This document shows positions 1 to 64,000 of a stretch of DNA of 64,000 bases, in pieces. Within the stretch, counting starts at the first letter, position 1. Each line of letters opens with the position of its first letter. This DNA is from Candidatus Tayloriibacteriota bacterium (GTDB taxonomy: Bacteria > Patescibacteriota > Minisyncoccia > Phycocordibacterales > SIBU01). The position numbers were made by a program, and so were the translations under genes. The notes below the pieces were generated by a model. That model was not told the origin of the DNA, ran no database searches, and was given only the letters and a program-made list of their open reading frames with translations. The stretch lies in contig JACPHR010000018.1 in NCBI GenBank assembly GCA_016188455.1, positions 5,079 through 69,078 on the forward strand, read 5' to 3'.

Positions 1-2
1 GC

Positions 3-219
3 AATGAGGCTTTTAAGGAGGTTTTAGGCCCTTTTAGAGGTGATTTAATGTACGGAAAAGGCGATTCCAAGCTTCTTGCGGGCAAGATTAAGAAGATTAC
101 AGAGCTTTCTGCTGATGACCGCCGAATGTTAGGTGAAGAGCTTCGTGCCATCGTAGTCCGAGACCACAGCCTTCGTTCTTTTGTTTCTAAAATTCTTTTT
201 GCCATCAAATTTTCAAAAT
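3..219 (+). CDS. C-terminal fragment of an unidentified protein (partial at window edge)
   Basis: Open frame from the window start to TGA at 217-219. The stop overlaps the next ATG (ATGA), suggesting translational coupling. No recognisable family. Confidence 0.3.
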
Positions 220-220
220 C

Positions 221-1021
221 ATGAGCAGTCATAAAATTCAATGCACTGTCGGCATTCTGACCCTAAACTCCGGAGCGACGATTAAAGCGGCGCTTGAGTC
301 GGTCACGGATTTTGCCGAAATAATTGTTTGCGACGGCGGTTCAACCGACGAAACTCTCTCTTTGGCGCGGGCCTATGGGACGCGAGTGATTTTTCAGGCG
401 CAGGAGTTTAAAGTAGAAAGAAACAAGATTGCCGATTTCGCCGGCGTGCGCAACCAGATGCTCGCGGCGGCGAGTTACCCGTGGTTTTTTTATCTTGATT
501 CGGACGAGCTGATGACGGCGGCTTTGGCGGCCGAAATGGCGGCGCTTATTTCCTCGGAACACCCCTCCGCCGCTTTTTGGGTGCCGCGAAAATATCAACT
601 TCGAGGCGAGGTTGTTGATTGCGCCGCCACCTATCCCACGAAGCAGGCGCGGTTTTTCCATCGGGACGCCGTGACCGGTTTTATCAAGACCATCCACGAG
701 AGAATTGAGGTGAAAACCGGCATGCCGCTTTTGAGATTGCGGCATTTCATGCTGGTGCCAATTAATGCTGACCCGGCCTTTCATCGCCGCAAGTGGCGCC
801 ATTACATTGAGCTTGAAGCGGTCCGCCGAGGAAGAATTTCTTTTTGGGAGTGGCTCTTGACCTGCGCCGAGAATTTTAAAATCTCGGCTCTTTACGGCTT
901 GCGCTACGTTCGCAATCTCTTTTTTTGCCGAGGCAGGCGCCTGCCGTGGCGGCTCGAATGGGAGCGGCACGCGTATCACGTAAACATTTGCAGGAGATTT
1001 TGGAAACTTGTTGGCAAATAA
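221..1021 (+). CDS. Family 2 glycosyltransferase
   Basis: N-terminal GT-A signature (LTLNSGATIKAALESV...IVCDGGSTDETL; DSDE motif). Confidence 0.7.
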   Translation: MSSHKIQCTVGILTLNSGATIKAALESVTDFAEIIVCDGGSTDETLSLARAYGTRVIFQAQEFKVERNKIADFAGVRNQMLAAASYPWFFYLDSDELMTAALAAEMAALISSEHPSAAFWVPRKYQLRGEVVDCAATYPTKQARFFHRDAVTGFIKTIHERIEVKTGMPLLRLRHFMLVPINADPAFHRRKWRHYIELEAVRRGRISFWEWLLTCAENFKISALYGLRYVRNLFFCRGRRLPWRLEWERHAYHVNICRRFWKLVGK

Positions 1022-1051
1022 TTGAAAGAGTGTTTTTTGAGTATTTTTTTG

Positions 1052-1098
1052 GTATACCCCCACACCAATCTTGTAACAAGATTGGTGTGGGGGTATAC
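1052..1098. repeat. Perfect 47-bp palindrome (23-bp arms)
   Basis: gtatacccccacaccaatcttgt|a|acaagattggtgtgggggtatac read directly. Lies immediately downstream of the GT2 stop; no T-tract follows. Confidence 0.6.
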
Positions 1099-1108
1099 TT
1101 CCGGAATG

Positions 1109-1282
1109 AATCCCGTTAGTCCCGCTTAGAAGTAAGAACTTCTAACGGGATTTGGAGGATACAGTCGTGAGGGACTTGTCCCGTTAGAAAATTAACCAAA
1201 CAATATATTACAACTTTCTGGCCAATCGTCACAAATACTTAAGTTATGTTAAATTTACAAAATTTAATTTTCTGACGGGATG
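1109..1282. repeat. Family-D palindromic element (composite copy), right end abutting ATG of the next gene
   Basis: aatcccgttag...ttagaag / cttctaacgggatt inverted ends. A third copy sits at 1178-1191, and tttctgacgggATG lies at 1270-1282. Confidence 0.4.
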
Positions 1283-2023
1283 AAAAAACCAAAAGTCATT
1301 GTCGCACTGCCCGCCTACAACGCGGCGGCGACCCTTGAAAAAACTGTCGCTGACGTGCCGATGGAGTATGTTTCGGAATTTATTCTGGTTGATGACGTGA
1401 GCAAGGATGAGACATTTTCGGTTGCCAAAAGGCTGAAGTCAAAAATTTCAAAACCGTTTACCATTTACCAGCACGACCAAAATCTTGGCTACGGCGGTAA
1501 TCAAAAAACTTGCTATACTCTCGCGCTCAAGCGCGGCGCCGACATCGTGGTCATGCTCCACCCCGATTACCAATATGACCCTAAGCTTATAAAATATTTC
1601 GTTGAATTTATCCGCGACGGCTATTTTGACGTCGTGCTCGGTTCTCGGGTGCGCAGTCGGAAGGAAACCCTCGCCGGAGGCATGCCGCCGTACAAATATA
1701 TAGCCAATCGTTTGCTCACTTTATGGTACAACATGGTGAGCGGTTACAACTTGTCGGAATGGCATACCGGCATGCGGGCCTATTCAAGAAAGGCGCTTGA
1801 GACGATAGAGTTTGAAAAATTTTCCGACGACTTCGTTTTTGACACGCAAATGCTGTTCGCCATTGTCGGACATTCTTTCCGCGTCGGCGATATCCCGGTG
1901 CCGTGCCGCTATTTCAAAGAGGCCTCTTCCATCAATCTTCGCCGGAGCATTTGCTACGGCCTAGCCGGAGTCTGGGAATCTTTCAAGCACCTCGCCCGCC
2001 GGATTTTTAAGAGAGAAGTTTAG
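1280..2023 (+). CDS. Family 2 glycosyltransferase (Dpm1/polyprenyl-phosphate sugar synthase-like)
   Basis: KVIVALPAYNAAATLEKTV...LVDDVSKDET GT2 signature; about 247 aa soluble GT-A. Confidence 0.7.
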   Translation: MKKPKVIVALPAYNAAATLEKTVADVPMEYVSEFILVDDVSKDETFSVAKRLKSKISKPFTIYQHDQNLGYGGNQKTCYTLALKRGADIVVMLHPDYQYDPKLIKYFVEFIRDGYFDVVLGSRVRSRKETLAGGMPPYKYIANRLLTLWYNMVSGYNLSEWHTGMRAYSRKALETIEFEKFSDDFVFDTQMLFAIVGHSFRVGDIPVPCRYFKEASSINLRRSICYGLAGVWESFKHLARRIFKREV

Positions 2024-2858
2024 TTTTTTCAAGCACCGGTTTCCACTCGGTTTTCAAATAGTCCACCAGCGCCTTTTGCCACGGGCGCATCAGATTTATT
2101 TTTGAAGTCAAAGCTTCATTGGCCACTCGTTTGGCCGGCAATTTAAAATGGCTTGAGCCAACGGGGATGACCGGCACTTTCTGTTTTAGAGTTTCAACGA
2201 TGAGTTTTGCCACGTCACAGCGCGACCCGCGCCCCTTGCCCGCGAGGTGATAAAGACCCCGCGCGTCTTTAGCGATCAGTTTTTTCAGAGCGCCGACCAA
2301 ATCTTTGGCATAGGTGGGCGAGCCCCAGCAATCGTCCAGAGCTTTGATTGCCGGTTTCTGGAACTGGGCGATGATTTTTGCCACGAACTTTTTGTCTTTT
2401 TTCGGCCCGCCGCCGAACATCCAGCAGGCGCGGGCGATAATATAATCCTTGAGCAGGCTTTGGATGACCAGTTCGCCTAAATATTTTGAACGGCCGTAGT
2501 GATTTTGCGGCCGGCCGGGATCGCTTTCCCGATAGAGACCTTTTTTCAGGCCGTCAAAAATGCCCGCCGTGGAGACATAAACCAGTTTGGCGCCGACCGC
2601 TCGGGCGGCGAGTGCCACATTATAAGTGCCGACGCTGTTTACGAGATAGGCTTGAGCCGGATTTTTTTCGCAGTAATCAAGGTCGGTGAGCGCCGCCAGA
2701 TGGATAATGGTTTTTGAGCGGTGGTTTTTGACGGCACTGAGCACCGCTTGGCCGTCGGTCACGTCAAGCTCGGCTCTGTTAAATTTTTTGCCGAAATCAA
2801 TATAAGAGCCGACCATGCCGTCGCCGCCTATGGTTAGGATTTGGGAAAGCGTCTTCAT
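2007..2858 (-). CDS. rmlD: dTDP-4-dehydrorhamnose reductase
   Basis: RmlD-like spacing of GxxGxxG (ILTIGGDGMVGS), YGRSK catalytic motif, STAGIFDG. Adjacent to rmlA/rmlB. Confidence 0.75.
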   Translation of the reverse strand: MKTLSQILTIGGDGMVGSYIDFGKKFNRAELDVTDGQAVLSAVKNHRSKTIIHLAALTDLDYCEKNPAQAYLVNSVGTYNVALAARAVGAKLVYVSTAGIFDGLKKGLYRESDPGRPQNHYGRSKYLGELVIQSLLKDYIIARACWMFGGGPKKDKKFVAKIIAQFQKPAIKALDDCWGSPTYAKDLVGALKKLIAKDARGLYHLAGKGRGSRCDVAKLIVETLKQKVPVIPVGSSHFKLPAKRVANEALTSKINLMRPWQKALVDYLKTEWKPVLEKTKLLS

Positions 2859-3595
2859 GATTTCGGGGCTCTTTGGGCGATGGTGTTGCTGGCCTGAAGC
2901 AGGGAATCAAACATGCCGACGTCAAACCAGAAGCCGGAAACGAATGAGAAACCGAGTTTGCCGCGCTTGAGGTACTCATTATTGGTGTCGGTGACTTCCA
3001 GTTCGCCTCGAGCGGAAGGTTTCAGTTTTTTAATATAAGAAAAGACTTTGGAATCGTATAAATAAAAACCGGTCTGGGCGTATTCGGACTTTGGTTTTTT
3101 CGGTTTTTCTTCTATGGCGAGGAGCTTTTTGCCGCTTTTGTCAAAGACCGCCACGCCGAACCGTTCCGGGTCGGGCACTTTTTTGAAAAACACCATGGCG
3201 CCGGTTTTAAATTCCGAGACGGCTTTGGAAAAGTTATCCTCAAAAATGTTGTCGCCTAAAATCACCGCGACGTTGTTTCGGTCGGCGAAATCTTCGGCAT
3301 ACAGCAGCGCGTCGGAAATGCCGCCGTTATTTTTGTCTTGGAGAGCGTAAGATAGTTTGACGCCGAATTCCTTGCCTGAGCCCAAGAAATTCATAAAGTG
3401 GCCGGCATGCTCCCGACCGCAAACAATCATGATTTCGGTAAGCCCGGAGCGTTTGAGAGTTTCTATGCCGTAAAGAATCATCGGTTTGTCGTAAACCGGC
3501 AAGAGGTGCTTATTGGTGATTTTGGTGAGCGGGTGGAGGCGCGTGCCAAGACCTCCAGCTAGTATTACGCCCTTCATGTTTGATTTATTCGCCAT
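2855..3595 (-). CDS. rmlA: Glucose-1-phosphate thymidylyltransferase
   Basis: MKGVILAGGLGTRLHPLT...LLPVYDKPMI typical RmlA N-terminus. The longer ORF (to 3673) overlaps rmlB; start taken at an internal ATG (3595, or possibly 3577). Confidence 0.8.
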   Translation of the reverse strand: MANKSNMKGVILAGGLGTRLHPLTKITNKHLLPVYDKPMILYGIETLKRSGLTEIMIVCGREHAGHFMNFLGSGKEFGVKLSYALQDKNNGGISDALLYAEDFADRNNVAVILGDNIFEDNFSKAVSEFKTGAMVFFKKVPDPERFGVAVFDKSGKKLLAIEEKPKKPKSEYAQTGFYLYDSKVFSYIKKLKPSARGELEVTDTNNEYLKRGKLGFSFVSGFWFDVGMFDSLLQASNTIAQRAPKS

Positions 3596-3627
3596 ATTTT
3601 TTCTATTTTCTACCTGCCCGACTACAT

Positions 3628-4701
3628 TCAGGCGGGTTTTCCATTTTCTTTTTTTATTTGATGCGCTTTCCATAAATCAATGTGGGGGTTGAAGACGCCG
3701 GTTCGCTTGCGCACCCGGTCTATCCATTTTGGGTTGTCTATATACCACTGCACGGTATCGCTAAAAGCCTTTTCAAAGGAATGGGTCGGCTGCCAGCCAA
3801 GTTCCGCGCGGATTCTTTTCGGATCAATAGCGTAACGGCGGTCGTGCCCTGGCCGGTCTCCCACATATTCTAGCCAACTTTCGTCGCGATTAAAATATTT
3901 TAAAATTCGGCGCGCGATGCCGGTGTTGTCCAGCTCGTTGTTTGCCCCAATATGATACACGCCGCCCGCAGCGCCTTGAAGCAGGCAAAGCTCCAAGGCG
4001 TGGCAGTGGTCCAATACGTAAATCCAATCTCTCACATGCTTGCCGTCGCCGTAAAGCGGCAGTTTTTTGTTTTCAAGCATCCGCGTGACGAAGAAGGGAA
4101 TAATTTTTTCCGGATACTGGTACGGGCCGTAGTTGTTTGAACAGTGGGTGACGACTACGGGCACTTGCCAGGTTGAATGGTAGGCTCGGCAGAGGAGGTC
4201 GCCTCCCGCCTTGGTGGCGGCGTAGGGCACGTTCGGCGCGAAGAGCGTGTATTCGTTAAACTTCTCTTTGGAATCAAGCGACAAGCTTCCATGCACTTCA
4301 TCAGTTGAAATTTGAACGTATTTTATAACCGTGGGGCTTGCTTTAACCGCTTCCAAAATGTTAAAAACCCCCTGAATGTTTGTTTTGATGAACTCAAGCG
4401 CGCCGACATGAATGCTTCGGTCCACGTGGGTTTCGGCGGCGCAGTTTAGGCAATAATCCGGCTGATGTTTTTTGAACGCGGCCGAAATGGTTTTTTCCTC
4501 CGCGATGTCTCCTTTGACGAAAGCATAGCGTTTGTCTCCCGCGATGTCTCCGAGATTGTCAAGGTTGCCGGAGTAGGTGAGCTTGTCCAGATTGACGATT
4601 TTGACGCGCGGGTATTTCCCCAGAATATAATGGATAAAATTGGAGCCGATGAAACCCGCGCCGCCGCAGACGAGGATGGTTTTGTCGTTAAAGGTTGCCA
4701 T
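3628..4701 (-). CDS. rmlB: dTDP-glucose 4,6-dehydratase
   Basis: ILVCGGAGFIGSNF, ...STDEVHG..., YAATKAGGD motifs of RmlB. Confidence 0.85.
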   Translation of the reverse strand: MATFNDKTILVCGGAGFIGSNFIHYILGKYPRVKIVNLDKLTYSGNLDNLGDIAGDKRYAFVKGDIAEEKTISAAFKKHQPDYCLNCAAETHVDRSIHVGALEFIKTNIQGVFNILEAVKASPTVIKYVQISTDEVHGSLSLDSKEKFNEYTLFAPNVPYAATKAGGDLLCRAYHSTWQVPVVVTHCSNNYGPYQYPEKIIPFFVTRMLENKKLPLYGDGKHVRDWIYVLDHCHALELCLLQGAAGGVYHIGANNELDNTGIARRILKYFNRDESWLEYVGDRPGHDRRYAIDPKRIRAELGWQPTHSFEKAFSDTVQWYIDNPKWIDRVRKRTGVFNPHIDLWKAHQIKKENGKPA

Positions 4702-4771
4702 AGGATAGCTATTATACAGGGCTTCATCATGTCATTTTCAATCTCAAAAATCAAGAAAGCCTTGTTTGAAA

Positions 4772-5066
4772 TGAATTACGAAACTCCCTGAGGCACCTCT
4801 CCGAAAGGGGTGAGACGTGCAGGGAGCACGTCGCAAGACCTTGAGTACTCCGTCTTCGGAGAGCGAAAGGTGTACAGTTCCTGTAGGGAATAGGAGCGGC
4901 CGGCGCCGCAACTTCAGCCCAGCACCATTTTTACCGAATAAATGACGATTGACTTGTTTGGGTTCTAAGAGTAAAAACTTTTTTAATGAATTACAGATTG
5001 CTCTGTGAAAATGGTGCTGGGCGTACCCTTCCCCACAGGTGCCGAGGGAAGGAGTTTCATAATTCA
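4772..5066. mobile_element. Family-A palindromic MITE-like element, long variant with a nested family-C element (4918-5021)
   Basis: Ends tgaattacgaaactcc / ggagtttcataattca. The inner inverted repeat is cccagcaccattttt...aaaatggtgctggg; further nested stems are present. Confidence 0.5.
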
Positions 5067-5109
5067 AATAGCATTGCGCTAGGGGATTTTTTTATCTATC
5101 ATTACCGCT

Positions 5110-6570
5110 ATGTCGTTTCTTAAAATAGGTTCGGAGCGGCTAAAAAATTTTACCCGAGTTCATTGGCACTGGCTTGTTTTAGGAGCGGTTCTGTGCGCCG
5201 TGGTTATTTGGTCGTCCGGAACGCTTTTGACCAAACCGAAGCTTTGGATTGATGAAGCCATGACCATAAACACCGCCAGGAGTTTTATGACGCACGGAGT
5301 GCTTAGCCCGGAAACCGCGCCCAATACTTTTTTTCAGTTTCCTCATCTTGTGCAATCCACCGGTTACCCGCTGACCCTAACCCTGGCGGGCTTCTTTAAA
5401 GTTTTCGGTTACGGTTTCTATCAGGCCAGGATTTTGATGCTCCTCTGGATAGTTGCAGCCTTGTCCTTAGTTTTTTTTCTGGCCAAGAAATTATTTTCCC
5501 GGGAGCAGGCCTGTTGGAGCCTGCTCCTTATCTCGAGCTTCGCCTCGTTTTACGCCAATGGCCGCACGGCGGTGGGGGAGATACCGGGGTTTGCGTTTTT
5601 ATTGGCCGGATTCTACTTTATGCTTGTTCGGCGGCGGTACTTTTGGGCGGGCATTTTTTGGGGACTCTCGGTGGTAACCAAGCCGTCGGTTTTCGGACTC
5701 GTTATACCGGCGATTTTTCTAACTTTTCTTTTAGAACGGTCCGGTTTTTTCCGGAAAATCGTCCCTCTAGCTTTAGGCATGATGCCGGCGGCCGTAGTTT
5801 GGATATTGCTCTTGGTGCCGCGGCCTTTTAACGGAGAAACATGGCTGAGCATCGCCCATTTTTACAAAAACCCCTACAGCTCGTCCATTGCCGGCAATGT
5901 CATTCGCAACCTCTCGGGCGTTTTTCATTCAACCACCCTTATTTATTTCGGCTTATTTTTCTTGCTTGTTTTGGGCGCGCGCTTGCTTCTGAAAGAAACC
6001 AGACTTAGCAGCCTCTATACCTTTACGCTTGTTTATAGTTTGTTGGCTTTTGTCTATTACCTGCGCAGTCCGGGCTGGCTTAGGTATATTTTGATTGCCG
6101 AGCTTTTAATCCTTTTTATTCTGCCGCCTGTTATCGGCGCCCTGACGGCCTATGCCAAAGAGCGTCTAAAGAAAGTTTCAATGAACGCCAATACGTTTGC
6201 CAACTTCATTTTGGGATTTTTGGTCATAGTCCAAATCGCGCAAATGTTCACTATAGCTAAAATTTTTGCCGGCGATAACGCCCTGCGAACCGCCGTTTAT
6301 CTGGAGAAGAATTTTCCCGACAGCGCCATCGGCCTGCTCAACGCTCCGGAGCTCGCCATTCTCCTCAATCCCTCCCGGGTTTTTTTGGCCGTTTATCTGA
6401 CCGGCTTGCCCATTATCGGCGAGAATCCTCTGTTGCTCTCAAAGCCGCCGGCGGTCATCGTCTCTCCCACGGGCAACCCTTTCGCGGCTGAAGGCCGGAA
6501 AATTCTCTATGAGCGCTACGGGTCGTCCTCGGTTGCCGGCGGTTACGGCATCTATAAGCGGTCGCGGTAA
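5110..6570 (+). CDS. GT-C fold membrane glycosyltransferase (PMT/ArnT-like, GT39/GT83-type)
   Basis: About 12 predicted TM segments. First-loop DE motif (LWIDEAMTINTARSF) resembles PMT/ArnT families. Confidence 0.5.
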   Translation: MSFLKIGSERLKNFTRVHWHWLVLGAVLCAVVIWSSGTLLTKPKLWIDEAMTINTARSFMTHGVLSPETAPNTFFQFPHLVQSTGYPLTLTLAGFFKVFGYGFYQARILMLLWIVAALSLVFFLAKKLFSREQACWSLLLISSFASFYANGRTAVGEIPGFAFLLAGFYFMLVRRRYFWAGIFWGLSVVTKPSVFGLVIPAIFLTFLLERSGFFRKIVPLALGMMPAAVVWILLLVPRPFNGETWLSIAHFYKNPYSSSIAGNVIRNLSGVFHSTTLIYFGLFFLLVLGARLLLKETRLSSLYTFTLVYSLLAFVYYLRSPGWLRYILIAELLILFILPPVIGALTAYAKERLKKVSMNANTFANFILGFLVIVQIAQMFTIAKIFAGDNALRTAVYLEKNFPDSAIGLLNAPELAILLNPSRVFLAVYLTGLPIIGENPLLLSKPPAVIVSPTGNPFAAEGRKILYERYGSSSVAGGYGIYKRSR

Positions 6571-6612
6571 AACGGAAACCTATCACCTTTTACCCGGGGA
6601 GAAAATCAAAAT

Positions 6613-6879
6613 ATGAAAAAGAAAAATAAAATGCGAATAAAATACGACCCTGACGCTGATGTGCTAAGCGCGTCGCGGGGCGAAATAAAAGACATTGACC
6701 ACGCGGAGGAAATGGGCGACATCATTCTCCATGTGAACCGAAAAGATGAGCCGGTGCTCGTTGAGGTGCTTAATGCTTCAAAAATCTTTCTGCGCCCCAT
6801 ACTCGGAGCTCTAAAATCTGACGCATCACCGCGCCGCGGCCGTGCCCGCTCCACCCCGCGCAAATTGGTTACCGCATAA
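6613..6879 (+). CDS. DUF2283 family small protein
   Basis: MRIKYDPDADVLSASRGE...ILHVNRKDEPVLVEVLNAS matches the DUF2283 pattern (YDxEADxL). Confidence 0.45.
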   Translation: MKKKNKMRIKYDPDADVLSASRGEIKDIDHAEEMGDIILHVNRKDEPVLVEVLNASKIFLRPILGALKSDASPRRGRARSTPRKLVTA

Positions 6880-6951
6880 TCTTTTTTTCTTTCCTCCTAA
6901 AACAAACCTTGCGGTTCCTTTAAGCGAAGTACATCGGGGCGGCTTTTGGTG

Positions 6952-7212
6952 TCACCTATAAATCTCGTGGTCGCCGACGGCAAGCAAAACAACCTCGTTT
7001 TTTGAAACATAATTGAACACAATCCTGATTTTATAATTAACTGAAAAACCATACCGGTCTTGGAGAGGTCCGTGCAATTTATGCACCTTAAGCTGTCGGT
7101 GACTCCGCGGGTTTTTAAGTAACTCAATTTTCTCCAACACTTCATTTTGCAACACCTCTTCAAGATTATTGAATTGTCGTATGAACGTCGCCTTGTAGGC
7201 TATTTTAATCAT
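6952..7212 (-). CDS. RelE/ParE-family type II toxin
   Basis: 86-aa protein with a C-terminal ...KIRIVFNYVSKNEVVLLAVGDHEIY motif typical of RelE/ParE mRNA-interferase toxins. Overlaps the upstream antitoxin by 4 bp. Confidence 0.55.
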   Translation of the reverse strand: MIKIAYKATFIRQFNNLEEVLQNEVLEKIELLKNPRSHRQLKVHKLHGPLQDRYGFSVNYKIRIVFNYVSKNEVVLLAVGDHEIYR

Positions 7213-7424
7213 TTCGTTCGCAGTTTCCGCGCCAGCACTTTTAAGTCTCCTCTCAAAATTGGCTCCCGCTCCGCCCGAAGCACCGCTTGCACCGCTTCTT
7301 CTTCCGAAAGAAGTTTCAAAGCAGTTCGAACTACCGCGGCCTTGTTTGGTGAGCGGCCGCTCTTTACCTGCCGATTGATGAATTCTTCAAGATGCGCCGG
7401 CAATGGTACCGAGAGTGTAGTCAT
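7209..7424 (-). CDS. Ribbon-helix-helix antitoxin (ParD/CopG-like)
   Basis: Start refined to MTTLSVPLPAHLEEFINRQVKSGRSPNKAAVVRTALKLL (RHH fold). Paired with the downstream toxin; direct TGATAAT repeats lie upstream (7431-7452). Confidence 0.5.
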   Translation of the reverse strand: MTTLSVPLPAHLEEFINRQVKSGRSPNKAAVVRTALKLLSEEEAVQAVLRAEREPILRGDLKVLARKLRTK

Positions 7425-7610
7425 AAATGTATGATAATCTAATATGATAATATCATATACCCTCGGCTTTTCCTTGTCAAATAAATCTCGGTGATTTATT
7501 TGACCCTGAGGCTTTGTCGAATGGGTCAAGAGGCGCGGGCTAAAACAGCCTCGCCGTCCGGCCGAGGCATAGGTGGAATTGGCAGAGAGCGACAAAACTG
7601 CTCGGTAGAA

Positions 7611-9815
7611 TTAAAGGTGGCTGCCCCCCTTTTCTTTTTTGTCAAACAAAGACAGGCCTCCGAGCTGAAGCCAGATAGATGCGATAATCAGCAGTTCCGA
7701 GAAAGTGTACTTGGAGGAATCCAACATTTTGCAGCCCCAGGACGGCGAGGCGAAATCCCGCCAGCCCAAATACATGCAATCGGGCACGAAAGCTAAGATT
7801 AGAGCGACCACGAGCATAAACCACGGAATAGGGTGCATTTTGTCGCTTGACCAAGGGTGGCGGCCGACGGCTAAAGCCGCGAGCGGTATGAGCCAGATAG
7901 TGTTCATGACCCAGGTTAAAGGACCGAGCAAAAGCAAAACCATCAGCACGGCGTACCAATACAAAAACTCCTGCTCCGGCGAAAACTGGGGAGTTTTCAT
8001 TCTGATTTTTTTCAAGCCCAAGAAAGCCAACGGCAGAAAAAACGCCAAGAGGAGAAAAGAAATGAGCGAGGCGGAAATTTGCCAGTTCTTATTTATGTCT
8101 TGCAGTCGCAAGACGATAAAGCGGGAAAGCGAGGCGTTGGGAGAGAAAGAAATTTTAACGTCTTTAAACCAATGCCCGTCTTTGGCAAAGCCGTCTGGGT
8201 GGCCCAGGCCGTACTCACTGTAGTATTTTGCGAAATAACTCTCCGGCAATTTGGCCTCCGCCGGCCCGTTTTCACTGCCATTTTGCACAAAGCGAGGCAG
8301 TTCTTTTGTTAAATAATTTCCTAAGATATTGGGTCCGAGGAACAGTACGGTCAAAACAACGATAGTCGCTCCGCCGAGGAGGTATCCCGCGAGCATTTTC
8401 CACTGTTTCCTTAGAATGAAAAACAAAACCACCAAACCGATATGCAACTTAATCAGGGTGGCGAACGCCCAAAAAAATCCCGAAGCCATTTCGCGGCGGC
8501 TGCCGCTTGAGGCTAGACTGATGGCCGTTAGGGCCAAAAGGAGAGTGAGAGCGTCTATTTGGCCGAGGGCGATAAAGGTTAGCAGGGGGAAAAACAAAGA
8601 AGCGTAAATACCCACCGCCGCGCACTGCCAAAAACGGAGCTTCAGTTTTAAGGCGCGAATAGTAATAAAAATTGACGCCAATAAGCAGGCCAAAGAAAAA
8701 TAAAGCCAAAAAAATTTGGCTGTGCCGTAGGTCATCATGTTTGCCATCAGTTCGAAAGGCACGGCCACCAAGGGCGGATAGATAAAACGGCTGTAGGTGT
8801 AAATGGCGTTCCCGTCCCAAATGGGCGGCTCTCTTACTATGCCGTTTTGGTAAATCGGAAAACCGGCGTTTAAGCTTTGGCCGGCCGTGTAATAAACCGA
8901 GAAGTCTCTTTGGACGCCGTCTTGGCCGAAACGATTGATGTTGCCGTAGAGTCTTATGAGGGAAAATAAGAGGAGCGCGCTCAAACCGCTTGCCGCTATG
9001 ATTTTAAATAAAGATCGCCCTCGCAGGGTATTATTCGCATGAGCGGCATTCGTAGCGCCGCCATCCCCGCTTTTTCGGAAAAGCGGGAGATGTCTTAAGA
9101 AAGTTTTAATGATAAATCTGAGATACCTAAAGCCTTCTCTGGATATTTTCAACTTCGTGGCGCCGTAAATCCTTTCCCCGTATTCAATGGGAATTTCCAT
9201 TATTCTGGCGCCGTTTTCTTTGGCGTAAAACGAAAATTCTATCAAAAAAGTGTTGCCTTTCGTTTTCAGTTTATCTTTGATGGCGTTAAAAACCTTCTTT
9301 TTGAAAAGCCGAAACCCGCTTGAAGTGTCGTAGACGGTAAGTCCCGTTGCCAGGCGCGTTATAAACTGGCTTATAATGCTCAGGAGAACCGGAAAAACCG
9401 GTTTGCCTTTCATCATACTGAACCTGTTATTTACGTATCTTGAGCCTATCACCATGTCAAAATCTTTCATTTTCTTAAGCATCACCGGCAACAATTCGGG
9501 CTCGTAGCAAAGGTCCGCGTCAATGGACGCGACATATTTTTTGCTTGCGGCCTCAAAGCCTTCAAACCAGGCGCCGGCAAGGCTCGGAGGGGGGTCTCTA
9601 AAAATGACTTTCAGTTCCGGAATCAATTTTACTTGCTCGCTGAGATATTCAAAGGAGCCGTCCCCGCTCCGGTCGTCAACCACTATTATTTCCCCGTCCA
9701 GTTGATTTTTTCTGAAGACGGCGAGGATTTTAGGAATCAGTATTTGCAGATTCTTTTTCTCGTTGTAAGTAGGGATTACAACAGATAGTTCTTTTTCCAT
9801 AGTTTTAAACGGCAT
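7611..9815 (-). CDS. Fusion protein: N-terminal GT2 (Dpm1-like) domain plus C-terminal polytopic membrane domain
   Basis: N-terminus LSVVIPTYNEKKNL...IIVVDDRSGDGS (GT2). Residues from about 270 onward are highly hydrophobic multi-pass, resembling DUF2029/GT87-like membrane transferases. Confidence 0.6.
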   Translation of the reverse strand: MPFKTMEKELSVVIPTYNEKKNLQILIPKILAVFRKNQLDGEIIVVDDRSGDGSFEYLSEQVKLIPELKVIFRDPPPSLAGAWFEGFEAASKKYVASIDADLCYEPELLPVMLKKMKDFDMVIGSRYVNNRFSMMKGKPVFPVLLSIISQFITRLATGLTVYDTSSGFRLFKKKVFNAIKDKLKTKGNTFLIEFSFYAKENGARIMEIPIEYGERIYGATKLKISREGFRYLRFIIKTFLRHLPLFRKSGDGGATNAAHANNTLRGRSLFKIIAASGLSALLLFSLIRLYGNINRFGQDGVQRDFSVYYTAGQSLNAGFPIYQNGIVREPPIWDGNAIYTYSRFIYPPLVAVPFELMANMMTYGTAKFFWLYFSLACLLASIFITIRALKLKLRFWQCAAVGIYASLFFPLLTFIALGQIDALTLLLALTAISLASSGSRREMASGFFWAFATLIKLHIGLVVLFFILRKQWKMLAGYLLGGATIVVLTVLFLGPNILGNYLTKELPRFVQNGSENGPAEAKLPESYFAKYYSEYGLGHPDGFAKDGHWFKDVKISFSPNASLSRFIVLRLQDINKNWQISASLISFLLLAFFLPLAFLGLKKIRMKTPQFSPEQEFLYWYAVLMVLLLLGPLTWVMNTIWLIPLAALAVGRHPWSSDKMHPIPWFMLVVALILAFVPDCMYLGWRDFASPSWGCKMLDSSKYTFSELLIIASIWLQLGGLSLFDKKEKGGSHL

Positions 9816-9917
9816 GTTCTTCGTAGGATTTATATTGAAGATTATACCTTACATCATAAATAAAATATCTTCAAATAAGTGTGCTAGACGAGCACATCGG
9901 TGACAGTCCTATTCTTA

Positions 9918-9990
9918 CCTTGAATTACGAAACTCGGTTTCCGCGAAGAGAACTTCATCCCGCGCGCCTTGTCCGGACTGAGGCAAGCCC
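9918..9990. mobile_element. Truncated family-A element (left half only)
   Basis: ccttgaattacgaaactcggtttccgcgaagagaacttcatcccgcgcgccttgtccggac is the reverse complement of the right half of the nadE-internal copy. No matching right end is present. Confidence 0.4.
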
Positions 9991-10091
9991 CCGCACCAAT
10001 TTCACCAAAGATGCGCGAGGGGTTTTGACGAGAGAGGCGGGGATGGACACGCGACAATGCGCGGTATTATGACCCACAGAGAGGGCAGTTC

Positions 10092-10529
10092 TTGAGTCAA
10101 GACCCGCTCCATCTCGCTCTAGGGAATGCACAGCAAGTTAAACAACTGACGGGGCAGGAACAGCAAGCGTATTTGGCAGAGCCACAGAATCTAAATAGCC
10201 ACTCTTACGGAAAAAATAATCCGCTAAAGTTTAGTGATCCAAGCGGATTGTTCTGGTGGTACGGGTTCTACGATTGGACAGGCTACGAGGGTATTCGGGG
10301 GAGTGGCAATGAAAGCAGGAGAAGTGTTTGGTGGCCACAGCCGGGCATTAAATGCCATCCAGTGGTAATTGGTGTAATTGGTGTCAGTAATTGTAATTGG
10401 TGTCATAATTGGTGTCAGATAATTGGTGTCATAATTGGTGTCAGTAATTGGTGTCTAATTGGTGTCATAATTGGTGTCAGGTACCTTTTAGTAATTGGTG
10501 TCAGTAGTAATTGGTGTAATTGGTGGTAA
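10092..10529 (+). pseudogene. Orphan C-terminal fragment of an RHS/YD-repeat polymorphic toxin (NPxxxxDPxGL tip), running into a tandem-repeat array
   Basis: ...QNLNSHSYGKNNPLKFSDPSGL is the RHS core-end motif. No upstream RHS core and no recognisable toxin domain; the ORF continues into 11-bp repeats. Confidence 0.45.
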
Positions 10530-10548
10530 TTGGTGTCAGGTACCTTTT
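10372..10548. repeat. Tandem array of 11-12-bp units (AATTGGTGTCA[T/G]) ending in GGTGTCAGGTACCTTTT (two copies)
   Basis: About 12 direct units read directly. Terminal 17-mers at 10473-10489 and 10532-10548. Confidence 0.7.
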
Positions 10549-10579
10549 ATTTTCCAACATTTCATGATACACTCTCATC

Positions 10580-11260
10580 ATGGGACGAGCACCACGAGTT
10601 GATGTCGGCGGCGAGGTCTATCATATTATAAATCGTGCCAACGGCCGGCAGACAATCTTCCACACAAAAGAGGAGTATTTGCATTTTGAGCAACTTCTCA
10701 CTGAAGCTAAAGAACTGAATAGCATGCGTATTCTTGCCTATATCCTTATGTCAAACCACTGGCACTTGGTACTTCATCCTCACCGTGACGGCGATCTTTC
10801 TGTGTTCATGCAATGGCTTACCTTAACTCACACCCAGCAATATCACTCAAGAACAAAAACGATTGGCTACGGCCATCTCTATCAGGGACGATACAAGTCA
10901 TTTCTCGTCGAAAAAGACAACCATCTTCTCCAGCTTATCCGCTATGTGGAGCGCAATGCTTTTCGTGCTAAACTTGTTAAACAGGCGGAGAATTGGCGAT
11001 GGGGAAGTGCATACCGGAGAACCCAGGGTGCACCGCAAGCAAAAGCATTACTGAGTGATACCATTATTGAGCTTCCCAAAGATTATCTTGAGTGGTTGAA
11101 CGAAAAAGAAGATGCGGGCGCCCTTGCTATTATTCGCCAGTCAGTAAACAAAGGAACCCCATTGGGAGCAGTAAAATGGGTCAAGCGGACAGTTGATAAA
11201 TTTGATTTACTTTTAACCACGCGCTTGCGTGGAAGGCCGAAAGATGAAAAAGGTACCTGA
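10580..11260 (+). CDS. REP-associated tyrosine transposase (RAYT; IS200/IS605-like HUH Y1 transposase)
   Basis: YHIINRANGRQTIF...ILAYILMSNHWHLVL (HuH motif) ...YQGRYKS (catalytic Tyr region). About 226 aa, typical RAYT length. Confidence 0.75.
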   Translation: MGRAPRVDVGGEVYHIINRANGRQTIFHTKEEYLHFEQLLTEAKELNSMRILAYILMSNHWHLVLHPHRDGDLSVFMQWLTLTHTQQYHSRTKTIGYGHLYQGRYKSFLVEKDNHLLQLIRYVERNAFRAKLVKQAENWRWGSAYRRTQGAPQAKALLSDTIIELPKDYLEWLNEKEDAGALAIIRQSVNKGTPLGAVKWVKRTVDKFDLLLTTRLRGRPKDEKGT

Positions 11261-11480
11261 CACCAATTCCTCAATTCCTGACACCAATTCCCCAATTCCA
11301 ATTCCTGACACCAATTCCCATTGGGAGCAGTAAAATGGGTCAAGCGGACAGTTGATAAATTTGATTTACTTTTAACCACGCGCTTGCGTGGAAGGCCGAA
11401 AGATGAAAAAGGTACCTGACACCAATTCCTCTGACACCAATTCCTGACACCAATTCCCTGACACCAATTCCACAGGTTAC
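11247..11480. repeat. Inverted copy of the 11-bp repeat array (TGACACCAATT units) with AAAAGGTACCTGACACC ends, including a 106-bp tandem duplication of the RAYT 3' end
   Basis: 11161-11266 is repeated at 11320-11425 (period 159 bp). The unit orientation is the reverse complement of the upstream array. Confidence 0.65.
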
Positions 11481-11557
11481 TTTTCCCACTAATTACCTAA
11501 ATAATTAATAACGGTATGAAAAACCCACACCTCCTGGAGAGGTGCGGGGTAAGAGGT

Positions 11558-12097
11558 CTAACTCAAGATCGCTTTGAGTTTAAGGATATGCGGGTCATCA
11601 TCCATGTGTCGTCTTGTTACCCGGAGCAGGGTTTGAAGCAAAGAATGCCCGCGAACCTTCCAATTCTCCCGTAACACGCTTTCTTCTTGCGGCGATGAGG
11701 GAAATACATAGACCGCGATATTCCAGTCTTTGCTTTCGGCTACCCGTTTTGCTTTTTCTTTGAGTTCACACAATTTCAGGCGTAGATGTTCTGAAACCGC
11801 GGGAGTTTGCTGAAGTTGCTCAAAGAATAAGTCAAGTGACATATCATAATCCGTGTACAGGTGAAGTCCTTGTTCCATGAGAGACCAATCTCCATCCAAG
11901 AGAAAAGTTAACATGGCAATCTTTCTTATCTGTTCCACAGCAACAATACATGTCTCAAATAAATCCAATCGAAAGGCATGAGAAGGGACTAGCCCCGTTT
12001 CTTCCAGAACATTTTCAAGAATTTCGGATGCCTCTTTCGATTTTTTACTTATGTCAAAAAACTCGGGTATTTCTTCCAGTCGGAATGTGTAGGTCAT
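11558..12097 (-). CDS. Hypothetical protein
   Basis: 179-aa ORF with no recognisable motifs. Confidence 0.35.
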   Translation of the reverse strand: MTYTFRLEEIPEFFDISKKSKEASEILENVLEETGLVPSHAFRLDLFETCIVAVEQIRKIAMLTFLLDGDWSLMEQGLHLYTDYDMSLDLFFEQLQQTPAVSEHLRLKLCELKEKAKRVAESKDWNIAVYVFPSSPQEESVLRENWKVRGHSLLQTLLRVTRRHMDDDPHILKLKAILS

Positions 12098-12220
12098 TTT
12101 CTTCCTTTTTGTTTTTGTGTGTTTTTTGTAGGATTCTTAATACTACTCTAGAACAAGTATACATATTTATTGATATTTGTCAACCTTGGGAGTTTTCTAA
12201 ATGAAACTAGCAAGAAGACC

Positions 12221-13084
12221 TTACTCATTCACGGTGTAGGGATATGACTTTTTATCCGCGACCCCTCTCCGCAAAGCATAGTTTAATATGCCGAGAGTTT
12301 CCAGTTCGGCATATGCTTTTTTTCCTGTTTCAGGCGTCGGCACGGGGAACAATCTTACTTTTGTGGTTCTCGGGAACGGCGGTTGTTTATTTATCATGCG
12401 CATGATTCGCGCTAGATGGGGGGCGTGGGCGACAATCGCCAGTTCTTGATCAGCTTCAAACCCCTGCGGTAATTTTAACGTTTTTACGGTATCCAGAGTA
12501 TTGACGATAGGCTGTTCAGTAGTTCCCCGTATGATGGTCACTTTATCTTCCGGAATAATCGTTCCTTCACGCGAGAGTACGTCCGCGACAGTATCGTTTT
12601 CAAGTTCTACGCCGTTGTAGATAATTTTCGGACCGAACTTTTCAATCATCTCTTTAATTTTTGCCTTCCGTTCCTTGATGCTCGCAAGAGAACCCCTGTC
12701 AAAATTTTCTCCGCTTCTTGCTTCCGCCACTTTCCGCGCAAGAATTGCCGCGTGATTCAGCCGTGCCCGGTCTGCCCACTCCATCCAGGGAAGATTTTTA
12801 TACACCCCCCGCTCTTTTTCCTTGATAGCCGTATCATAAGTTCCCACGCCGGAGTTCACCCAGATTGCGCCGATTTTTTTCGCCATTTCCGCTGGCATTT
12901 CAATTCTGGCTTTTTCTTTTTCGCCAACCTCTTCCAGTCGTTTTATCTCTTCCGCGATTTCGGTAATCAAAACTTTGACTTCGCTTTCGGGCAAGCTTCC
13001 GTAGTCGGCGTGATCCGCGAGTGCTTTTTGGTACAGTTCATCTGGATTGAACTGTTCATTTGTAGAGTTGAGAGATTCTGGCAT
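12221..13084 (-). CDS. Hypothetical protein, possibly DUF218 (YdcF/ElyC-like)
   Basis: C-terminal ...TTEQPIVNTLDTVK...LAIVAHAPHLARI resembles the DUF218 sTxxNA...VTSxxHmpRA pattern. Weak. Confidence 0.3.
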   Translation of the reverse strand: MPESLNSTNEQFNPDELYQKALADHADYGSLPESEVKVLITEIAEEIKRLEEVGEKEKARIEMPAEMAKKIGAIWVNSGVGTYDTAIKEKERGVYKNLPWMEWADRARLNHAAILARKVAEARSGENFDRGSLASIKERKAKIKEMIEKFGPKIIYNGVELENDTVADVLSREGTIIPEDKVTIIRGTTEQPIVNTLDTVKTLKLPQGFEADQELAIVAHAPHLARIMRMINKQPPFPRTTKVRLFPVPTPETGKKAYAELETLGILNYALRRGVADKKSYPYTVNE

Positions 13085-13092
13085 GGATTTAT

Positions 13093-14028
13093 TTAAGACG
13101 AGGAATGTTTCTTATGCCAATCAACCGTTTTCTTCAGTCCTTGCCGAAGGGCAGTTTTTGCTTGGAACCCGATTAGGTGTGATGCCCGACTGACGTCCAA
13201 AAAGCGCTTCAGCTCGCCTTCCGGCTTCGTCGTATCCCAACGTACCGTGCCTTCAAATCCGATGAGAGAGGACAGCAAGGCCACCAGCGCTTTTATTGAA
13301 ATGCCGGCGCCCGAACCGATATTGAGAGGCATCGCCTCATCGTACGACTCCGCGGCGCGGACAATGCCTTCGGTGGCGTCTTCAACGTAAATCAGGTCGC
13401 GCGTCGCCCGCCCCGTTCCCCAGGCTTCTATTTCTTTTTGGCCGCCTTTTTTTGCCTTCATAATTTTTTGGATGAGCGAGGGAATCATATAGCCGCTGGA
13501 AAACTTTTCACCCGGCCCGTAGGAATTCGTGAGAATCACGTGAATTGAATTGAATCCCGTCTGGCGCCGGTACAATTCGCCCTGCAGGGCGACAATCCGC
13601 TTTGACAAGCCGTAGGGGATGCTCGTTTCCAAAGGCAGGCCGTTCCAGAGGGCGTCTTCGCGCAGAGGCACCCTCGCGTCTTTGGGGTATTCTATCACGC
13701 TCCCAACAGTAACGACTTTTTGCGCTCCTGCCCGCCGCGCCGCCTCAAGAAGCTGTATGCCCATCATGAGATTCTCGTAAAAAAGCTCCCCGGGAATTTT
13801 GCCCCTAATGAGCAGGTCTCCGGTATTGGCGGCGCAGTCAAAGACCACTTCTATTCCTTTCGTGGCCTTCAGACAATCGTTCCATATGAGCAAGTTACAT
13901 TCCTTGGAAGACGGAGCAAAAATGCGCTCGTTCGGCACGCCGCGTTTTTTGAGCGTCTGGACCAAGTGAGAGCCGATAAATCCGCCGCCGCCTAGAACGA
14001 GGATTCGTTTGTTTTTCAGGTCGAGCAT
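13093..14028 (-). CDS. NAD-dependent epimerase/dehydratase (GDP-L-fucose synthase-like)
   Basis: RILVLGGGGFIGSHL Rossmann motif, YGLSK catalytic motif, extended-SDR architecture. Confidence 0.6.
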   Translation of the reverse strand: MLDLKNKRILVLGGGGFIGSHLVQTLKKRGVPNERIFAPSSKECNLLIWNDCLKATKGIEVVFDCAANTGDLLIRGKIPGELFYENLMMGIQLLEAARRAGAQKVVTVGSVIEYPKDARVPLREDALWNGLPLETSIPYGLSKRIVALQGELYRRQTGFNSIHVILTNSYGPGEKFSSGYMIPSLIQKIMKAKKGGQKEIEAWGTGRATRDLIYVEDATEGIVRAAESYDEAMPLNIGSGAGISIKALVALLSSLIGFEGTVRWDTTKPEGELKRFLDVSRASHLIGFQAKTALRQGLKKTVDWHKKHSSS

Positions 14029-15007
14029 TGATAGTATATCTTATACCATGAATGACAAGCCAACAACCATATGCTATTTCGGCTTGTATCGCCCCTCGGC
14101 TAGGGCTCTTGAAGGCCGGTACGACCTTCTTTGGGTCGGCTATTTGAGCACCATGGTGGCGCCGCTGGCGCGGCTTTTTTGCCGAAAGCCCATTGTTTTT
14201 AACGCCCTGGACTCTTGGTATGACAGAGCGATTCGCGATAGGGAAATGCATTCAAAGTTTTCTCCGGCGGCGTGGGGCATTTGGCTGTGCGATTTATTGG
14301 CGTTTCATTTGGCAACTGTTGTTTTAGTGGAGAGCGAAGCCCAGAAAAAGTTTTTGGCGAAAGAATTTCACGTCAATCCGAAAAAGCTCGCCGTGGTTTT
14401 TACCGGCGCCGACCCGTCCGTGTTTTTCCCCGACCCGTCCGTTAAAAAACGCGACCGTTTTACGGCCGTGTTCCGCGGCATGTTTTTGCCGGCCACGGGG
14501 GTGGAATATGTGATTGAGGCCGCTCGCATTCTCCGTGACCAGCCGATTGACTTTATCATTATCGGTTGGGGGCCGTTACTTTCCGAAGTTAAGGCCAAGT
14601 TTGCCGCATACGAACTTTCGCATGCGACGCTCATGGCCGAATTTCTGCCGCCGAAAGTTCTGCGGGAGCTGATGCTTTCCTGCCACGTGATGCTCGGTCA
14701 ATTCGGCAACCACCCGCGGCTTCTACGCACCATTCAACACAAGACATTTGAGGCCCTCGCTCTCGGCATGCCTTACATCACCCGCGACTCGGCGAGCAAC
14801 CGCGAACTTTTGACTGACGGCGTCAACTGCCTTTTGGTGCCGCCCGCCGATGCCTCCGCGTTGGCAAAGAAAATCATGCTTCTTGATAACAACAAGGCGC
14901 TCCGAGAAAGTTTGGCGAAGAATGCCCGCGTCACTTACGGGGAAAATTGCAGGGGAGATGTTCTGACCGCTGCCGTTTTGAAACTGCTCGAAACGTTTAA
15001 GCCTTAA
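14009..15007 (+). CDS. Glycosyltransferase family 4 (GT-B)
   Basis: C-terminal GT4 region (...FRGMFLPATGVEYVIEAAR..., ...MPYITRDSASNRELLTDGVNCLLV...). Confidence 0.55.
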   Translation: MFFRSSIDSISYTMNDKPTTICYFGLYRPSARALEGRYDLLWVGYLSTMVAPLARLFCRKPIVFNALDSWYDRAIRDREMHSKFSPAAWGIWLCDLLAFHLATVVLVESEAQKKFLAKEFHVNPKKLAVVFTGADPSVFFPDPSVKKRDRFTAVFRGMFLPATGVEYVIEAARILRDQPIDFIIIGWGPLLSEVKAKFAAYELSHATLMAEFLPPKVLRELMLSCHVMLGQFGNHPRLLRTIQHKTFEALALGMPYITRDSASNRELLTDGVNCLLVPPADASALAKKIMLLDNNKALRESLAKNARVTYGENCRGDVLTAAVLKLLETFKP

Positions 15008-15924
15008 GCTTTGGCGATGGCGCGGATGGTGCTAGAGACATAGTCAATTTGTTTTTCCGTGATAGCGAGGCCCGACGGCAGATAAAGACCGTTTTGCGCC
15101 GCAAAGGCCGCGTTGGGAAACCTCTCCCCGCCGATTATTTCTTTAAGCACTGGCTGTTCTTCGGGCGGATAAAAGAAGTCGCGGGTGTCAACGCCCTTTT
15201 CTTTGAGCTTTGCCCGAAGGGCGTCTTTGCTCAGACCGAATTTCTTTTCGTCCACGAGCGTCGCGTACATCCAATAGACATTTTTAACCCCGGGTTTGGT
15301 GATTGGCAGGCGCAGGCCGGGAATGCCAGCCAGTCCTTTTTCGTAGCTTTTCGCCATCTGTTGTTTGCGCTCAATATATTTCGGCAGATTGGCGAGTTCT
15401 CCGCAGCCGACGGCGGCTTGGAGGTTTCCCAGTCTGTAGTTGTAGCCGATTTCGTCGTGGATGAACCGTTTGGCTTTTGAGAAGCTGTATGACTTCAGTT
15501 GTCTCGCATGCTCCGCCCACTCGTCATTGTTGGTAATAAGCATGCCGCCTTCGCCGGTGCTGATGATTTTATTGGCGTAAAAACTGAAACAGCCGAAATC
15601 GCCCATGGCGCCGCAAAGTTTCTTTTTGTATTCGCCGCCGTGCGCTTCCGCCGCGTCTTCAATAACCCGCAGACGGTGTTTTTTGGCAATTTCTAAAATG
15701 GAGTTCATCTCGCAGGCGTGGCCGTAAATATGAACGGGTATAATGGCCTTTGTTCTCGGAGTAATTTTCGCTTCAATTTTTTTCGGGTCAATGTTCCAGG
15801 TATCAGGCTCGCAGTCCACGAAGACCGGGGTGGCGCCGGTGTACATCACGGCAAACCAAGGCGCCGCCATGGTGAAGGCCGGCACAATCACCTCGTCTCC
15901 CGGGCCCAAGCCGAGCGCGAGCAA
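15004..15924 (-). CDS. DegT/DnrJ/EryC1/StrS sugar aminotransferase, apparently N-terminally truncated
   Basis: Conserved ...ALGLGPGDEVIVPAFT..., ...EDAAEAHG..., FSFYANKIISTGEGG. The upstream in-frame residues (GTNGGAALHVALL) are preceded by a stop about 50 codons short of a normal DegT N-terminus. Confidence 0.6.
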   Translation of the reverse strand: MLALGLGPGDEVIVPAFTMAAPWFAVMYTGATPVFVDCEPDTWNIDPKKIEAKITPRTKAIIPVHIYGHACEMNSILEIAKKHRLRVIEDAAEAHGGEYKKKLCGAMGDFGCFSFYANKIISTGEGGMLITNNDEWAEHARQLKSYSFSKAKRFIHDEIGYNYRLGNLQAAVGCGELANLPKYIERKQQMAKSYEKGLAGIPGLRLPITKPGVKNVYWMYATLVDEKKFGLSKDALRAKLKEKGVDTRDFFYPPEEQPVLKEIIGGERFPNAAFAAQNGLYLPSGLAITEKQIDYVSSTIRAIAKA

Positions 15925-16006
15925 AGCGACATGCAGGGCCGCGCCGCCGTTGGTGCCACATTCTTTTTTGCCTCATCGGATATTACGGATTCGTTTACCG
16001 GTACGT

Positions 16007-17275
16007 TCATTGTGGTTTTTGAATATTTTTTAGCAGGGATTTTTGCCGCTCTTCAATAATTCTCATAATTGTCGCGTTATAATCGTCTTTTGTCCATAGC
16101 GAGAGCCGTTTTTGTCCGTTTAGAACTAGTTTCTTTCTTAGTTCCGCGTTATTCCAAAGCAGGTGAATCTTTTCGGCCATATCTTCGGGAGACTTGGGAT
16201 TTATGAGGAGCGCGGCGTCGCCGGCCTGCTCTTTACAGCCTCGGACGTTTGAATAGATTGCCGGACAATTCATTTGCCAGGCTTCAACCAACGGTATGTT
16301 GGTCCAGCCGAAGTAAGTGGGCATGATAAAACCGGTGGCCAGTCGGTATAAGGCCCCCATCTCTTCATTGTCAACATAGCCCAACAGATAGACCTGGGGT
16401 TCAAGGTTATTTTGTTTAATATACTGAAGCACTTTGTCGTAAGTTCCCCACAGCCCCCGTTTAGAGCCGGCCAGCGCCAGCGGCGCGATTTCATCCCTGT
16501 CTCTTAAGAGCTTGACCGCTTTGAGCAGGTTCAAATGATTTTTATGCGGCCAGAATTGCGCCGGATAAAAAAGAAATTTTTCCGGCAGAGAAAACTTGGC
16601 GGCGATTTGTTTCGCCTTTTGGACCGAGAGGTTGGTTTTAAGGTATTTCGGCGGCAGGGGAGGGAGAATGATGATTTTTTCCGGAGAGACGCCGTAATAG
16701 CGCGTTATGTCTTCTTTGCCGATTGGCGAATCAACCAGAATTCTGTAGGCGCGATTTTTGATGCGCTGATAGAGATACTGGCGCTTTTGCCGCTGGCCCA
16801 GTTTTGAAACTTCCGGAAATCTCGGATTGATGAGATGCTGCAAGTCTTGGATAGGCACGACGGCGGGAATGGGGTTAAGGAAAGACAATTCCGAAGGCCC
16901 ATGAAAAAAAATCAAGTCCGGATTTTCTTTCATGACGGCTTGAGCCCTTTTTTTCGCCCGCCAAGTCGTTAGAAAAATTTCCAGCCGGTAGAGGCGCAAT
17001 TTTTGGAGCATGCCGCGAATGAAGACCGAAAGCCTTCTTTCGGCGGTTTCTTTTTTCGCCGGCCCCGTTTTCGTTTCCGCCGCGCCGCCGCGGCGCATCA
17101 GATTGATGATTTTCCAGTTTGGCAGATTGAAATCGGCGAACGGAAAGTCCGAAGAAACGGTAAAGACGACAAAATCATGCTCTCGGTTTTCCCTTAAGGC
17201 ATCCAAAAGATTCAGAGCGTATTGATATACCCCGCCGCTGCTTTTTAGGCATTCAAAATAAAAACCGATGCGCAT
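16007..17275 (-). CDS. Glycosyltransferase family 4 (GT-B)
   Basis: C-terminal ...GFIMPTYFGWTNIPLVEAWQMNCPAIYSNVRGCKEQAGDAALLINP typical GT4 nucleotide-sugar binding region. Confidence 0.6.
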   Translation of the reverse strand: MRIGFYFECLKSSGGVYQYALNLLDALRENREHDFVVFTVSSDFPFADFNLPNWKIINLMRRGGAAETKTGPAKKETAERRLSVFIRGMLQKLRLYRLEIFLTTWRAKKRAQAVMKENPDLIFFHGPSELSFLNPIPAVVPIQDLQHLINPRFPEVSKLGQRQKRQYLYQRIKNRAYRILVDSPIGKEDITRYYGVSPEKIIILPPLPPKYLKTNLSVQKAKQIAAKFSLPEKFLFYPAQFWPHKNHLNLLKAVKLLRDRDEIAPLALAGSKRGLWGTYDKVLQYIKQNNLEPQVYLLGYVDNEEMGALYRLATGFIMPTYFGWTNIPLVEAWQMNCPAIYSNVRGCKEQAGDAALLINPKSPEDMAEKIHLLWNNAELRKKLVLNGQKRLSLWTKDDYNATIMRIIEERQKSLLKNIQKPQ

Positions 17276-17284
17276 AAGCTATTG

Positions 17285-17393
17285 TGAATTACGAAACTGG
17301 CGTGCTTCAAGAAACCCCTCCCGCTTGCCCCCCGTAAGGCCTTGAGCGCGCGGGAGGGGTTTCTTTTCGCACTAAGCAAGCCCTCGTAATTCA
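17285..17393. mobile_element. Family-A palindromic MITE-like element
   Basis: tgaattacgaaactgg...ccctcgtaattca ends; inner stem gaaacccctcccgc/gcgggaggggtttc. Fills the intercistronic gap between two minus-strand genes. Confidence 0.55.
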
Positions 17394-17401
17394 TAGTAAG
17401 T

Positions 17402-17812
17402 TTAGTCTATGAGCTTGTCTTTACCGGTGAGCCGGACGACGTCCGATTCAAATTCCGCGCCTTGGCGGGGACCTAAAGTGCAGCTTAACATGACGGCATC
17501 TTCCAAGGCTTTATAGGCGTGCCGCTGGGGGAACGGCTGGGTGACGAGGTCGCCGGCCACTACTATTTTTTCTTCCGTCGGCGCGGTCGCGTCCGGTCTG
17601 ACGCGGCACAAGAAAGAGCCGCTTAGGATGTAATCGTACTGCACGCTCTTGTTGTGGTAATGATTGCCCCGCACCGCGCCTTTCTTGAAAGTAATGTAGG
17701 TAATGGCGTCTACCAGAGTGTGGGTGGTAATGTCTCGGATAACGCCGCGTTCGTCCTCGAAACTATTTTTTATTTTTTTGACTATCATTTTTTTTGTATT
17801 CTTTGGCGTCAA
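17402..17812 (-). CDS. Cupin sugar 3,4-ketoisomerase (FdtA/QdtA/Tyl1a-like)
   Basis: FEDERGVIRDI...KKGAVRGNHYH core typical of TDP-4-keto-6-deoxyhexose 3,4-isomerases (WxcM-like cupin). Confidence 0.55.
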   Translation of the reverse strand: MTPKNTKKMIVKKIKNSFEDERGVIRDITTHTLVDAITYITFKKGAVRGNHYHNKSVQYDYILSGSFLCRVRPDATAPTEEKIVVAGDLVTQPFPQRHAYKALEDAVMLSCTLGPRQGAEFESDVVRLTGKDKLID

Positions 17813-19109
17813 CGATTCTTGGTTTTGGTATTGGTATTATAAATTTTCCTCCATTATCGCTAAAAACTTTCAAGTTATCAATGATTTCCTTTGAAAAGTT
17901 CCAAGCGAGCAAAATGGCGTAGTCGGGGCGGTTCTTAAGGAGTGCCAGGTCGGAGACAACCCGAATATAACCCCCGGCGTGGCCGCCCGGAGCGACCCGT
18001 CCCACTTTGAGGCGGGCTTTTTCCGAAATAAAACGAATATGGCGGTTGGTCAAGCCGACGTAGTTGATCAGGGTCATGCCTTTGGCCGGCGCGCTTACCG
18101 CCGCCACGGTTTTGCCTTGGCTCAAGAGCTTTTCCAGAAGTGCAATCAGCTCTTGGCGGTTTTTTTCAACCCGCCGAGCGAAGCCGCGCATGGTTTCCAG
18201 GCTGTGCAATTTACGCGATTCCTCCATTCGGATGAACTTCAAAACGCTTGGGTCGATTGGATGGGCATCTTTCCTCCCGACAAAAACCCGGAAGGAACCG
18301 CCGTGAATATCCGTCTGCTTTACCGTGAACACCGCCAGTCCGAATCGGGCAAAGAAAGGGACGAGAGGTTTGAGCGAAAGATATGAGAGGTGCTCGTGGT
18401 ATACGGTGTCGTATTCAAGGTTGTCCACGAGGTGCTGGAAGTAGGGCGATTCAAAAATAAAAACCCCGTCTTTTTTCAAAAGATATTTTACCGCCCGTAT
18501 CACCTCATCAAGGTCGTCGATATGGGCGAAGACATTGGCGCCGACGACGACCGACGCGGGTCCCTCCGCCCTTCGGATTTTTCCGGCGCTTTTCATGCCG
18601 AAGAAATCGCACAGAGTTTTGATGCCATTTTCTTTGTTGGCGATAGAGACGATATTGGGCGCGGGGTCAACGCCGACAACCCTCATGCCTTCCTTCTTGA
18701 AAGCGCCGAGTAGAGTGCCCACATTGCTGCCAATGTCAACGACTAGGCTTTTGGGCTTTAGTTTCAGTTCGCTTACCACCGAATGGGCAAAACTGTCCCA
18801 GTGGGACTGGCCGGTCTTGGTGGTGGATTGTTCGTAGGGGTAGTCGTGCTGGTAGAGTATTCGCGGGTCAACGACATGGCTTAACTGAGAGAGGCCGCAA
18901 TTTTTGCAAAGCAGCACGCGGAGAGGATAAAAAATTTCCGGCAGGTCAAGCTCGTCGGTCGCCCGAAACTGGTCTGCCGGCGGCGTCAGACCCAAGTCGA
19001 GGTAGAGCGCGAGATTCGGGCTTTTGCACATTCGGCAGTTTCGCGCCACTCGGTATAATTTTTCCAGCGCTCGGCTCTGGATGTCCGTTTTTTTGATTTT
19101 TCTCGGCAT
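17763..19109 (-). CDS. NDP-hexose C-methyltransferase (TylC3-like, zinc-ribbon plus class I MTase)
   Basis: N-terminal CxxC...CxxC (CRMCKSP...CKNCGL), then VVDIGSNVGTLL SAM motif and a C-terminal Methyltransf_14-like region. Confidence 0.55.
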   Translation of the reverse strand: MPRKIKKTDIQSRALEKLYRVARNCRMCKSPNLALYLDLGLTPPADQFRATDELDLPEIFYPLRVLLCKNCGLSQLSHVVDPRILYQHDYPYEQSTTKTGQSHWDSFAHSVVSELKLKPKSLVVDIGSNVGTLLGAFKKEGMRVVGVDPAPNIVSIANKENGIKTLCDFFGMKSAGKIRRAEGPASVVVGANVFAHIDDLDEVIRAVKYLLKKDGVFIFESPYFQHLVDNLEYDTVYHEHLSYLSLKPLVPFFARFGLAVFTVKQTDIHGGSFRVFVGRKDAHPIDPSVLKFIRMEESRKLHSLETMRGFARRVEKNRQELIALLEKLLSQGKTVAAVSAPAKGMTLINYVGLTNRHIRFISEKARLKVGRVAPGGHAGGYIRVVSDLALLKNRPDYAILLAWNFSKEIIDNLKVFSDNGGKFIIPIPKPRIVDAKEYKKNDSQKNKK

Positions 19110-19127
19110 GAATTTGGTGTGAATGGC

Positions 19128-19225
19128 GAAGTTCGCTTTCGGCGCAGAGAAACCCCTCCCGCGCGCCTTGGCTGGACTCTAGGCAAGCGGGAGGGGTTTC
19201 TTGAAGCGCGAGCTTCGCCATTCAC
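19128..19225. mobile_element. Diverged family-A element
   Basis: gtgaatggcgaagttcgc...gcgagcttcgccattcac ends (12/16 identity with the canonical TGAATTACGAAACTCG). Same internal gaaacccctcccgcgcgccttg...caagcgggaggggtttc core. Confidence 0.45.
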
Positions 19226-19253
19226 GGAAATTTAATGACAGATTTTCTCACAG

Positions 19254-20027
19254 TTACGGCTTTTTTGCAACGATTGCCATGGCCCACTTTTTGTCTGAAA
19301 TAGGGAGCTTGGCGTTACCGAATTGACAAGCGAGAGCCAGCTTGAAGCCGTGTCTTCGGAGTATTTTTCTGATGTCTCCAAGTTTCCAAGCGCGGACGCG
19401 GTGCTTTTCCGTTTCTCGTCCCGTAATTTTGCCGCTTTTAATTTCCATCAGTTCAATTTTCAGGTTGATCGTTTCGCCGCCGCCAAAAGGCGTCGCGTCC
19501 GTCAGGCGATAGAGTTCCGTAGGGCCCCGCCTAAATTTTACAAAGCGCGTTTTTGGCGGGTCTTTTTTCACGGCGCCGGCGTTCCAGCAGTCAAAAATAA
19601 ATACGGCTTTCGGTTTAAGCGCCCTCGCGGCGGTTATAAAAACCGCTTCCAATTCCTTGAGATTTTTGCAATAACCGATGACATTAAACATGGAAAGCGC
19701 GGCGTCAAATTTTTTGTCGGTTTGCCACGAGCGGATATCGCCGTGCTCGATGGTGACGCGCCGCAACCTTTCTTTTTTAATTTTTTGCCGAGCCAAAGCG
19801 ACCATGCCTTTTGAGAAATCAACGCCGTGAATGGTATACCCCTTTTTGAGCAAACACCGTTCGTGATTTAAGGTGCCCGCCCCAAAACTGGCGAGAGTTT
19901 TCGCGCCGGGCCGGCCATATTTTTTTAGGAGCGAACTAAAAAAGAGCGCCTCGCCGGCGTAATCTTTTTTGCCGTAGATGAGGTCGTAGTATTTGGAATG
20001 GAGTTTATTGAAAATGGTTAACGGCAT
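19254..20027 (-). CDS. SAM-dependent sugar N,N-dimethyltransferase (TylM1/DesVI-like)
   Basis: YYDLIYGKKDYAGEA...FGAGT...GVDFSKGMV...HGDIRSW...FNVIGY pattern of the TylM1 family. Confidence 0.5.
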   Translation of the reverse strand: MPLTIFNKLHSKYYDLIYGKKDYAGEALFFSSLLKKYGRPGAKTLASFGAGTLNHERCLLKKGYTIHGVDFSKGMVALARQKIKKERLRRVTIEHGDIRSWQTDKKFDAALSMFNVIGYCKNLKELEAVFITAARALKPKAVFIFDCWNAGAVKKDPPKTRFVKFRRGPTELYRLTDATPFGGGETINLKIELMEIKSGKITGRETEKHRVRAWKLGDIRKILRRHGFKLALACQFGNAKLPISDKKWAMAIVAKKP

Positions 20028-20077
20028 GTTAGAAAACTAACACATTCAAGGCTTTTTTGCCACTTATGTAGAACCAA

Positions 20078-20110
20078 ATAAAAACCGCCTTGGTTACAAT
20101 GCCAAGGCGG
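20078..20110 (-). terminator. Rho-independent terminator (minus strand)
   Basis: ccgccttgg-ttacaatg-ccaaggcgg hairpin. A T-tract follows on the minus strand, downstream of the 20134 stop. Confidence 0.5.
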
Positions 20111-20133
20111 CTTGCGCGGTCAGACTTTTTCTT

Positions 20134-20893
20134 TTATTTCGGAGCCCACATTTCGTAGTACTCCCCGAGACATTTATTGATGTCATCCTCCACGGTATTC
20201 GGCACACCGTGAGCCTCGGACACTTCTCGCGCGAAGGCGCGGATGAAAAAGAGCAGGTGCTCAAACCGCCACGGATGGCGTTTGATCAACTTGCGGATTA
20301 GGGGAAATACCGCGTACCATTCAAGGATTCGATAGAAATTTTGGTAAAGGGTTTCGTAACCTTTCTTCCCCGGTTCCGCTTCGGCCGTTGAGCCGTAGCC
20401 GAAGGGATGTTTCGGTTCGTAGGCGGGCATTTTACAGCCGAGCCATTGGAAACCCGATATTCCACCGAGTACCCCGACCCGGTCCCATTTGTCCGCGAGC
20501 CGTAGCGCTTGGAGGACCGGTGAGTCATTTTCACTGTCTAGGAATTTGCTGTGCTCCTCCACCGCTTGGATGATCCTCGCGGCAACTTCTTCATTTAGTT
20601 TGTCCCATATCATTTCCCCCCAACACGACACGCAGAGTTTTCTCCGCAATTTCTTCCTGGAAAGCCCCGCAACGGTCAACATTGTGGAGCCACACGGCAA
20701 TCTCGTACTCAACCCTTTCAACTCTAGGAATGAGCTCGGCGATTTCAGGGAACATGCGCTCCATACGTAGCACGTGCGGGAGGTCATGGGCTCCTTGAGC
20801 GACGTAAAGCGGTCGAAGTTGTTTTTTCAAATTTTCTAGGAGTTTGTTCGCTTTCAAAGATTTCTCCTTTTTCAAGTTCTTCTTTAAACCCAC
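20134..20893 (-). pseudogene. Frameshifted paralog of the 53323-54042 HD-like protein
   Basis: The N-terminal part is in frame 20591-20893 (...PHVLRMERMFP...WLHNVDRC...) and the C-terminal part in 20134-20787 (...RLADKWDRVG...). The frame switch is near a C6/G6 homopolymer (about 20615). Confidence 0.5.
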
Positions 20894-20985
20894 TTTCGGG
20901 CAAGGCTTCAGCCGGCCGATTTAGGTTTTGGTCTGGCAGGAACTATATACATATTATTTAACATTGTCAAGTAAGCTCATGAGGT

Positions 20986-21060
20986 TGGCGCGTGTTACCA
21001 TAAAGGCTCCTAGATGAACATACGAATATACGAATTATACGAACAATACGAATGGCTACG
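20986..21060. repeat. AT-rich TACGAA-motif repeat region
   Basis: acatacgaatatacgaattatacgaacaatacgaatggctacgaat; related to the copies at 59341, 59855 and 60705. Confidence 0.4.
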
Positions 21061-21170
21061 AATCCCGTTAGAAGTCCAAAGATTGTATGTATATAGCAAG
21101 AGCATACATATTTGAAAAACATCGGATGTATTGCAGTACAGGATTTAGCAAGACTTCTGACGGGACGAAT
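21061..21170. repeat. Family-D palindromic element
   Basis: aatcccgttagaagtcc ... gacttctgacgggacgaat inverted ends. Confidence 0.45.
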
Positions 21171-21196
21171 AAAAAAATACCCCGCGTTGCGCGGCG

Positions 21197-22381
21197 GTGT
21201 CGCCATTAAATTTGCTTATGGCGGGAATTTCTCATATTAAAAAGTTGTATCTAATATTTCACGGGCGGTTTCCGTCTGAAAAGGCGGCGGCGCTTTTCGC
21301 CGCGAAAAGCGCCGAAGCCTTCGCCGAGAGGGGTCTCGACGTAATGGTTCTCGCGCCTCGCCGCCTCGGCCGCGCCAAACAGACCGCCTTTGATTTTTAC
21401 CGCTTGAAAAATAATTTCCAAGTGGTGTTTTTGCCGACGGTTGATTTGTTCAAAGTTCCGGTTTTGAAGCGGCTTGCTTTTCCCGCCAGTTTTTTTTCCT
21501 TTTCTGTTTTTACATTTTTCTATTTACTGTTCGCCGCCAAAAAATCCGACATCATTTATTCCAACGAAGCTCTGCCGATTCTTTTGGCCGCGCTGGCGTT
21601 TCCGAAAACGGCGTATGAAATTCATGATTTTCCGAAAAAAAACTTTTTCTACGCCGCGGTACTTGCCCGGGTCAAGTTTATTATTGCCACCAATCATTGG
21701 AAAAAAAAGAAGCTTCAGGAAATTTTTGCCATGGCCGCCGAAAAAATTCTTGCCGAACCAAACGCCGTTTCGCTTGACGATTTTTTGGCCAGCCAGTCCA
21801 AGGCCGAAGCCCGAAGCAAGCTCAGGTTGCCCTCTGACGCCGTCCTCATCTGCTATATTGGAACACTTCGCACCATGGGCATGGAAAAGGGGATAGAGAT
21901 TTTACTCAAAGCAGTAAAATCAGTTGTAAGTTGTAAGTTGTTAGTTGTGGGAGGGAGCCCTGAGGATGTGGAATTTTATAAAAAAGTGGCCAGTGAGTGT
22001 GGCATTATTGACAGAGTTATTTTCACCGGTTTCGCGCCGCACCCGAAAGTGCCACTTTATCTTGCCGCCGCCGATATTTTAGTCGCGCCCTTTCCGAAAA
22101 ACGACCATTATGAATTTTACATGTCGCCCATGAAGATTTTTGAGTACATGGCAAGCGGCCGCCCCATCATCGCTTCCGACCTCAATTCCATAAGGGAAAT
22201 TCTTCCGGCAGACAGCGCCGTTTTTGTCCCGCCGGGCGACGGTTCGGCGCTTACGGCGGCTATCAGTGAGCTTATGGCCGACAAAGAAAAGGTTTCGCGC
22301 TGCGCCGCCAAAGCCTTGGCGGCAGTTGTCGAACACACTTGGCCAAAGCGGGCGGAGAGGATTCTTCAATTTATAAGATGA
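21197..22381 (+). CDS. Glycosyltransferase family 4 (GT-B)
   Basis: ...VVGGSPEDVEFYK...FTGFAPHPKVPLYLAAADILVAPF...EYMASGRPIIASDL GT4 EX7E region. Confidence 0.65.
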   Translation: MSPLNLLMAGISHIKKLYLIFHGRFPSEKAAALFAAKSAEAFAERGLDVMVLAPRRLGRAKQTAFDFYRLKNNFQVVFLPTVDLFKVPVLKRLAFPASFFSFSVFTFFYLLFAAKKSDIIYSNEALPILLAALAFPKTAYEIHDFPKKNFFYAAVLARVKFIIATNHWKKKKLQEIFAMAAEKILAEPNAVSLDDFLASQSKAEARSKLRLPSDAVLICYIGTLRTMGMEKGIEILLKAVKSVVSCKLLVVGGSPEDVEFYKKVASECGIIDRVIFTGFAPHPKVPLYLAAADILVAPFPKNDHYEFYMSPMKIFEYMASGRPIIASDLNSIREILPADSAVFVPPGDGSALTAAISELMADKEKVSRCAAKALAAVVEHTWPKRAERILQFIR

Positions 22382-22451
22382 ACACACGAATGGCTGCAAA
22401 TTTATTCGAGCGGTCGCTTGCATTACTTAAAATTGCGAATACAATCTTTCT

Positions 22452-23489
22452 ATGAGCAAAAATTCGGCGAGGAGCAATCCGGGACTGTCCCGGGACAGAG
22501 CCGTCATTATTACCCAAACGCCAATGAGGATTACGCTGGCCGGCGGGGGCACCGATGTTAGCTGGTACAGCAAAATCAAAGGCGGCGCTTGGATAAGCGC
22601 TTCCATCAACCGCTATTTGGTAGTTACTTTGACGATGACCGAGGACCCGAATTTTATCGGCTACGGCTACGGCCAGGAAGCCACTCAAGGCAATTCCTAT
22701 AAAGACATACCCAACCCTTACGTCAAAGCTTGCTTGGAGCACGCGGGGGTAACCAAAGGAGTGAGTGTCAATATCACCTCGGAGGTTTCCGGCCGGTCAG
22801 GCTTGGGCGGGTCGGCGGCTCTGGAAGTCGGATTGCTCAACGCCCTTTATTGCTTCAAAAGAAAGTCGGTTTCTCGGTTGGAATTGGCCAAAAAGGCTTT
22901 TCAGATTGAAAGCGTCAAACTGAAGCGGGACTTTATCGGTCCGCAGGACCAGTACATCGTGGCCTTGGGCGGTTTTAATTACTTTGAAAGGGACACCTCG
23001 GGGCGGGTGACGGTGGAGCCTTTGCCGCTGTCCCTGCATACCATTTCAGAATTGGAGTCCAATCTTTTATTTTTTAGAACCGGCATATACCGAGACGCCC
23101 ATGCCGCTTTAGCGGACCAGCAAGAGCGCGCCGGCCGCAAAAACATCAAGGCCTTGGACGACATCAAAAAGCTGGGGCAAAAGGCCAGGGCCTATTTGCT
23201 GAAGGGGGACGTTGACAGTTTCGGCAAAACTTTCAACGAGCATTGGCGGATTAAAAAAACTCTGTCTCAAAAAGTTTCTAATCCCAAGATAGACCGATGG
23301 TACTCTGAAGCCATGAAGGCGGGGGCCTTGGGCGGCAAAATCATAGGCGCGGGCGGCGGCGGGTGGTTTGTGTTTTATGTCAACAAGAAAAAAGAGGCCT
23401 TCAGGGCCAGGATGGCGGCGATCGGTTTACAGGAACGCAAAGTGCGATTTGATTTGGAAGGCACTAAAGTATTGGTTAATCTAAGCTGA
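22452..23489 (+). CDS. GHMP sugar kinase (D-glycero-D-manno-heptose 7-phosphate kinase HddA-like)
   Basis: TPMRITLAGGGTD... and ...GRSGLGGSAALEVGLL (GHMP motif 2). Co-localised with gmhA and gmhB. Confidence 0.6.
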   Translation: MSKNSARSNPGLSRDRAVIITQTPMRITLAGGGTDVSWYSKIKGGAWISASINRYLVVTLTMTEDPNFIGYGYGQEATQGNSYKDIPNPYVKACLEHAGVTKGVSVNITSEVSGRSGLGGSAALEVGLLNALYCFKRKSVSRLELAKKAFQIESVKLKRDFIGPQDQYIVALGGFNYFERDTSGRVTVEPLPLSLHTISELESNLLFFRTGIYRDAHAALADQQERAGRKNIKALDDIKKLGQKARAYLLKGDVDSFGKTFNEHWRIKKTLSQKVSNPKIDRWYSEAMKAGALGGKIIGAGGGGWFVFYVNKKKEAFRARMAAIGLQERKVRFDLEGTKVLVNLS

Positions 23490-24073
23490 TGAAAAAACAA
23501 CAAAATTACATCAATACGTATCTCACGCTCGTAAAAAAAGTCGTCGCGGGTCTGGACACCGCGGAGATTGAGGCCGTGATTTCCCTTTTGGTTAAGCTTA
23601 AAAAAGCGGGCGGCCGGCTTTTCCTCTTGGGGGTCGGCGGCTCGGCGGCCAATTGTTCTCACGCCGTCAACGATTTCCGGAAAATCTGCCGCATTGAAGC
23701 CTATGCGCCGACCGACAATGTGGCCGAATTGACGGCCAGAACCAACGATGACGGTTGGGGAACCGTTTTTTGCAACTGGCTTGAAGTCAGTAAGCTCACT
23801 TCCTCGGACATGGTTATGGTTTTGTCGGTCGGCGGCGGCCTCATGGAAAAAAACGTAAGCCCCAATATCGTCAAGGCCTTGGAGTTCGCGCAAAAAGTCG
23901 GCAGTGTCATCACCGGCATCGTCAGCCGCGACGGCGGCTATACTCGAAAAGTGGCGACTGCCTCCATTCTCATTCCCATTGGCGAAGCGGATTTCATTAC
24001 GCCCCTCGCCGAAAGTTTTCAGGCGGTCATCTGGCATTTGCTGGTGACTCATCCGAAACTCGCCAAACATTGA
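23489..24073 (+). CDS. gmhA: Phosphoheptose (sedoheptulose-7-phosphate) isomerase
   Basis: SIS domain: ...GRLFLLGVGGSAANCSHAVNDF...VMVLSVGGG.... Confidence 0.75.
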   Translation: MKKQQNYINTYLTLVKKVVAGLDTAEIEAVISLLVKLKKAGGRLFLLGVGGSAANCSHAVNDFRKICRIEAYAPTDNVAELTARTNDDGWGTVFCNWLEVSKLTSSDMVMVLSVGGGLMEKNVSPNIVKALEFAQKVGSVITGIVSRDGGYTRKVATASILIPIGEADFITPLAESFQAVIWHLLVTHPKLAKH

Positions 24074-24109
24074 CAAAGAAACTCATACATGCTACGCTTT
24101 TAACAGTCT

Positions 24110-24919
24110 TTGAACAGTAAAAAATTAGGTAACCCTCAAAAAGAAAGTAGAGGTGTCAGATGTTTGAAATGGTCGCTATTCTCGGCCGCGGTATTCAGGC
24201 TTTCGGAGAACGGTCCTTGGGTTCTGACCGAGGACCTTGAGGTTTGCGACGAACGGTCGGCTCATCTTCCGGTCCGGGTTCCGGCGGATGATGATAACCC
24301 GTTTTGTATGGTCGGCGGCGGCGAAATGAACTTGAGGGCGGGCATTGAGCTCATCTACAAGTACGGCCCGACGATGGTTGTTTGCGCCTATGGCGGCCGT
24401 TCCCAATACCTGGAGTCCATTGGCGCGCCGTCGGAGAGCGAGGTGATGAGCAGGGAACTGCGCTACCAAATTCAGTATGACCTCGAAATCTCGTCATGGC
24501 GACCATCGTTACCCAGCATTGTAGTCTGGAAACGCACTCGCCAGCTCCCCGTGCCCTCCAACACCCGCCAAGAGCTCCTTAACATCTTTGACTTGGCGAT
24601 TGAGTACGAAATGACCCGGGTCGCCATCGTCACAGTCGGCGTCCATGTCCCGCGAGCGGCAACTTACGTTGCCAAACATCTCTCGGTCTACGAGAAATAT
24701 CGCGGGCTTTCCCCGGTCGTTCTTGAAAGCGAGGAGGTGTTGCTCGCCGCCAATCGTGAGAAATACGGTCCGCGCGTGGAAGCGCTCCGCAATTCAAAAT
24801 CCTTCGCCCGCAACTGGGGAGGGAAAAACCGCGAGGTGGACGGAATTTCAAAAATTGTCCGCGATGTGTACGGCGACGCGGTAAAGCCCCTCGTTGAGGC
24901 AAAGACGGCGTCCGCGTAA
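24110..24919 (+). CDS. DUF218 (YdcF/ElyC-like) domain protein
   Basis: ...VVCAYGGRS...SESEVM...VAIVTVGVHVPRAA matches DUF218 conserved positions. The true start may be internal. Confidence 0.45.
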   Translation: MNSKKLGNPQKESRGVRCLKWSLFSAAVFRLSENGPWVLTEDLEVCDERSAHLPVRVPADDDNPFCMVGGGEMNLRAGIELIYKYGPTMVVCAYGGRSQYLESIGAPSESEVMSRELRYQIQYDLEISSWRPSLPSIVVWKRTRQLPVPSNTRQELLNIFDLAIEYEMTRVAIVTVGVHVPRAATYVAKHLSVYEKYRGLSPVVLESEEVLLAANREKYGPRVEALRNSKSFARNWGGKNREVDGISKIVRDVYGDAVKPLVEAKTASA

Positions 24920-24927
24920 AAATCAAG

Positions 24928-24967
24928 GCGGTCGTTCCAAATCTGGAACGACCGCATTTCTTTTTTT
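24928..24967. terminator. Bidirectional Rho-independent terminator between convergent genes
   Basis: gcggtcgttcc-aaatct-ggaacgaccgc hairpin followed by atttcttttttt. Confidence 0.55.
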
Positions 24968-25822
24968 CTAGAACTGCCGCGGCGGGTGAAAAGTTTTTCT
25001 GGCCGATTCCAGTTTTTGGAGATTGCCGATATCTATGAAATAACCGGTTGTCGGGTAGGCATACAAGGCCTTTTTTGAAGCGAGCAACTTCGGGTAAATG
25101 TCCGCGCCAAAGTCGCTTTTCAGCGACTCTGGGATGAAATCAAAAATTTCCGGTTCCAAAACGTAAAATGAGCCGTTGACGAAGACGGGCTCGCCCCGCG
25201 TGTCTTTCACGGTCGGACGCTCTATAAATTCTAAAATCCTGTTCGTATCGTCAAATTTTATCATGCTCTTTGGGTCTGGCCCCTCTCTTTTGTAGACGTT
25301 CAAGGTGGCGAAGGCCTTTGTTTTTTTGTGGCCCTCAATCATTTTAGTGACATCAAGCTCTCTTACAATATCGGCGTATGTCACGATGAAACTTTCCTTG
25401 ATATAGGACTTCCGCAGTCGGCGCATTTCTTCGTTGCTTCGCTCGTTTGCTCCCGCAGTGTATATGCATACACTTTGGTCGCAAGCCTCGCTCGCGCCTC
25501 GAACTGCATCCGACTGCGTAGGTCCTATGATGAATTTTTTAGCGAGGGTTATGGCGCCGGCGGTGCCGAGGGGATTTTTCGGGTCTTCGTGCGTATAGGC
25601 GATGCGCACACCGAATTTGGAACCATCACCAAAGTAAGAAACTACTTTCTCCGGCAAATGACAAAGGGCGATGATAAAATCTTTGACGCCGTGGCTTTTT
25701 AATAAATCAACCGTGTGGAAAAGAATGGGTTTGCCCCCGACCTCCAGCATCGGTTTTGGGGTAGTATCGGTGAAAGGCCGCAGTCTTTCTCCTTTTCCTC
25801 CTGCGACAATTATGGCTTTCAT
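24968..25822 (-). CDS. Sugar-phosphate nucleotidyltransferase (HddC / mannose-1-P guanylyltransferase-like) carrying an in-frame 40-codon repeat-element insertion
   Basis: MKAIIVAGGKGERLRPFT...GGKPIL N-terminus. The segment IGPTQSDAVRGASEACDQSVCIYTAGANERSNEEMRRLRKSY is encoded by the family-B element (25406-25525). Confidence 0.7.
   Translation of the reverse strand: MKAIIVAGGKGERLRPFTDTTPKPMLEVGGKPILFHTVDLLKSHGVKDFIIALCHLPEKVVSYFGDGSKFGVRIAYTHEDPKNPLGTAGAITLAKKFIIGPTQSDAVRGASEACDQSVCIYTAGANERSNEEMRRLRKSYIKESFIVTYADIVRELDVTKMIEGHKKTKAFATLNVYKREGPDPKSMIKFDDTNRILEFIERPTVKDTRGEPVFVNGSFYVLEPEIFDFIPESLKSDFGADIYPKLLASKKALYAYPTTGYFIDIGNLQKLESARKTFHPPRQF
25406..25525. mobile_element. Family-B palindromic element inserted in frame within a coding sequence
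   Basis: 120 bp. Ends ggacttccgcagtcgg / ccgactgcgtaggtcc. Reverse-complement match to the intergenic copy at 39740-39862. Confidence 0.6.
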
Positions 25823-25939
25823 CCCGTTAGAAATAGGACGCGGACAGGCATCCTCCGCATCCCGAATTATTGCGAGTAAGATTCAACTTTGATATTGAAG
25901 TCATGTATTTTTTTTCGCGTCCGCGATTTCTAACGGGAC
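25821..25939. repeat. Family-D palindromic element, intercistronic, abutting an ATG
   Basis: atcccgttagaaat ... atttctaacgggac. The left end overlaps the start codon of the 24968-25822 gene. Confidence 0.5.
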
Positions 25940-26538
25940 CGTTTTATTAGTGGTACGGCGTCCGTAAGTTTTTTAATTATAAAATCCGGTTTGATATCGC
26001 CCAGTTGCCGCTCAATGATTCTTAAATTTTCCGCCGCGTCTATGTTGGCGAGAAGCATGGTTTTGCAGCCGGCCGCTTTGCCCGCCAGTACGTCCGCTAC
26101 GCCGTCTCCTATCGTCCATGAAGAGTTTAAGTCAATGTCGTGTTCTTTGGCGGCTTCCAGAAATAAACCCACCCCGGGTTTTCGGCAGTCGCATTTTTTT
26201 CTGAATTTTTTGACTTTGGCGAAGGGATGGTGGAAGCAGTAATACTCCGCGTCAATCGTTACGGCTTCTTTTTTCAGCAGGCCTTTAATTTTTCGGGAGA
26301 TTCGCGCGAAGTTGGCTTCGCTGGTTTTTGCCAACGCCAGATTCGGCTGGTTGGATATAATAATCAAAAGATACCCAAGTTTTTTGGCCCATTTTAAGAG
26401 CGGCACGATGCCAAACACCAGTCGAACCTGCGCGGTATTAAGCGGGCTCTCAATGACGCCGTATTCGGGGTCGTAGCGGAGCTCGTTTATGATGCCGTCT
26501 CTATCCAAAAATATAGCCCTTTTTTTCCTTGCAAACAT
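25930..26538 (-). CDS. gmhB: D,D-heptose 1,7-bisphosphate phosphatase (HAD-IIIA)
   Basis: AIFLDRDGIIN (HAD motif I), Zn-finger-like CFHHP...CDCRKP, ...IGDGVADV.... Start refined to MFARKK. Confidence 0.7.
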   Translation of the reverse strand: MFARKKRAIFLDRDGIINELRYDPEYGVIESPLNTAQVRLVFGIVPLLKWAKKLGYLLIIISNQPNLALAKTSEANFARISRKIKGLLKKEAVTIDAEYYCFHHPFAKVKKFRKKCDCRKPGVGLFLEAAKEHDIDLNSSWTIGDGVADVLAGKAAGCKTMLLANIDAAENLRIIERQLGDIKPDFIIKKLTDAVPLIKRSR

Positions 26539-26566
26539 GGGTTTAGAGTATACAATATCACTTATC

Positions 26567-27358
26567 ATGCAAAAGAAGCAATTACATTTCAACCGGAGCA
26601 TTTTTTTGGATTCTTCCAAGGTGAGCGAGATAGAGAAGTGGAACGGCACGGGAGTGATTGACGGCGTGACCACCAATCAGAGCATCATGCTCAAAGACGG
26701 TTTGACGCTGACACAATTGAAGCCGACTATCAAAGCCATTTGCAAAATAATGAAGGGCAAGCCGGTATCAATAGAGTTGACCGACAGCAAAGCCACAGTG
26801 GCGGAAATGGTGAGCGAAGCGAAAAAATACAGAGCGCTGGCGGCCAACGTCGTCATTAAGGTGCCCATGATACCGGGAGACGTAAAAAGTTTGGTGGTGA
26901 TTAAAAAACTTTGCGAGCTGAAAATAGCCGTCAACGTAACCGCCATGATGACTTTTGAGCAGTTGGTGGCCGCCTCTCTGGCCGTCAAGGACAACCCCTC
27001 TCCTTCTTTCGTCAGCTTGTTTTGGGCGAGAAGCATTGAAGACCACGAGCGATACAGAGGGGTGGAAGCGTTCGTTAAGAGCCATGAAATGATGGGGCCC
27101 GAATCTAAAGTTAACACTCATCCGGCAAAAATTGTCGCAGCCATCGGAGAGTTTCTGCAATCCGGCGGTTACGACAACCCGAAACTGATAGTGGGCAGCA
27201 TTAGAAACGTGTCGCAAGTGGGCGAAGCCATAGCCGCCGGCGGCAACATCCTTACGGTACAGCCGGCTATTTTGGAAGCCATGCTCTATAGCCAGCGCAC
27301 CGTTGAGACTAACGCCGATTTTGACAAGTCCTGGGTGGCCTTAAAACAACGCTCTTAA
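26567..27358 (+). CDS. Transaldolase (Fsa/TalC-type)
   Basis: ...FLDSS...GVIDGVTTNQSIM... transaldolase signature. Start refined to MQKKQL. Confidence 0.65.
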   Translation: MQKKQLHFNRSIFLDSSKVSEIEKWNGTGVIDGVTTNQSIMLKDGLTLTQLKPTIKAICKIMKGKPVSIELTDSKATVAEMVSEAKKYRALAANVVIKVPMIPGDVKSLVVIKKLCELKIAVNVTAMMTFEQLVAASLAVKDNPSPSFVSLFWARSIEDHERYRGVEAFVKSHEMMGPESKVNTHPAKIVAAIGEFLQSGGYDNPKLIVGSIRNVSQVGEAIAAGGNILTVQPAILEAMLYSQRTVETNADFDKSWVALKQRS

Positions 27359-27364
27359 CCCGAC

Positions 27365-28213
27365 ATGAGTGATTTTAGCGGCAAATGCGTCATAGTCACC
27401 GGCGGTTCGCGCGGCATCGGCAAGGCGATAGCCGAAGAATTTTTCGGGCTGGGCGCCCGAGTTTTAATTTGCGCCAGGGGTCGCGAGGAACTGGAAGCCG
27501 CCTGTAAAGAAATAGACCCAAAGGGTAAAAAGTTTTTTGGGATAAAAGCGGATGTTTCAAAGATTGCTGATTGCCAGAAAGTAATAAATTTTGCCCTTAA
27601 AAAATTCGGCACGATTGATGTTTTAGTGAATAACGCCGGCGCTTACGGCGAAATCGGCGCGTTGGAAAAAGTTGACCTTGAAAATTGGGCAAAGACTTTA
27701 GCAGTCAATCTTTTGGGAACGGTTTACTGCACCAAACTGGCGATTGCCGTCATGAAAAAAGCCCGAGCCGGCAAAATTATTAATTTTGCCGGCGGGGGAA
27801 TCGGCGGCAAAAAACCTCTGCCGAATTTTTCCGCCTATTACACCTCAAAAATGGCCATCGCCGGCTTTACGGAAACCGTTGCCGCCGAAGTCGCAGAATG
27901 GGGCATACAAATTAATTGCGTATCGCCCGGGGCGGTCAATACCGGCATTACCGACTGCTTGATAGCCCAAGGGCCGGAAAAAGCGGGAGAGGAAATGTAC
28001 CGGCAATCGCTCCGGCAAAAAAAGACCGGCGGCACGCCGCCCAAGATGACCGTGGACCTTATCAGTTTTTTATGTTCCGAAGAAGCTGACCAAATTACCG
28101 GCAGGTTGCTCTCCGCCAAATGGGACAGGATTGAAGTTTTGAAAAAATTGGAAAAGGAAGGGGACCTGTTCAAATTAAGAAGAATTGACAATGACTTATT
28201 CCGCGCCAAGTAA
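27365..28213 (+). CDS. SDR-family oxidoreductase
   Basis: CVIVTGGSRGIGKAIA (TGxxxGxG), ...NNAG..., YxxxK (YYTSKMAIAG). Confidence 0.7.
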   Translation: MSDFSGKCVIVTGGSRGIGKAIAEEFFGLGARVLICARGREELEAACKEIDPKGKKFFGIKADVSKIADCQKVINFALKKFGTIDVLVNNAGAYGEIGALEKVDLENWAKTLAVNLLGTVYCTKLAIAVMKKARAGKIINFAGGGIGGKKPLPNFSAYYTSKMAIAGFTETVAAEVAEWGIQINCVSPGAVNTGITDCLIAQGPEKAGEEMYRQSLRQKKTGGTPPKMTVDLISFLCSEEADQITGRLLSAKWDRIEVLKKLEKEGDLFKLRRIDNDLFRAK

Positions 28214-29594
28214 AACCACACACCTTGGCCCTCACACCCGACATACATTTGGTGGTGCGGGGGCAAGGAAGAGTAGAAACCAGCGCGGAGCGCGGGGTAT
28301 TCATGCAAGGTGTGAGGGTAAAAATATCGCCGTAGTCGGCTTGTGGCATTTGGGCTCCGTCTATGCGGCGTCCCTGGCCAAAATGGGCTTTAACGTCTGG
28401 GGTTTTGATTTTGACAAAAAAACGGCGGCCAATCTGAAAAAAGGCATCCCGCCGATTTTTGAACCGGGGCTTGAAGAAACGATAAAAAAACACCTCAATA
28501 AAAATCTTTTTTTCTCGGCCTCGGAAAAAACACTCAAAAACAAAGATTACATTTTCATAACCCACGATTTGGAAGTGGACGCGGACGACTCGGTGAAAAC
28601 GGCCGTACTGGAAAAAACTTTCTCCGTGATTTTAAATTCGGCGGGCGACTCGGTCATTGTGATTTCCAGCCAAGCGCCCGTCGGTACGTCAAGAATTTTG
28701 GTGAATTTACTGAAAAAGCGGGGGATTGAAAATCCCCAAGTCGTTTGCTTTCCCGAGAATTTAAGATTAGGTACGGCTCTCGCTTCTTTTTTAAATCCGG
28801 ACAGGATAATTTTAGGTTCGGACAACGGGGAAGTTTTAAGGCAATTTCAAAATGATTTTAAATTTGGTTGTCCGGTAATCGCCATGGGCCTGGAAAGCGC
28901 CGAAATGGCCAAACACGGCTTGAACGTTTACTTGGCCACCTGCATTTCTTTCGCCAGCGAGCTGTCCGACTTGGCGGAAAAGACCGGCGCCAACATGGCG
29001 GACGTGGTCAAGGCTCTGAAGCTGGAGAAGCGGGTCAGTCCCCACGCTCCCATAAATCCGGGCTTGGGTTTCGCGGGCGGTACGCTCGGGAGAGATGTTC
29101 AATCTTTGAGAAAAGTAGCCAAAGGTCATAACTATGAACCCAAACTTTTAAACGCCGTTTATGCCGTTAACCGAGACAGGTTGCCGGCGCTCGTTTCAAA
29201 AATCAAATCCGTTTACCCGTCTTTAAAAGGCAAAACCGTCGGTATTTTGGGCTTGACTTATAAGCCGAATACCAATACCTTGAGAAGGTCCAACTCTTTG
29301 GAGCTGGCCGCCATGCTGAAAGAAAAAGGCTGCCGATTAAAAGCCTTTGACCCGGCGATTAAAAACATGATTACCGGCGCCCCTTACGTTGAAATCTGCA
29401 AGAATCTTGGAGCTTTTTTTAGAGACCTTGACGCGATAATTTTGATGACCGACTGGCCGGAATTTTTGGCGATGGACTTGGAGAGATTGCCGCTCTTGAT
29501 GCACAATAAAATTATCATAGACACTAAAAATTTTCTGACGTCTTCCGAATACAAAAAGCGCGGTTTTACTTATTTGGGAATGGGAATCAATTAA
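28185..29594 (+). CDS. NDP-sugar dehydrogenase (UDP-glucose/GDP-mannose dehydrogenase family)
   Basis: KNIAVVGLWHLGSVYAASLA N-terminal NAD fold, central and C-terminal UDPG_MGDP_dh regions. The true start is uncertain (no in-frame ATG near the fold). Confidence 0.65.
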   Translation: MTMTYSAPSKTTHLGPHTRHTFGGAGARKSRNQRGARGIHARCEGKNIAVVGLWHLGSVYAASLAKMGFNVWGFDFDKKTAANLKKGIPPIFEPGLEETIKKHLNKNLFFSASEKTLKNKDYIFITHDLEVDADDSVKTAVLEKTFSVILNSAGDSVIVISSQAPVGTSRILVNLLKKRGIENPQVVCFPENLRLGTALASFLNPDRIILGSDNGEVLRQFQNDFKFGCPVIAMGLESAEMAKHGLNVYLATCISFASELSDLAEKTGANMADVVKALKLEKRVSPHAPINPGLGFAGGTLGRDVQSLRKVAKGHNYEPKLLNAVYAVNRDRLPALVSKIKSVYPSLKGKTVGILGLTYKPNTNTLRRSNSLELAAMLKEKGCRLKAFDPAIKNMITGAPYVEICKNLGAFFRDLDAIILMTDWPEFLAMDLERLPLLMHNKIIIDTKNFLTSSEYKKRGFTYLGMGIN

Positions 29595-29602
29595 TAACAT
29601 GA

Positions 29603-29710
29603 CCTTGAATTACAAAACTCATTGCTCCAAGAAACCTCTCCCGCTTGCCTAACTCCGGACAAGGCGCGCGGGAGGGGTTTCTCTCCGCGGATAATGAGTT
29701 TCGTAATTCA
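29603..29710. mobile_element. Family-A palindromic MITE-like element
   Basis: ccttgaattacaaaactcat...atgagtttcgtaattca perfect ends. Core ccggacaaggcgcgcgggaggggtttc. Ends 7 nt before the next ATG. Confidence 0.55.
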
Positions 29711-29717
29711 CAGTAAT

Positions 29718-30686
29718 ATGGACATCGCCATTATAGGAGCGGGTTTAATAGGAAAGAAAAGAGCCCGAGCTTTGCCCAAAGGAGTGCGTTTGCGCGCGGT
29801 TTGCGATATTGACCGAGAGAGAGCCCTGAAATTTTCCGAAGAGTTTCAGTGCGACAGCGAAACCAATTGGCGAAAAACGGTAGCCGACCCTCTCATAGAG
29901 GCGGTGATAATTGCCACTCCCAACAAGCATTTGTCGGTAATTGCCGCGGCCGCCATTGCCCGCGGCAAGCACGTGCTCGTGGAAAAACCGGGGGCTAAAA
30001 ATTTGAAAGAACTGCAAAAAATTATCGCGGCCTATTGCCAAAGAAAAGTCGTCGTCATGTTCGGTTATAACCATCGCTATCATGCCGCCATTGAAAAGGC
30101 CAAAAAAATCGTTGATTCCAAAAAGTACGGCAAGGTTTTGTTTATCAGAGCCAAGTACGGCCATGGCGGGAGATTGGGCTACGAAAAAGAATGGCGATTC
30201 AACGAAGATTTGGCGGGCGGCGGGGAATTGCTTGACCAGGGGACGCACTTGATTGACTTGGTCAATTTTTTCTGCGGGGCGTTAAATTACCACTCCAGTT
30301 ATCTGGGCACTCTTTTTTGGCGGACAAAATTAGAGGATTCATCCTTTGTTATTCTCAAGGGCGATAAAACGGCGGCCAATTTATCGGCCACTTGCGTTGA
30401 ATGGAAGAACCTTTTTTGTTTTGAAATAATGCTTGAGAGTGCCAAGATTCAGATTGACGGTTTGGGCAGAAGCTACGGAACGGAAAAGTTGACTCTGTAC
30501 GTCATGAGTCCTGAAATGGGACCGCCGAAAGTCACGGAATTTAATTTTCCGGGCGAGGACCTTTCGTGGAAAAAGGAAAATGAAGTTTTTTTCAAAAGAA
30601 TACGCTCCCGCGATTTTTCCGAACAGGCCCTGCGGGACGCTCAATACGTTTTAAGCATTATCAGTAAAACTTACGCAAAAAAATGA
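29718..30686 (+). CDS. Gfo/Idh/MocA-family NAD(P)-dependent oxidoreductase
   Basis: MDIAIIGAGLIGKKRA... and ...EKP... motifs. Start refined past the MITE. Confidence 0.7.
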   Translation: MDIAIIGAGLIGKKRARALPKGVRLRAVCDIDRERALKFSEEFQCDSETNWRKTVADPLIEAVIIATPNKHLSVIAAAAIARGKHVLVEKPGAKNLKELQKIIAAYCQRKVVVMFGYNHRYHAAIEKAKKIVDSKKYGKVLFIRAKYGHGGRLGYEKEWRFNEDLAGGGELLDQGTHLIDLVNFFCGALNYHSSYLGTLFWRTKLEDSSFVILKGDKTAANLSATCVEWKNLFCFEIMLESAKIQIDGLGRSYGTEKLTLYVMSPEMGPPKVTEFNFPGEDLSWKKENEVFFKRIRSRDFSEQALRDAQYVLSIISKTYAKK

Positions 30687-31627
30687 AGTATTTGATAACA
30701 GGCGGGGCGGGCTTTATCGGTTCGCACATAGTGGACTGCGTTCTTAAAAACGGGGACAGAGTTGTTGTCTATGATAATTTTTCAACCGGCAAAGAATTAT
30801 TCGTGGCACACAATTTAAGCAACAAAAACTTCAAGTTGACGGAAGGCGATGTGTTGGACACCAAAAAGTTAACCTCAGCGATGAAGGGCGCGGATTTTGT
30901 TTTCCACATGGCCGGGCACGCTGATGTCAGAGGGGGGTTTGATGATCACAGTGTTGATCACATCCAAAATTTGGAGGCGACCCAGTCCGTGTTGGAAGCC
31001 ATGCAAAAAACCGGCGTCACCAAAATAGCCTTCCCTTCTACCTCTTCGGTCTACGGAGACGCCACGGTTCATCCCACCCCGGAGGATTACCCTTTTGAAC
31101 CGACTTCACTTTACGGCGCCACCAAAGCCGCGGCTGAAAATTATATACGGGCCTACGCCAGTTATTACGATTGGCAAGCGTACATTTTTCGCTTCGTGTC
31201 TTTTGTCGGCGAAAGATACACCCATGGCATTATTTTTGACGTTTTGAAAAAGCTCAAAAAAAATCCGAAAGTGCTGGAGCTTCTCTCCGACGGCACTCCC
31301 AAGAAATCGTCGGTCTATGTGGCGGATGGAGTAGAAGCCATATTTAAGGTAATTGGTTCAACCCGCGACCGAGTTAATATTTTTAACATCGGCCATCAAG
31401 ACATTCTTACCGTTGATGAAATCGTTGACACCATTTTGGCGGCCGCCGGCGTTGAAATCAGGAAAAAATATCTCGGTGGCGAAAGAGGTTGGAAGGGCGA
31501 CAACAGTTTCGTTTATCTTGACGGCCGTAAGCTGAAAAAATTGGGTTGGGAGCAGAAATATAGCTTTCAAGAAGGCATCAGAAAAACAGTGGCGTATTTG
31601 AAAAATAATCCGGACCTTTTAGATTAG
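30683..31627 (+). CDS. NAD-dependent epimerase/dehydratase (GalE-like)
   Basis: LITGGAGFIGSH..., YGATKAAAE. Confidence 0.7.
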   Translation: MKYLITGGAGFIGSHIVDCVLKNGDRVVVYDNFSTGKELFVAHNLSNKNFKLTEGDVLDTKKLTSAMKGADFVFHMAGHADVRGGFDDHSVDHIQNLEATQSVLEAMQKTGVTKIAFPSTSSVYGDATVHPTPEDYPFEPTSLYGATKAAAENYIRAYASYYDWQAYIFRFVSFVGERYTHGIIFDVLKKLKKNPKVLELLSDGTPKKSSVYVADGVEAIFKVIGSTRDRVNIFNIGHQDILTVDEIVDTILAAAGVEIRKKYLGGERGWKGDNSFVYLDGRKLKKLGWEQKYSFQEGIRKTVAYLKNNPDLLD

Positions 31628-31673
31628 TCCTTCCGCCTCTCAGGATACTCTGGATACTCTGAAAATCTCCTTG

Positions 31674-31709
31674 TTACCTAACTCAAGCGTACGCTTGAGT
31701 TAGGTAACA
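31674..31709. repeat. Perfect 36-bp palindrome (copy 1 of 2)
   Basis: gttacctaactcaagcgtacgcttgagttaggtaac. Identical 41-mer context at 43032-43072. Confidence 0.6.
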
Positions 31710-31784
31710 TAGGTGACAGGTGACCGGTGACAGATGTTTTCGCGACACAGTCAGTGTTTATGATTGACGGCTTTGTTGGTATAT

Positions 31785-31820
31785 AAAAACGCCCTAGGCA
31801 AACCAGTTGCTAAGGGCGTT
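31785..31820 (-). terminator. Rho-independent terminator (minus strand)
   Basis: acgccctag-gcaaaccagttg-ctaagggcgt hairpin; A-run on plus strand means a T-tract after the stem on minus. Downstream of the 31841 stop. Confidence 0.5.
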
Positions 31821-31840
31821 GTGATGAAGCAGGTCGCGGC

Positions 31841-32599
31841 TTAGGCGCCGTCCCGCCATTCAAGATACTTCAGTACCTCATCTGTGGCAAGTAAGTGGAC
31901 TGACGAGCACTGTTTGGCATAATGCGGGATTTTACGCAGACTCTCAAGAAGGGTCCCGTTCCGTAAGGCGGTTTTCAGAAACATCAATCCGTCCGCCCCA
32001 AGCCGCATCAGCTTGCTCTGTCGCTGATATCGTTTGATGCGACGCAGTTCCTCCACAATAAGGTCCTGGCGTGTAGCCATAAGAATCCCCTGAGAGTGCA
32101 GGACTTTTTGGTCCCAAGGCAACGTTGAACCGACCTGATTGTAAACTCGTAGGGTCGTGTTCTGCAGAAGCCTTATCGCGGTTACCATGGAGATGAATGC
32201 TCGGAGCTGGTGAAAAGGGGCAGCGACAATGATGAGCTTTCCCCACCCTTGGTCGTGGGCGTATTTCGCCAAGGCCTTGGCTTCCGAAAAAGTGTGCCCC
32301 AGTTCCAGACAAGGGATGCCGGTGATTTGAGAGGCGCGCACACCGCCTTCAGACAAGTGCTTTTTCCATACCCCGATTCCCTCATAGCCCTTGTTTTTTT
32401 CACCTTGAGCGTCATGTAGCAGAAGCCTTGAGACCACATTATCACGCAAAAGCTCTGCACCTCTCTCAAGCACGGAGTGTTTATTATCCGCTGTCTGGCC
32501 AAAGAGGTATGCCGCGGGAGCACGGTGAATCGTATCCGTCAGCACCATCGTTGCGAGCTGAAGCAGTTTTTCCGCCTCCGTAGGTTGAGTTTGAAGCAC
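31841..32599 (-). CDS. DUF218 (YdcF/ElyC-like) domain protein
   Basis: ...HTFSEAKALAKYAHDQGWGKLIIVAAPFHQLRA matches the DUF218 core. Confidence 0.45.
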   Translation of the reverse strand: MLQTQPTEAEKLLQLATMVLTDTIHRAPAAYLFGQTADNKHSVLERGAELLRDNVVSRLLLHDAQGEKNKGYEGIGVWKKHLSEGGVRASQITGIPCLELGHTFSEAKALAKYAHDQGWGKLIIVAAPFHQLRAFISMVTAIRLLQNTTLRVYNQVGSTLPWDQKVLHSQGILMATRQDLIVEELRRIKRYQRQSKLMRLGADGLMFLKTALRNGTLLESLRKIPHYAKQCSSVHLLATDEVLKYLEWRDGA

Positions 32600-32707
32600 A
32601 AGGCCTCCTTTTTGTTATGGGTTTTTGATCTGACGCAATTATACCTATATTCTATAATCTGTCAATCTCACAAGAGGCGATTCGGATTGGAGCTTTGGGC
32701 TAAGTCA

Positions 32708-33727
32708 TCAATTCATTTTGAGCAGGCACTTGATGAAAAATTTCAAGAGTGCGGGCCACTCTTCTTTTTTATTGAGGCATTTTGAAAGGGGAGAAGACCA
32801 GAATTTTTTCCAGCCGTAGAATCCGACCCGCGCGTTGGTCTGAAGGGTCGTTAGAAACCTCTCCGCCATCACTTCATTGAAGGTTTTTACGTCATACCTG
32901 TTGGTTTTACGATTGGCTTCAATCAGTTTCAGAAGCCACAGTTCGCGTCTGTCCATAAATTTTTTCACTTCTTCAGCCGTGCCGACAAAAGTGTAGCTCG
33001 CTCTGTGCAAGGCTAGTGCTTCCGCGTCAGCCCGCACACCCAGACCTTCAAGCTGGGAGAGTATAACCTGATTGACGGCCTGGCGCAGTAAAGCGCTTTT
33101 TCTGGTGGTGGTGTTTTCATTGTGGGCGCGGTATTTCAGGAGGATTTTCCGAAGGTTTTTCGCTTTCCATGTTTTGAGCATTCGCACCCACAAAGCGTAA
33201 TCTTCAGAAGTGCCTTCAATGTAGCCTTCCGGCGGAACGGCTTTTTTTCTGATTAGCAGGGAAGACTGGGCGAAACAGTTGCCGAAAAGCAGACGGATGG
33301 GAATTTTTTCGCTTGGAATTTCCTCTTGCCACCGAGCGCCGGTGGCTTTGCCGGTTTCGTCAATGACGGAGACGCCTCCCCCGACCAGGCCGAAATCCGG
33401 ATTTTTTTCCAGAAAAGCCACCTCCAGTTTCAGGCGGTCTTTGAGGGCGATATCGTCAGAGTCCAAAGGGGCGATGAATTCGCCGCGACTGGCTTCAAGT
33501 CCGTGATTGCGCGATTCCACAATGGTAGTTTTCTTATCGCTCTGCAAAAGCACGATACGGGTGTCGGCAAAAGACCTGATAATCTCCAAACTTTTATCGG
33601 TTGAGCCGTCGTTTATGATGAGCAGTTCAAAGTCCGTGAAGCTTTGGTTCAGAACGCTTTGAATGGCCAGCCGAAGGTATTTTTCGCTGTTATAGACGGG
33701 CATAATGACGCTTACACGCGGGTTCAT
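32708..33727 (-). CDS. Family 2 glycosyltransferase
   Basis: VSVIMPVYNSEKYL...LLIINDGSTDKS and DSDD motif. Confidence 0.7.
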   Translation of the reverse strand: MNPRVSVIMPVYNSEKYLRLAIQSVLNQSFTDFELLIINDGSTDKSLEIIRSFADTRIVLLQSDKKTTIVESRNHGLEASRGEFIAPLDSDDIALKDRLKLEVAFLEKNPDFGLVGGGVSVIDETGKATGARWQEEIPSEKIPIRLLFGNCFAQSSLLIRKKAVPPEGYIEGTSEDYALWVRMLKTWKAKNLRKILLKYRAHNENTTTRKSALLRQAVNQVILSQLEGLGVRADAEALALHRASYTFVGTAEEVKKFMDRRELWLLKLIEANRKTNRYDVKTFNEVMAERFLTTLQTNARVGFYGWKKFWSSPLSKCLNKKEEWPALLKFFIKCLLKMN

Positions 33728-34587
33728 AAAGTTTGTAAAGTTATAAAGTTTGGTGACAGGAGGCCGGTTTTTCTAGAAAGATCCACGAACCATTTCTTGG
33801 GCGCGATGACTATTTTCCGCGGGTTTTGGTTGAGCCAAGCGCCCCACCAGCTCATAGTGGAGTTGGCGATGATGTTGTGCCGGCACCGGCTCATCAGCGC
33901 CAATTCTTCACAGTCGCCGATTGCCGGTCGGGAAACAAAAGTGACCGCGTAGTCTTTCGGAAAATGTTCCTTCGCCCAAAGGATGTCGTCCGATGATACG
34001 AAAAAGCGGGCATCGGGAAAGTTTTCAAGAATTTTTTCGCAGGCGGCCTTGTAATAGGCGAGCGGCAAAACTCCGTGGCGGTCGGTGATTTTTTTTATGG
34101 CAACATAGTCGCCGCGGCGGATATGGAGGCTCGTGCCGTTCGGTTCGCGCGCCATTCGCGCCGCCATCTTTTCCGCCTCGCGGCCGAAAGGGTTTTTCAA
34201 AGTGAAGTTCTCCCGGACTTTTTTTTCATAACCTTTGAAGTACCGCTCGTCCTGCCAATGGCCGTCAAAATAGCCGTCATCGCGCTTTAAGATTTCCGGG
34301 TCAAAGGCGAAAGATTTTTCCAGAACCGTTTTCTTTTTTAAGTCCGGCCGAAAACGGTCCAGCATTTTTTGAAGAGTGCCGCGATAGGCGCGGATTTCAT
34401 CCGCGCTCGCCTCAGGGGCGGCGACGTTGAGTCCGTCGAGCAGGAAGGAACGACGGCTTTGATTGGGGGAGCGGAGGTAGGAAGAGTCAATTTTGAGTGG
34501 CGCATTGTGCCGCAATGAAAGCCCGCACCCGAGGGCGTATTGGAACATTTGATTGCCGAGGCCGCCTTGTAATTTAACGATAATCAT
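33724..34587 (-). CDS. Alpha-1,2-fucosyltransferase (GT11)
   Basis: GGLGNQMFQYA N-terminal motif, HIRRGDY, ...IIANSTMSWWGAWL GT11 motifs. Confidence 0.8.
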   Translation of the reverse strand: MIIVKLQGGLGNQMFQYALGCGLSLRHNAPLKIDSSYLRSPNQSRRSFLLDGLNVAAPEASADEIRAYRGTLQKMLDRFRPDLKKKTVLEKSFAFDPEILKRDDGYFDGHWQDERYFKGYEKKVRENFTLKNPFGREAEKMAARMAREPNGTSLHIRRGDYVAIKKITDRHGVLPLAYYKAACEKILENFPDARFFVSSDDILWAKEHFPKDYAVTFVSRPAIGDCEELALMSRCRHNIIANSTMSWWGAWLNQNPRKIVIAPKKWFVDLSRKTGLLSPNFITLQTL

Positions 34588-34671
34588 GGCAGATATTATA
34601 ACCCAAGGCTGGTTCCTATGTTGTATCTCAAAAATAAAAGGCTTGCTCCGTGAGAAGCAAGCCTTTGCGCG

Positions 34672-35199
34672 TTAAACCTTAAGGAACTTTTTTACCATCG
34701 CCACTAGGGTGCGGTGGTGAGGGATGGTGTGTCGAGGGAGGTTATTGATGGGGAAGAATTTACCCCCTTCAAGAGCCTCGCCCCTGTATTCCACCATGTA
34801 AAGGTGGGCCAGTTCGTGCCCGCGTCGGCAGTGGTTCCGGCCATCGCCTTTGAGCAGGTCGCGAACACCGACGAAATGCAACTTGCCGAAGTCCTTGCCT
34901 TCGCAGAACACTTCGCTTTTGAGGAGGCGCCTGTAGGCCTCAGCCGTGGTTTCGTTTTGCCGGATAATCGTGCCCGGCTCGTTCCACATGTTCGGCCAGA
35001 ACTTGTCTTTTGGCCCTCGATTAGTCATGAAGACTTCCCAGTCGGTATGCGACAATCGCACAACGGCGAGCTCAAAGGCGACATGGGGCAGGTTCTCCAC
35101 CCAGCCGTCAAATGCCGGCCGAGGTAGAGGAAATTTGGCTTTCGCCAGGAGCTTTCCGAGGAGCACAGCCTCGGATTCCAAAAGACCTTTCTTTTTCAT
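34672..35199 (-). CDS. Hypothetical protein, weak Nudix-like box (possible GDP-sugar hydrolase)
   Basis: ...NEPGTIIRQNETTAEAYRRLLKSEV loosely fits GX5EX7REUXEE. Adjacent to the fucosyltransferase. Confidence 0.25.
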   Translation of the reverse strand: MKKKGLLESEAVLLGKLLAKAKFPLPRPAFDGWVENLPHVAFELAVVRLSHTDWEVFMTNRGPKDKFWPNMWNEPGTIIRQNETTAEAYRRLLKSEVFCEGKDFGKLHFVGVRDLLKGDGRNHCRRGHELAHLYMVEYRGEALEGGKFFPINNLPRHTIPHHRTLVAMVKKFLKV

Positions 35200-35501
35200 G
35201 ATTCTCTTTCTGTGCAGGGTTGAGGTTGAATTGCTGTAACTGACTCTTACAAAAGGTTAGCACGGATTAAGAAAATTGTCAAATAATCGTATCATGACCT
35301 TCACAACACCCAAGGAGTAAAATTATGCATATGTACACAACCAATCCACACATCGCAAAGATCTGCAGGGACGCGGTAAATCTCGTTAAGTATCTAGGCT
35401 AGTCGATCCGCAAAGCCGCCAGATATTTCGGAGTGTACTAAAGCGCGGCGTTGCGTTAGTGTGAAAGAGATATCACTGGGAGATTTCTCATGTTCCCAGG
35501 T

Positions 35502-35541
35502 ACACACATTAACTTTGTACTATAGTACAAAGTTAATGTGT
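35502..35541. repeat. Perfect 40-bp palindrome
   Basis: cacacattaactttgtacta|tagtacaaagttaatgtgtg. Intergenic, upstream of the epimerase gene at 35622. Confidence 0.6.
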
Positions 35542-35621
35542 GGTCGGGCGGAAAATTTTTTAAGTACGCCAGTACACGCGAAATTATGTGGTAAGAGATA
35601 TATCTGCTGAAATGATATATA

Positions 35622-36590
35622 ATGCCGTGCATGACAAAAATTTCAAAATCAAAACTAAGCGGCTCGATACTCGTTACCGGCGCCACGGGCTTTGTGGGCT
35701 CGCACCTTGCCAGAAAGCTAGTCATGCTTGGCTGTGATATTCACGTTCTGGTCCGTCCAACCTCCAACCTCTGGCGGCTCAAGGATATTAGTTCAAAAAT
35801 CACCCTTCATCACGGCGACCTTGCCGACAAAGCCTCGGTAGAAAAAGTTGTGGCCGAGGTCAAGCCCAAAGGTATTTTTCACCTTGGAGCGGCCATTGTT
35901 ATAAGCGGCCTTGGCGCCGACAGTGAGACAATGGTTGCCGCCAATGTTTTAGGCACGGTTAATCTCTTGGATGCCGCCTCTTCCTATCCTTATGATTTTT
36001 TTGTGGCCATGGGCAGTTTTCTTGAGTACGGTTTCAAAGACCATCCTATAGCGGAGAGCGAGATTTGCCAGCCCGGGGAGCTTTACGGCATCACCAAGCT
36101 TTTGGGCACGCTCTACGGCCAGGCGCTGGCGCGTAGGGAAGGCAAACCCATCGTCACGCTTCGCTTGTTCACGCCCTACGGCCCGTGGAACGAAAAGGAA
36201 CGGCTGACGCACAAAATTATCGCTTCCGCGCTCGCAGGTAAAGAGATTGCTTTGACTCGTCCCACCGTGTCACGGGATTTTGTTTTTATTGACGATATCG
36301 TGGAGCTTATCCTTGAAGCGGCGCTAGCAGCTTTAAAGTATCGGGGAGAAATTTTTAATCTCGGTTCGGGCGTGCGGACGCCCATCGGCGATGTGGTTTC
36401 TTATATCTTAAAAAAAACCAACTCCAAAAGTGAAGTCAAGTGGGGAACTTTTCGCGGTGTTTCCTACGACAGCGACTGGTGGCAAGCGGATATGACCAAA
36501 ACCTTTTCCTGTTTTTCCTGGCGGCCGAAGTGCCCCCTTCACGCGGGTCTCGATAAGACCATTGAACATTTCAAAAAGTACGCCTGCTAA
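35622..36590 (+). CDS. NAD-dependent epimerase/dehydratase
   Basis: ILVTGATGFVGSHLARKL..., YGITK. Confidence 0.7.
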   Translation: MPCMTKISKSKLSGSILVTGATGFVGSHLARKLVMLGCDIHVLVRPTSNLWRLKDISSKITLHHGDLADKASVEKVVAEVKPKGIFHLGAAIVISGLGADSETMVAANVLGTVNLLDAASSYPYDFFVAMGSFLEYGFKDHPIAESEICQPGELYGITKLLGTLYGQALARREGKPIVTLRLFTPYGPWNEKERLTHKIIASALAGKEIALTRPTVSRDFVFIDDIVELILEAALAALKYRGEIFNLGSGVRTPIGDVVSYILKKTNSKSEVKWGTFRGVSYDSDWWQADMTKTFSCFSWRPKCPLHAGLDKTIEHFKKYAC

Positions 36591-36743
36591 TTTTCTTGAC
36601 ACCAGTTAGGGCTAATGGACTATACTCTCATCATAAGTAGTACGGTACTTGCACCAAAAGAGCATGTCCTAGGTCTAGAGTCCGCTCTTTTGGTTTTTTA
36701 CCAGATTTTATAGAGATATTTTTACAGTTATACACTTTCCCGC

Positions 36744-36772
36744 TTGACTTCCGGTAAGCCGCTTGCTAATAT
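36744..36772 (+). promoter_or_regulatory. Sigma70-like promoter (TTGACT-N17-TAATAT)
   Basis: Read directly. The downstream region (about 36780-36865) is structured and ends in a terminator, consistent with a short transcript. Confidence 0.3.
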
Positions 36773-36835
36773 ACTTTTGGCGCTTGGAGGGCTCTGGCCC
36801 TGTCACGGCTATCCAAGCTGTAGCCAAGTGCCGCT

Positions 36836-36864
36836 AAAAAACACCGCCTTGCGCGGCGTTTTTT
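36836..36864. terminator. Bidirectional terminator-like hairpin flanked by A6 and T6
   Basis: aaaaaacaccgccttgcgcggcgtttttt, immediately after the 36868 stop. Confidence 0.45.
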
Positions 36865-36867
36865 AGT

Positions 36868-37449
36868 TTAATCGTTTTCCGGATTACCGCTATGCAAAAC
36901 TCGACGGCTGTTCGTTGAATCAATTTTCCAATATGGAATGACGCTCCAAAAATGTTTCTCGCCGCCTAAAACCTGCTTGACAATCACTTTCATACGAACA
37001 TTTTCCAGTACGGCGATAAATTCATAGAATGTTACTTCTTTCAAAACATGCTCCCAGCGACTACTTGTTTTTTGGTCCTCAAACTTTTTCGTAGACCAAA
37101 TACCTTGAACGGTGTGAGATTTTCTTAGCACTTCTGCCACAAATGGCAACAACTTCAATCGGGTATATTGGTCATCCCGCACTCGAGCAACCTGATCTGA
37201 CTTGAATTTGAGATGTTTTAACCCTTTAGTGTTGAAAGAAATCTTCTCTTTAAAATATGGGCAGTAAATCTCACCGATAGACGCGTAAAGTTTCTCGGCT
37301 TTATTGCTTACTTCCACAAAATCTTTTTCGTCTTTGAGATTAAATGTGCCCATGGTTTTAGTGTTTCGTCGCGTCCACCAACTTGTATAACGACCCTGCT
37401 TTGTGAGTAGGCGACAATGTTTTGCCTTTAACGCCCGTAATTTCTTCAC
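36868..37449 (-). CDS. Hypothetical protein (lower GC than neighbours)
   Basis: 193-aa ORF, basic N-terminus, no recognisable motifs, composition visibly more AT-rich than the flanking sugar genes. Confidence 0.4.
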   Translation of the reverse strand: MKKLRALKAKHCRLLTKQGRYTSWWTRRNTKTMGTFNLKDEKDFVEVSNKAEKLYASIGEIYCPYFKEKISFNTKGLKHLKFKSDQVARVRDDQYTRLKLLPFVAEVLRKSHTVQGIWSTKKFEDQKTSSRWEHVLKEVTFYEFIAVLENVRMKVIVKQVLGGEKHFWSVIPYWKIDSTNSRRVLHSGNPEND

Positions 37450-37474
37450 CGGTCAAGGGTAGGACCAGAGGATT

Positions 37475-38746
37475 TTATTTTGTAGCAGGTTTTGCTTCCC
37501 CAATTCGTATGACTTTTACGCCGGGCCGGTTCTTGAAATATCTAAAAGGGTCAATGACCACCGAGCCTTTCGGGAAACGATAGGTGTTAAATACTTCGTG
37601 CTTGGTAGCTAAGAAATAAATAGCTGGTTTTAATTTCAATGGTTTGTCATCAATATGAGGGTCGTGATGAGTATGCTTCAGTTCTCGTTCTCTAAGGATA
37701 TTTACTAATAGTGTCGCGGGGCTTCCGACAGTCAGATTAGTGCCGGCCTTGAAAGATTTTCCAAGAACGATAATCGGCAATTTATGCTTTTTATGCTCGG
37801 CATGTACGAGATTCGCCAGCCATTCGGTCTGATGTTCCCGCGCCATCATCAAATCGTTGAAAATGTTGTGGGACAATTTCAATTTGCCAGCGAGCCAGCT
37901 CATGGCTATATTGTCTCTGGGGTGGCAGCCGCCGCCGTCTCCCATGCCGCCGGAGAGATACCGCGGACTCATCAGACGATGCCGAGCCAAACCGATTGCC
38001 CGTGTGACACTATCCGCGTCGGCTCCCACATTGTGGCAGATTTCCATGACGGTGTTGGCAAACACTATTTTCATTCCGATGTAAGTGTTATAGGCCACCT
38101 TTATCAATTCCGCCGATTTAATGGTGGTCTCATAAATGAGACCGCGGTGGATAGTCTGATAGAAATTCTTTAACGCTCTGGCGGCCGCTTTTTCGTCAAC
38201 GCCGATTAAAACAAATTCCGGATTGAGAAAGTCTTTCACGGTCGTACCCATGGCGATAAAGAGCGGTTCATACACCAAGTGGATGTATTGGTTGAGGAGA
38301 GGTTTTATTTCCCGCTCTATGGTGCCTGGCAAGACGGTGGAGATAATGACTAAAACAATGTTTTTACGCAATTTTTTCGCCGCCGCCACCACATCTTTTA
38401 TGCCGGCAACCAAAAAGGAGTATTCAAAATCGGCCCGCTCTTTCGGCAATCTGGTTGTGCCTTCAAATTTTTCATGGTGCGGGGTTTGAATCGGCATGAA
38501 CACCATATCGGAAAATTTTACCACCTCCTCAACCGAACCCAGTTTGATTTTGGTTTTTTTGAGCAGAGCCGGCGCGCCTTCCTCTTGGTAGGGGATTTTT
38601 CTCTTTCTGAGATATTCCGCAATCTTTGGACTGATGTCGTAGCCCATGACCTTGTACCCCTTGCTTTCAATGGCCAGCGCTACCGGCAACCCGAGCTTGC
38701 CCAAGCCGATGAAGCCGATGTTTTTTTTGGAGCTCTTTTTATTCAT
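37475..38746 (-). CDS. NDP-sugar dehydrogenase (UDP-glucose/UDP-ManNAc dehydrogenase family)
   Basis: NIGFIGLGKLGLPVALAI N-terminal Rossmann, UDPG_MGDP_dh central and C-terminal regions. Confidence 0.7.
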   Translation of the reverse strand: MNKKSSKKNIGFIGLGKLGLPVALAIESKGYKVMGYDISPKIAEYLRKRKIPYQEEGAPALLKKTKIKLGSVEEVVKFSDMVFMPIQTPHHEKFEGTTRLPKERADFEYSFLVAGIKDVVAAAKKLRKNIVLVIISTVLPGTIEREIKPLLNQYIHLVYEPLFIAMGTTVKDFLNPEFVLIGVDEKAAARALKNFYQTIHRGLIYETTIKSAELIKVAYNTYIGMKIVFANTVMEICHNVGADADSVTRAIGLARHRLMSPRYLSGGMGDGGGCHPRDNIAMSWLAGKLKLSHNIFNDLMMAREHQTEWLANLVHAEHKKHKLPIIVLGKSFKAGTNLTVGSPATLLVNILRERELKHTHHDPHIDDKPLKLKPAIYFLATKHEVFNTYRFPKGSVVIDPFRYFKNRPGVKVIRIGEAKPATK

Positions 38747-38766
38747 AATATTGTGTTATTTGTTAA

Positions 38767-39729
38767 TCAAGCGTAGAGGATTTTAAAAGCCAGGGTTCTA
38801 ATCAGGCTGTGTTTTTTAAGGTCCAGATTTTCCGCCGGCATGCCGGGATTCAAAAATCTAGCGACGGTAGGGATATTTGAAGCGCCGTGGAGCATGAACG
38901 CGCATTTGGCCAAAAGCAGGCAATCAATGAGCACTTCCTCCGCCAGCATTCGGCGATTATTGGTTTTCATAAACCTAATACCCGCGACCGTGACATCCTG
39001 CTGGGTAGAATAGGCGACAAGCTTGTCCCCGTAACGCCTCTTAAACGCCTTGAGAGTGGCCGGGTCGTCGGTCGCCAGAAATATTTTAGAGAAGTTGCCG
39101 CCAACAAGCAAGCGGTCAATTTTCTCAAAATAGCCTTGGAGCGGATATTTGATGAAATACGGGTCGGGTTTGCCGGTGGCGCCGTGGGCCATTCTAAAGG
39201 CGTCAAACGCTCCGCGGTATTGCACGGCAAGACATCTTTTTCCTTTGAGGCGGGCGGTGTAAAACTGTGCCACTTTGTCCAGAATTTCTTTTTTAATCCG
39301 GAGGCGGTCATTAAACACTCGATGAAAAAGTTTTCGCTGTCTTTGGCTTAAGTCGGAGTAGGGATTGCGGTGCATTCTCGTCAGAAAAAGATAGCGGTAT
39401 ATCTTTTTTGACTGCGGAGTGTTTACCACCGGTTCAAAACAGTATTGCCACATATTTTCTTGGGGCGAGTCATTATAAACCGTATGGCGATAATCAACAA
39501 AAATATCCTTTTCGCCGTTAACGGAAATGAGATAGAGCACCTCGCGAACGAAAGAGAAAAAGCCGCGGCCGACGGACGGCTGGTGGCTGGTGTCGTTTAT
39601 GAATACCGCCTCCGAGCTCACGCGCCGGACCTTCAAGGCGTTTCGCGCCGACAGGCCAAAATCGGCAAGCGTGTCGGATAAGAGTCGCATCCGAAATTTT
39701 ATTTTTGGCCACATCTTGCGTATGCCCAA
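38767..39729 (-). CDS. Hypothetical protein (possibly glycan-related)
   Basis: 320-aa soluble ORF, no confident family assignment. Confidence 0.3.
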   Translation of the reverse strand: MGIRKMWPKIKFRMRLLSDTLADFGLSARNALKVRRVSSEAVFINDTSHQPSVGRGFFSFVREVLYLISVNGEKDIFVDYRHTVYNDSPQENMWQYCFEPVVNTPQSKKIYRYLFLTRMHRNPYSDLSQRQRKLFHRVFNDRLRIKKEILDKVAQFYTARLKGKRCLAVQYRGAFDAFRMAHGATGKPDPYFIKYPLQGYFEKIDRLLVGGNFSKIFLATDDPATLKAFKRRYGDKLVAYSTQQDVTVAGIRFMKTNNRRMLAEEVLIDCLLLAKCAFMLHGASNIPTVARFLNPGMPAENLDLKKHSLIRTLAFKILYA

Positions 39730-39739
39730 TTTGGGTATA

Positions 39740-39862
39740 GGACTTACGCAATCGGATGCAGTTCGAGGCGCGAGCTCGGCTTGCGACCAAGCTGTAGTTA
39801 GATGCTACTGCGCGGGAGCAAACGAGCGAAGCAACGAAGAAATGCGCCGATTGCGTAAGTCC
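39740..39862. mobile_element. Family-B palindromic element (intergenic copy)
   Basis: Perfect 16-bp ends ggacttacgcaatcgg / ccgattgcgtaagtcc. Interior matches the copy inside the nucleotidyltransferase gene. Confidence 0.6.
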
Positions 39863-39974
39863 TAAAGAAATAATCACCACATGGTCGCATATTCATCGGC
39901 AAAAATCAATCAACTACCGCGCAGCAAACTGACTAGGTATACCGAGTCAGACTTGCTGGCAGTGCGGTAGTTGA

Positions 39975-40076
39975 CCCAGCACCATTTTCACCGATATGCC
40001 GCTTGTGATATATGAAAATCTTTCCCCAATCATGTATAACAGTTAGAAACGAGCATTCTGTAAAAATGGTGCTGGG
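39975..40076. repeat. Family-C palindromic element
   Basis: cccagcaccattttcacc...ctgtaaaaatggtgctggg; same ends as 4918-5021. Confidence 0.5.
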
Positions 40077-40160
40077 TTGATTATCCGCAAGCCACCTCAA
40101 AAATTTCCGGTGGGCGGATAATAAAAAATTGAAAAATCCAAACCGTTTGCTATGATTGCT

Positions 40161-40267
40161 TTGAATTACGAAACTCGTTTTTTGCGGAGAGAAACCTCTC
40201 CCGCGCGCCTTGTCCGGACGGGAGGCAAGCGGGAGGGGTTTCTCGAAGCAAGAGTTTCGTAATTCAA
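40161..40267. mobile_element. Family-A palindromic MITE-like element
   Basis: ttgaattacgaaactc...gagtttcgtaattcaa perfect 16-bp ends. Core ccttgtccggacgggaggcaagcgggaggggtttc. Lies 27 nt upstream of the nadE start. Confidence 0.55.
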
Positions 40268-40293
40268 GACATGATTACACCCATTACGTTTCT

Positions 40294-42105
40294 ATGCGTA
40301 TAGCCATACTACAACTCAATTACACAGTCGGAGATTTTGAAGGAAACGCGGCCAAGATTCTTCAAGGCTATCGTCGCGCCCGCAAAGAAGGGGCGGAGGT
40401 AGTGCTCGGGACGGAGCTCTCGCTCTTCGGCTACCCGCCGCTTGACCTGTTGGAACGCGCTGACTATATTGCGAAACAGTACGATGAATTAAAAAAATTG
40501 ACCGCCAAAATCGGCGGCGTCCCTCTGGTCATAGGCGTTGCCGAGAAAAACGAAAACAAAAAAGGCAAACCGCTTTTTAACAGCGCGGTTGTTATTCACA
40601 ACGGGCGGATTGTTCACCGCGCGCGCAAGACACTGCTTCCCACCTATGATGTCTTTGACGAGTCGCGTTATTTTGAAGCCAACGACGGGCCGGTTCGGCC
40701 TTGGGTATACAAAGGCAAAAAAATCCTTATACTGCTCTGTGAAGATATTTGGAACGGGTCCGAGAACGCCGACAATAAACTCTACCATACCTTGAATTAC
40801 GAAACTGGCGCTTCGAGAACTTCTTCCCGCCCGCCTGCCAGCGCCGGAGCCGCAGGCTATGGCGGGCAGGCTTGCTTCCCGTCCGGACAAGGCGCGCGGG
40901 ATGAAGTTCTCTTAGCGGAAACCGAGTTTCGTAATTCAAGGTACCACAAGGACCCGCTTATAGAAGCCAAGGCGCTTTCTCCCGATTTGGTATTGGTCAT
41001 CAACGGCTCGCCCTATTTTTGGGGCAAGGGAGACGGGCGGCTGTCGCTTGTCTCGGGCATCGGCCGGCGCTTGCGCTGCCCGATATTTTACGCCAATCAA
41101 GTGGGCGGCAATACGGACCTGGTTTTTGACGGGCGAAGTTTCGCGGTGGACGGAAATGGCAGATGCATCGGAGCCGCCAAACCGTTCGCCGAGGATGTCT
41201 TGATGGTTGATACCAAAACAGCCAAAGCGGTTGCATATTCCTCCGATGCTGGCAAACCGGAAGAACTTTACAACGCGCTTGTCTGCGGGGTCCGTGACTA
41301 CTTGAGGAAAATCAAAAACACCAAAGGAGTGGTGGTGGGGCTTTCGGGCGGCGTTGATTCGGCGCTGGTCGCTACCATCGCCGTGGACGCGCTCGGTGCG
41401 GACAAAGTGCGCGGCATTGCTATGCCCTCGACCTTCTCCTCCGATGAGAGTGTCATTGACGCCAAGACCCTGGCGGAAAATCTTGGCATTCAATTTGACG
41501 TTGTTCCCATTAAAAAAGCCTACGGCTCTTTCGGAGAAATACTCGGGCCGGTCATTGGCTGGGAAAAGCCGCTTGCCTTGGCCGAAGAGAATGTGCAAGC
41601 GCGCGTTCGGGGCCTGATTTTGATGGCCATTTCAAATCGCGAGGGCAATATTGTGCTCACCACCGGAAACAAATCGGAGATTGCGGTGGGCTACTGCACG
41701 CTCTACGGGGACATGGCCGGGGGCTACGCCGTGATTTCGGACATTCCCAAGACGGTTGTCTACAGCTTGGCGGAATACCGGAACGCTAAAGCCAAGAAAG
41801 ACATCATTCCGCGCCGCAGCCTTGAAAAGGCGCCGTCCGCCGAGCTTCGGCCAAACCAGAAGGACCAGGACACCTTGCCGCCTTATGACGTGCTTGACGA
41901 TATTTTAGAGCAGTATGTTGAAGAGCAGAAAGGTCTAGCTGATATTGTTAAATCGGGGCACAATCCAAAAACGGTGGAGTGGGTAATCCAGACGATTGAC
42001 AGGAACGAGTATAAACGTCGGCAGATGCCGCCCGGGCCGAAGGTCACGGGCAAAGCCTTCGGCAGCGGCCGGCGGATTCCCATCGCGGCCAAGTTTATCC
42101 TGTAG
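40294..42105 (+). CDS. nadE: Glutamine-dependent NAD+ synthetase carrying an in-frame repeat-element insertion
   Basis: N-terminal CN-hydrolase domain (...ILILLCEDIW...) plus C-terminal NAD synthetase (VVGLSGGVDSALVA, ...SDE..., ...GYCTLYGDM...). Start refined to MRIAILQL. Confidence 0.8.
   Translation: MRIAILQLNYTVGDFEGNAAKILQGYRRARKEGAEVVLGTELSLFGYPPLDLLERADYIAKQYDELKKLTAKIGGVPLVIGVAEKNENKKGKPLFNSAVVIHNGRIVHRARKTLLPTYDVFDESRYFEANDGPVRPWVYKGKKILILLCEDIWNGSENADNKLYHTLNYETGASRTSSRPPASAGAAGYGGQACFPSGQGARDEVLLAETEFRNSRYHKDPLIEAKALSPDLVLVINGSPYFWGKGDGRLSLVSGIGRRLRCPIFYANQVGGNTDLVFDGRSFAVDGNGRCIGAAKPFAEDVLMVDTKTAKAVAYSSDAGKPEELYNALVCGVRDYLRKIKNTKGVVVGLSGGVDSALVATIAVDALGADKVRGIAMPSTFSSDESVIDAKTLAENLGIQFDVVPIKKAYGSFGEILGPVIGWEKPLALAEENVQARVRGLILMAISNREGNIVLTTGNKSEIAVGYCTLYGDMAGGYAVISDIPKTVVYSLAEYRNAKAKKDIIPRRSLEKAPSAELRPNQKDQDTLPPYDVLDDILEQYVEEQKGLADIVKSGHNPKTVEWVIQTIDRNEYKRRQMPPGPKVTGKAFGSGRRIPIAAKFIL
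40789..40940. mobile_element. Family-A palindromic element inserted in frame within nadE
   Basis: Perfect 18-bp ends ccttgaattacgaaactc / gagtttcgtaattcaagg. Encodes ...TLNYETGASRTSSRPPASAGAAGYGGQACFPSGQGARDEVLLAETEFRNSRY... without interrupting the frame. Confidence 0.6.
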
Positions 42106-42134
42106 ACTTTTTCCCGTTTCGAATTAAATCAATT

Positions 42135-42917
42135 ATGAATGAGCTGATGTATAAGGTAAAAAGAAAACTCTTACACCTCATTGGCAGTGGATGGGGTTAC
42201 TCTGGCGACTATCAAAACTGGAACCACCCTACATTTACCAGATATGATGATCCGATTATTTTTCAAAGAACACAAAAAGCTTTTGAAATGGTTAAGGCCA
42301 ACAATGCGTTATATGTTCGAGACAGCACACCGGTAAGGACTAGAGAGTATAACACCACTCTCACCAACATCTTAGATAGAATCTCAAGAGAGAGAGAGAG
42401 AGAGAGGATTGTCCTGCTAGATTTTGGAGGAGGAATGGGAACTGCGTACTTTCAAAACAAAGAACGGCTACCTTTAATGGATTGGAATATTGTTGAGCAG
42501 AAGAACCTGATTGATTACATGACAAAGGAGATACCTTACAGGTTTGGCTTGTTTACTGACACACAGGATTGTATTTACCAAAAGGATCCTGATGTCGCAT
42601 TATTTTCTGGTTCTCTGCAGTACATTGAACATCCTTATAAAATTCTGGGTTTAGTTGCCAAAACGGTTGATTATATTATTTTTGATCATACGACATTCAT
42701 TGACGCAGAAAAGGATCGTCTTACTCGACAAATCATCAATCCAAAAATCTACCCGGCACGCTTTCCTTGTTGGTTTTTTAGCGAAAACAAGATCAAGAAT
42801 TTTTTATCGCAATATGGCTTTCGATTTGAATCAGAATCTGATACAAAATCCATCAAATTAAAGGGAGTACAAGCCGCTTATAAAGATATGTTTTTTATAA
42901 AAACTCGAGTAAAATAA
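42135..42917 (+). CDS. Putative SAM-dependent methyltransferase on a low-GC cassette
   Basis: LLDFGGGMGTAYF (motif I-like). Markedly AT-rich relative to nadE. Flanked by an identical 29-mer at 42079-42107 and 42948-42976. Confidence 0.45.
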   Translation: MNELMYKVKRKLLHLIGSGWGYSGDYQNWNHPTFTRYDDPIIFQRTQKAFEMVKANNALYVRDSTPVRTREYNTTLTNILDRISRERERERIVLLDFGGGMGTAYFQNKERLPLMDWNIVEQKNLIDYMTKEIPYRFGLFTDTQDCIYQKDPDVALFSGSLQYIEHPYKILGLVAKTVDYIIFDHTTFIDAEKDRLTRQIINPKIYPARFPCWFFSENKIKNFLSQYGFRFESESDTKSIKLKGVQAAYKDMFFIKTRVK

Positions 42918-42947
42918 AAACAGCGTCATTTGTGTGATTTTTCAGCT

Positions 42948-42976
42948 CCCATCGCGGCCAAGTTTATCCTGTAGAC
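42948..42976. repeat. 29-bp direct repeat of the nadE 3' end (second copy)
   Basis: cccatcgcggccaagtttatcctgtagac identical to 42079-42107. Confidence 0.7.
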
Positions 42977-43031
42977 CTTATTATCTGCCCGCAGAATATC
43001 CAGCACTTGCTTTATCTTAATCTTACCTAAT

Positions 43032-43067
43032 GTTACCTAACTCAAGCGTACGCTTGAGTTAGGTAAC
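43032..43067. repeat. Perfect 36-bp palindrome (copy 2 of 2)
   Basis: gttacctaactcaagcgtacgcttgagttaggtaac; identical to 31674-31709. Confidence 0.6.
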
Positions 43068-43218
43068 ATAGGGCAATCGTTATTCGGTAAAAATGGCGTT
43101 GAGTCAACCTACCTAGCGGTGTGATTTTTCTCTAGTGAATGGGGTTATAGAAGCCGATTGAAAAGGCCGCCAGTGTTTGCTATGATTACGCGCACTGTCG
43201 CATTGAGTCACATAATAA

Positions 43219-44469
43219 ATGTCTCTAATTACGATGAAGGTTACTAAGACTAAAACAAAAAAAAATATCCGGGTACCCTATCTTTTGACCGTTTACGGCA
43301 AGGAGGAGATAAAGGCGGTCAATGAAGTTTTGAAAGACCCGACCAAAATCTCAAGCGGGCCAAGGGTGCGCGAATTTGAACAAAAAATCGCGGGGATGTT
43401 CGGCAAAAAATTCGGCGTCATGGTCAATTCCGGTTCCTCGGCCAACCTTTTGGCCGTGGACGCGCTTAACATGCCCAAAGGTAGCGAAGTCATCACCCCA
43501 ATTCTCACTTTTGCCACTACCGTCTCGCCCATCGTGCAGAGGGATTTAGTGCCGGCTTTTGCGGATGTAGAAGAGGGAACTTACCAGATTAATATAAACC
43601 AGATTGGCAGTTTGCTTTCCAAAAAGACCAAGGCGCTCATGATCCCGTCTCTCATTGGCAATATGGCCGACCTTTCTAAACTGAAAGCTTTCGCGAAGAA
43701 ACACAAGCTTTGGTTCATTGAAGATTCCTGCGATGTGCTGGGCGCCAAATTTGCCGGCCGGCCGACCGGAAGCTATTCGGATGTTTCCACCACCAGCTTC
43801 TACGCCGCCCACGTTATCACCACCGCGGGCGCGGGCGGCGTGGTGGCCTTTCACGACGGCGCGCTGGCCAAGCGGGCCCTTATCAAAGCCAACTGGGGGA
43901 GGGAGTCAACGCTTTTTGGTTTTTACGAAAAATCGGAAGAGCTAAAGAAACGTTTCGCCGGCGCACTCGGGGGCATGCCGTATGACGCCAAATTTATTTT
44001 CAGCGAACTGGGCTACAATTTTCAGTCAACGGAAATCAACGCCGCTTTCGGTTTGGAGCAACTCAAACGATTCCCGAAATTTGTCGCCCGCCGCAAACAA
44101 AACGCGGCGGCGCTCTTAAAATTTTTCAAACGCTATGAAGCCTTTTTCATTTTGCCGGTAGAACACCCCAAAGCAGAAACTTTCTGGCACGCTTTTCCGC
44201 TCACTATCAGAAAAGGCGCCCCATTCACCCGTCTTGAGATTACGAAATATCTTGAGGAAAGAAATATTCAAACCAGGCCGATTTTTACGGGCAACATTTT
44301 GAGGCAGCCGGCCTTCCGCCATATAAAAGCCAAGACGTTAAAAGAGGGCTATCCCGTGGCCGACCATATTATGCGCAACGGGTTTCTGATAGGGTGCAAT
44401 CATGGATTGGGAGAAAAACATATTGCCCATCTGTTCGATTCTTTTGAGCAGTTTCTCAAGAACAAATAA
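43219..44469 (+). CDS. DegT/RfbH-family PLP-dependent enzyme (CDP-6-deoxy-hexulose 3-dehydrase / sugar aminotransferase-like)
   Basis: About 416 aa with ...VNSGSSANLLAV... and ...DSCDVLGAKF... (Lys region); the length fits RfbH/DdhC-type. Confidence 0.6.
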   Translation: MSLITMKVTKTKTKKNIRVPYLLTVYGKEEIKAVNEVLKDPTKISSGPRVREFEQKIAGMFGKKFGVMVNSGSSANLLAVDALNMPKGSEVITPILTFATTVSPIVQRDLVPAFADVEEGTYQININQIGSLLSKKTKALMIPSLIGNMADLSKLKAFAKKHKLWFIEDSCDVLGAKFAGRPTGSYSDVSTTSFYAAHVITTAGAGGVVAFHDGALAKRALIKANWGRESTLFGFYEKSEELKKRFAGALGGMPYDAKFIFSELGYNFQSTEINAAFGLEQLKRFPKFVARRKQNAAALLKFFKRYEAFFILPVEHPKAETFWHAFPLTIRKGAPFTRLEITKYLEERNIQTRPIFTGNILRQPAFRHIKAKTLKEGYPVADHIMRNGFLIGCNHGLGEKHIAHLFDSFEQFLKNK

Positions 44470-45456
44470 ATGCTTAAAAAACAAAGAATTTTGGTTGCCG
44501 GCGGGGCCGGCTATGTGGGTTCAAGACTCGTTCCTGCTCTTATTAAAGACGGCCACCAAGTGACGGTTCTTGACTTGTTATGGTTTGGCAATACACTTCC
44601 CAAAAAAGTAAAAGTCATCAAAAAGGATATTTTTGATATTGACACAAACACCCTAAAGGGTTTTGACCAGGTGATTTTTTTGGCCGGCCTTTCCAATGAC
44701 CCGATGGCCGAGTATTCGCCCGCCCAAAATTTTATTTGCAACAGCGCCGCTCCGGCCTATCTCGCTTATATCGCCAAAGTCGCCGGAGTGAAACGTTTTA
44801 TCTACGCCTGTTCCGGCTCCGTCTACGGCTTCACCGAAGATAAAATTCTTGATGAGAACTCAGTTGCAGAGAGTTCGTTTCCCTACGGCATCTCCAAGAG
44901 GAAGGGCGAGTTCGGCGTGATGTATCTTCAGGACGAAACTTTTTCAGTAATCAGTTTGCGCAAAGGCACTATCTCCGGCTGGAGTCCGCGGATGCGCTTT
45001 GATCTTATCGTCAACACCATGTACATGAAAGCCCAAACGCTCGGCAAGGTTAGCATAAACAATCCGGCCATTTGGCGGCCGATTCTTGCCATTGAAGACG
45101 CGGTGGCGGCTTACCTAAAGGCGGTGGCTACGCCTCTTTCGGTGAGCGGCGTGTTCAATATTTCCTCGGGCAATTTTACCGTTGGCGCCGTGGGAGAAAA
45201 AGTCAGAGAACATTTTAAGCAAAAACACGGCCGGTCTTTGGTTGTTGAGGTTAAAAATATTCCCGACAAGCGCAATTATAAAATCTCCACCAAAAAAGCC
45301 CAAAAAATTCTCGGTTTCAAACCGACCGGCACCATAGAATCAATTCTTAAGGAATTGGACGAGCGCGTCGGCGCCGATTTCAATTTCGCCGATGAGAAGC
45401 ACTACAACATTCTGGTGTTCAAGAAAACTTTCAAAAACCGTCGTTCTAAAAATTAA
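44470..45456 (+). CDS. NAD-dependent epimerase/dehydratase
   Basis: ILVAGGAGYVGSRL..., YGISKRKGE. Confidence 0.65.
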   Translation: MLKKQRILVAGGAGYVGSRLVPALIKDGHQVTVLDLLWFGNTLPKKVKVIKKDIFDIDTNTLKGFDQVIFLAGLSNDPMAEYSPAQNFICNSAAPAYLAYIAKVAGVKRFIYACSGSVYGFTEDKILDENSVAESSFPYGISKRKGEFGVMYLQDETFSVISLRKGTISGWSPRMRFDLIVNTMYMKAQTLGKVSINNPAIWRPILAIEDAVAAYLKAVATPLSVSGVFNISSGNFTVGAVGEKVREHFKQKHGRSLVVEVKNIPDKRNYKISTKKAQKILGFKPTGTIESILKELDERVGADFNFADEKHYNILVFKKTFKNRRSKN

Positions 45457-45471
45457 ATCAAAGTTTCTTAA

Positions 45472-45691
45472 TATTGAATTACAAAACTCTTGCCAAGAGA
45501 TTCCCTTTCCACAAGCCTCGGCTCCGGACAAGGCGCGTGGAAGCGGAAAAGGTCTCTTTCCGCGAACAATCCGCATCTTTTAAGGGTATCACCGATACCC
45601 AGAAATGGCTTTTAGCCGCTATCGCGGCTAAAAGCCATTGTTGAACATTTTATGTAGCGGGAGGTGACTGAAAAAGAATTTCGTAACTTAG
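45472..45691. mobile_element. Family-A-related composite element (diverged ends, extra internal hairpins) flanked by a 10-bp direct repeat AGTTTCTTAA
   Basis: ttgaattacaaaactcttgcc...agaatttcgtaactta. Core ccggacaaggcgcgtggaagcgg. Internal 15-bp perfect stem atggcttttagccgc/gcggctaaaagccat. Direct repeats at 45462-45471 and 45692-45701. Confidence 0.45.
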
Positions 45692-46395
45692 AGTTTCTTA
45701 AACCAAAAACAGCCGCAGCCGTAACGCTCAAGGTCGGCTAGTTTCGGGTCGGCATTTCTTATGAGGCCCCCGTCCCGAGCGTCCTCCGGTATGAGCGAGA
45801 ATTCAACCAGTTTTAACTTTGAGAAATATTCCATAATTTGCCCGTAAGCATATACGCGGTGGGCGTTAAAGACGATTTTCGGTTTGCCTACCGGCGCCAC
45901 GAAAAGCAAATCGCCTTTCGGAGCGAGCACCCGCATCAGTTCGCCGATGGCTTTGAGGTCGCCGTCCGGGTCCAAGGGCTCGCCGTAGCGGCCGAGGCCG
46001 ATATGCTCTACGGTGTGCATGCATGAAAGCGATTGGACGCTGCCATCTTTAAACGGCAGAGCGGTCAGGTCGGCCGCCGCCGATTTTAGATTGTCCAACT
46101 CCAGAGCGGCTGGCCGGTAATCGTAAAATTCAACGGGGAGAAACGCCGACACGATGACGCCGAAGGTTAAAGTTGAAGATATGTCAGTGTGCGTTTTCGG
46201 TTTGGTTTCCGCCAGCACCCGCGCCGCCCACGCCGGATGATAGACGTAATGCCGGTCAAAACCGGTTTGCTTGGTCTTGTCGCCCAAGCAAGGCTTTCGC
46301 TCGTTCCAATCCATGGCAAAACGCTCGTTGCCGAACGACTTGAATTTTCGCCAGTTGCTTAAAAACTCCAAATATTTTAGATATTGCCGCATCAA
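45688..46395 (-). CDS. Putative class I SAM-dependent methyltransferase
   Basis: ...SLSCMHTVEHIGLGRYGEPLDPDGDLKAIGELMRVLAPKGDLLF resembles the Methyltransf_11/DUF268 type. Confidence 0.45.
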   Translation of the reverse strand: MMRQYLKYLEFLSNWRKFKSFGNERFAMDWNERKPCLGDKTKQTGFDRHYVYHPAWAARVLAETKPKTHTDISSTLTFGVIVSAFLPVEFYDYRPAALELDNLKSAAADLTALPFKDGSVQSLSCMHTVEHIGLGRYGEPLDPDGDLKAIGELMRVLAPKGDLLFVAPVGKPKIVFNAHRVYAYGQIMEYFSKLKLVEFSLIPEDARDGGLIRNADPKLADLERYGCGCFWFKKL

Positions 46396-47354
46396 TTTTT
46401 GCTCAATATTAGCGCCAGTATTTTCGGGTGTTTTCTGGCGAATCTGACGGAGATTCTTTTCAGCTTTTCTCTGAAGGGCACGGTCAGCGCGCCGGTTTTG
46501 CCGACGGGCGTATTTTTGAGGCGGATAGGCGAGCGGTCAAGCGTATTATACCAGCTTTTGCTTCCCGCCTCGCTTTTAATGTATAGGGCGTCGCGCGGGT
46601 CCAGCAAATCCAAATAAGGCATAATCATTTTGGTGGCCATGAGCGACACCTCGTTTTCTTTTTTTGCTTCGCGGGTGAAAAGGGAATCGGTGCCGTAGCG
46701 GTGATAGTAGAAGCTGTTCGGCATGACCGCGAATTTGGCGCCGGCGGCCAGGCATTTTAGAGTGAAGCCCCAAGCCTCGTGCAGGCCCTTGCCGTATTCC
46801 CAAACGCCGCCGACGGTTTGCCAAAGGGCTTTGGTGAACATATAATTTCCGCCGGGGCCGGGATTGATGTCGCCCGCCAGAAAATCGGCAAAAGTTAAAA
46901 CACCCGGGCGGCAAAGCCACTTGTGGGTAATTTTTTTCTTGCCGTTTTTTTCTTCTCGAAAATAGCGGTACTCGGCGAAGCCTGCCATGTCGGCCTTTTC
47001 GGCAATCATGCAGGTTTTTAGTTTGGGCACGCTTGCCGGCGCCAAGACATCGTCGGCGTAGAGGTTAAAAATAATTGGATTTTTGGCGGCGGCGTAAGCG
47101 ATATTTCGGGCCGCCGGACAGCCTCTGTTTTCCTTACTTACGATGATTTCAATGAAGGGGTATTTTTTTCGGAGCTCTTCAAGTATCAGAAGGGTATCGT
47201 CGGTCGAGCCGTCATCCACGACGATAAGCTCGTCTCCGGTCCCGAAATTGCCGTTCATGATGGACTCCACCGATTCCGCGACAGTGCCGCCAGCGTTGTA
47301 CGCTGGCATGCAAAAGCTTATGCGGTCTTCGTTTTTTATTTTAGGACCGATCAT
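46392..47354 (-). CDS. Family 2 glycosyltransferase
   Basis: ISFCMPAYNAGGTV...LIVVDDGSTDDT. Confidence 0.7.
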   Translation of the reverse strand: MIGPKIKNEDRISFCMPAYNAGGTVAESVESIMNGNFGTGDELIVVDDGSTDDTLLILEELRKKYPFIEIIVSKENRGCPAARNIAYAAAKNPIIFNLYADDVLAPASVPKLKTCMIAEKADMAGFAEYRYFREEKNGKKKITHKWLCRPGVLTFADFLAGDINPGPGGNYMFTKALWQTVGGVWEYGKGLHEAWGFTLKCLAAGAKFAVMPNSFYYHRYGTDSLFTREAKKENEVSLMATKMIMPYLDLLDPRDALYIKSEAGSKSWYNTLDRSPIRLKNTPVGKTGALTVPFREKLKRISVRFARKHPKILALILSKN

Positions 47355-48219
47355 TGTTGGTGTTCATGAGTACGTCTTCGAGCTTCTTTTTAGGAAAGAC
47401 GTCAAGCAGGCTGCCGGGCGTGCAGTTTACGATACTCGCGCCTCTCTTGTCGCAATACCGTTTTAGCTTCTTGTATATTCGCCACAGGTTGACTTGCGAT
47501 TGCAGGACGAATTCAAAATCCTTGTTCCACTCGTTATAGTTGGCTTGGGTCAAAGCGCTCTTCTTCTCGTCGTAAAAATGCCGAGTTTCGCCGTAGTGGA
47601 GAATCCAGTCGTGGTCGGCGCCCACGAGACAGAGGTTTTTCGCTCCCATATAGAGCGCGATATAGAGGGCGGTGTGGGGACTGGTTTGGATGAGCAGCAG
47701 TTGTTTGGCGAGGTCAATGGTCATGTTCTCGCTCGGTTCTTTCGTGCCGGTGAGGTAGTAATAGACCCGCTGTTTTTTGAAGAGCCGATATTTATCAACG
47801 ACCACTTTGTCCGTCAGGCCGATGAAAACTTTCTGGCCCTCGGGCATGTGTTTTTCAGCGTCCTCAAACCACGCTTTATACTGCTCGTAACTGATGGGGG
47901 AATGTGAGGCGGTGAAAATGTGATACTCGGGCTTGATGACGTTGAAATCCGGATGCAGGAAAAAATTGCTTACGCTTATACAAAACTCGCCCTCAAGCTT
48001 TTTCAGGTCCATCTTGTTGATGGACGGGCCGGTGGCCAGAATAAAACAACGTTTGCCCGGGGCAGAATTTTTGAGCAGTTTGTTCGGTCTTAAAACCTCT
48101 CGGTTTTTGTAATAAAACCGCCATTGCTTGAACTTATTCCGCCATGTTTGAAGCCAGCCGCTGGCTTTTGTCAAACTCGGCCCCACCAGAGTATTTTGTT
48201 TGAGAGCTTCTTTTATCAT
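47341..48219 (-). CDS. DUF115 (MptE-like / motility-accessory-factor-like) putative glycosyltransferase
   Basis: ...CFILATGPSI... and ...LCLVGADHDW... are DUF115 hallmark motifs. Confidence 0.45.
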   Translation of the reverse strand: MIKEALKQNTLVGPSLTKASGWLQTWRNKFKQWRFYYKNREVLRPNKLLKNSAPGKRCFILATGPSINKMDLKKLEGEFCISVSNFFLHPDFNVIKPEYHIFTASHSPISYEQYKAWFEDAEKHMPEGQKVFIGLTDKVVVDKYRLFKKQRVYYYLTGTKEPSENMTIDLAKQLLLIQTSPHTALYIALYMGAKNLCLVGADHDWILHYGETRHFYDEKKSALTQANYNEWNKDFEFVLQSQVNLWRIYKKLKRYCDKRGASIVNCTPGSLLDVFPKKKLEDVLMNTNNDRS

Positions 48220-48343
48220 CCCGTTAGAGGCAAGTCGCGATCAACCCGCGCTGTGGGTAGTTACTTTTGTTAATAATGATAGGACGGCAACACATAACAG
48301 TTCTAGCTTCTTCTTAAACCGTGACCGCGGCCTCTAACGGGAT
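48218..48343. repeat. Family-D palindromic element, intercistronic, abutting an ATG
   Basis: atcccgttagagg ... cctctaacgggat. The left end overlaps the start codon of 47341-48219, and the right end overlaps the last codons of 48303-49130. Confidence 0.5.
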
Positions 48344-49130
48344 TCATGCCGAAAATATACAGGCCGGTCGCGCCGCTCCACTTTGAATCGTGGCGGAGGG
48401 TCAGCACGTGGCTTTTAATCCAGAGCATAAAGTTTTTTATCGCCTTCTCCTTGCGCCTTAGGCCCATGTCGGAGAGCACGTTGGGCAAGCGGTGGCTAAA
48501 ATCTTTAATGAGTTTAGTACCCTGCGCCCACTCAAAGTCAAAGGTTTTCCAGACGAGTTTCAGGTTGAGAGCCTTTGCCCAGCCCGCAAATTCAATCGGC
48601 GTGAGATAGTGAAGGTCGGCGAGCGTAATGGGAGCGTCAAAAAGAAAACGCAAGGTCTGAAGGATGTAGCCGCGCGGATTGGTCCAGTTGGGACTGGTAA
48701 TGATTATGGAACCTCCCGGGTTTAGATGTTTTTTGAATAATTTGAGGGCGGCCAGCGGTTTATCCATGTGCTCCAATGTGCCGAGCGACATGACAATATC
48801 GTATCGGCCTCGGTGATTTTTTACGTCTTCCGTTCGGTATTCAAGATTGGGCGCCGCGTAAGTTCTGCGGGCTTGCCGGATGCCGTCGCGGCTAAAGTCA
48901 ATGCCCACCACCTTCTTGGCGCCCGAGCGCGCGGCGAGCGCCGCCATGAGCCCGGTGCCGCAGCCGACGTCAAGCACGCTCTTGCCTTGCCACTTGACGG
49001 CCTTTCTCACTTCGGCCTCGTCAATCGGCAGGCGAGCCTTTTCCCCGAAGAGCAGTTTCGTGTAGTGCTTTTTCTCACCGCGCCGATAGACCGAATTGTA
49101 GAATGCCGCAAGGTCTTTGTTTTTTCTCAT
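48303..49130 (-). CDS. Class I SAM-dependent methyltransferase
   Basis: VLDVGCGTGLMAALAA (motif I) ...VVGIDFS.... Confidence 0.65.
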   Translation of the reverse strand: MRKNKDLAAFYNSVYRRGEKKHYTKLLFGEKARLPIDEAEVRKAVKWQGKSVLDVGCGTGLMAALAARSGAKKVVGIDFSRDGIRQARRTYAAPNLEYRTEDVKNHRGRYDIVMSLGTLEHMDKPLAALKLFKKHLNPGGSIIITSPNWTNPRGYILQTLRFLFDAPITLADLHYLTPIEFAGWAKALNLKLVWKTFDFEWAQGTKLIKDFSHRLPNVLSDMGLRRKEKAIKNFMLWIKSHVLTLRHDSKWSGATGLYIFGMNPVRGRGHGLRRS

Positions 49131-49135
49131 AGATT

Positions 49136-51031
49136 TTACAGACCGTATTTTTTTAATCTTTTAAGGGCCGTAATAAAACCCTCGCCGTTGTAGTGGTGGC
49201 CCATCCAGATTTCCGGTGCCATGGTCACGTTTGTTCTAAGAATTTCCGGCATCAATATTTTCCACGGGACATCACCGTCGCCCACTTGAATACCCTCGCC
49301 GTCGGTGCCGATGCCGTCCGAGAGGTGAATATGTTTGACCAACGGTTTGAGGGTTTTGAAGAATGCTAACGGATCTTTCTTCGCAAAGGTGCAATACAGT
49401 TGAGCGTGGCTGGTGTCGTAACAAAGCGAGTAGCCGTATTTTTTGGCGAATAGATAAATTTCTTCAGCGTCGGTGAATGTGTTTGAGAACCAGGCGCCGC
49501 CTTTGTACCACGGGAAGGGCGGCAAGTTCTCTAAAAGAAGCTCAATGCCGGTTTGGTCCAGCTTTTTGAGGCCGTGGCCGAGCCGCGTATACATTTTTGC
49601 CCGTTCTTTTTTAGTGGCGAATTGGTTATAGCTCATGCCGCCGGTGTGAAGCGCCACTTTCACTTTTGGCGGCGTTTTCCCGAAATATTTTCTAATCTCA
49701 CGGACTTTCTTAAGGAAGTCGTTTATGTGTTTGATTGAAGCCCTTACCGTTTCCTTGTCGTCGGAGCAGAAATCCAAAAGTTTGTCGTCCCATAACTCAG
49801 GCGCGTGGGCCACGAGCTCAAGCTCTGGATGATTTTTGAAAACCATCGGGTGGCCGAGGTCGTGGGAGCTGAAATGAAATTCCACAAATGAAGGCTTGAG
49901 TCCCGAAATCATGTTTTCAAAATCGTGCGGCCGGACAATGAGTCCCCATTTTCGTTTTGAGCTGAAAGCGCGGTCATGCTTTTTCTTACCGAGGTCTTCT
50001 TCCGTGAAGTAGCCGTCTTTGGCGATGTCTCTTCTGGCTTTTTGCCCCACCAGTTCGTACAGCTTCTGCGGCGAAAGGCCTTTGGCCGGACTCTTGGCCG
50101 CTATCATCTCGCGGGTCAGGGTTTCTCCGGCTTTAACGGCCTTGGCCGCCACCAGGCTTTTGCCGAGAATTTTCCGATTGATGAATTCTCCCATGGTCAT
50201 GAATTTTTTGTCGCTTTGCAGCGCTTCCTCAATTCGGCGGATGTCGCGGACGAGCCTTATGATGCCGGCTGGCTCGAGCGAGATGGCATGGTCCGGTCCG
50301 GTCATTGTCCGGTCAAGGGTGATGTGGCGCTCAATCACTTTGGCCCCCAGGGGGACGGCCGCCATTGAAATGGCCAGTCCGAGCTCATGTCCTGAATAAC
50401 CGACGACACAATCAAACTTTGCCTTAAGCACCTCTATGAACTTCAGGTTAGCGTCTTTGGCGGCGGCGGGGTAGGCACTGTTGCAGTGAAGGAGAATGTA
50501 CTCCGCGCCGAGCTTGTTAAGATGCGACACAGTCGCTTCAATTTCTTCAAGCGAGGACATGCCGGTTGAAAGGATCATGGGCTTTTTCTTTGAAGCGACG
50601 TATTCGATAAGCTCAAAATTGACTAAGTCGGCCGAGGCGAGTTTGTAGGCGGGCACGTCGAGCTTTTCCAAAATGTCCACGCTCGCGATGTCCCACGGCG
50701 TGCAGAGAAACATAATGCCTTTCTCTTTGGCGTAGCGGGCGAGCATCTTGAAATTTTCATCCGACAGGGTGGCTTCGCGGATGAGGGAGAGGATGTACTG
50801 CGAAGCGATGTCTTCATGTTTCGTATTGTTAAAGGCCTTATCGGTGTAGAGGGTTTTGAAATCGCGCATCTGGAATTTCACCGCGTCGGCTTTTGCCTCA
50901 ACGGCCAGGTCAATCAGCTTTTTGGCGAGCTCAATCCGGCCGTTATGATTGATGCCCGCTTCGGCAATGATAAAAGCCGGGTGTCCGTCACCGATTAGCC
51001 GGTTGCCGATTTTGATTGTTTTGTTTTTCAT
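49136..51031 (-). CDS. NeuB-family sialic/nonulosonic acid synthase fused to a C-terminal xylose-isomerase-like TIM-barrel domain
   Basis: N-terminal about 340 aa: ...FIIAEAGINHNG..., ...CTPWD..., SAF domain. C-terminal about 290 aa: TIM-barrel sugar-phosphate isomerase/epimerase-like. Confidence 0.65.
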   Translation of the reverse strand: MKNKTIKIGNRLIGDGHPAFIIAEAGINHNGRIELAKKLIDLAVEAKADAVKFQMRDFKTLYTDKAFNNTKHEDIASQYILSLIREATLSDENFKMLARYAKEKGIMFLCTPWDIASVDILEKLDVPAYKLASADLVNFELIEYVASKKKPMILSTGMSSLEEIEATVSHLNKLGAEYILLHCNSAYPAAAKDANLKFIEVLKAKFDCVVGYSGHELGLAISMAAVPLGAKVIERHITLDRTMTGPDHAISLEPAGIIRLVRDIRRIEEALQSDKKFMTMGEFINRKILGKSLVAAKAVKAGETLTREMIAAKSPAKGLSPQKLYELVGQKARRDIAKDGYFTEEDLGKKKHDRAFSSKRKWGLIVRPHDFENMISGLKPSFVEFHFSSHDLGHPMVFKNHPELELVAHAPELWDDKLLDFCSDDKETVRASIKHINDFLKKVREIRKYFGKTPPKVKVALHTGGMSYNQFATKKERAKMYTRLGHGLKKLDQTGIELLLENLPPFPWYKGGAWFSNTFTDAEEIYLFAKKYGYSLCYDTSHAQLYCTFAKKDPLAFFKTLKPLVKHIHLSDGIGTDGEGIQVGDGDVPWKILMPEILRTNVTMAPEIWMGHHYNGEGFITALKRLKKYGL

Positions 51032-51135
51032 CCCGTTAGAAGTTTAGTAACTAATGGAAAGTGATAGTATATTAAAAGTAGCTATTCGTCCAACCCGTTT
51101 TCAAAAAAGATACCGGCTGCGCTTCTAACGGGATT
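51030..51135. repeat. Family-D palindromic element, intercistronic, abutting an ATG
   Basis: atcccgttagaag ... cttctaacgggat. The left end overlaps the start codon of the neuB-like gene. Confidence 0.5.
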
Positions 51136-51161
51136 CACGCGGCGTGTCATATGTATAACGT

Positions 51162-52292
51162 TCAAACTTGGAGCGATGTTTCAGAGGCCGCTTTAGGTAT
51201 GTTCAACACCGCCATTATCCGGTCGCAAAAATAGGCTGGAGAGAATTGTCCGAATCGGCCGGTTTCAAGATACGTCTGTCCAGCGCTAATCATTTTTCGG
51301 TATTCTTCTTCGGTGACGCTTTTCAAATATTTCGCCAGGGCGGCGTCGCTCTTGAAACGGCGGCGGTCGACGAACGCTTCCCGGTCAACATAGGTTTCTA
51401 TATTGGAAGCTCCCCAATAGATCGGCACGGTGCCGGCTTGAATGGTATCAAATATTTTCTCTGTTATATAGCCCTTGGTGCCGGAGAGGTTTTCGTAGCA
51501 CAGGGCGAATTTATAACGGGACAGCGTCTCCATTTTGTCTTGGCTCACGCCGCGCCAGCAGGCGAACTTGGGTATCAGCGCCGGGAAGTATTTTTGCCAG
51601 CGCGAGGTCGGCGTGTGCCACCTCGCACCGAACAGGTCAAAATCGTCAGGGTAGTGCGAATCGAAATAAGCGCTGGTTTTTGCCCTCGCGGAGTACAGTT
51701 CGCGCGGCCTTGGATAGTAGCGGTTGGCCGACATGTTGACGAGCAGTTTTTTTTCTTCAAACGGCAAAGGGTTTTTCCGCGGCGGCCTCGTCGGGGTCGG
51801 CAGGAAAAATTTAAAAAACTTTTTGTCGTCCACAAGGTCGTCGTCCCAGGTGAAGATGGTTTTAAATTTGTCCCACACCCGAGGGCTGTAGTTTAGCGGG
51901 TTGTTCACTTTTCCTTCCCAAAGGATAAGCGCCATTTTATCCCCCATGTTTTTTTGGAGCGCTTCCTCGTAGAGCGGCCGCACCGGCCAGCCGCGGCGGT
52001 CTTTGATGCCGAGGATTTTTTTGAAAAATTCTTTGATTCCGTATGCCGGCTGGTCCAACCCGAGGCTTGACGAATCAAAAAATAATATCCAGGCGCAGTC
52101 ATCCAGGGGGTTGTCGTCCGCCGTCATGAGGTTATAGCCACGTAACGCCAACCGCCGTTTCAGTTCGCGCCACGGCTCGTTCATGCCGTTTTTGTCGGGG
52201 CCAAAGATGGCGTTGTGGGCCAGGGATTTGTGCGACACATGAAGAAGGATTTTTTTCATAGCGGTTTTTTCTTTAACGGCAGCGGTTTCCAA
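51162..52292 (-). CDS. Alpha-1,3/4-fucosyltransferase (GT10)
   Basis: YKFALCYENLSGTKGYITEKIFD...IPIYWG matches the GT10 motif (YKFxLxFENSxxxxYxTEK). Confidence 0.6.
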   Translation of the reverse strand: METAAVKEKTAMKKILLHVSHKSLAHNAIFGPDKNGMNEPWRELKRRLALRGYNLMTADDNPLDDCAWILFFDSSSLGLDQPAYGIKEFFKKILGIKDRRGWPVRPLYEEALQKNMGDKMALILWEGKVNNPLNYSPRVWDKFKTIFTWDDDLVDDKKFFKFFLPTPTRPPRKNPLPFEEKKLLVNMSANRYYPRPRELYSARAKTSAYFDSHYPDDFDLFGARWHTPTSRWQKYFPALIPKFACWRGVSQDKMETLSRYKFALCYENLSGTKGYITEKIFDTIQAGTVPIYWGASNIETYVDREAFVDRRRFKSDAALAKYLKSVTEEEYRKMISAGQTYLETGRFGQFSPAYFCDRIMAVLNIPKAASETSLQV

Positions 52293-53332
52293 ATGATGAT
52301 GGAATAGCCCTCAATAAACTGGCTGCCGATGCGGGTTCTTTTGGCTTCAATGATTTTGATTTTCTTTGCTTTTTCCAATTCTCTCAAATAATCAAGAAAG
52401 CCCTCCAGGTAATTTCTTTTTCTGAAGTATTTAATTGACAGGTTGTCAATCAGCCGGTCTTCGTTCAGCAATTCGGCGATCGGTTCAACGTGCAAGCAAA
52501 GCGCCGGTTGATTTTGGAGGAGATATGAAACAAAGGCCTTATATTTTATGCCAACTTGTTCCAGCGCCGCTGCGGTATAGATTGCCGAGTGGGCGGCCAG
52601 CTTGATTTTTTTGTTCGGCTTGAAAAAATCAAAATTATAACCTTTGATGTTTTTCACTAAATGAGCGTCAGCCATTTGCTTGATGATTCTTTGCGACGAT
52701 TTCGCCCAATCAAGACCGAAGAGGTTGGCGGACGGATTAACTTCGCGCGCCCTAAGAAGGTTGTGGCCGGTGCCGCAGCCGAACTCGTAGATATTCTCAG
52801 ATTTTCTCAAGTATTTATCAAAAACGTAATCAAGAATGACATAAAGCATATTTCTTTCGTAATTTGGCGAGGCGGCTCTGATGAACTTTTGGTCTAGCCG
52901 GTTAACCGGGTATTTGCCGTGGTAGCGGGGGAATACGGCATCAGCGGTTTTTTCTTTTCGGAGTCGCGTGAGATTTTGTCCCCAGCCTTTTTCCCACTGT
53001 TTCAACCGATGCGGCCCTGAATAAACCAAAGACGGGTCAAGCAGGGTGTTGATAATCTTGATGAAAACTTGTTCTTCCTCGCGTGTACTGAGCGGGCAAT
53101 AGGCCAGCTTGTAGCCGGCGATTTTATGTTTGACGTAGCCGCTCAATTTTTCACGCCAGAGCTTCTCTATCTCTTTGTAGCCTAGACGGACTTTTTTCAT
53201 TCGCAGTATCATACAGGATTGACGATTGTTTGACAAGTGTTGATAAATATGATAACTTACTATCCAGACAGAAACGGCGGCGCTTTTGCGGGTGCAGAAT
53301 ACGTTTGCTGTAGGGGATAAATTTGAAATCAA
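52256..53332 (-). CDS. Putative class I SAM-dependent methyltransferase
   Basis: ...YEFGCGTGHNLL... (motif I), DxA region. Confidence 0.45.
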   Translation of the reverse strand: MISNLSPTANVFCTRKSAAVSVWIVSYHIYQHLSNNRQSCMILRMKKVRLGYKEIEKLWREKLSGYVKHKIAGYKLAYCPLSTREEEQVFIKIINTLLDPSLVYSGPHRLKQWEKGWGQNLTRLRKEKTADAVFPRYHGKYPVNRLDQKFIRAASPNYERNMLYVILDYVFDKYLRKSENIYEFGCGTGHNLLRAREVNPSANLFGLDWAKSSQRIIKQMADAHLVKNIKGYNFDFFKPNKKIKLAAHSAIYTAAALEQVGIKYKAFVSYLLQNQPALCLHVEPIAELLNEDRLIDNLSIKYFRKRNYLEGFLDYLRELEKAKKIKIIEAKRTRIGSQFIEGYSIIIWKPLPLKKKPL

Positions 53333-54042
53333 AAGAAAGGTTACCGATGAACTACTATGAAAGTTTGGTTGCTAAATTGGCGCCGCTCTATCGTCCGCCC
53401 CATGTGATAGGCGGTCATACAGAAGTTCATGTGAGGGGCGTGGAAAAGCTCGGGGAAAAGATTTTGCCGCGCATGAGAGAGGTGGACCCGGCGGAGTATC
53501 GGGTCGCGGCATGGCTCCACAATCTTGACCGGTGTCTCGCTCTGGAAGCAGAGATAGCGAGTTCGGGTGGGTTTGCTTCCCACCTTCAATGGTTTCTCCA
53601 AGACAGCCCTTTTGATGGAGCCGGTCGGGAGAGAATCATTGATGCTGTCCTTCAACATGGCAAAAAGGATGACGACCCGATGAATGACTCACCGCTCCTA
53701 ACGGCCATTCGCATCGCCGATAAGTTGGACCGGTTAACGCCGCTCAACATCATGGCCGGCCCCACCGGTAGAAGCGATCTTCCGTCCTATGACGCGGACC
53801 AGCCGTTCGGTTACCAGACAAACAAACCGTGCCACCTGAAATTCTTCCTTTGGAACGTTGAGTGGTACGGTATGCTCCCGTACGACTGGGCTCGTGAACT
53901 GGTGGACAAGAACTTCTTCCGTCTGTTTCTTTCGTTTCTGCGAGAGCTCGGCCACGATATCGCGGAGCGGCACGGCATTGAGAACAGAATTGAGGACGAC
54001 ATCAGGACGGCTCTAGGTCGCCACTACGAAAAGTGGCGCTGA
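53323..54042 (+). CDS. Hypothetical HD-like protein (intact paralog of the frameshifted 20134-20893 gene)
   Basis: H...AAWLHNLDR resembles an HD-type motif. Clear paralogy over the full length. Confidence 0.4.
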   Translation: MKSKERLPMNYYESLVAKLAPLYRPPHVIGGHTEVHVRGVEKLGEKILPRMREVDPAEYRVAAWLHNLDRCLALEAEIASSGGFASHLQWFLQDSPFDGAGRERIIDAVLQHGKKDDDPMNDSPLLTAIRIADKLDRLTPLNIMAGPTGRSDLPSYDADQPFGYQTNKPCHLKFFLWNVEWYGMLPYDWARELVDKNFFRLFLSFLRELGHDIAERHGIENRIEDDIRTALGRHYEKWR

Positions 54043-54059
54043 GCCAGCAGTTTATCCAG

Positions 54060-54088
54060 AGCGCGCGACTTAGGGTTGCGCGCTTTTT
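54060..54088 (+). terminator. Rho-independent terminator
   Basis: agcgcgcgac-ttagg-gttgcgcgct followed by tttttctttt. Confidence 0.5.
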
Positions 54089-54093
54089 CTTTT

Positions 54094-54172
54094 CGCCAGT
54101 TTTCTCTATTCTCTATTTTCTATTCTCTACTCTACTCTCTATTCTCTACCCTCTATTTTCTAACTTTCGGAT
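54094..54172. repeat. Short tandem CTATTCTCT/CTATTTTCT repeat tract
   Basis: tctctattctctattttctattctctactctactctctattctctaccctctattttc. Inverted and direct copies lie at 55074-55140 and 55203-55252. Confidence 0.6.
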
Positions 54173-55073
54173 AATTTTCCACAAACCAATTAACGGTCTG
54201 CTCTATGCCTCCGTCAACCGGAGTAAACTTAAAATCCGGCAGGTACTTTTTCAGTTTCGTTCCGTCCGACGGTTTGCGGAACTGGCCGTCGGGTTTAGAG
54301 CCGTCAAAAACGATTTTGCCCGTGAACCCCATTTTTTTGGCGATGACGAGGACGAGGTCGCGTATGGAGGTTTCAATACCGGAGGTAAATATGATCGGCG
54401 CTGACTCTTTGTAATTATCAAGCATCCACAGCGCCAGTTTGGCAATGTCATCCGTCAACACCAGTTCGCGCAAAGGTTTGCCGCTGCCCCAGACGACCAG
54501 GTCCGTATTATTTTTCTTGGCCAGGTAGCATTTATGGATGAGAGATGGCACCACGTGGCCGTCCGTGAAATTAAAATTATCATTCGGGCCGTAGATGTTT
54601 GTGGGAATGGCGATAATGTAATTGCAGCCCCACTCGCTGTTATAGGCGCTGCTTTGCACTTCAAGCATCCTTTTGGCGTAGGCATAGCCGAAATTTGAAG
54701 GATGAGGCGGGCCGTTATGCAGGTCTTTTTCGTTGAGCGGGTAGGGGCACTTGTCGGGGAAGACGCAGGTGGACATGAAAGAAATCAGTTTTTTGACGCC
54801 GGTCAATCGCGCCGCTTCCAAGACGTTGATGTTTATCATGATGTTGTTGCGGAAGTATTCCCCGGAGTGAATCATGTTGCCGCCGATGCCGCCCACTTGG
54901 GCGGCCAGATGAATCACTTTCGCCGGCCGGTGCTTTTTGAAGAGCTTCACGGTTTGGTTAAAATCGGTCAAGTCGCCGTCTTTCCGAGAAAGAAAAACCA
55001 TATTTGGCAGACCCAATCTTTTAATGGCCGAACCGATAAGGCCGCTGCCTCCCGTGACTAATGTTATAGACAT
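54153..55073 (-). CDS. GDP-L-fucose synthase family epimerase/reductase (paralog)
   Basis: ITLVTGGSGLIGSAI...YAYAKRM...NIYGPNDNFN...HVVPSLI pattern of Fcl/WcaG. Confidence 0.65.
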   Translation of the reverse strand: MSITLVTGGSGLIGSAIKRLGLPNMVFLSRKDGDLTDFNQTVKLFKKHRPAKVIHLAAQVGGIGGNMIHSGEYFRNNIMININVLEAARLTGVKKLISFMSTCVFPDKCPYPLNEKDLHNGPPHPSNFGYAYAKRMLEVQSSAYNSEWGCNYIIAIPTNIYGPNDNFNFTDGHVVPSLIHKCYLAKKNNTDLVVWGSGKPLRELVLTDDIAKLALWMLDNYKESAPIIFTSGIETSIRDLVLVIAKKMGFTGKIVFDGSKPDGQFRKPSDGTKLKKYLPDFKFTPVDGGIEQTVNWFVENYPKVRK

Positions 55074-55252
55074 AGATAATAGATGTTAGAAAACAGATAA
55101 TAGACGGTAGAAATTAGAGAATAGAAAATAGAGATTAGACTTTTTAAGAAATTGCCTTGATAAATTTGTTAAGCATTTTCGTAATTATTAGTTTTCATTT
55201 CTTTCTGTGTTCTATTTTCTATTCTCTACTCTCTATTTTCTATTCTCTCATA
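55074..55252. repeat. Inverted pair of CTATTTTCTATTCTCT-type repeat tracts with a 70-nt AT-rich spacer
   Basis: gagaatagaaaatagag (55115-55131) opposed to ctctattttctattctc (about 55225-55245). Confidence 0.55.
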
Positions 55253-56266
55253 TAAGATTTTTTGCCACTCTACAGTGCGAGAGAGTCCCTCGTCAAGCGG
55301 CACATAATCGGTTTTCTTGAATTCATTTTTCACTCTCGTCATATCTAGTTGGGTATCAAGTGGCGCGCCCGCTCCCAAGTTCTCTGATCTTGAAACCGCC
55401 GGAAAAACCACCGGCACCTTGAGCAATTTGCCGATTTTCTTCGCTAAGTCAGCAATGGTGATGGTTCCCGCGCCGCCGACATTGTAAATTGGTTCTTTGC
55501 CGAAAAGCAGTATCCGCCAGAGAATTTCCACGGCGTCGCTTACATAACAGTAGGTTCTTTTAACCTCACCATGATCCAGGAGCGTTAATTTGCCCCGCAG
55601 AGCTTTTTCAATGAAAGCATTGATAACCCGCTTGTCTCCCGGTTTCGTGCCGGGACCGTAGGCTAACGATAGCCGCGCCGATTTTGCGTCAACGGCTTGG
55701 GCTCTTTCGGCGTTGACGATGGCCTCTCCGCATCTTTTGCCCTCAATGTAGCAAGCTCTCGGGTGCGCGGTGTTTGTCGTGCCTATCATGTCCTCCCCGT
55801 AGGGGGTCGTCTCCAATCCGCTGTAGACTTCGCTGGTGCTCATAAAAAGGAACTTGCCGCCCTTCTTTAATTTTTGAAAGAGAGCGATGGTCACTGTCGT
55901 GTTAAGCCCCATGGTTTTTAGGGGATTCTCCAGAAATTTCCCGGGTTGGCCGTAGCCGGCGGCATGGATAATATAATCCGCTTGGGGCAGTGAGGCCATC
56001 AGTTTCGCATTGGTCAAATCGCCCTGTACGAAGCCCACATTTTCTCCAAAATAAGAAAGATATTCGGGAAATTTATTTTGCACGACGGCGACGATATCCA
56101 TCTTCACGCCTTTGTTCCGCAGCTCTCTTAAAGTTGCCAAAAAATACGTGCCAATGAGCCCGGACGCGCCAGTCAAGAGTATGGTTTTGCCGTCAAGTTC
56201 GCGAAAATCAATCTTCGGCAAGATTTCCAAAACGTCATTTTTAATTATGGTCGCAAGCTCATTCAT
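55226..56266 (-). CDS. NAD-dependent epimerase/dehydratase
   Basis: ILLTGASGLIGTYF..., YxxxK (YIEGKRCGE). Confidence 0.65.
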   Translation of the reverse strand: MNELATIIKNDVLEILPKIDFRELDGKTILLTGASGLIGTYFLATLRELRNKGVKMDIVAVVQNKFPEYLSYFGENVGFVQGDLTNAKLMASLPQADYIIHAAGYGQPGKFLENPLKTMGLNTTVTIALFQKLKKGGKFLFMSTSEVYSGLETTPYGEDMIGTTNTAHPRACYIEGKRCGEAIVNAERAQAVDAKSARLSLAYGPGTKPGDKRVINAFIEKALRGKLTLLDHGEVKRTYCYVSDAVEILWRILLFGKEPIYNVGGAGTITIADLAKKIGKLLKVPVVFPAVSRSENLGAGAPLDTQLDMTRVKNEFKKTDYVPLDEGLSRTVEWQKILYERIENRE

Positions 56267-57147
56267 TGCAATAATTTTCTCAAGCGGCGGCGGATAGATG
56301 AAGCGGTGATTGCCATACGTTCGTCATGCTCTTCCGCCTTGCCGTAGTTGAGAATAAATTTTCGAGGTACTCCCGCCGTTTCAACAACCAGAGGGCGAGG
56401 TTTCAGCGCGGCCGTGACTTCGTTCGTTAAACCGCCTTCGTAATAGGGCTCACAGAGTAAAACCTTTGCCGACGGGCAATTGTTTCTCAAGGTCTCTCCG
56501 TCAAAAGGAGCGACGGTCGTGTAATAAAGCACCGTCACGTCTTCGCCTTTAGAGGCTTCAAGCGCGCTCTTAAGCGCCGGACCAACGGCGATGACCGTGG
56601 CCTGCCTGCCTTTTTTTACCACCTGGGCCTTGCCGAATCTGACCTTATAACTTTCGGCGTTTTCTTTTTCCGAGAGCCGGTAGTATGTCGGGTGGCCGTT
56701 GCCGTAGGCTTGCCTGAAAAGAGCGTCAAATTCGGCGGCGGTTCCCGGCACCACTATCTCCATCCCGGGGATATTCTGGAGGAGGCCGACATCCCCCGGG
56801 CAGTGGTGTGTTGGGCCGAGGGCGGCGTAATCGTAGGATGCTCCGATGCTGACAAAATTGCCTCCGAGTTTTTGATAGCCGAAGTCGTCTTTCAATTGCT
56901 CAAAAGAGCGTTCTACCAAGAAAGTGGCGATGGTGTGGACTACCGGAATAAATCCCGTCATGGCCAATCCCGCCGCCGCGCCTATCGTGGATTGTTCCAA
57001 AATTCCTATATTGTAAATTCTCTCGGGGAACTCCTTGAATGATTTTCGAAGAGCGAACACACTGATGTCGCCTAGGAGTACGACAAGACGCTCGTCGCTC
57101 GCCAGCAAGCTTTCAGTGGTTTGAACGAATTGTCTTCTCATGCTCAT
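56263..57147 (-). CDS. Transketolase, C-terminal subunit (split transketolase)
   Basis: Pyrimidine-binding/C-terminal domain pattern (...GPTHHCPGDVGLL...). Sits directly downstream of the N-terminal subunit gene. Confidence 0.7.
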   Translation of the reverse strand: MSMRRQFVQTTESLLASDERLVVLLGDISVFALRKSFKEFPERIYNIGILEQSTIGAAAGLAMTGFIPVVHTIATFLVERSFEQLKDDFGYQKLGGNFVSIGASYDYAALGPTHHCPGDVGLLQNIPGMEIVVPGTAAEFDALFRQAYGNGHPTYYRLSEKENAESYKVRFGKAQVVKKGRQATVIAVGPALKSALEASKGEDVTVLYYTTVAPFDGETLRNNCPSAKVLLCEPYYEGGLTNEVTAALKPRPLVVETAGVPRKFILNYGKAEEHDERMAITASSIRRRLRKLLQ

Positions 57148-57282
57148 GTTTCAAATGTAAAATGTAAACATCAAAATGGAAAATGACATATTGCAATATT
57201 AAAAATTTTGAGAGGTCTTAAATTATTTGATTTTGAATTTTGCATTGTCATTTTAATCTTTGATTTTTTAATTTTCAATTTA

Positions 57283-58062
57283 TCATGACGGGGAAAGTTC
57301 TTTTAAGATAATTTCCAGTTCTTCCCTGTTGGGCGCTTTGTGGTGCCAGGCCGGATTGTTTTCCATGATTTTTGAGCCGCGGCCTTTAATTGTCTCGGCG
57401 ATTACGGCCAAGGGCTTGCCGAGGTGTTTCGTTCTCAAGGCTTTTTCAATCGCTTTGTGGTCGTGGCCGTCTACCGAGACGCTCGTCCAGCCGAAAGCTT
57501 CAAACTTAGTCCTAAGGTCTCCGAGGCGAAGCGCCCGGTCGGTGGAATGATTGTAGTCCAGGATAAGCGAGAGGTTGTCCAGCTTGTGGTGGGCCGCCAA
57601 GAGCGCCGATTCCCAGACGGCGCCTTCGTTGGCCTCGCCGTCGCCGATAAGCACGAAGACGCGGGAGGGAAAGTGCTTAATCTTGAGCCCTAAAGCGTTG
57701 CCTACCGCCATGGGAAAGCCGTGACCCAGAGAGCCAGTGGAGGCTTCGGCGCCCGGCACTTTGTTTCTGTCCGGATGGCCGCCGAGACGGCTTTCAAAAT
57801 CACAGTATTTTTTCAACCACTCGCCGCTGAAGAAACCCTTTTCGGCCAAAACGGCGTAGAGGGCGAGCGACGCTTGGCCTTTGGACAGAAAGAATCTGTC
57901 CCTCCTCGGGTCGTCTGGGCGCTTCGGGTTTATGGCGAGTACCTTGTCGTAGAGGACCCAGAGGATGTCCAAAATGGAAAAATCGCTTCCGAGGTGCCCC
58001 TCGCCGGCGTGGAACGACGCCTTGACTATCAAACGTTTTAATTTGTTCAGGTTAGCTTTCAT
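57283..58062 (-). CDS. Transketolase, N-terminal (ThDP-binding) subunit
   Basis: ...HAGEGHLGSDFSILDIL..., ...GDGEANEG... ThDP motif. Confidence 0.7.
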   Translation of the reverse strand: MKANLNKLKRLIVKASFHAGEGHLGSDFSILDILWVLYDKVLAINPKRPDDPRRDRFFLSKGQASLALYAVLAEKGFFSGEWLKKYCDFESRLGGHPDRNKVPGAEASTGSLGHGFPMAVGNALGLKIKHFPSRVFVLIGDGEANEGAVWESALLAAHHKLDNLSLILDYNHSTDRALRLGDLRTKFEAFGWTSVSVDGHDHKAIEKALRTKHLGKPLAVIAETIKGRGSKIMENNPAWHHKAPNREELEIILKELSPS

Positions 58063-59353
58063 CGGATTGCTTGTTTTGGTCAGAGACTAATTTTAAGGTC
58101 CACCGGTTTTTTATGAAAATTTTTCCTTCCGGTTTTTCCGCCGGATGCGCCTGGTTGAAGTACGCCGACGGCCCGACGGTTACGGTTTTTTCTATGGTGT
58201 GTTTAGCGAGATAATTCATGACCGAAAAACGATTCAGGCTTAAACTGACGAAATAATTTCCCGGCATCAGCAATTTTTCCGGGAACAGCAAAGTTGCTTG
58301 GTATCTGCCCTTGGCGACCCGTTCAAGTTCCGGCTGCCAGTCGGAAGTGAAACTTCTTGTTAGCACGTCGCCAAGGGCGTTTTTTAAGTACACGCCCGCG
58401 CGGAAAAGCGAAAGGTTGGCGTGCGCCTCAAAGTCAATTTCAACGGTAAACGGCGTGTCCGCGTCCAAATGGGCCGTACGGATGTTTTTCTGGCTTACCG
58501 CGAAATCATGAAGTGTCACTTCGCCTTTAAGTTTCAACGGAAAAAGTTTTTCGTGGCCGGAGCTTTTTTCGTACTCGGCGGCCAGATAATGCCGGATAAC
58601 GTCTCTCGTCTCGCCCGCTTTGACGATTTTGCCGTGAGACAGAAGAATTGATGTGGGGCAAAGCTTTTCCACCGCTGACATATTGTGGCTGACGAAAAGA
58701 ATCGTCCGGCCGGCTTTGCCGGTGACCTCTTCCATTTTACCCAAACACTTTTTTTGAAACTCGGCGTCGCCGACGGCCAGCACTTCGTCAACCAGAAGGA
58801 TGTCGGGTTCAATGTGGGCGGCGATGGAGAAAGCCAGACGGACGTACATGCCGGTGGAATAGCGTTTGACCGGCGTATCAATGAAATCGCCGATGCCGGA
58901 GAAATCAACGATGGCGTTAAATTTCTCTCCGATTTCTTTGCGAGTCATGCCCAAGATGGCCCCGTTGAGGAAGACATTTTCGCGGCCCGACAGCTCGGGA
59001 TGAAAACCGGTGCCCACTTCCAGGAGCGAGGCCACCCGGCCGTTCAGTCTGACTTCCCCTTCGGTCGGCGGGGTGATTCGGGAGAGAATTTTCAGCAGGG
59101 TTGACTTGCCGGCGCCGTTAGCCCCGATAATGCCCACCGCTTCGCCTTTTTTGACTGAAAGGTTTATGTTTCGCAACGCCCAAAAAGTTTCCATTCGGTT
59201 TGTGCCCATGATGTTTCTGCCGATGCCCGCCAGCGCCGAGAGCGGATGTTTTAATTTTTCCGATATTACGTCGCGCAGCGCTACGTATCCCCGTTTCCTT
59301 CCGGTGATGTTATAACGTTTGCCGACGTTTTTTATTTCTATAATGGATAACAT
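58052..59353 (-). CDS. wzt: Polysaccharide ABC transporter ATP-binding protein with C-terminal carbohydrate-binding domain
   Basis: Walker A GANGAGKST, LSGGQ-like YSTGMYVRL, Walker B ILLVDE, plus an about 180-aa C-terminal extension typical of Wzt/TagH. Confidence 0.75.
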   Translation of the reverse strand: MLSIIEIKNVGKRYNITGRKRGYVALRDVISEKLKHPLSALAGIGRNIMGTNRMETFWALRNINLSVKKGEAVGIIGANGAGKSTLLKILSRITPPTEGEVRLNGRVASLLEVGTGFHPELSGRENVFLNGAILGMTRKEIGEKFNAIVDFSGIGDFIDTPVKRYSTGMYVRLAFSIAAHIEPDILLVDEVLAVGDAEFQKKCLGKMEEVTGKAGRTILFVSHNMSAVEKLCPTSILLSHGKIVKAGETRDVIRHYLAAEYEKSSGHEKLFPLKLKGEVTLHDFAVSQKNIRTAHLDADTPFTVEIDFEAHANLSLFRAGVYLKNALGDVLTRSFTSDWQPELERVAKGRYQATLLFPEKLLMPGNYFVSLSLNRFSVMNYLAKHTIEKTVTVGPSAYFNQAHPAEKPEGKIFIKNRWTLKLVSDQNKQSDES

Positions 59354-59420
59354 ACGAAAATTATAAGATACGAAAACTATGCGAATGGCTACGAAATGAT
59401 ACGAAAATTGCGGGGTACGA
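59341..59420. repeat. AT-rich TACGAA-motif repeat (about 60 bp; direct copy of 60705-60770) overlapping the wzt start codon
   Basis: catacgaaaattataagatacgaaaactatgcgaatggctacgaaatgatacgaaaatt. Confidence 0.45.
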
Positions 59421-59425
59421 ATTTG

Positions 59426-59836
59426 CTAATGCAGAAAATGATTATCAATATGGATGATTCTTACGGGTTTTAAAAATTTTTGTCTGAAGTTTGCAAGCAT
59501 GCCGAGTTTTAAATCGGTTTGTTGAAGATAGTTTTGCACTTGTCTATAATTATCTTTAGTGATAAAACGCGCGGATTTTATCTCTAAAATGATTTTTCCT
59601 TCAATAACAAAATCAAGAATGTTTCCGGTGCCGGCTATGGAAACTTCTCTTTCAAATTTTATGCCTTCTCTCAGTAATTTTTCCGCAATAGCATTCCCAT
59701 ACTGTTTTTCTCGAGCGAAACAACCGAGCTCTCTGTGGACTTTGAATAATACGCCATTCAAATCATAAGACAGTTTGGGATATATGACTTGGGGTCCGTA
59801 CGCGGGCTTATTTTGTTTTTTTGCTTCTGATTCCAT
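59426..59836 (-). CDS. GxxExxY family protein
   Basis: ...HRELGCFAREKQYGNAIAEKLLREGIKFEREV...DFVIEGKIILEIKS matches GxxExxY (PD-(D/E)xK-like). Start refined to MESEAK; the longer ORF reads into the repeat. Confidence 0.65.
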   Translation of the reverse strand: MESEAKKQNKPAYGPQVIYPKLSYDLNGVLFKVHRELGCFAREKQYGNAIAEKLLREGIKFEREVSIAGTGNILDFVIEGKIILEIKSARFITKDNYRQVQNYLQQTDLKLGMLANFRQKFLKPVRIIHIDNHFLH

Positions 59837-59854
59837 GATTTTTTTATTTAAATT

Positions 59855-59900
59855 TTCGTTGTAATTCGTCATCATTCGCATAATTTTCGTATGTTACACG
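59855..59900. repeat. Inverted partial copy of the TACGAA-motif repeat
   Basis: Reverse complement cgtgtaacatacgaaaattatgcgaatgatgacgaattacaacgaaaatt. Confidence 0.4.
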
Positions 59901-60709
59901 ATGTCCGCGAAATACCGTTCGGTTTTTTTGAAAAAGAAAATGCCAGCGGCCAAAAGCGCCAGGGCGGCCAAGGAGGAAATCGCCAGCGACTGCCAGCCTA
60001 TCGGTCCCGTGCCCAAGAGCCCCGCCCGGGCGGCTTTGATGACGCCGGTCATGGGATTAAAAGAGAGCAGCCAAGCGTATTTGCCGGCGATGCTTGAGGG
60101 GTAAATGACCGGCGTGAGGAAAAGCAGCAGTTGCATGAAGAAAGGCAATACGTAGCGCACATCGCGGTATTTGACGTTTATGGAGGCTAGTATCAATCCC
60201 GCGCCCACCGCCGTGGCGGAGGTGATAATCAAGAGAATCGGTATAAGCGCTATCCCGGAGAATCGCGGCGCGTAGCCGTAGTGGAACATGAGGAAGATTA
60301 AAGCCAGGCTGGCGAAAAAAAGGTCAACGAATTTGTTGGCGGTGTCGGCCAGCGGCAGAATGATTCGCGGGAAATAAACTTTGGTGACGATGGCGGCATT
60401 GCCGATGAGCGAGTTGCTGGTATCGCTCAAGGCGCTCGCGAACAGTTGCCAGAATAAGAGGCCGGTATAGACGAAGATGGGGTAGGGAATGCCGTCCGAC
60501 GGCACCTTGATCAGTTTTCCGAAGAACACGCTGAACACCACCATGGTCATAAACGGCTGGAAAATGGCCCAGCCGATGCCGACAATGGTTTGTTTGTAGC
60601 GCACCTTGATGTCGCGCCAAACGAAAAAGTACAGCAGTTCTTTGTAGCGCCAGATTTCCCTCAAGTCTTCAAGGCTGAAGGTTTTTTTTGGTTTTATTAC
60701 AGTTACCAT
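59894..60709 (-). CDS. wzm: Polysaccharide ABC transporter permease (ABC-2 type)
   Basis: Six predicted TM helices; ...LLYFFVWRDIKVRYKQTIVGIGWAIFQPF... typical Wzm N-terminus. Confidence 0.7.
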   Translation of the reverse strand: MVTVIKPKKTFSLEDLREIWRYKELLYFFVWRDIKVRYKQTIVGIGWAIFQPFMTMVVFSVFFGKLIKVPSDGIPYPIFVYTGLLFWQLFASALSDTSNSLIGNAAIVTKVYFPRIILPLADTANKFVDLFFASLALIFLMFHYGYAPRFSGIALIPILLIITSATAVGAGLILASINVKYRDVRYVLPFFMQLLLFLTPVIYPSSIAGKYAWLLSFNPMTGVIKAARAGLLGTGPIGWQSLAISSLAALALLAAGIFFFKKTERYFADIV

Positions 60710-60770
60710 ACGAAAATTATACGATACGAAAACTATGCGAATAATTACGAATGATTACGAAAATTTAAGA
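60705..60770. repeat. AT-rich TACGAA-motif repeat overlapping the wzm start codon
   Basis: catacgaaaattatacgatacgaaaactatgcgaataattacgaatgattacgaaaatt. Confidence 0.45.
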
Positions 60771-60815
60771 AATGAAAAAGAAATGAAAAGGATATAATAT
60801 TGGCGGTACTGGTAT

Positions 60816-61745
60816 TTATTTATTTTGTTTATACCACTTATAGGTGGACCGGACACCCTCTTCAAGCGGGATTTGGTGGCGCCAGCCCAGAGCGTGAATT
60901 TTTGAGACGTCAAGCCGTTTCCGGGGCATGCCGTCCGGGTTTTTCCCGTCCCAGACGACCCGGCCCTTAAAGCCCACGATTTTTTTTATCAGTTGGGCCA
61001 GTGCTTTGATGGAAATATCTTCCCCGGTGCCGACATTTATAATTTCGCTCCGGTTGTAATGCTCCATCAGAAAAACGGCGGCATCGGCGAAATCGTCAAC
61101 ATGGAGAAATTCCCGCCGCGCCACGCCGGTTCCCCAGAGGGTCAATGCTTTTTTGCCGGTTTTTTTCGCTTCATGAAATTTGCGGATGAGCGCCGGCAGA
61201 ACATGAGAGTTTTTAAGGTCAAAATTGTCATTCGGGCCGTACATATTTGTCGGCATGGCTGAAATAAAATTGGTGCCGTATTCCTCGTTATAGGACTGGC
61301 AGCTAATAATGCCGGCGATTTTGGCGATGGCGTATGCCCTGTTGGTCGGTTCCAGCGGACCGGAGAGGAAGTACTCTTCCTTAATCGGTTGCGGCGAGAG
61401 GCGGGGATAGATGCATGAACTGCCCAGGAACAGCAATTTTTTGATGCCGCTTACGTAGGAATTCTCTATGACATTTGACTGCACGACCAGATTTTCATGG
61501 ATAAACTCGGCCGGGTAATTTTTATTTGACATAATGCCCCCCACTTTGGCCGCGGCGAGAAAGACGTACTCCGGCTTTTCTTTTTTAAAAAAATCGGCCA
61601 CTTTTTTTTGGTCCAAAAGCTCCAGTTCGTCTCGGGTTCTAAGCGTCAGGTTCCCGAAGCCGCGCGCTTTAAGCGCCCGAACGATAGCGGACCCCACCAG
61701 CCCGCGGTGACCGGCAACGTAAACTTTTGAATGCTTCTTCATCAT
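60816..61745 (-). CDS. fcl: GDP-L-fucose synthase
   Basis: KVYVAGHRGLVGSAI...LTLRTRDELELLD...YAIAKIAG...NMYGPNDNF..., classic Fcl. Overlaps the gmd stop. Confidence 0.8.
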   Translation of the reverse strand: MMKKHSKVYVAGHRGLVGSAIVRALKARGFGNLTLRTRDELELLDQKKVADFFKKEKPEYVFLAAAKVGGIMSNKNYPAEFIHENLVVQSNVIENSYVSGIKKLLFLGSSCIYPRLSPQPIKEEYFLSGPLEPTNRAYAIAKIAGIISCQSYNEEYGTNFISAMPTNMYGPNDNFDLKNSHVLPALIRKFHEAKKTGKKALTLWGTGVARREFLHVDDFADAAVFLMEHYNRSEIINVGTGEDISIKALAQLIKKIVGFKGRVVWDGKNPDGMPRKRLDVSKIHALGWRHQIPLEEGVRSTYKWYKQNK

Positions 61746-62872
61746 TAGGCCTTTTTTATTCCGCCCTTGGCCAGCTCGCTTCGGAGAGTGCTCTCAATGT
61801 CCGCGGTCACCATTTCCTTGATGAGTTCGTGGAATTTTATTTTCGGTTTCCAGCCCAGTTCCTTAGAGGCTTTTCGAGGGTCGGCGCGCAGCGAATTGAC
61901 TTCCGCCGGTCGGAAATAGTTGAGGTCAATCGCCACTAGCACGTCTCCGGTCTTCGCGTCCACGCCTTTTTCATTCTGGCCGGCGCCGCGCCATTTCAGA
62001 GTGACGCCGATTTGCTTGAACGCCAGTTCGCACAATTGCCGGACCGAGTGCTGTCTGCCGGTGCCTATGACGTAATCTTTCGGTTTCGGCTGCTGGAGCA
62101 TCAGGTACATGGCTTCCACGTAGTCTTGGGCGTGGCCCCAGTCGCGGCGGGCTTCCAGGTTGCCGAGGTAGAGTTTGTTTTGAAGCCCCAATTTTATTTT
62201 TGCCACCGCCGACGTGATTTTTCGGCTGACGAAGGTTTCGCCGCGCCGCGGGCTTTCGTGGTTGAAGAGAATGCCGTTGACGGCGAAGAGGCCGTAGGAT
62301 TCGCGGTAGTTGATGGTGGCGTAGTAGGCGGCCGCTTTGGAAACGCCGTAGGGCGACCGGGGAGCGAATTTCGTGTTTTCATTTTGCGGCGGCGGAGCCG
62401 AGCCGAACATCTCGCTTGACGACGCTTGGTAAAATTTTACTTTCTTGCCGGTTTGTTTTTGGTAGTCGCGGATGGCTTCAAGGACGCGGAAGACCCCGAG
62501 GCCAGTGATATTGCCGGTGTACTCCGCCATGTCAAAGGACACTTTTACGTGCGATTGGGCGGCGAGGTTGTAAATTTCATCCGGTTCAAGGGTAAAAATC
62601 AGTTTCTTAATGTTGCTCGCGTCCGACAGGTCGCCGTAGTGGAGAAAAAGTCGGGTGCCGCGAATGTGCGGGTCCTGATAAAGGTGCTCAATCCGGCCGG
62701 TATTGAAAGTGGAAACCCGCCGGATGAGCCCGTGCACCTCGTAACCCTTTTTGAGCAGAAGCTCGGTGAGATACGAGCCGTCCTGGCCGGTGATGCCGGT
62801 GATGAAAGCGCGTTTAACTTTTTTAGTATTCTTTGTCGCGCGCGCGGTTTTCATTTTAGATTCTTTTTTCAT
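61745..62872 (-). CDS. gmd: GDP-mannose 4,6-dehydratase
   Basis: [28 protein letters not shown], ...FNHESPRRG.... Confidence 0.85.
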
Positions 62873-63014
62873 ACATTATTTGGTTTCGATGCGAATATAC
62901 TAATTTACTAATCATACTAATGGGCGTTTTCTCAATTCGCATCATTAGCATGAATTCGTATATTAGCATCGCTACTGCGTCAGCCAGTATAACATGTTCC
63001 ACCGCGTGAATGTT

Positions 63015-63260
63015 CTACCAATTTTTGATTTTTCTTACCACCGTTCGTTTGAGTTTTCGGTAGGATTTCGCCGTTTCCCGCTCCAGTTCGGGGGAGAGCA
63101 TATGCAAAAGTTCTTTGCCGAGAATTCGGTACTGGCCGCCGACTTTGTTGGCGCGAATCAGGCCGCGTTTCAAAAGCCGCTTAATCGTGCTCTCGCTTAT
63201 TTTAAGAATTTTTTGGGTTTCGGCTGTCGTATAAACAGCCTGTTCCTTGATCTCTTCCAT
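63015..63260 (-). CDS. Helix-turn-helix (excisionase/MerR-like) DNA-binding protein
   Basis: ...YTTAETQKILKISESTIKRLLKRGLIRANKVGGQYRI... HTH_17-like. Start refined to MEEIKEQ. Confidence 0.45.
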   Translation of the reverse strand: MEEIKEQAVYTTAETQKILKISESTIKRLLKRGLIRANKVGGQYRILGKELLHMLSPELERETAKSYRKLKRTVVRKIKNW

Positions 63261-63469
63261 AAAGTTTAAAAGTTGCAAGTTAGAAAGTTTGAAAGTTACA
63301 AAGCATGAAAACCTGCGCACTTTTTACTTTCCAACTTTTTTCTTGCGTACTTGTCGCTTTCTAACTTACTATAAGTGTCAAAAGGTGTCAACTCGGTTCA
63401 CCTGCTTTTCTTTTATAACACGGCGCGCGGGTGTTTTGTTATCGGACACCGATGTGCTATAGTATGTTT

Positions 63470-63673
63470 ATGGCAACCTTACGCTACAAAAATAAGTTGA
63501 CACACGCGGTTCGCAAGCAGGTGGCGGCGGCTTTTCGGGAACTGTTGAGCGACCCGGATGCGGGGTCTGTGCTTCGTCCCGCATTTGAGTCGCGTCTTCG
63601 GAAGTCGGTCAGGTCCGCGGAGGCCGGGCGAGTGAAAGATTTTTCGGAAATTTTTAAGCGATATCGGGTGTAA
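63470..63673 (+). CDS. Putative antitoxin of a RelE/ParE pair
   Basis: Small ORF ending 5 bp upstream of the toxin gene. No strong family motif. Confidence 0.35.
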   Translation: MATLRYKNKLTHAVRKQVAAAFRELLSDPDAGSVLRPAFESRLRKSVRSAEAGRVKDFSEIFKRYRV

Positions 63674-63678
63674 CGACC

Positions 63679-63954
63679 ATGTGGCGATTTCGCTTTTCTT
63701 TGGAGGCCGAAACCGATTTTGCCCGCCTTGAGCGGATTATGCAAAAGCGTGTTGCGAAAAAGTTGCGTTACTTTGAAGCTCATTTTGAAGAGACCGTTCC
63801 GTCTCCGCTCGGGGGCGCGTGGAATGGTTTTTTCAAACTGCGGGTCGGGGATTGGCGCATTGTGTACGGGGTTCACAATGCGAACGAGCTCATTACTGTG
63901 TATGTGATTGACCACCGAAGCCGGATTTATAGAAGAACTCCGCCAAGACTGTAG
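63679..63954 (+). CDS. RelE/ParE-family type II toxin
   Basis: ...GFFKLRVGDWRIVYGVHNANELITVYVIDHRSRIY, characteristic ParE/RelE C-terminal region. Confidence 0.55.
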   Translation: MWRFRFSLEAETDFARLERIMQKRVAKKLRYFEAHFEETVPSPLGGAWNGFFKLRVGDWRIVYGVHNANELITVYVIDHRSRIYRRTPPRL

Positions 63955-64000
63955 AGTTTGTTCTGTAAAAAGTACCTGACTCTTTCTCCTCCAGTGTGCG

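Follow-up and report, generated by a model that had tools for sequence, protein, structure and literature searches.

A start-codon-associated palindromic element of CPR bacteria, probably a MITE-type transposon that remakes the ATG at its insertion site

Family D, a palindromic element present five times in a 64,000-nucleotide stretch of DNA (the window) from a CPR genome, a MAG of Candidatus Taylorbacteria, is probably a MITE-type, non-autonomous DNA transposon of 100-125 bp. It would enter gene starts through a 4-bp staggered cut at A^TGRR (the caret marks the cut), create a new ATG and leave the host gene expressed by ribosome reinitiation. Its copies carry a target duplication, sit at start codons in one orientation, are spread over distant taxa, include recent ones, have paired ends and are biased towards an open upstream reading frame (uORF); reinitiation, and the type of enzyme that moves the element, are inferences. 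The genes that receive an insertion appear to stay intact, and a candidate transposase must act in trans.

All five copies that the first-pass annotation had located are present, with the limits given in Table 1. Matches to TCCCGTYAGA with at most one mismatch number 15 in the window versus 5.9 +/- 2.3 in shuffled sequence (0/100 shuffles reached 15), and the 11 exact ones fall in pairs 82-104 nt apart. Four copies do abut start codons, terminating ...ACGGGA^TG (here the caret marks the element's edge) on ATG-started ORFs at 1280(+), 25822(-), 48219(-) and 51031(-), and copies 3, 4 and 5 are indeed intercistronic within minus-strand operons. The proposal that the element's terminal AT forms the start codon has to be amended: the element gives the A only, and the TG makes up the first two bases of a 4-bp target duplication. 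The starts of the host ORFs are credible from profile alignments, in which residue 2 of the 25822 ORF is profile position 1 of Pfam NTP_transferase, residue 8 of the 1280 ORF is position 2 of the GT2 profile, and the NeuB match begins at residue 39 of its host ORF.

Table 1. Positions of the window copies, the component parts of copy 1 and the host genes
Feature	Position	Strand	Remarks
Copy 1	1111..1280	+	composite, 170 bp; its last A, at 1280, begins the ATG of the GT2 gene
Copy 1, old start codon and left duplicate ATGAA	1106..1110	+	TGAA at 1107-1110; right duplicate TGAA at 1281-1284
Copy 1, outer 5' end TCCCGTTAGT	1111-1120	+	
Copy 1, inner 3'-type end	1141-1150	+	closes mini-hairpin 1111-1150
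Copy 1, inner 5'-type end	1179-1188	+	
Copy 1, outer 3' end TCTGACGGGA	1271-1280	+	
Copy 2	21063..21165	.	103 bp, divergent intergenic region, not on a start codon
Copy 3	25822..25938	-	117 bp, subfamily AGAAATCGCGGACGC...GTCCGCGTCCTATTTCT
Copy 4	48219..48342	-	124 bp, subfamily AGAGGCCGCGGTCAC...CGCGACTTGCCTCT
Copy 5	51031..51133	-	103 bp; remade ATG 51031-51029
Host gene of copy 1	1280..2023	+	family 2 glycosyltransferase
Host gene of copy 3	24968..25822	-	sugar nucleotidyltransferase
Host gene of copy 4	47341..48219	-	MptE-like protein
Host gene of copy 5	49136..51031	-	fusion of NeuB, SAF and xylose-isomerase-like TIM barrel

Copy 1, taken whole, has ATGAA on its left and TGAA on its right; a -10-like TATACT (1094-1099), 6 nt 5' of its old start codon, suggests a leaderless promoter, and its uORF (1106-1129) reads ATG AAT CCC GTT AGT CCC GCT TAG. 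Copy 2 is bordered by the direct repeat CGAA (21059-21062 and 21166-21169), with the ATG of a GT1 gene (21218) 52 nt downstream. Copy 3 ends on the A with which the ATG (25822-25820) of the NTP-transferase gene begins, and the flanks of this copy show no duplication (ACGG versus TGAA); the HAD-hydrolase ORF upstream ends at a TAG within the 5' end (25932-25930), and the frame that closes at a TAA (25829-25827) meets no stop inside the element. At copy 4 the new ATG (48219-48217) and the old ATGAA (48347-48343) are both evident, the flanking 4-mers being TGAA (48346-48343) and TGAT (48218-48215), and the upstream methyltransferase ORF runs through the old ATG into the element as far as a TAG at 48305-48303. 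Copy 5 has a perfect duplication (TGAA at 51137-51134 and 51030-51027) and an old start that reads GTGAA (51138-51134); a GTG start has therefore been exchanged for an ATG start.

The same arrangement holds in two larger samples, although their counts lack phylogenetic independence. One, of 137 copies drawn from about 110 genomes, includes 123 that are oriented, meaning that TG follows exactly one end; the other consists of 96 metagenome copies picked by the element's 5' end alone. In 88 of the 123 oriented copies, TG and the two bases after it are duplicated as a perfect 4-bp direct repeat; in the metagenome sample the duplication is perfect in 71 of 96 copies. The commonest repeats in oriented copies are ATGAA/TGAA (47), ATGGA/TGGA (16) and ATGAG/TGAG (15); TAAA, TTTA, TTGA, CTTA, CTGA, CGAA and CGCG are also duplicated, and at least 14 different duplicated 4-mers occur. 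Perfect duplication is missing in about a quarter of copies, the window cases being copy 3 and the inner part of copy 1. Information in the target logo is confined to A-TG-R-R, and insertion turns A^TGRR into ATGRR-element-TGRR, in which the element's final A and the duplicated TG make the new ATG. Since five copies read GTGRR/TGRR, the proximal A is element-derived.

The suggestion of target-site specificity for start codons is upheld by both samples. The remade ATG opens a long ORF in 107/123 oriented copies, with a median of 231 aa versus 21 aa for random ATGs, and in 80/93 metagenome copies; about 87-97% of copies are placed on a start codon. Upstream of the old ATG the features are those of ordinary gene starts, with no Shine-Dalgarno (SD) sequence and frequent -10 boxes. 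That the genome lacks SD sequences, as had been stated, agrees with the window's 53 long ATG ORFs, where an SD-like motif accompanies 4 (versus 12% at random positions) and a -10-like box lies 4-11 nt 5' of the ATG in 17.

Orientation relative to the gene is fixed. TG follows the 3' end in 93 of the 96 metagenome copies and none is reversed, giving 93 to 0 for this subfamily, and a CCT motif at the 3' side is found 51 times forward versus 6 reversed. With symmetric ends and a non-palindromic target, neither the strict orientation nor the start-codon bias is explained by a simple symmetric transposase, and selection after insertion may contribute. Fixed orientation also bears on the idea of an invertible promoter (inverton) that a site-specific recombinase would flip for phase variation of surface-glycan genes. 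Short conserved inverted repeats enclose an AT-rich interior directly 5' of the window's glycan genes, and some interiors have -10-like sequences after an internal GGGA, yet no flipped interior was seen (the 40 best-scoring similar pairs are all co-oriented), target duplications are present, searches of the window gave no recombinase gene, and elsewhere the hosts include housekeeping genes (PheT, topoisomerase, tRNA synthetases, L9, L17, Adk, ClpP, FtsW). We consider such a switch extremely improbable.

Several observations speak for mobility. The termini TCCCGTTAGA...TCTAACGGGA were found at at least 120 genome loci and at least 120 metagenome loci; among the 120 genome loci listed, at least 90 are from CPR, with some from Omnitrophota and Planctomycetota. 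Family D is common among CPR bacteria, whose cells are ultra-small. The 10-bp tips are identical across many CPR classes and these two phyla, which points to horizontal movement among them. In one genome (MAG JAMCZC01) three genes each bear a copy, these copies being 91-96% identical and flanked by the repeats TGAA, TGAA and TGCG; two loci (L140 and L143) have 99% identical copies in differing flanks, and nested and tandem copies occur. A syntenic relative (L121; NadE 71% identical) keeps the gene order but lacks the element: 2 nt separate its methyltransferase gene from its MptE-like gene, and its NeuB gene begins ATGAAAAA. The host genes are unrelated, 136 Pfam families being represented among 100 of them.

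A rival reading is movement as single-stranded DNA by an HUH/Y1 enzyme, in the manner of IS200/IS605 palindrome-associated elements or REPIN/RAYT, the 4-mer then being a cleavage-site motif and not a duplication. Family D resembles those systems in its hairpin repeats, whose pairing is kept, and in strictly oriented insertion beside a 4-5 nt motif, and an IS200-like Y1 transposase is encoded in the window (10580-11260; PF01797, E = 2e-15). That gene, however, is bordered by unrelated AATTGGTGTCA repeats, and the GTAG or CGTC head is absent from family D. Those systems have neither target duplication nor terminal inverted repeats, whereas family D has both; its two flanking 4-mers vary jointly by site, even among the 91-96% identical copies, and no guide-like position of the element covaries with them (maximum mutual information 0.13 bit). 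An HUH/Y1 origin is judged quite unlikely.

Among known transposases, family D shows a likeness to the piggyBac / IS1380 DDE superfamily, whose members make a 4-bp target duplication and have CCC...GGG-type ends beside it. The likeness is confined to these two features, and family D differs in that its target is not TTAA and an extra T/A stands ahead of the CCC/GGG. No related transposase was found for family D, and neither 1.68 Mb of flanking DNA nor IMG/VR yielded a transposase or a long version with the same ends. The element itself has no transposase gene, its sole ORF being the non-conserved uORF.

The architecture of the element is that of conserved, paired ends around a changeable core. 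Folding gives each window copy a terminal stem of 13-20 bp (z-scores -2.4 to -5.1), in keeping with the inverted ends first reported. Sampled copies measure 97-126 bp, well under the roughly 800 bp that bounds a MITE, and their 13-bp terminal inverted repeat, TCCCGTTAGANNN...NNNTCTAACGGGA, in which the first 10 bp of both ends were set by the search pattern, is intact in 120/123 predicted folds. Positions 11-13 covary (AT, GC, TA, CG), with Watson-Crick pairing in 115-119 of 123 copies, and tip variants CCCCG...CGGGG keep pairing. A second conserved stem, P2, adjoins the 3' end and pairs in a single register; the stems are perfect, without extrahelical bases. The interior had been described as variable, and window copies do align at their ends and not in their interiors, but this variation is not random, as the interiors of copies 3 and 4 belong to subfamilies that recur in other phyla.

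Conserved ends with a variable middle are likewise found in integron attC sites, for which the core-site consensus is GTTRRRY and RYYYAAC and the size range 57-141 bp; GTTAGAA and TTCTAAC in family D resemble these cores, and the ORF upstream of copy 3 terminates within the element, as might be expected of an attC-like recombination site at a gene-cassette boundary. The core-like motifs nevertheless run in reversed order relative to the gene, the perfect stems lack the extrahelical bases, the copies carry 4-bp target duplications and stand singly, scattered ahead of housekeeping genes, and neither integrase nor cassette array was seen. There is very little chance that family D is of this kind.

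In the uORF that starts at the old ATG, stops tend to be absent until a TAA placed 4 nt ahead of the new ATG. The interior is open in the old-ATG frame in 33/96 copies versus 22/192 for the other two frames (p = 6e-6); the uORF is open in 23/44 copies whose element length is divisible by 3, and in 0/19 of those where openness would mean in-frame fusion. The metagenome sample replicates this (25/34 open versus 3/34 and 5/34 in the other frames; fusion case 1/18). Interiors are near saturation and without codon periodicity, and on this comparison openness alone is conserved in the uORF, and no peptide. Incoming frames are closed by the element ends, with a TGA in the duplication, a TAG in the 5' end and a TAA in the 3' end. 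These stops and the open uORF ending 4 nt before the ATG look selected for downstream translation, and suggest translational reinitiation at the new ATG. Since two thirds of copies have early uORF stops, reinitiation directly at the ATG can account for only part of the picture. A role in translation initiation, which the first-pass annotation had offered, is borne out in part and in another sense: the element is not a host initiation signal, because the genes it precedes are unrelated, but its end stops and open uORF look kept for translation of the downstream gene.

A constrained uORF, a covarying terminal stem, a conserved P2 and fixed orientation relative to the gene would all suit a host cis-regulatory RNA (a structured leader, translational switch or RNase III processing stem) recruited for its function and not a selfish transposon; a weak further signal is that single stem mismatches are G-U-compatible about 12 times in the sense strand versus about 6 in the antisense. 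Against this stand the lack of a common function among the host genes, the site-specific 4-bp duplications, near-identical copies at unrelated genes of one genome and the empty orthologous sites in the syntenic relative. Nor did Rfam 15 match the window at gathering score, and in evalue mode copies 3 and 4 gave chance-level hits only (E >= 1.6). A regulatory RNA in this sense is unlikely, although a regulatory side-effect of a mobile element may exist.

In the preferred, transposon reading, a 4-bp staggered cut would be made in a single orientation, with strong preference for A^TGRR at a gene start, and the locus would afterwards read (A/G)TGRR-element-TGRR. The element's A and the duplicated TG would form a new ATG flush with untouched coding sequence. 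The old start codon would remain at the far end of the element, still in the context of its promoter or of the upstream gene. Ribosomes would begin at the old ATG and cross the element along a uORF without meaning; on reaching the TAA that lies 4 nt upstream of the new ATG, or a TGA that overlaps this ATG, they would terminate and then reinitiate. Host gene expression would be kept in these SD-less, largely leaderless genomes, making the start codon a safe harbour. As in known termination-reinitiation coupling (overlapping ATGA or TAANNNNATG junctions, short uORFs), the stop is found 4 nt upstream of the start codon (TAACGGGATG) or overlapping with it (ATGA), and peptide sequence is irrelevant while openness is kept; the difference is that the putative coupling device of family D is borne by a mobile element and did not evolve in place. 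Only tentatively do we extend this to a cross-phylum mobile element specialised on start codons as a safe harbour, rebuilding the ATG from its own terminal base and carrying a portable 'translation relay', an open uORF and stop-start junction that would pass ribosomes from the old start to the new.

For transposon biology, landing on a start codon and repairing it is an apparently undescribed strategy. CPR/Patescibacteria are mostly uncultured and their translation start is poorly known; from the conserved open uORF ending 4 nt before the ATG follows a prediction, open to direct testing, that expression in SD-less, leaderless genomes is based on reinitiation. If the proposal is true, target choice may be coupled to marks of gene starts, such as open promoter complexes or initiating ribosomes, and the element would be a natural reporter of translation start in CPR and a possible model for tools that place DNA inserts exactly at the starts of genes. 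There are also consequences for annotation: automated gene prediction may choose the old ATG or overlook the true start, and upstream genes can acquire element-encoded tails, as the methyltransferase beside copy 4 illustrates. Because copies sit flush with intact ORFs, recombination between them could swap promoters or genes without coding damage, a speculative route that is relevant to the mosaic glycan locus of the window.

Family D shares with known bacterial MITEs (Correia/NEMIS of Neisseria, ERIC, RUP and BOX) small size, non-coding character, terminal inverted repeats forming a long hairpin, a short target duplication and many gene-proximal copies; it is probably co-transcribed with the neighbouring gene. 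For the most part, known bacterial MITEs have duplications of TA or of longer targets and lie in intergenic DNA, at varying distances from genes. Family D departs from them in interiors far more diverged than the ends and in its fixed orientation relative to genes, and to our knowledge no bacterial MITE has been described as landing on a start codon and rebuilding it. The MITE properties listed here are covered in part by a review (PMC10969869); 'start codon' is absent from that review and from a 183,232-genome survey (PMC11602168), and we found no publication on the family D element.

Introns, inteins and in-frame RPEs (Rickettsia palindromic elements) occupy known 'harmless' niches, to which the apparent strategy of family D adds another. 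Like family D, RPEs and in-frame MITEs of other kinds are 'stealth' palindromic elements, tolerated because the frame survives; RPEs, however, become protein segments, whereas family D stays outside the protein, as the nearly always closed fusion frame attests, and remakes the ATG. RPE-like in-frame insertions of other families are present in the window as well, in NadE and in an NTP-transferase gene. The NTP-transferase gene that hosts copy 3 has its unrelated in-frame palindromic element at 25403-25528.

All five family-D copies proposed in the first-pass annotation are present in the window sequence (table). The end sequence TCCCGTYAGA, with at most one mismatch, is matched 15 times in the window, 11 times exactly, as against 5.9 +/- 2.3 matches in shuffled sequence, where 15 was reached in 0 of 100 shuffles; the exact matches pair up at a spacing of 82-104 nt. 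When the window copies are aligned, mean column identity is 56%, with invariant columns confined to the ends and interiors that are unalignable, and each copy folds with a terminal stem of 13-20 bp (z-scores -2.4 to -5.1). The further claim, that four copies abut start codons, was also borne out, the junction reading ...ACGGGA/TG on four ATG ORFs. The starts of these host genes are credible because the Pfam profiles set in on residue 1 or close to it. By Pfam scans of its ORFs, the window is a glycan-biosynthesis region. Its NadE is 100% identical to a protein named 'Candidatus Taylorbacteria bacterium', which assigns the window to a CPR/Patescibacteria MAG; look-ups of exact matches to window proteins returned no record.

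The flanks point to a 4-bp target duplication that regenerates the start codon. Among 137 copies with sufficient flanking sequence, TG follows exactly one end in 123, both ends in 3 and neither in 11, and a perfect 4-bp direct repeat bounds 88 of the 123 TG-oriented copies, the commonest repeats being ATGAA/TGAA (47), ATGGA/TGGA (16) and ATGAG/TGAG (15). Five copies have GTGRR on the far side and A+TGRR on the gene side, which assigns the A to the element as its final base and gives the duplication a length of 4 bp. An old ATG is left at the element's far end and a rebuilt ATG is formed from the element's last A and the duplicated TG. In the reconstructed empty site, information is confined to A, T, G, R and R; that predicted for copy 5 is ...ACGCCGCG-TGAA-AAACAAAACAATC... 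In 107 of 123 copies the rebuilt ATG begins an ORF that reaches 100 aa or runs past the locus edge (median 231 aa); of random ATGs, 16% reach 100 aa (median 21 aa). Duplications of TAAA, TTTA, TTGA, CTTA and CTGA also occur outside the window, as does CGCG where one family-D copy nests inside another (an arrangement shared by loci L150, L218 and L220), and because such non-ATG duplications occur the cut is not strictly bound to ATG. Tip variants with compensating changes, CCCCG...CGGGG and GCCCG...CGGGC, were found at four loci; the C/G-tip form keeps the pairing and rebuilds a GTG start, not ATG. The CGAA duplication of copy 2 lies within the last heptamer of an abutting ATACGAA(T) repeat run. 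ACTTG recurs directly 5' of duplication-less copies, both in the window and in the left flanks at L028 and L172/L124.

Family-D copies, other repeats and mobility-type genes (window coordinates unless a locus is named)
Feature	Position	Host ATG	Strand	Gene or setting	Flanks and remarks
Copy 1, as a whole	1111-1280	1280	+	GT2 glycosyltransferase	ATGAA...TGAA; TATACT box 6 nt upstream of old ATG
Copy 2	21063-21165			Not at any start codon	CGAA...CGAA
Copy 3	25822-25938	25822	-	Sugar nucleotidyltransferase	Target duplication absent
Copy 4	48219-48342	48219	-	MptE-like protein	ATGAA...TGAT
Copy 5	51031-51133	51031	-	NeuB fusion	GTGAA...TGAA
Tip variants	L180 1508-1619; L218 5576-5675; L229 3561-3663; L058 110-223
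ATACGAA(T) run	21018-21062			Left side of copy 2
ACTTG	1171-1178
Y1 transposase or RAYT-like gene	10580-11260				Region with flanking arrays, 10365-11470
Hairpin ...CACACCAAT.../...ATTGGTGTG...	1052-1098
PDDEXK_3 gene	59426-59881			Between Wzm and Wzt genes
Element with ends (T)AGGACYTACGCARTCGG	25403-25528			NTP-transferase gene	TA-flanked; sister copy 39738-39864
Element with ends CCTTGAATTACGAAACT	40788-40943			NAD synthase gene	TA-flanked; sister copies 29599-29717, 40161-40267, about 9917-10000
AGAAACCCCTCCCGC hairpins	17302-17372; 19148-19201; 40190-40243
Perfect palindromes TGTTACCTAACTCAAGCGT/ACGCTTGAGTTAGGTAACA	31672-31709; 43023-43076
Family CCCAGCACCATTTT...AAAATGGTGCTGGG	4917-5022; 39974-40077

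In the 13-bp terminal stem the first 10 bp of either end were set by the search pattern; positions 11-13 vary among AT, GC, TA and CG, remaining Watson-Crick in 115-119 of 123 copies, and a C-T mismatch at position 14 is conserved. A second stem (P2) of the form GGNNNN/NNNNCC, followed by a single T, adjoins the 3' strand, with its partner near the 5' end in 57 copies and local in 56; it has a single good register, 74% paired versus 20-46% for non-overlapping registers, in which AT/TA and GC/AT exchanges are seen. An internal YGGGA occurs at positions 20-40 in about one third of copies, its complement being rare, and single stem mismatches are compatible with G-U pairing about twice as often on the sense as on the antisense strand, a weak signal. 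At loci L149, L156 and L176 family-D copies carry an insertion of an unrelated palindromic element (CCTGCCCGCC...GGCAGGCGGG) in the interval from P2 to their 3' end.

Orientation relative to the host gene is strict. An asymmetric CCT motif that adjoins the 3' end was seen 51 times on the gene-proximal side and 6 times on the distal side. A metagenome scan by the 5' end alone of the copy 3 subfamily (TCCCGTTAGARATMGCGGAC) returned at least 120 loci; among the matches listed are 96 full copies, of which 93 have TG after the 3' end and 71 a perfect duplication. None of these 96 has the reverse arrangement and the best 40 BLAST-similar pairs are all co-oriented relative to their host genes, on which grounds an inverton was rejected.

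Several comparisons bear on mobility. Three copies in the MAG JAMCZC01 (L103, which carries additional family-D copies, and L120) are 91-96% identical and precede three different genes, with the repeats TGAA, TGAA and TGCG, while the copies at L140 and L143 are 99% identical in unrelated flanks. Two copies at L096, 98% identical, lie about 200 bp apart; tandem copies occur at L014 and L093, and further adjacent-copy junctions at L016 and L104. At L121, from a relative whose NadE is 71% identical, the gene order MptE-like, methyltransferase, NeuB, GT10 is conserved and no family-D end was found in the syntenic locus, where 2 nt separate the methyltransferase and MptE-like genes and the NeuB gene starts ATGAAAAA. 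The alternative that the element marks a glycan-gene regulon was rejected, since the 100 host genes scanned hold 136 Pfam families and include those for PheT, topoisomerase I, Asp/Lys-tRNA synthetase, L9, L17, adenylate kinase, ClpP, FtsW and UvrD. As judged from these sequence comparisons, family D is a mobile element and not a regulon signal.

The element is spread well beyond this genome. A scan of GTDB species genomes with the pattern TCCCGTYAGA-N75-105-TCTRACGGGA gave at least 120 loci; here as in the other tallies, related copies are included and the counts are not independent. By record title, 90 of the 120 loci listed belong to named CPR lineages, 30 of these 90 being Saccharibacteria and the remainder Paceibacterota/Parcubacteria groups, Kazan and others; 16 of the 120 are unclassified, 4 are Planctomycetota (three of them Sedimentisphaerales), 4 are labelled Gammaproteobacteria, 3 are Omnitrophota, and Elusimicrobia, WOR-3 and Desulfobacterales have one each, the taxonomy of MAGs being used as labelled, with some labels possibly wrong. 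The Omnitrophota and Sedimentisphaerales copies, too, have this start-codon arrangement. The same end-pair pattern had 0 matches in IMG/VR viral contigs.

A small upstream reading frame (uORF) starts at the retained old ATG. Followed towards the gene, the 5' junction is ATG-AAT-CCC-GTT-AGA, with frame 2 closed by TGA and frame 3 by TAG. At the 3' junction, TCTAACGGGATGA, TAA ends one frame 4 nt upstream of the ATG and a TGA overlapping the ATG closes another; the third would run on into the gene. Of the copies in the genome sample, 33 of 96 have an interior without stops in the old-ATG frame, and for the two remaining frames the figure is 22 of 192 (Fisher p = 6e-6). If the length of the element is divisible by 3, the uORF ends at TAA, and 23 of 44 are open; where openness would join uORF and gene, the figure is 0 of 19. 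The same pattern is seen in the metagenome subfamily, with the old-ATG frame open in 25 of 34 as against 3 of 34 and 5 of 34, and the fusion case in 1 of 18. A conserved small protein was rejected, uORF peptides being alike solely where the ends encode them and variability in the near-saturated interiors being flat over codon positions (1.57, 1.64 and 1.54 bits); what is maintained is the openness of the frame, not a peptide.

Upstream genes often stop either on the ATGA left behind (15 cases) or within the element (16 cases), and the features upstream of the old ATG match those of ordinary starts in family-D genomes. Ribosomes would, we infer, initiate at the old ATG, traverse the element and start again on the rebuilt one. 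As stated, such reinitiation cannot hold for about two thirds of copies, which have early uORF stops. The genome had been described as devoid of Shine-Dalgarno (SD) sequences, and indeed, among the window's 53 long ORFs that begin with ATG, only 4 are preceded by an SD-like motif, the frequency at random positions being 12%; at loci L001-L120 such motifs lie upstream of 13.5% of starts, and in both sets they are at or below the random level. A -10-like box stands 4-11 nt before the ATG in 17 of the 53 long window ORFs versus 10% at random, TANNNT boxes in this interval being about three times enriched both there and in L001-L120. These frequencies suggest that translation in these CPR genomes is mostly leaderless or coupled.

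In structure family D is a MITE: it is small, has inverted ends and a target duplication, is present in multiple copies and is polymorphic for insertion from one species to another. No parent element was found in the flanks or in IMG/VR. An attC site was rejected, the core-motif order being reversed, the stems perfect, duplications present and the copies scattered singly. No credible Rfam match was obtained for the whole window at gathering score or for copies 3 and 4 in evalue mode. A MITE review (PMC10969869) and a survey of 183,232 genomes (PMC11602168) mention neither start codons nor CPR, and a literature search with sequence strings and with MITEs combined with start codons, CPR or Patescibacteria returned no description, its coverage being partial and an earlier description possible. 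Family D is rated here as a MITE that inserts at start codons, regenerates them and carries a conserved read-through frame.

As to what moves it, a search for an autonomous version, with end pairs 0.26-5 kb apart and matching repeats, yielded only neighbouring small copies, and unpaired ends were mostly one-mismatch chance matches, locus-edge cuts or belonged to three longer copies (about 190-310 bp). When 1,276 ORFs of the loci were clustered all against all, no transposase-like cluster recurred. Pfam scans covering essentially every ORF of the window detected, as mobility-type genes, an IS200-like Y1 (HUH) transposase or RAYT-like gene (PF01797, E = 2e-15) and a small PD-(D/E)XK nuclease gene (PDDEXK_3, E = 3.5e-21), and nothing else. 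The duplicated 4-mer varies by site and covaries with none of the element positions; guide-type target recognition, and a REP/RAYT or IS200-type reading, were rejected for this reason, and the same true, site-dependent duplications and absence of guide-like covariation argue against a Y1 mechanism. The fixed 4-bp duplication fits a DDE-type staggered cut, and the CCC/GGG-type ends (TCCCGTTAGA), together with that duplication, recall piggyBac/IS1380, a candidate affiliation. Symmetric ends do not account for strict orientation and 87-97% start-codon placement, which call for asymmetric A/TGRR recognition, a gene-start mark or strong post-insertion selection in these compact genomes.

The Y1 gene has a duplicated 3' end and is flanked by inverted short-repeat arrays AATTGGTGTCA(G) / CTGACACCAATT, unrelated to family D; the hairpin upstream of copy 1 is related to these arrays. 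The PDDEXK_3 gene sits within the glycan export operon, between ABC-transporter genes, and has the appearance of a selfish insertion.

Small palindromic repeats of other families abound in the genome (table), some of them within coding sequence. The AGGACYTACGCARTCGG-ended element is in frame; its 42 extra codons divide the Pfam domain of the host gene into two stretches, and it resembles Rickettsia palindromic elements. The CCTTGAATTACGAAACT-ended element, likewise in frame, lengthens NAD synthase by about 52 aa at a point that separates NKLYH from KDPL. Homologues with 80% and 71% identity lack it (557 aa and 550 aa, compared with 603 aa), and it holds another, nested GC-rich palindrome. The AGAAACCCCTCCCGC hairpins, too, are often nested in other elements.

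Follow-up and report, generated by a model that had tools for sequence, protein, structure and literature searches.

A window of 64,000 nucleotides—the whole stretch of DNA analysed here—from Candidatus Taylorbacteria bacterium, which has a tiny genome, carries eight copies of a short repeat (family A) that lie between genes and, in one case, inside a gene (Table 1). The standard length of the repeat is 111 nt (111-115 nt in the four standard window copies), with variants of 152, 220 and 301 nt. Family A has no coding capacity of its own, and the sole open reading frame (ORF) that passes through any copy is that of the host gene nadE.

Table 1. Family A copies in the 64-kb window, with their profile matches, ends and neighbouring genes.
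Copy	Position	Strand	nhmmer match	Ends, duplication and hairpin	Genes at the site
Long variant, 301 nt	4769-5069	.		TIR matches with 0 and 1 mismatches	Divergent intergenic region, dTDP-glucose dehydratase-like gene (3628-4701, minus) / PMT_2 glycosyltransferase gene (5110-6570, plus)
Truncated copy	9917-9988	+	E = 3e-17 (9920-9988), model positions 3-72	Left TIR and left hairpin half	Upstream of GT2/GT87 gene (7611-9815, minus); ends at start of RAYT-associated repeat block
Full copy, 115 nt	17282-17396	-	E = 5e-29	TAAGCTA / TAAGTTT; -62 kcal/mol, z -8.3	Between cupin-like gene stop (17402-17812, minus) and GT1 gene start (16007-17275, minus)
Full copy, 111 nt	19117-19227	+	E = 9e-32	GAATTTG / AAATTTA; -70 kcal/mol	7 nt upstream of C-methyltransferase start codon (17763-19109, minus)
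Full copy, 111 nt	29603-29713	-	E = 6e-32	-56.5 kcal/mol, z -9.7	Between UDP-glucose dehydrogenase stop (29592-29594) and GFO/IDH/MocA oxidoreductase start (29718)
Full copy, 111 nt	40159-40269	+	E = 1e-35	Perfect TIRs; -68 kcal/mol, z -10.2	nadE leader, directly after -10 box of conserved promoter-like site TTGAAA-16-TGcTATGAT (40129-40156)
Coding copy, 152 nt	40790-40941	-		TACCATA / TACCACA	Inside nadE
Composite copy, 220 nt	45472-45691	-	E = 3e-12 (45474-45569), model positions 20-109	Flanked by 10-bp direct repeat	Between convergent epimerase (44470-45456) and DUF268 methyltransferase (45688-46395, minus)

All eight copies listed in a previous, sequence-only reading of this DNA are present, with coordinates right to about 3 nt; our refined boundaries include three outer nucleotides shown to be part of the insert. 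Mechanical repeat finding linked all eight sites. An nhmmer profile was built from five full copies and the window was scanned with it; the scan returned exactly the same eight sites, with no further family A copies in the 64 kb. The five full copies gave E values of about 1e-29 to 1e-36, the 4772/5066 pair matched the profile at its ends alone, and the copies align to each other well above chance. The end motif TGAATTACGAAACTC has 14 matches at three or fewer mismatches, compared with 2.35 expected from shuffles (14 was reached in 0 of 100 shuffles), and the core motif has 3 matches, compared with 0 expected. The reported positions relative to genes also hold: the copy at 17282 occupies a 126-nt stop-to-start gap, the copies at 29603 and 40159 end 4 nt and 24 nt before the ATG codons at 29718 and 40294, respectively, and the copy at 40790 lies inside ORF 40210-42105.

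Each terminal inverted repeat (TIR) of family A is 18 nt long and reads YYT+TGAATTACGAAACTC, that is, 15 invariant and 3 variable outer nucleotides at both ends. Essentially all of the sequence is hairpin stem, and the GC-rich internal stem described previously is real: each copy folds into a single long hairpin, with minimum free energies in the window of -56 to -86 kcal/mol and z scores of -7.8 to -11.9 relative to shuffles. Both-sided changes that preserve pairing were found at 10 of 41 stem pairs; they also occur in the TIR pairs of the copy at 19117-19227, which has the variant TGAATGGCGAAG at each end.

Some copies depart from the standard form. The long variant has family A TIRs and a hairpin shell of its own, and another MITE, of family C, is nested in it (TIR CCCAGCACCATTTT, approximately 4918-5021; family C repeats at 4918 and 5008). 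The same structure recurs in the independent Logan assemblies L027 and L028, and no clear target-site duplication was found at 4769-5069. The composite copy has one good TIR and one that is degenerate, with about 96 nt of family A interior plus about 100 nt of unrelated sequence that forms a hairpin; the 10-bp direct repeat AGTTTCTTAA that had been reported on its flanks is exact. The truncated copy is 95% identical to the coding copy in nadE.

Family A is flanked by target-site duplications of 7 bp. In a set of 76 MITE copies, per-position agreement between the two flanks is 61-71% in a block of exactly 7 nt and 12-30% just beyond it; 28 of the 76 have perfect duplications, and the duplicated sites are 81% A+T. 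The right-hand duplication of the copy at 29603-29713, TAATATG, includes the start codon of the oxidoreductase gene.

Orthologous sites are empty in the relatives L024, L025 or L173 for five of the eight window copies. In the sister genome L173, the 17282 site is empty, with 3 nt between the stop codon and the start codon, and the 19117 site is empty and reads ..CTAAATTTATG... Both L024 and L025 lack the copy at 40159 and keep GCTATGATTGC once. The sister L024 lacks the copy at 45472, with the epimerase and DUF268 methyltransferase genes 1 nt apart. The coding site in nadE reads TACGACA in L025 and TATCACA in L024, which shows that the outer CCT/AGG is part of the insert. No family A repeat was found in 43 kb of syntenic DNA of the sister genome, and the window copies post-date the split from it. 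The previous description of the family as active or recently active is thus borne out only in part for this genome; the copies are not fresh, as pairwise identity among them is 76-95% and most window duplications carry one or two mismatches. An Uhrbacteria metagenome-assembled genome (MAG) has near-identical copies whose duplications are perfect.

Together with its 7-bp duplication, the coding copy lengthens nadE by 159 nt, or 53 codons that stay in frame and contain no stop; the added segment follows the catalytic Cys (CEDIW motif) by 13 residues. NadE is 603 amino acids in length here and 550 in homologues; none of 66 homologues has residues at the insert position, and alignment with PDB entry 4f4h leaves a gap there. 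In the AlphaFold model of NadE, pLDDT falls below 50 only at residues 159-214, and the insert is predicted to be disordered. Such residence within a read-through ORF was seen for 1 of 76 family A copies. A second repeat family likewise lies in frame, inside an NTP-transferase gene.

Two size classes are seen among elements with paired TIRs in metagenome loci: 49 MITEs measure 51-324 nt, and 15 longer elements measure 973-1,062 nt. The 1-kb class has the same 18-nt TIRs as family A and a single ORF for a DDE transposase, which is full length (266-269 amino acids) in 14 of the 15 copies; it is an insertion sequence (IS) of the kind that the sequence-only reading had recommended looking for, an autonomous partner with matching ends. 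The transposase matches Pfam DDE_Tnp_1_3 (PF13612) at 1e-25 (90.7 bits, cut-off of 27), and its best NCBIfam model is the IS982 transposase NF033520, which it covers from profile position 6 to 240 of 243 at 100 bits, below the cut-off of 130. Among the tblastn matches listed, all of those annotated are ‘IS982 family transposase’, at 26-28% identity. In an alignment with IS982 transposases from Acinetobacter and Nostoc, the D (hTDsTDiPVC), D (vaDAGY) and E (IElnFR) columns are invariant, and the N-terminal ~90 residues show little conservation relative to annotated IS982 transposases. On the basis of these sequence matches, the parent transposase appears to belong, distantly, to the IS982 family. 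The IS ends read CTTTGAATTACG and CCTTGAATTACG. Most full-length IS copies show no clean duplication (of 14 copies, one has a perfect duplication and three have one of 6 nt), perhaps because multicopy repeats were assembled chimerically. The interiors of the MITEs bear no relation to those of the IS copies, except that the right end of the long variant has 22-24 nt in common with the full-length IS end in L069/L083; simple deletion from the IS therefore does not account for the MITEs. The 64-kb window yielded no intact IS copy, and a source of transposase resident in this genome is therefore putative.

Parcubacteria-group MAGs, which span several candidate phyla, are the only genomes in which full-length copies have perfect ends, and all 23 genome matches to perfect full-length MITEs are to MAGs of this group. 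The 15-nt end motif does not vary among several candidate phyla, at 32-50% G+C; interiors change between genomes and the TIRs are identical. One IS copy adjoins gyrA; the proteins encoded on that contig match the NCBI Patescibacteria MAG proteins MEK7128321-26 at full identity.

Family A thus combines a small size, below the limit of about 300-500 bp for a MITE, TIRs, a duplication of fixed length, filled and empty sites and a TIR-matched element that encodes a transposase. We conclude with high confidence that it is a non-autonomous MITE family that has only the 18-nt TIR in common with a 1-kb IS, probably of the IS982 family, of the Parcubacteria group (CPR/Patescibacteria). The previous reading—a non-autonomous MITE with TIRs, for which an autonomous partner was expected—is supported by the alignment, the 7-bp duplication, the empty sites and the IS. 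Because its 1-kb parent transposon is found in related bacteria, family A is a genuine element but of a familiar kind, and apparently one not yet described from this host group.

We infer that family A is mobilised in trans by the IS. The DDE transposase would bind both TIRs of the MITE, which would be inserted at a 7-bp staggered cut in an A/T-rich site (roughly T-W-W-A-T-T-A), and repair of the cut would give rise to the 7-bp duplication. In a genome of approximately 49% G+C, A/T-rich targets would cluster at stop/start junctions and promoters, and this target preference would cause the observed placement. Insertions that destroy genes would be lost, leaving copies at gene boundaries, and the nadE insertion would be a surviving length variant in which the frame was kept open.

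Copies that arose as MITEs at gene junctions could by now be putative host RNA structures, a reading that we consider unlikely; such hairpins might, by analogy with Correia and ERIC/REP elements, be RNase III processing sites, mRNA stabilisers or decouplers of cistrons. The copies lie exactly in operon junctions that are 3-20 nt wide in the sister genome, and one is in the nadE leader just past the -10 box, so they must be transcribed and could affect the transcripts. Their folds are very stable, and the both-sided changes, which transposase recognition does not demand, count against the MITE reading in favour of selected structure. However, template switching between the arms of a quasi-palindrome can restore pairing without selection, and could have done so here; an A/T-rich target preference combined with purifying selection explains the placement; and the sister genome has the same operons without the copies. 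The previous reading suggested that the copies may supply promoters, terminators or RNase-processing sites, as Correia elements do; scans for promoter and terminator consensus sequences gave nothing within the copies beyond what shuffles gave, and no copy contains a sigma-70-type match, although CPR promoter rules may differ from the sigma-70 consensus. Two weak 9-of-12 matches to a sigma-70-type promoter (TTCACA) lie at junctions, in counts not above shuffles, and no T-tract follows the hairpins of the window copies.

The window also encodes a RAYT-like Y1 transposase (10580-11260, about 600 nt from the truncated copy), the best NCBIfam match of which is ‘REP-associated tyrosine transposase’, and family A could be imagined as REP/REPIN-type elements that it moves: they are palindromic, as REP doublets are, and their left flanks are often TTAC, the IS608 target. 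This is very improbable, as inverted arrays of another repeat, TAATTGGTGTCA, flank the RAYT gene, and an IS with a DDE transposase and identical TIRs exists. Y1 (HUH) transposition is not known to duplicate its target, and the reading is contradicted by the sharp 7-bp duplication of family A, which the empty sites confirm. We give almost no credence to a conserved CPR cis-regulatory or structured-RNA motif (an attenuator or protein-binding hairpin) that is not mobile DNA. An end motif identical across several candidate phyla and the recurrence of start-codon-adjacent positions would fit such a motif; interiors that differ entirely between genomes, a copy within a coding sequence and the absence of any Rfam family match to family A do not. 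It is refuted by the empty sites at orthologous positions in close relatives and by a transposase gene bounded by the same ends, and these, with the duplications that flank the copies, likewise exclude conserved regulatory sequence without repeat behaviour.

As non-autonomous MITEs, the family A copies resemble the Correia elements of Neisseria (CREE/NEMIS) in length (~100-150 nt), TIRs, gene-boundary placement and hairpin folding. Correia elements are abundant at gene boundaries and are co-transcribed with neighbouring genes; they duplicate TA, their 26-nt repeats carry promoter elements and an IHF site, and we know of no parent transposase for them. In family A, by contrast, the duplication is 7 bp long, a parent IS exists and the copies contain no promoter consensus (the host promoter consensus may differ). 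Rickettsia palindromic elements (RPEs) are also palindromes of ~100-150 nt, and their hallmark, in-frame coding insertion, is matched by the nadE copy, which adds a peptide segment; in family A, however, coding residence is rare, and clear TIRs, a duplication and a transposase partner set it apart. With REP/REPIN elements it shares short, palindromic, intergenic repeats and the presence of a RAYT-like gene in the window; the duplication, which REP systems lack, and the TAATTGGTGTCA arrays rather than family A copies around that gene, distinguish it.

The ISfinder table gives the IS982 family duplications of 3-9 bp, TIRs of 18-35 bp, a length of ~1 kb and one ORF of ~270-300 amino acids, and the usual ends are of AC type. 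The parent IS, at ~1 kb with a single DDE ORF, has an 18-nt TIR and a 7-bp duplication inside these ranges; it differs in its ends, which are YYTTGAA rather than the expected AC type, and in its hosts, which are CPR bacteria. A MITE paired with an IS982-family IS has been described as MITECca01 and ISCca4 in the Cardinium endosymbiont of Oedothorax gibbosus (PMC9769881). Family A resembles MITECca01 in being short and non-coding, in sharing TIRs with a ~1-kb IS (for family A, one probably of the IS982 family) that has intact copies, and in having expanded in one lineage while being absent from close relatives. The Cardinium MITE is ~240 bp in length, retains IS-derived sequence past the TIR and is known from one strain of a Bacteroidota endosymbiont only (PMC9769881), whereas family A is ~111 nt long and consists of a near-perfect hairpin with an interior unrelated to the IS. 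Unlike MITECca01, family A spans several candidate phyla of the Parcubacteria group, with TIRs that are identical and interiors that differ between genomes.

All eight family-A copies that the sequence-only reading had described in the window were confirmed, and their interpretation as mobile elements is supported. The TGAATTACGAAACTC end motif matches the window 14 times at three or fewer mismatches, against 2.35 expected and a count of 14 that no shuffle reached; the core motif matches 3 times, with 0 expected. Mechanical repeat detection interlinked all eight sites through direct or inverted repeats of 60–111 nt, and a profile HMM trained on the five full copies and searched against the whole window recovered the same eight and no ninth above noise. 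The coordinates first proposed were right to within about 3 nt. Refined boundaries are tabulated together with other repeats and mobile-looking sequences of this region, which is a single large sugar-nucleotide and glycan biosynthesis cluster. The NadE and C-methyltransferase of the window are 100% identical to NCBI proteins from Candidatus Taylorbacteria. Searches of the window with Rfam (gathering thresholds) and for tRNAs gave no matches.

Repeat elements and mobile-looking features of the window, with the corresponding sites in the sister genome (L024, L173) and a closer relative (L025).
Feature	Position	Description	Site in relatives
Family A, long variant	4769-5069	301 nt; family-A shell, different interior, another MITE nested inside	
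Family A, half element	9917-9988	Stops at start of RAYT-associated repeat block	
Family A	17282-17396		Sister reads stop-TTC-ATG
Family A	19117-19227		Sister reads ..CTAAATTT-ATG
Family A	29603-29713	UDP-glucose dehydrogenase/oxidoreductase junction	Sister gap of 119 nt, which may hold an orthologous copy
Family A	40159-40269		Missing from both; GCTATGATTGC kept once there
Family A, in nadE	40790-40941	TACCATA-CCT...AGG-TACCACA	Single TACGACA in L025, single TATCACA in L024
Family A, composite	45472-45691	220 nt; includes foreign hairpin sequence (about 100 nt); second end degenerate	Missing in L024; two convergent genes 1 nt apart there
MITE family B	25404-25528	Ends TATAGGACTTMCGCARTCGG, about 125 nt; in frame within NTP_transferase ORF 24968-25822 (minus strand)	Sister ortholog (L173:3073-3792) 62% identical, without exactly 43 residues at this site
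MITE family B	39737-39864	Ends TATAGGACTTMCGCARTCGG, about 125 nt	Missing from sister
MITE family C	39975-40076	Ends CCCAGCACCATTTT; upstream of nadE	Missing in L024
MITE family C	4918-5021	Ends CCCAGCACCATTTT; nested in family-A long variant	
RAYT-like Y1 transposase gene	10580-11260	Pfam Y1_Tnp, 2e-15	
Inverted arrays of a 12-14-nt unit flanking the RAYT-like gene	10365-10549; 11256-11318 and 11415-11471	TAATTGGTGTCA at the first, CCTGACACCAATTC at the other two	
Direct repeat in the RAYT-like locus (10365-11471)	11158/11317	115 nt, perfect	
ORF	42135-42917	260 aa; weak Methyltransf_23 match only	DegT aminotransferase gene directly after nadE in sister
Direct repeat bracketing this ORF	42078-42110, 42947-42979	33 nt; the last 33 nt of nadE, stop codon included	
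Identical 42-nt copies	31672-31713, 43031-43072	Each just 3' of a gene end, without noted T-tract; contain 38-nt perfect palindrome TGTTACCTAACTCAAGCGTACGCTTGAGTTAGGTAACATAGG	
PD-(D/E)XK nuclease (PDDEXK_3) gene	59426-59881	Between wzt and wzm ABC-transporter genes	
ATACGAAAA-rich repeats flanking the nuclease gene	59328-59409/60684-60765; 59839-59892/60724-60777	Direct (80%); inverted	
Pyrimidine-rich heptad arrays	54083-54168, 55189-55274	TTCTCTA-like, 12-14-nt spacing; flank epimerase gene 54153-55073; inverted partner at 55095-55139	

The standard family-A element is 111 nt in length and ends in an 18-nt terminal inverted repeat, in which 3 variable nucleotides (mostly CTT, CCT or TCT) are followed by 15 invariant terminal nucleotides. 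The GC-rich internal stem noticed earlier is present, with an interior that reads GAGAAACCYCTCCCGC ... GCGGGAGGGGTTTCTC. Every copy folds into a single long hairpin, with minimum free energies of −56 to −86 kcal/mol (z of −7.8 to −11.9 against dinucleotide shuffles), and pairwise identity among the window copies is 76–95%. When the five full copies are compared, both sides have changed with pairing kept at 10 of 41 consensus base pairs. Both terminal repeats of the copy at 19117 have changed from TTA to GGC, a variant end also present in an Uhrbacteria genome (L002), and three consecutive inner-stem pairs of the nadE copy have changed on both sides, again preserving pairing. Selection and arm-to-arm template switching are both candidate explanations for these pair-keeping changes, which include the terminal repeats.

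Pooling the window copies with those from public genomes and metagenomes gave 76 two-ended elements for an analysis of target-site duplication. Identity between the flanks is 61–71% per position across exactly seven positions adjoining the 18-nt repeats and 12–30% immediately outside them, and 28 elements have a perfect 7-nt duplication. A+T makes up 81% of the duplicated sites, which loosely follow T-W-W-A-T-T-A. A sister genome (ENA ERZ27253378, contig k141_1073849) is syntenic with the window across around 43 kb (loci L024 and L173), with proteins that are 62–86% identical where aligned, and has no family-A repeat at three or fewer mismatches in this syntenic DNA. A closer relative is represented by short contigs (L025 and L174). 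Together, these relatives provide verified empty sites for five of the eight window copies. Comparison of the filled and empty nadE sites proves the 7-bp duplication and assigns the outer three nucleotides to the insert, which rules out the alternative that these variable nucleotides derive from the target.

No DDE transposase was detected in the window by Pfam searches of around 60 ORFs with a lenient pass on unknowns; the sole transposase is the RAYT-like Y1 gene. Searching the GTDB representative genomes for pairs of perfect family-A ends 65–95 nt apart identified 23 loci, all from Patescibacteria or unclassified-bacterium MAGs. The named hosts are candidate phyla of the Parcubacteria group: mostly Uhrbacteria, with Colwellbacteria, Kaiserbacteria and unclassified Parcubacteria. 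At least six unrelated types of hairpin interior occur across these loci, all with identical 15-nt ends; the 18-nt ends are identical across genomes of 32–50% G+C, their interiors replaced. A relaxed terminal-repeat search found no partner of 0.6–3 kb at the 23 loci, and solo repeats at their ends are further MITE copies.

The autonomous partner with matching ends that the first reading had suggested looking for was found in metagenomes. Scanning these with the 18-mer returned at least 120 loci and, among the matches listed, pairing of the ends at each locus resolved two size classes, 49 elements of 51–324 nt and 15 of 973–1062 nt. The 1-kb elements encode a transposase in one ORF, which is full-length (266–269 aa) in 14 of 15 copies and matches Pfam DDE_Tnp_1_3 (PF13612) at 1e-25. 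The best NCBIfam model is IS982 transposase, aligned over profile positions 6–240 of 243 at 100 bits, below the cut-off of 130. In a tblastn search against plasmids, the annotated matches listed were all ‘IS982 family transposase’ (26–28% identity over 92–98% of the protein), and alignment with IS982 transposases from Acinetobacter and Nostoc shows no variation in the D, D and E columns. One copy of this insertion sequence (IS) lies directly downstream of gyrA on metagenome contig L120, the proteins of which, transposase included, are identical to MEK7128321-26 (‘Patescibacteria group bacterium’, NCBI) and have 90%-identity cluster mates from Candidatus Nomurabacteria. These profile and alignment results, together with the L120 neighbours, indicate that the parent is an IS of CPR bacteria and a divergent member of the IS982 family. 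Its transposase family comprises 1918 protein clusters at E ≤ 1e-10, most on contigs of around 1 kb, and these IS-only contigs have a look that suggests collapsed multicopy repeats.

The MITE interiors bear on how the family arose. When compared with the 15 IS copies (blastn-short), they match in the terminal repeats and nowhere else, except for the 4769-5069 variant, which has 22–24 nt in common with one IS end. Simple internal deletion of the IS is thus unsupported as the origin of the main family-A type, because the interiors do not match. No phage link was found: scanning viral_contigs with a 16-mer gave 22 loci, each a lone terminal-repeat match at about the chance expectation, none with a properly oriented partner at MITE or IS spacing (three or fewer mismatches). 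Two metagenome contigs show other arrangements. On L068 (2271–3073), an 803-nt unit with perfect ends facing outward has family-A-type MITEs of 156 and 136 nt on either side of a YqeY-like gene (Pfam YqeY, 7e-38); the unit may be a composite with the gene as cargo, or the two MITEs may simply have inserted near each other. L083, which carries one full-length IS982-like element, has identical 405-aa ORFs in inverted orientation at 17–1234 and 3201–4418, which we take to resemble IS256/mutator-type transposases; the contig thus appears to be an IS-rich patch.

Family A shares the window with other repeats. Upstream of nadE, three stacked MITE families and further small hairpins occupy a region of 564 nt, compared with 111 nt in the sister genome. 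The RAYT-like gene scores 62 bits against the NCBIfam REP-associated tyrosine transposase model, below the cut-off of 80. Given the 33-nt repeat and the sister arrangement, ORF 42135-42917 looks like an inserted gene cassette that duplicated the 3′ end of nadE, and the PDDEXK_3 region (59328-60777) may be another small mobile cassette.

Family-A insertions fall in A/T-rich heptamers, which in the window genome are located at stop/start junctions. The duplication adjoins the start codon at the 17282 and 19117 copies, where the operon junction is widened from 3 nt in the sister to 126 nt and from 20 to 144 nt, respectively; at the 29603 copy, the right-hand duplication (TAATATG) includes the downstream oxidoreductase start codon. 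Upstream of nadE, a promoter-like site at 40129-40156 (TTGAAA-16-TG-c-TATGAT; extended −10, 10 of 12 matches) has been conserved across the window, L024 and L025, and the 40159 copy is inserted immediately past its −10 box. A nadE transcript started there would carry a hairpin of −68 kcal/mol at its 5′ end, and the junction and leader copies must be transcribed. Within four scanned copies, no promoter or terminator scored above shuffles using a σ70-type consensus, which may not be that of CPR bacteria, and consensus scans around the four found no T-tract after the stems. The hairpins may have a regulatory or RNase III role.

Coding residence is seen in 1 of the 76 copies, that in nadE. Its 152 nt and the 7-bp duplication add 159 nt, or 53 codons without a stop; a standard 111-nt copy and its duplication would put the gene out of frame with their 118 nt. 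Only the 152-nt length variant could survive in frame. NadE is 603 aa in length in the window versus 550 and 557 aa in the two closest homologues, and the insert columns are empty in all 66 aligned homologues. Alignment with glutamine-dependent NAD synthetases of solved structure places the insert in the loop that follows the CEDIW strand, which bears the catalytic Cys. AlphaFold models the fold with confidence (mean pLDDT of 85.8), and the only segment below 50 (residues 159–214) is the insert. We estimate the chance of an open, in-frame insert of 53 codons at around 3% ((61/64)^53 divided by 3), which argues that the insert is translated rather than removed.

The usual picture of CPR (Patescibacteria) genomes is one of small size and streamlining. 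Three MITE families occur in this window, two coding sequences have taken up insertions in frame, and operon junctions have expanded from 3–20 to 126–144 nt. Should the pattern prove general, it would bear on assembly and binning, given the many 1-kb IS-only contigs that suggest collapsed repeats; on gene calling, as the ORF preceding nadE runs across a MITE; and on the reading of lineage-specific protein insertions in CPR bacteria. The IS/MITE pair, with its 18-nt repeat and 267-aa transposase, is potentially a small, testable transposition system for bacteria without genetic tools. A broader reading, which we regard as unlikely, is that hairpin MITEs are a general, so far unrecognised influence on the genomes and proteins of CPR bacteria: a single conserved lineage of IS982-like transposases would cross candidate phyla and repeatedly spawn hairpin MITEs that retain only its 18-nt ends, pairing would be selected through action on operon mRNAs, and some of the lineage-specific insertions in CPR proteins would stem from in-frame copies, such as that in nadE and, for a second family, that in the sugar nucleotidyltransferase.

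As judged by sequence, family A has all of the features by which MITEs are recognized. HUH transposition makes no target duplication; family A makes duplications and the RAYT-like gene has its own flanking repeat, which rejects both a REP/REPIN identity and this gene as the mobiliser. The likeness to Correia elements is limited to a hairpin at gene boundaries, as family A lacks both features that define them, a TA duplication and ends that carry promoters (the latter by a σ70-type scan, a consensus that may not apply to CPR bacteria). The nadE copy is similar to Rickettsia palindromic elements, but in-frame residence is exceptional in family A. Open-access full-text searches found nothing relevant on MITEs in CPR or Patescibacteria; elements of this kind appear to be new in this host group, although the kind itself is well known, and the points of note are the host group, the element density and an in-frame insert near the catalytic residue of an enzyme. 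The closest published analogue is MITECca01, which derives from the IS982-family ISCca4 in Cardinium (PMC9769881).

Follow-up and report, generated by a model that had tools for sequence, protein, structure and literature searches.

A predicted TIRtron in a Candidatus Taylorbacteria MAG with a 21-nt inverted site and local arrays of partial site copies

Results

Judging from its protein and its repeats, the locus described here is a TIRtron in a Candidatus Taylorbacteria MAG and a member of an already described, if little-studied, kind of element. TIRtrons consist of RAYT-like genes, TIRYTs, flanked by inverted repeats sharing GGGGWSAS, the 3' copy of which can overlap the gene (Di Nocera 2013, PMC3733652). 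The assignment is based upon the 47% identity (221 aa, E 3e-74) between the window protein and the Rhodopirellula baltica TIRYT rba 2408, whose sequence was taken from Additional file 5 of Di Nocera 2013 (PMC3733652), as well as upon the repeat core GGTGTCAG at the ends of the locus, which departs from the published GGGGWSAS by a single mismatch. The original prediction had envisaged an undescribed REP type with a tandem 11-mer array as its associated repeat. Elements of this architecture have been known as TIRtrons/TIRYTs since 2013, and the associated repeat is instead a 21-nt site (the "17-mer end" of that prediction), with the 11-mers each copying part of its 5' half. Overall, we consider it fairly likely that the locus is a TIRtron with an enzyme-recognised 21-nt site and that its arrays of partial copies, referred to here as stutter arrays, were probably triggered by the enzyme.

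The gene occupies positions 10580-11260 (+ strand) of the window, i.e. the entire 64-kb stretch of DNA that was analysed, and it is the sole gene copy of the Y1 element found there. Both its open reading frame and its match to PF01797 (Y1_Tnp; E 2e-15, 57 bits, with 23 as the cutoff) agree with the expected RAYT-like, 226-aa Y1/HUH tyrosine endonuclease between inverted repeats, here of TIRYT type. The HWH motif (residues 60-62) and the conserved tyrosine, Tyr122 within RYVERNA, are invariant among 32 homologs, while the tyrosine motif itself belongs to the class Y---N[A/P], reading YVERNA in the window protein and YVERNP in most homologs. With its NHWH, its YVERNA and its 226 aa, the element corresponds roughly to TnpA_Y1 subclass 2.1 (Bertels group 1), which is characterized by N-H-u-H and Y---NP motifs and a length of ~238 aa (Quentin 2018, PMC6006769). 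The protein ends in an AT-hook-like tail, RGRPKDEKGT, and RGRP is kept in 114 of 120 homologs. An AF2 model of the protein (pLDDT 86.9) retrieved 4ER8 (TnpA_REP) as the top Foldseek match (E 3e-8, TM 0.73), followed by ISDra2 and IS608 TnpA, and the sequence profile and the fold agree upon 4ER8 as the nearest PDB relative. The C-terminal domain is predicted to be helical in this model; a Pfam scan of residues 133-226 (94 aa) up to E 10 yielded no HTH family and nothing credible. The neighbouring ORFs had zero Pfam matches.

The 21-nt site, AATTGGTGTCAGGTACCTTTT, is present twice on each side of the gene in inverted orientation, just as had been predicted for duplicated ends. On the left, the distal copy L1 (10469-10489, + strand) forms a perfect 21-nt inverted repeat with both right copies, and the gene-proximal copy L2 (10528-10548, + strand) is likewise a perfect 21-nt inverted repeat. 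The core of L2 begins 48 nt upstream of the ATG; in most relatives, the core lies ~33 to 57 nt upstream of the start codon. The right copies R1 (11248-11268) and R2 (11407-11427) are the complement of AATTGGTGTCAGGTACCTTTT and thus lie on the - strand. R1 overlaps the last codons of the gene, AAA GGT ACC TGA, such that the stop codon (11258-11260) falls within its loop (bottom-strand TCAG being CTGA on the + strand) and K-G-T-stop is encoded by the site copy itself. Coding sequence and site are interlocked. Fifty of 90 relatives have this overlap of site and stop codon, and GT forms the C-terminal end of 52 among 120 homologs.

Within the 64 kb, the 13-nt core GGTGTCAGGTACC is found solely at the four ends, and the core GGTGTCAGGTACCTTT is absent from the remaining ~62 kb. 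The site has the general form (A/T)4-GG[T/G]G[T/A]-CAG-N5-(A/T)4. Immediately 5' of the window sites are the bases ..GTAATT or ..GGAATT, and the GTAG tetranucleotide that forms the foot of RAYT-type GTAG/GTGG hairpins was not found there; most relatives carry A/T runs 5' of the site. At the position of the GGGGWSAS-like motif, relatives of 50-57% identity have GGGGTCAG or GGGGACAG. As a hairpin, the window site is poor, with AATT facing TTTT unpaired and a predicted stem of -0.7 kcal/mol that is no better than shuffled sequence, and hairpin recognition is therefore unsupported for the window copy. No Rfam family covered the site in a search of the locus and five motif-rich loci. Two other identities were considered for the site. 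A stem plus T run could mark an intrinsic terminator, but this stem is not strong enough for one, and a promoter/terminator scan made no call at the site. GGTACC as a conserved KpnI-type feature was likewise discarded, as relatives carry GGAACC, GCCACC or GACCCC at this position.

The site is widespread among relatives. The 88 relatives compared were anchored by their protein, are non-redundant and range from 42 to 90% identity. Of these, 74 have a G[GT]G[TA]CAG site in the 130 nt upstream of the start codon, and 74 have an inverted copy close to the stop codon or at it. The relatives' sites are mostly imperfect palindromes with compensatory stem changes, including the variant stems GGTGT/ACACC, GGTGC/GCACC and GGGGT/ACCCC. 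Stem pair 5-19, for example, occurs as T-A (50 sites), A-T (40), C-G (4) and G-C (5). Of 145 sites, 101 are paired at this position; shuffling gave 62, and a value of 101 was not attained in any of 2000 shuffles. The unit that we would expect the enzyme to recognise is the 21-nt imperfect palindrome and not the 11-mer.

The core 16-mer of the site was encountered in Planctomycetota, Acidobacteriota and many Patescibacteria, at a minimum of 120 loci. Among the matches listed, 103 of 176 copies have AAAA just before them (0.7 expected), and only ~15 of 120 loci carry the gene, the remainder being gene-less. Solitary copies of a relative's own site are in excess too, with 33 in 240 kb of relatives' flanks versus 0.3 expected. 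In other genomes the site occurs as single, tandem, doublet and clustered copies, and the doublets are found in both orientations. With no further copy in the remaining ~62 kb of the window, a REP-like dispersal of the site is at most putative for the window's own genome.

Around the four site copies lie the stutter arrays. Allowing for one mismatch, the 11-mer AATTGGTGTCA occurs 12 times on the + strand (10367-10538, 9 exact) and 7 times on the - strand (11258-11316 and 11417-11469), which agrees well with the ~12 upstream units and the downstream reverse-complement array originally described. The chance expectation is ~1 in 64 kb, and the window elsewhere holds two one-mismatch matches and no others. 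Both arrays are irregular: their units are separated by 0-3 nt, and some are cut short, for example to AATTGGTG or AATTG. The left outer array (10365-10468, + strand) comprises ~9 irregular units of the form (T/GT)AATTGGTG(TCAG), all of them partial copies of the 5' half-site, which stop at GGTG, GTC, GTCA or GTCAG and never include GGTACC. A further 3-4 partial units fill the interval between L1 and L2 (10490-10527, + strand). Read on the - strand, right array 1 (11269-11316) consists of GGAATTGGTGTCAG units plus truncated GAATTG(GG), and right array 2 (11428-11471), located outside R2, has three units of GGAATTGGTGTCAG(G/A). On the left, units follow T or GT, and on the right they follow GG, meaning that the arrays of each side carry along their own flank base(s). 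Read in this way, the sequence identifies the arrays as stutter, in which the 5' half-site has been copied in part, locally and in tandem, at times together with a few flank bases, and the 11-14-nt arrays do not constitute a separate repeat family. Because each end has its own, locally copied units, failure to find the 11-mer elsewhere is uninformative. The informative search unit is the core GGTGTCAGGTACCTTT, which is dispersed in many genomes.

Stutter on the outer side was found at 53 of 131 relatives' ends, equally on the left and right, and on the inner side at 2. The bias is pronounced, with 106 outer copies versus 2 inner copies, and solitary sites exhibit a 5' stutter bias too. Most outer copies (85 of 106) stop at or before the loop, and the end-points cluster at two places, one following GG[TG]G and the other CAG(G); the rare 3'-side copies start with CAG. 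We found no published description of half-site stutter, and a literature search with the exact motif strings returned nothing relevant.

The 3' end of the gene is duplicated as well. A duplication of 106 bp (11161-11266 and 11320-11425) had been reported from the sequence, and it is both exact and real, although its size needs correction: 115 nt are repeated exactly (11158-11272 = 11317-11431, + strand, 100% identity, period 159). The second copy holds the last 103 nt of the gene together with R2, and the junction reads CCAATTCC followed directly by CATTGGGAGC. A comparison with Logan assemblies reproduced the arrays and revealed alleles with and without the duplication. Contig L001 (run SRR12113401) contains the whole left array and right array 2 exactly, yet the 159-nt duplication is missing; it is also missing from L217 (SRR12113428), which covers the right side alone. 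The contigs of four other runs (L213-L216) all end exactly k-1 bases into repeat copy 2, at window position 11402, and this common stop is a branch signature indicating that both continuations are present. Because the duplication is missing in 2 of 6 independent assemblies of the same population, it is probably polymorphic, being real in a part of the population and not fixed.

Discussion

Based upon this anatomy, a sequence of events can be proposed. By analogy with E. coli TnpA_REP and IS608 TnpA, the enzyme would bind the site, in most relatives presumably as a single-strand hairpin, and would cut and rejoin DNA there, an activity that could also spread gene-less site copies around the genome. 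The arrays themselves are the product of partial duplication of the 5' half-site, which took place locally and repeatedly, with microhomology at the joins and in some loci with flank bases included; they build up on the outer (5') flank of every site. Duplication of whole ends and the 159-nt duplication are best read as larger events of the same kind. The trigger would most likely be the enzyme, acting either by nicking within or close to the CAG loop or as a tightly bound complex that blocks synthesis; the 3' end may afterwards be cut back, pair wrongly a few bases upstream and be extended again. A single precise nick is insufficient as a full account, because there are two preferred end-points and the 3'-side copies start with CAG. 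In general terms, a replicative or slippage-type local process had already been suggested for the arrays by the original prediction, and it is still the best explanation for them.

A more specific reading, which we put forward tentatively, is that the stutter arrays are in vivo footprints of TIRYT activity, resulting from strand-specific breakage at the CAG loop of the recognition site. We know of no function or biochemistry on record for TIRYTs. If the footprint reading is true, it would provide the first handle on the acting site and strand for a cross-phylum Y1 branch, subclass 2.1, and it would imply that the enzyme is still at work in a reduced CPR genome, to which the polymorphic 159-nt duplication also points.

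Among the alternatives, the one that survives best is plain replication slippage without any enzyme, in which a palindrome or low-complexity flank stalls the polymerase and the units expand and contract in a microsatellite-like manner. We regard it as rather unlikely, even though the junctions have 0-3 nt of microhomology (e.g. CAGG joined to AATT beside GGAATT), the periods of 8-20 nt are typical of slippage and unit numbers vary between close relatives. Once two units have formed, ordinary slippage could also expand an array with no need for the enzyme. However, slippage does not readily account for the strong excess of 5' over 3' stutter, even at solitary, near-perfect palindromes, nor for its recurrence at one motif family in three phyla and at ~40% of the ends. 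Moreover, stutter bears no relation to predicted hairpin stability (rho 0.05), which makes stalling by structure alone less plausible, and the window combines a very weak hairpin with an array that is among the largest.

It is considerably less likely that the whole unit is an active autonomous IS of the IS200/IS605 type with the inverted repeats as transposon ends. The exact bracketing of the gene by inverted repeats would fit, as would one relative with two adjacent copies of the element (L126) and another with an additional fragment made up of the gene 3' end and the site (L101). On the other hand, there is a single copy in 64 kb, the site copies are mostly gene-less among the matches listed, and the 71%-identity relative was found in the same context in five distinct places shown, from 11 contigs. 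The ends of IS200/IS605 elements are not inverted repeats, and the motif Y---N[P/A] is that of the RAYT class, in contrast to the Y---Q of IS200 transposases (PMC6006769). A plasmid search with the protein returned only distant relatives (≤38% identity), and a scan of viral contigs with the core 16-mer gave one match that is probably due to chance; in the absence of close relatives from both scans, there is no sign of plasmid or phage carriage.

Slightly more doubtful still is the possibility that the arrays are selected iterons, i.e. double-strand sites for the enzyme's C-terminal domain or AT-hook beside the nick site, as in rolling-circle Rep origins. The units do hold the most conserved half of the site, they adjoin the putative nick hairpin, and the RGRP tail is conserved as described above. 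Selected sites would not be expected to be ragged and cut off at variable points, or to be lacking at 60% of the ends, including those of the 71%-identity relative, which has clean single sites and is otherwise intact. Nor are their number and sequence conserved in the 90%-identity relative, whose ends are duplicated but whose arrays differ from those of the window, and arrays are also found at solitary sites far from genes. Lastly, an origin of the arrays and duplication as assembly artefacts is highly improbable despite the two contigs that lack the duplication, as the MAG contig and L001 agree exactly over the left array, six Logan assemblies match the MAG exactly over right array 2, similar arrays are found in dozens of unrelated JGI, ENA and NCBI assemblies, and the k-mer branch in four runs is as expected with both junctions in the reads; the arrays are not artefacts.

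A TIRtron with enzyme-triggered stutter at a 21-nt site consequently remains our preferred reading, and several implications follow from the data. A defined, ~21-nt predicted recognition site, REP-like in its single, doublet and tandem copies, is present in the rba 2408-type clade at least. Its core 16-mer hardly differs between Planctomycetota, Acidobacteriota and Patescibacteria, possibly because one copy is locked into the last codons of the gene. The stutter scar, strand-biased and characteristic of the sites, is common across the whole family. The classification of the element as a described kind is unchanged by these points. The site data offer a testable prediction of the cut position and a simple sequence signature for finding further sites, and the locus varies within a present-day population.

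When placed beside known systems, the locus exhibits parallels of quite different depth. In the rolling-circle Rep origins of geminiviruses and circoviruses, iterons adjoin a nicked stem-loop. The likeness is one of working principle only, namely short direct repeats beside an HUH-nicked hairpin, which is predicted here; those iterons are conserved, regularly spaced and functional, whereas the window units are ragged, variable in number and missing in many relatives. IS200/IS605 elements (IS608, ISDra2) share the Y1 HUH fold of the window protein, and the recognition of small imperfect hairpins at their ends is an established mechanism. Their hairpins lie on one strand, unlike the inverted ends of the window, and they feature Y---Q, a transposase of ~150 aa, many identical copies and often tnpB, none of which is seen at the window locus.

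The E. coli REPtron (TnpA_REP/RAYT with REP-BIME, 4ER8) is the closest structure and profile match to the window protein, and it also resembles the window family in having a single-copy Y1 gene and inverted short palindromic repeats that are dispersed gene-less as well. The differences are substantial: the proteins are 21% identical, the GTAG hairpin foot is missing here, and the window protein has an extra ~90-aa C-terminal domain. By its NCBIfam NF047646 (REP_Tyr_transpos) score of 61.9 bits, under the equivalog cutoff of 80, the window protein falls outside the RAYTs sensu stricto of the E. coli type. In addition, REPs are species-specific (PMC6006769), whereas the site of the window family is conserved across phyla.

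The closest ties are with the TIRYTs, the second largest Y1 branch, present in ~15% of strains (Quentin 2018, PMC6006769). Subclass 2.1 has been described with a C-terminal HTH-like domain (Bac_DnaA_C, HTH_23 or HTH_28) and with "no REP" (Quentin et al. 2018, PMC6006769). The window protein differs in having no Pfam HTH in its C-terminal half, and its relatives in carrying imperfect palindromes with covariation. Published accounts of TIRtrons and subclass 2.1 are likewise without the half-site stutter arrays seen at the window locus. The host differs too, being a member of the Patescibacteria (Taylorbacteria) known from a MAG. In other respects the locus follows the TIRtron rba 2408 of R. baltica: both proteins have HWH, QWLTLTHTQ, GHLYQGRYKSF, RYVERNA, the RGRP tail and the ...KGT C-terminus, both genes lie between inverted repeats with the 3' repeat overlapping the gene, and in other genomes with a window-type repeat, that repeat also occurs in single, dimeric and clustered form.

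Results

The 226-aa ORF at 10580-11260 (+ strand) matches Pfam Y1_Tnp (E 2e-15), and its product scores 61.9 bits against NCBIfam REP_Tyr_transpos, below the cutoff of 80. The HUH residues H60 and H62 as well as Tyr122 are invariant among the 32 homologs compared. By the profile of these homologs, the best match with a solved structure is E. coli TnpA_REP (4ER8), and fold comparison of the confident predicted model (pLDDT 86.9) leads to the same structure (E 3e-8, TM 0.73), with only 21% identity to the E. coli RAYT. The C-terminal tail RGRPK..KGT (residues 216-226; 11225-11257) is AT-hook-like and disordered in the model. GRP lies inside the last 16 residues in 114/120 homologs, while ...GT forms the C-terminus in 52 of the 120.

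The gene is flanked by a site consisting of a 21-nt perfect inverted repeat, with left copies AATTGGTGTCAGGTACCTTTT at 10469-10489 and 10528-10548 (+ strand) and right copies, the complement of AATTGGTGTCAGGTACCTTTT, at 11248-11268 and 11407-11427 (- strand). The right site itself encodes part of the RGRPK..KGT tail. The 13-nt core of the site, GGTGTCAGGTACC, was found nowhere else in the 64 kb with up to two mismatches allowed. Outside the repeats, the left side has 12 AATTGGTGTCA-type units, 9 of them exact, and the right side has 7, versus about 1 expected by chance. These units are ragged, with spacers of 0-3 bases, and many are shortened to AATTGGTG or AATTG. Each array consists of incomplete copies of the 5' half-site, a pattern referred to here as stutter. 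T or GT stands before the units on the left and GG before those on the right, so each array was copied from its own end, and units with a clearly local flank occur at other loci as well (e.g. GGGGCGAATTAAAGGTGTCAG and GAATACGGTGTCAG). The original prediction thus described the arrays, ends, and duplication correctly, apart from small corrections to the coordinates. The exact duplication (11158-11272 = 11317-11431) is 115 nt long, its period is 159, and a CCC microhomology is present at its junction. A similar extra fragment, consisting of the 3' end of the gene plus the site, is found at the comparison locus L101; this fragment and the duplication both resemble stutter events on a larger scale.

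The window derives from a Candidatus Taylorbacteria MAG. Logan assemblies, each built from one sequencing run of that project, served as independent views of the locus. A contig of SRR12113401 corresponds to 10012-11512 and reproduces the left array and the second right array at every base, but without the 159-nt duplication, which is also missing from a contig of SRR12113428. The contigs of four other runs all stop at 11402, i.e. 30 bases (k-1) into the second repeat copy, as expected of a de Bruijn graph when a repeat has two continuations in the reads. The arrays are therefore real and not assembly artefacts. The duplication genuinely exists in some of the population and is not fixed. Logan contigs from the left neighbour end at 9944 and the element-bearing contig begins at 10012, so 9945-10041 probably has further copies in the metagenome, being most likely the conserved end of an Rhs core.

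An orphan Rhs-type core C-terminus fragment (..ARYYDPQRGQFLSQDP..YGKNNPLKFSDPSGL.., then a short tip) occupies 10065-10364 (+ strand), and its ORF leads directly into the array of stutter units on the left. L004, the 71%-identical relative, is likewise found a short way downstream of small ORFs and a LysM/Ntox44 toxin gene. Elements of this type may therefore tend to occupy polymorphic-toxin loci. At ~7200-7430, some 3 kb left of the element, two small ORFs seen in L218, one of them a ParD-antitoxin-like gene, adjoin a 734-aa glycosyltransferase gene. On the right, a strong intrinsic-terminator-like hairpin (11524-11548, - strand; 11 pairs then a T run) lies ~50 nt past the last stutter unit and would serve the convergent gene 11558-12097. 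Neither its 179-aa product nor that of the next, 287-aa gene has a Pfam match. Further away, heptamer arrays of TTCTCTA/TTTTCTA and the reverse complement TAGAGAA/TAGAAAA (54102-54162, 55072-55139, and 55202-55248) are intergenic around gene 54153-55073 (- strand), within a glycan-biosynthesis cluster.

When the core GGTGTCAGGTACCTTT was scanned in species-representative genomes, at least 120 loci matched, and the matches listed include Planctomycetota (among them Pirellulaceae, Rhodopirellula, and Phycisphaerales), Acidobacteriota, and many Patescibacteria. Among these listed matches, AAAA directly precedes the core in 103/176 copies versus 0.7 expected, an excess which indicates that the core copies are one repeat family with the consensus AAAAGGTGTCAGGTACCTTTT; ~20 of the loci look like chance matches. 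Core copies occur singly, in tandem, or as doublets in both relative orientations, and only ~15/120 of the listed loci contain a gene homolog. A protein-anchored metagenome scan, which did not presuppose the motif, yielded 80 loci with proteins 50-71% identical to the query; pooling with the gene-bearing loci found earlier gave 88 non-redundant relatives (42-90% identity). A G[GT]G[TA]CAG site is located no more than 130 nt ahead of the start codon in 74/88 relatives, with a typical loop-to-ATG distance of 28-53 nt, and 74 have an inverted copy at or near the stop codon. The loop itself supplies the TGA stop in 50/90 relatives. Between the left site and ATG, most relatives (L129-L208; window equivalent 10549-10579) have a box resembling a -10 element (TGnTATAAT or GATATACT) just 6-9 nt ahead of the start codon. 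Such a layout suggests that the mRNA is leaderless, with the site at roughly -35, and that the gene may be autoregulated.

The site of the relatives is an imperfect palindrome with a consensus fold of -5.4 kcal/mol (z -3.4). Stem pair 5-19 varies among T-A, A-T, C-G, and G-C and is paired in 101/145 sites versus 62 after shuffling (0/2000 shuffles reached the observed value), while inner-stem variants such as GGTGT/ACACC, GGTGC/GCACC, and GGGGT/ACCCC also keep pairing. In the window and its closest relatives, AATT stands opposite TTTT, and the window-type site has a fold of just -0.7 kcal/mol, with no gain over shuffled sequence. The family as a whole thus offers good support for hairpin recognition, which the window copy does not.

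Stutter affects 53/131 ends (40%) of the protein-anchored relatives, with 106 extra 5' half-site copies on the outer side versus 2 on the inner side. The majority (85/106) end at or before the loop and the remainder are whole-site duplicates. In a de-duplicated set of 129 ends, left (27/66) and right (26/63) ends are equally affected and the periods are mostly 8-20 nt. Solitary sites exhibit the same 5' bias, with ~65 partial copies on the 5' side versus a few on the 3' side. The arrays are evolutionarily labile: the sites of the 71%-identical relative are single and clean, while the 90%-identical relative differs in its arrays and has its whole ends duplicated.

Discussion

For IS608, ISDra2, and TnpA_REP, site binding as well as the cutting and rejoining of one strand are established. 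By analogy with these solved relatives, the enzyme would bind the site, cut and rejoin one strand, and thereby spread gene-less site copies. The local replicative process originally proposed for the arrays is supported, and the best reading of stutter is local mis-repair that recurs at the site: a 3' end would be created or stalled inside the 5' arm or at the loop, trimmed, mis-paired through 1-3 bases at a point slightly further upstream, and re-extended. Plain slippage is a serious rival as the source of stutter, and the two preferred end-points, together with 3'-side copies that start with CAG, show that one precise nick is not the whole explanation. An enzyme-linked trigger, either a nick or a tight complex, is favoured by the strand asymmetry, by the confinement of stutter to the motif family of the site across three phyla, and by the lack of dependence of stutter number upon predicted hairpin stability (rho 0.05, p 0.54).

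Neither the stutter scar nor the identity of the site across phyla seems to have been reported before, and together they provide a testable lead on the activity of TIRYTs, the tyrosine transposases of TIRtrons. Both names were coined by Di Nocera et al. (PMC3733652) for RAYT-like genes with terminal inverted repeats instead of GTAG-tagged REPs; many of these inverted repeats share a GGGGWSAS motif. In the literature searched, TIRYTs are mentioned only there and by Quentin et al. (PMC6006769), who roughly equate them with TnpA_Y1 subclass 2.1, for which they report that no REP could be identified. The evidence does not support the suggestion that the repeats are a REP type of a new kind; the element is a TIRtron, a described but barely studied kind, and a new member in Patescibacteria. 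Its protein is 47% identical (221 residues, E 3e-74) to the TIRYT rba 2408 of Rhodopirellula baltica, included in the supplementary alignment of PMC3733652, and the two have in common HWH, QWLTLTHTQ, GHLYQGRYKSF, RYVERNA, the RGRP tail, and the ...KGT end.
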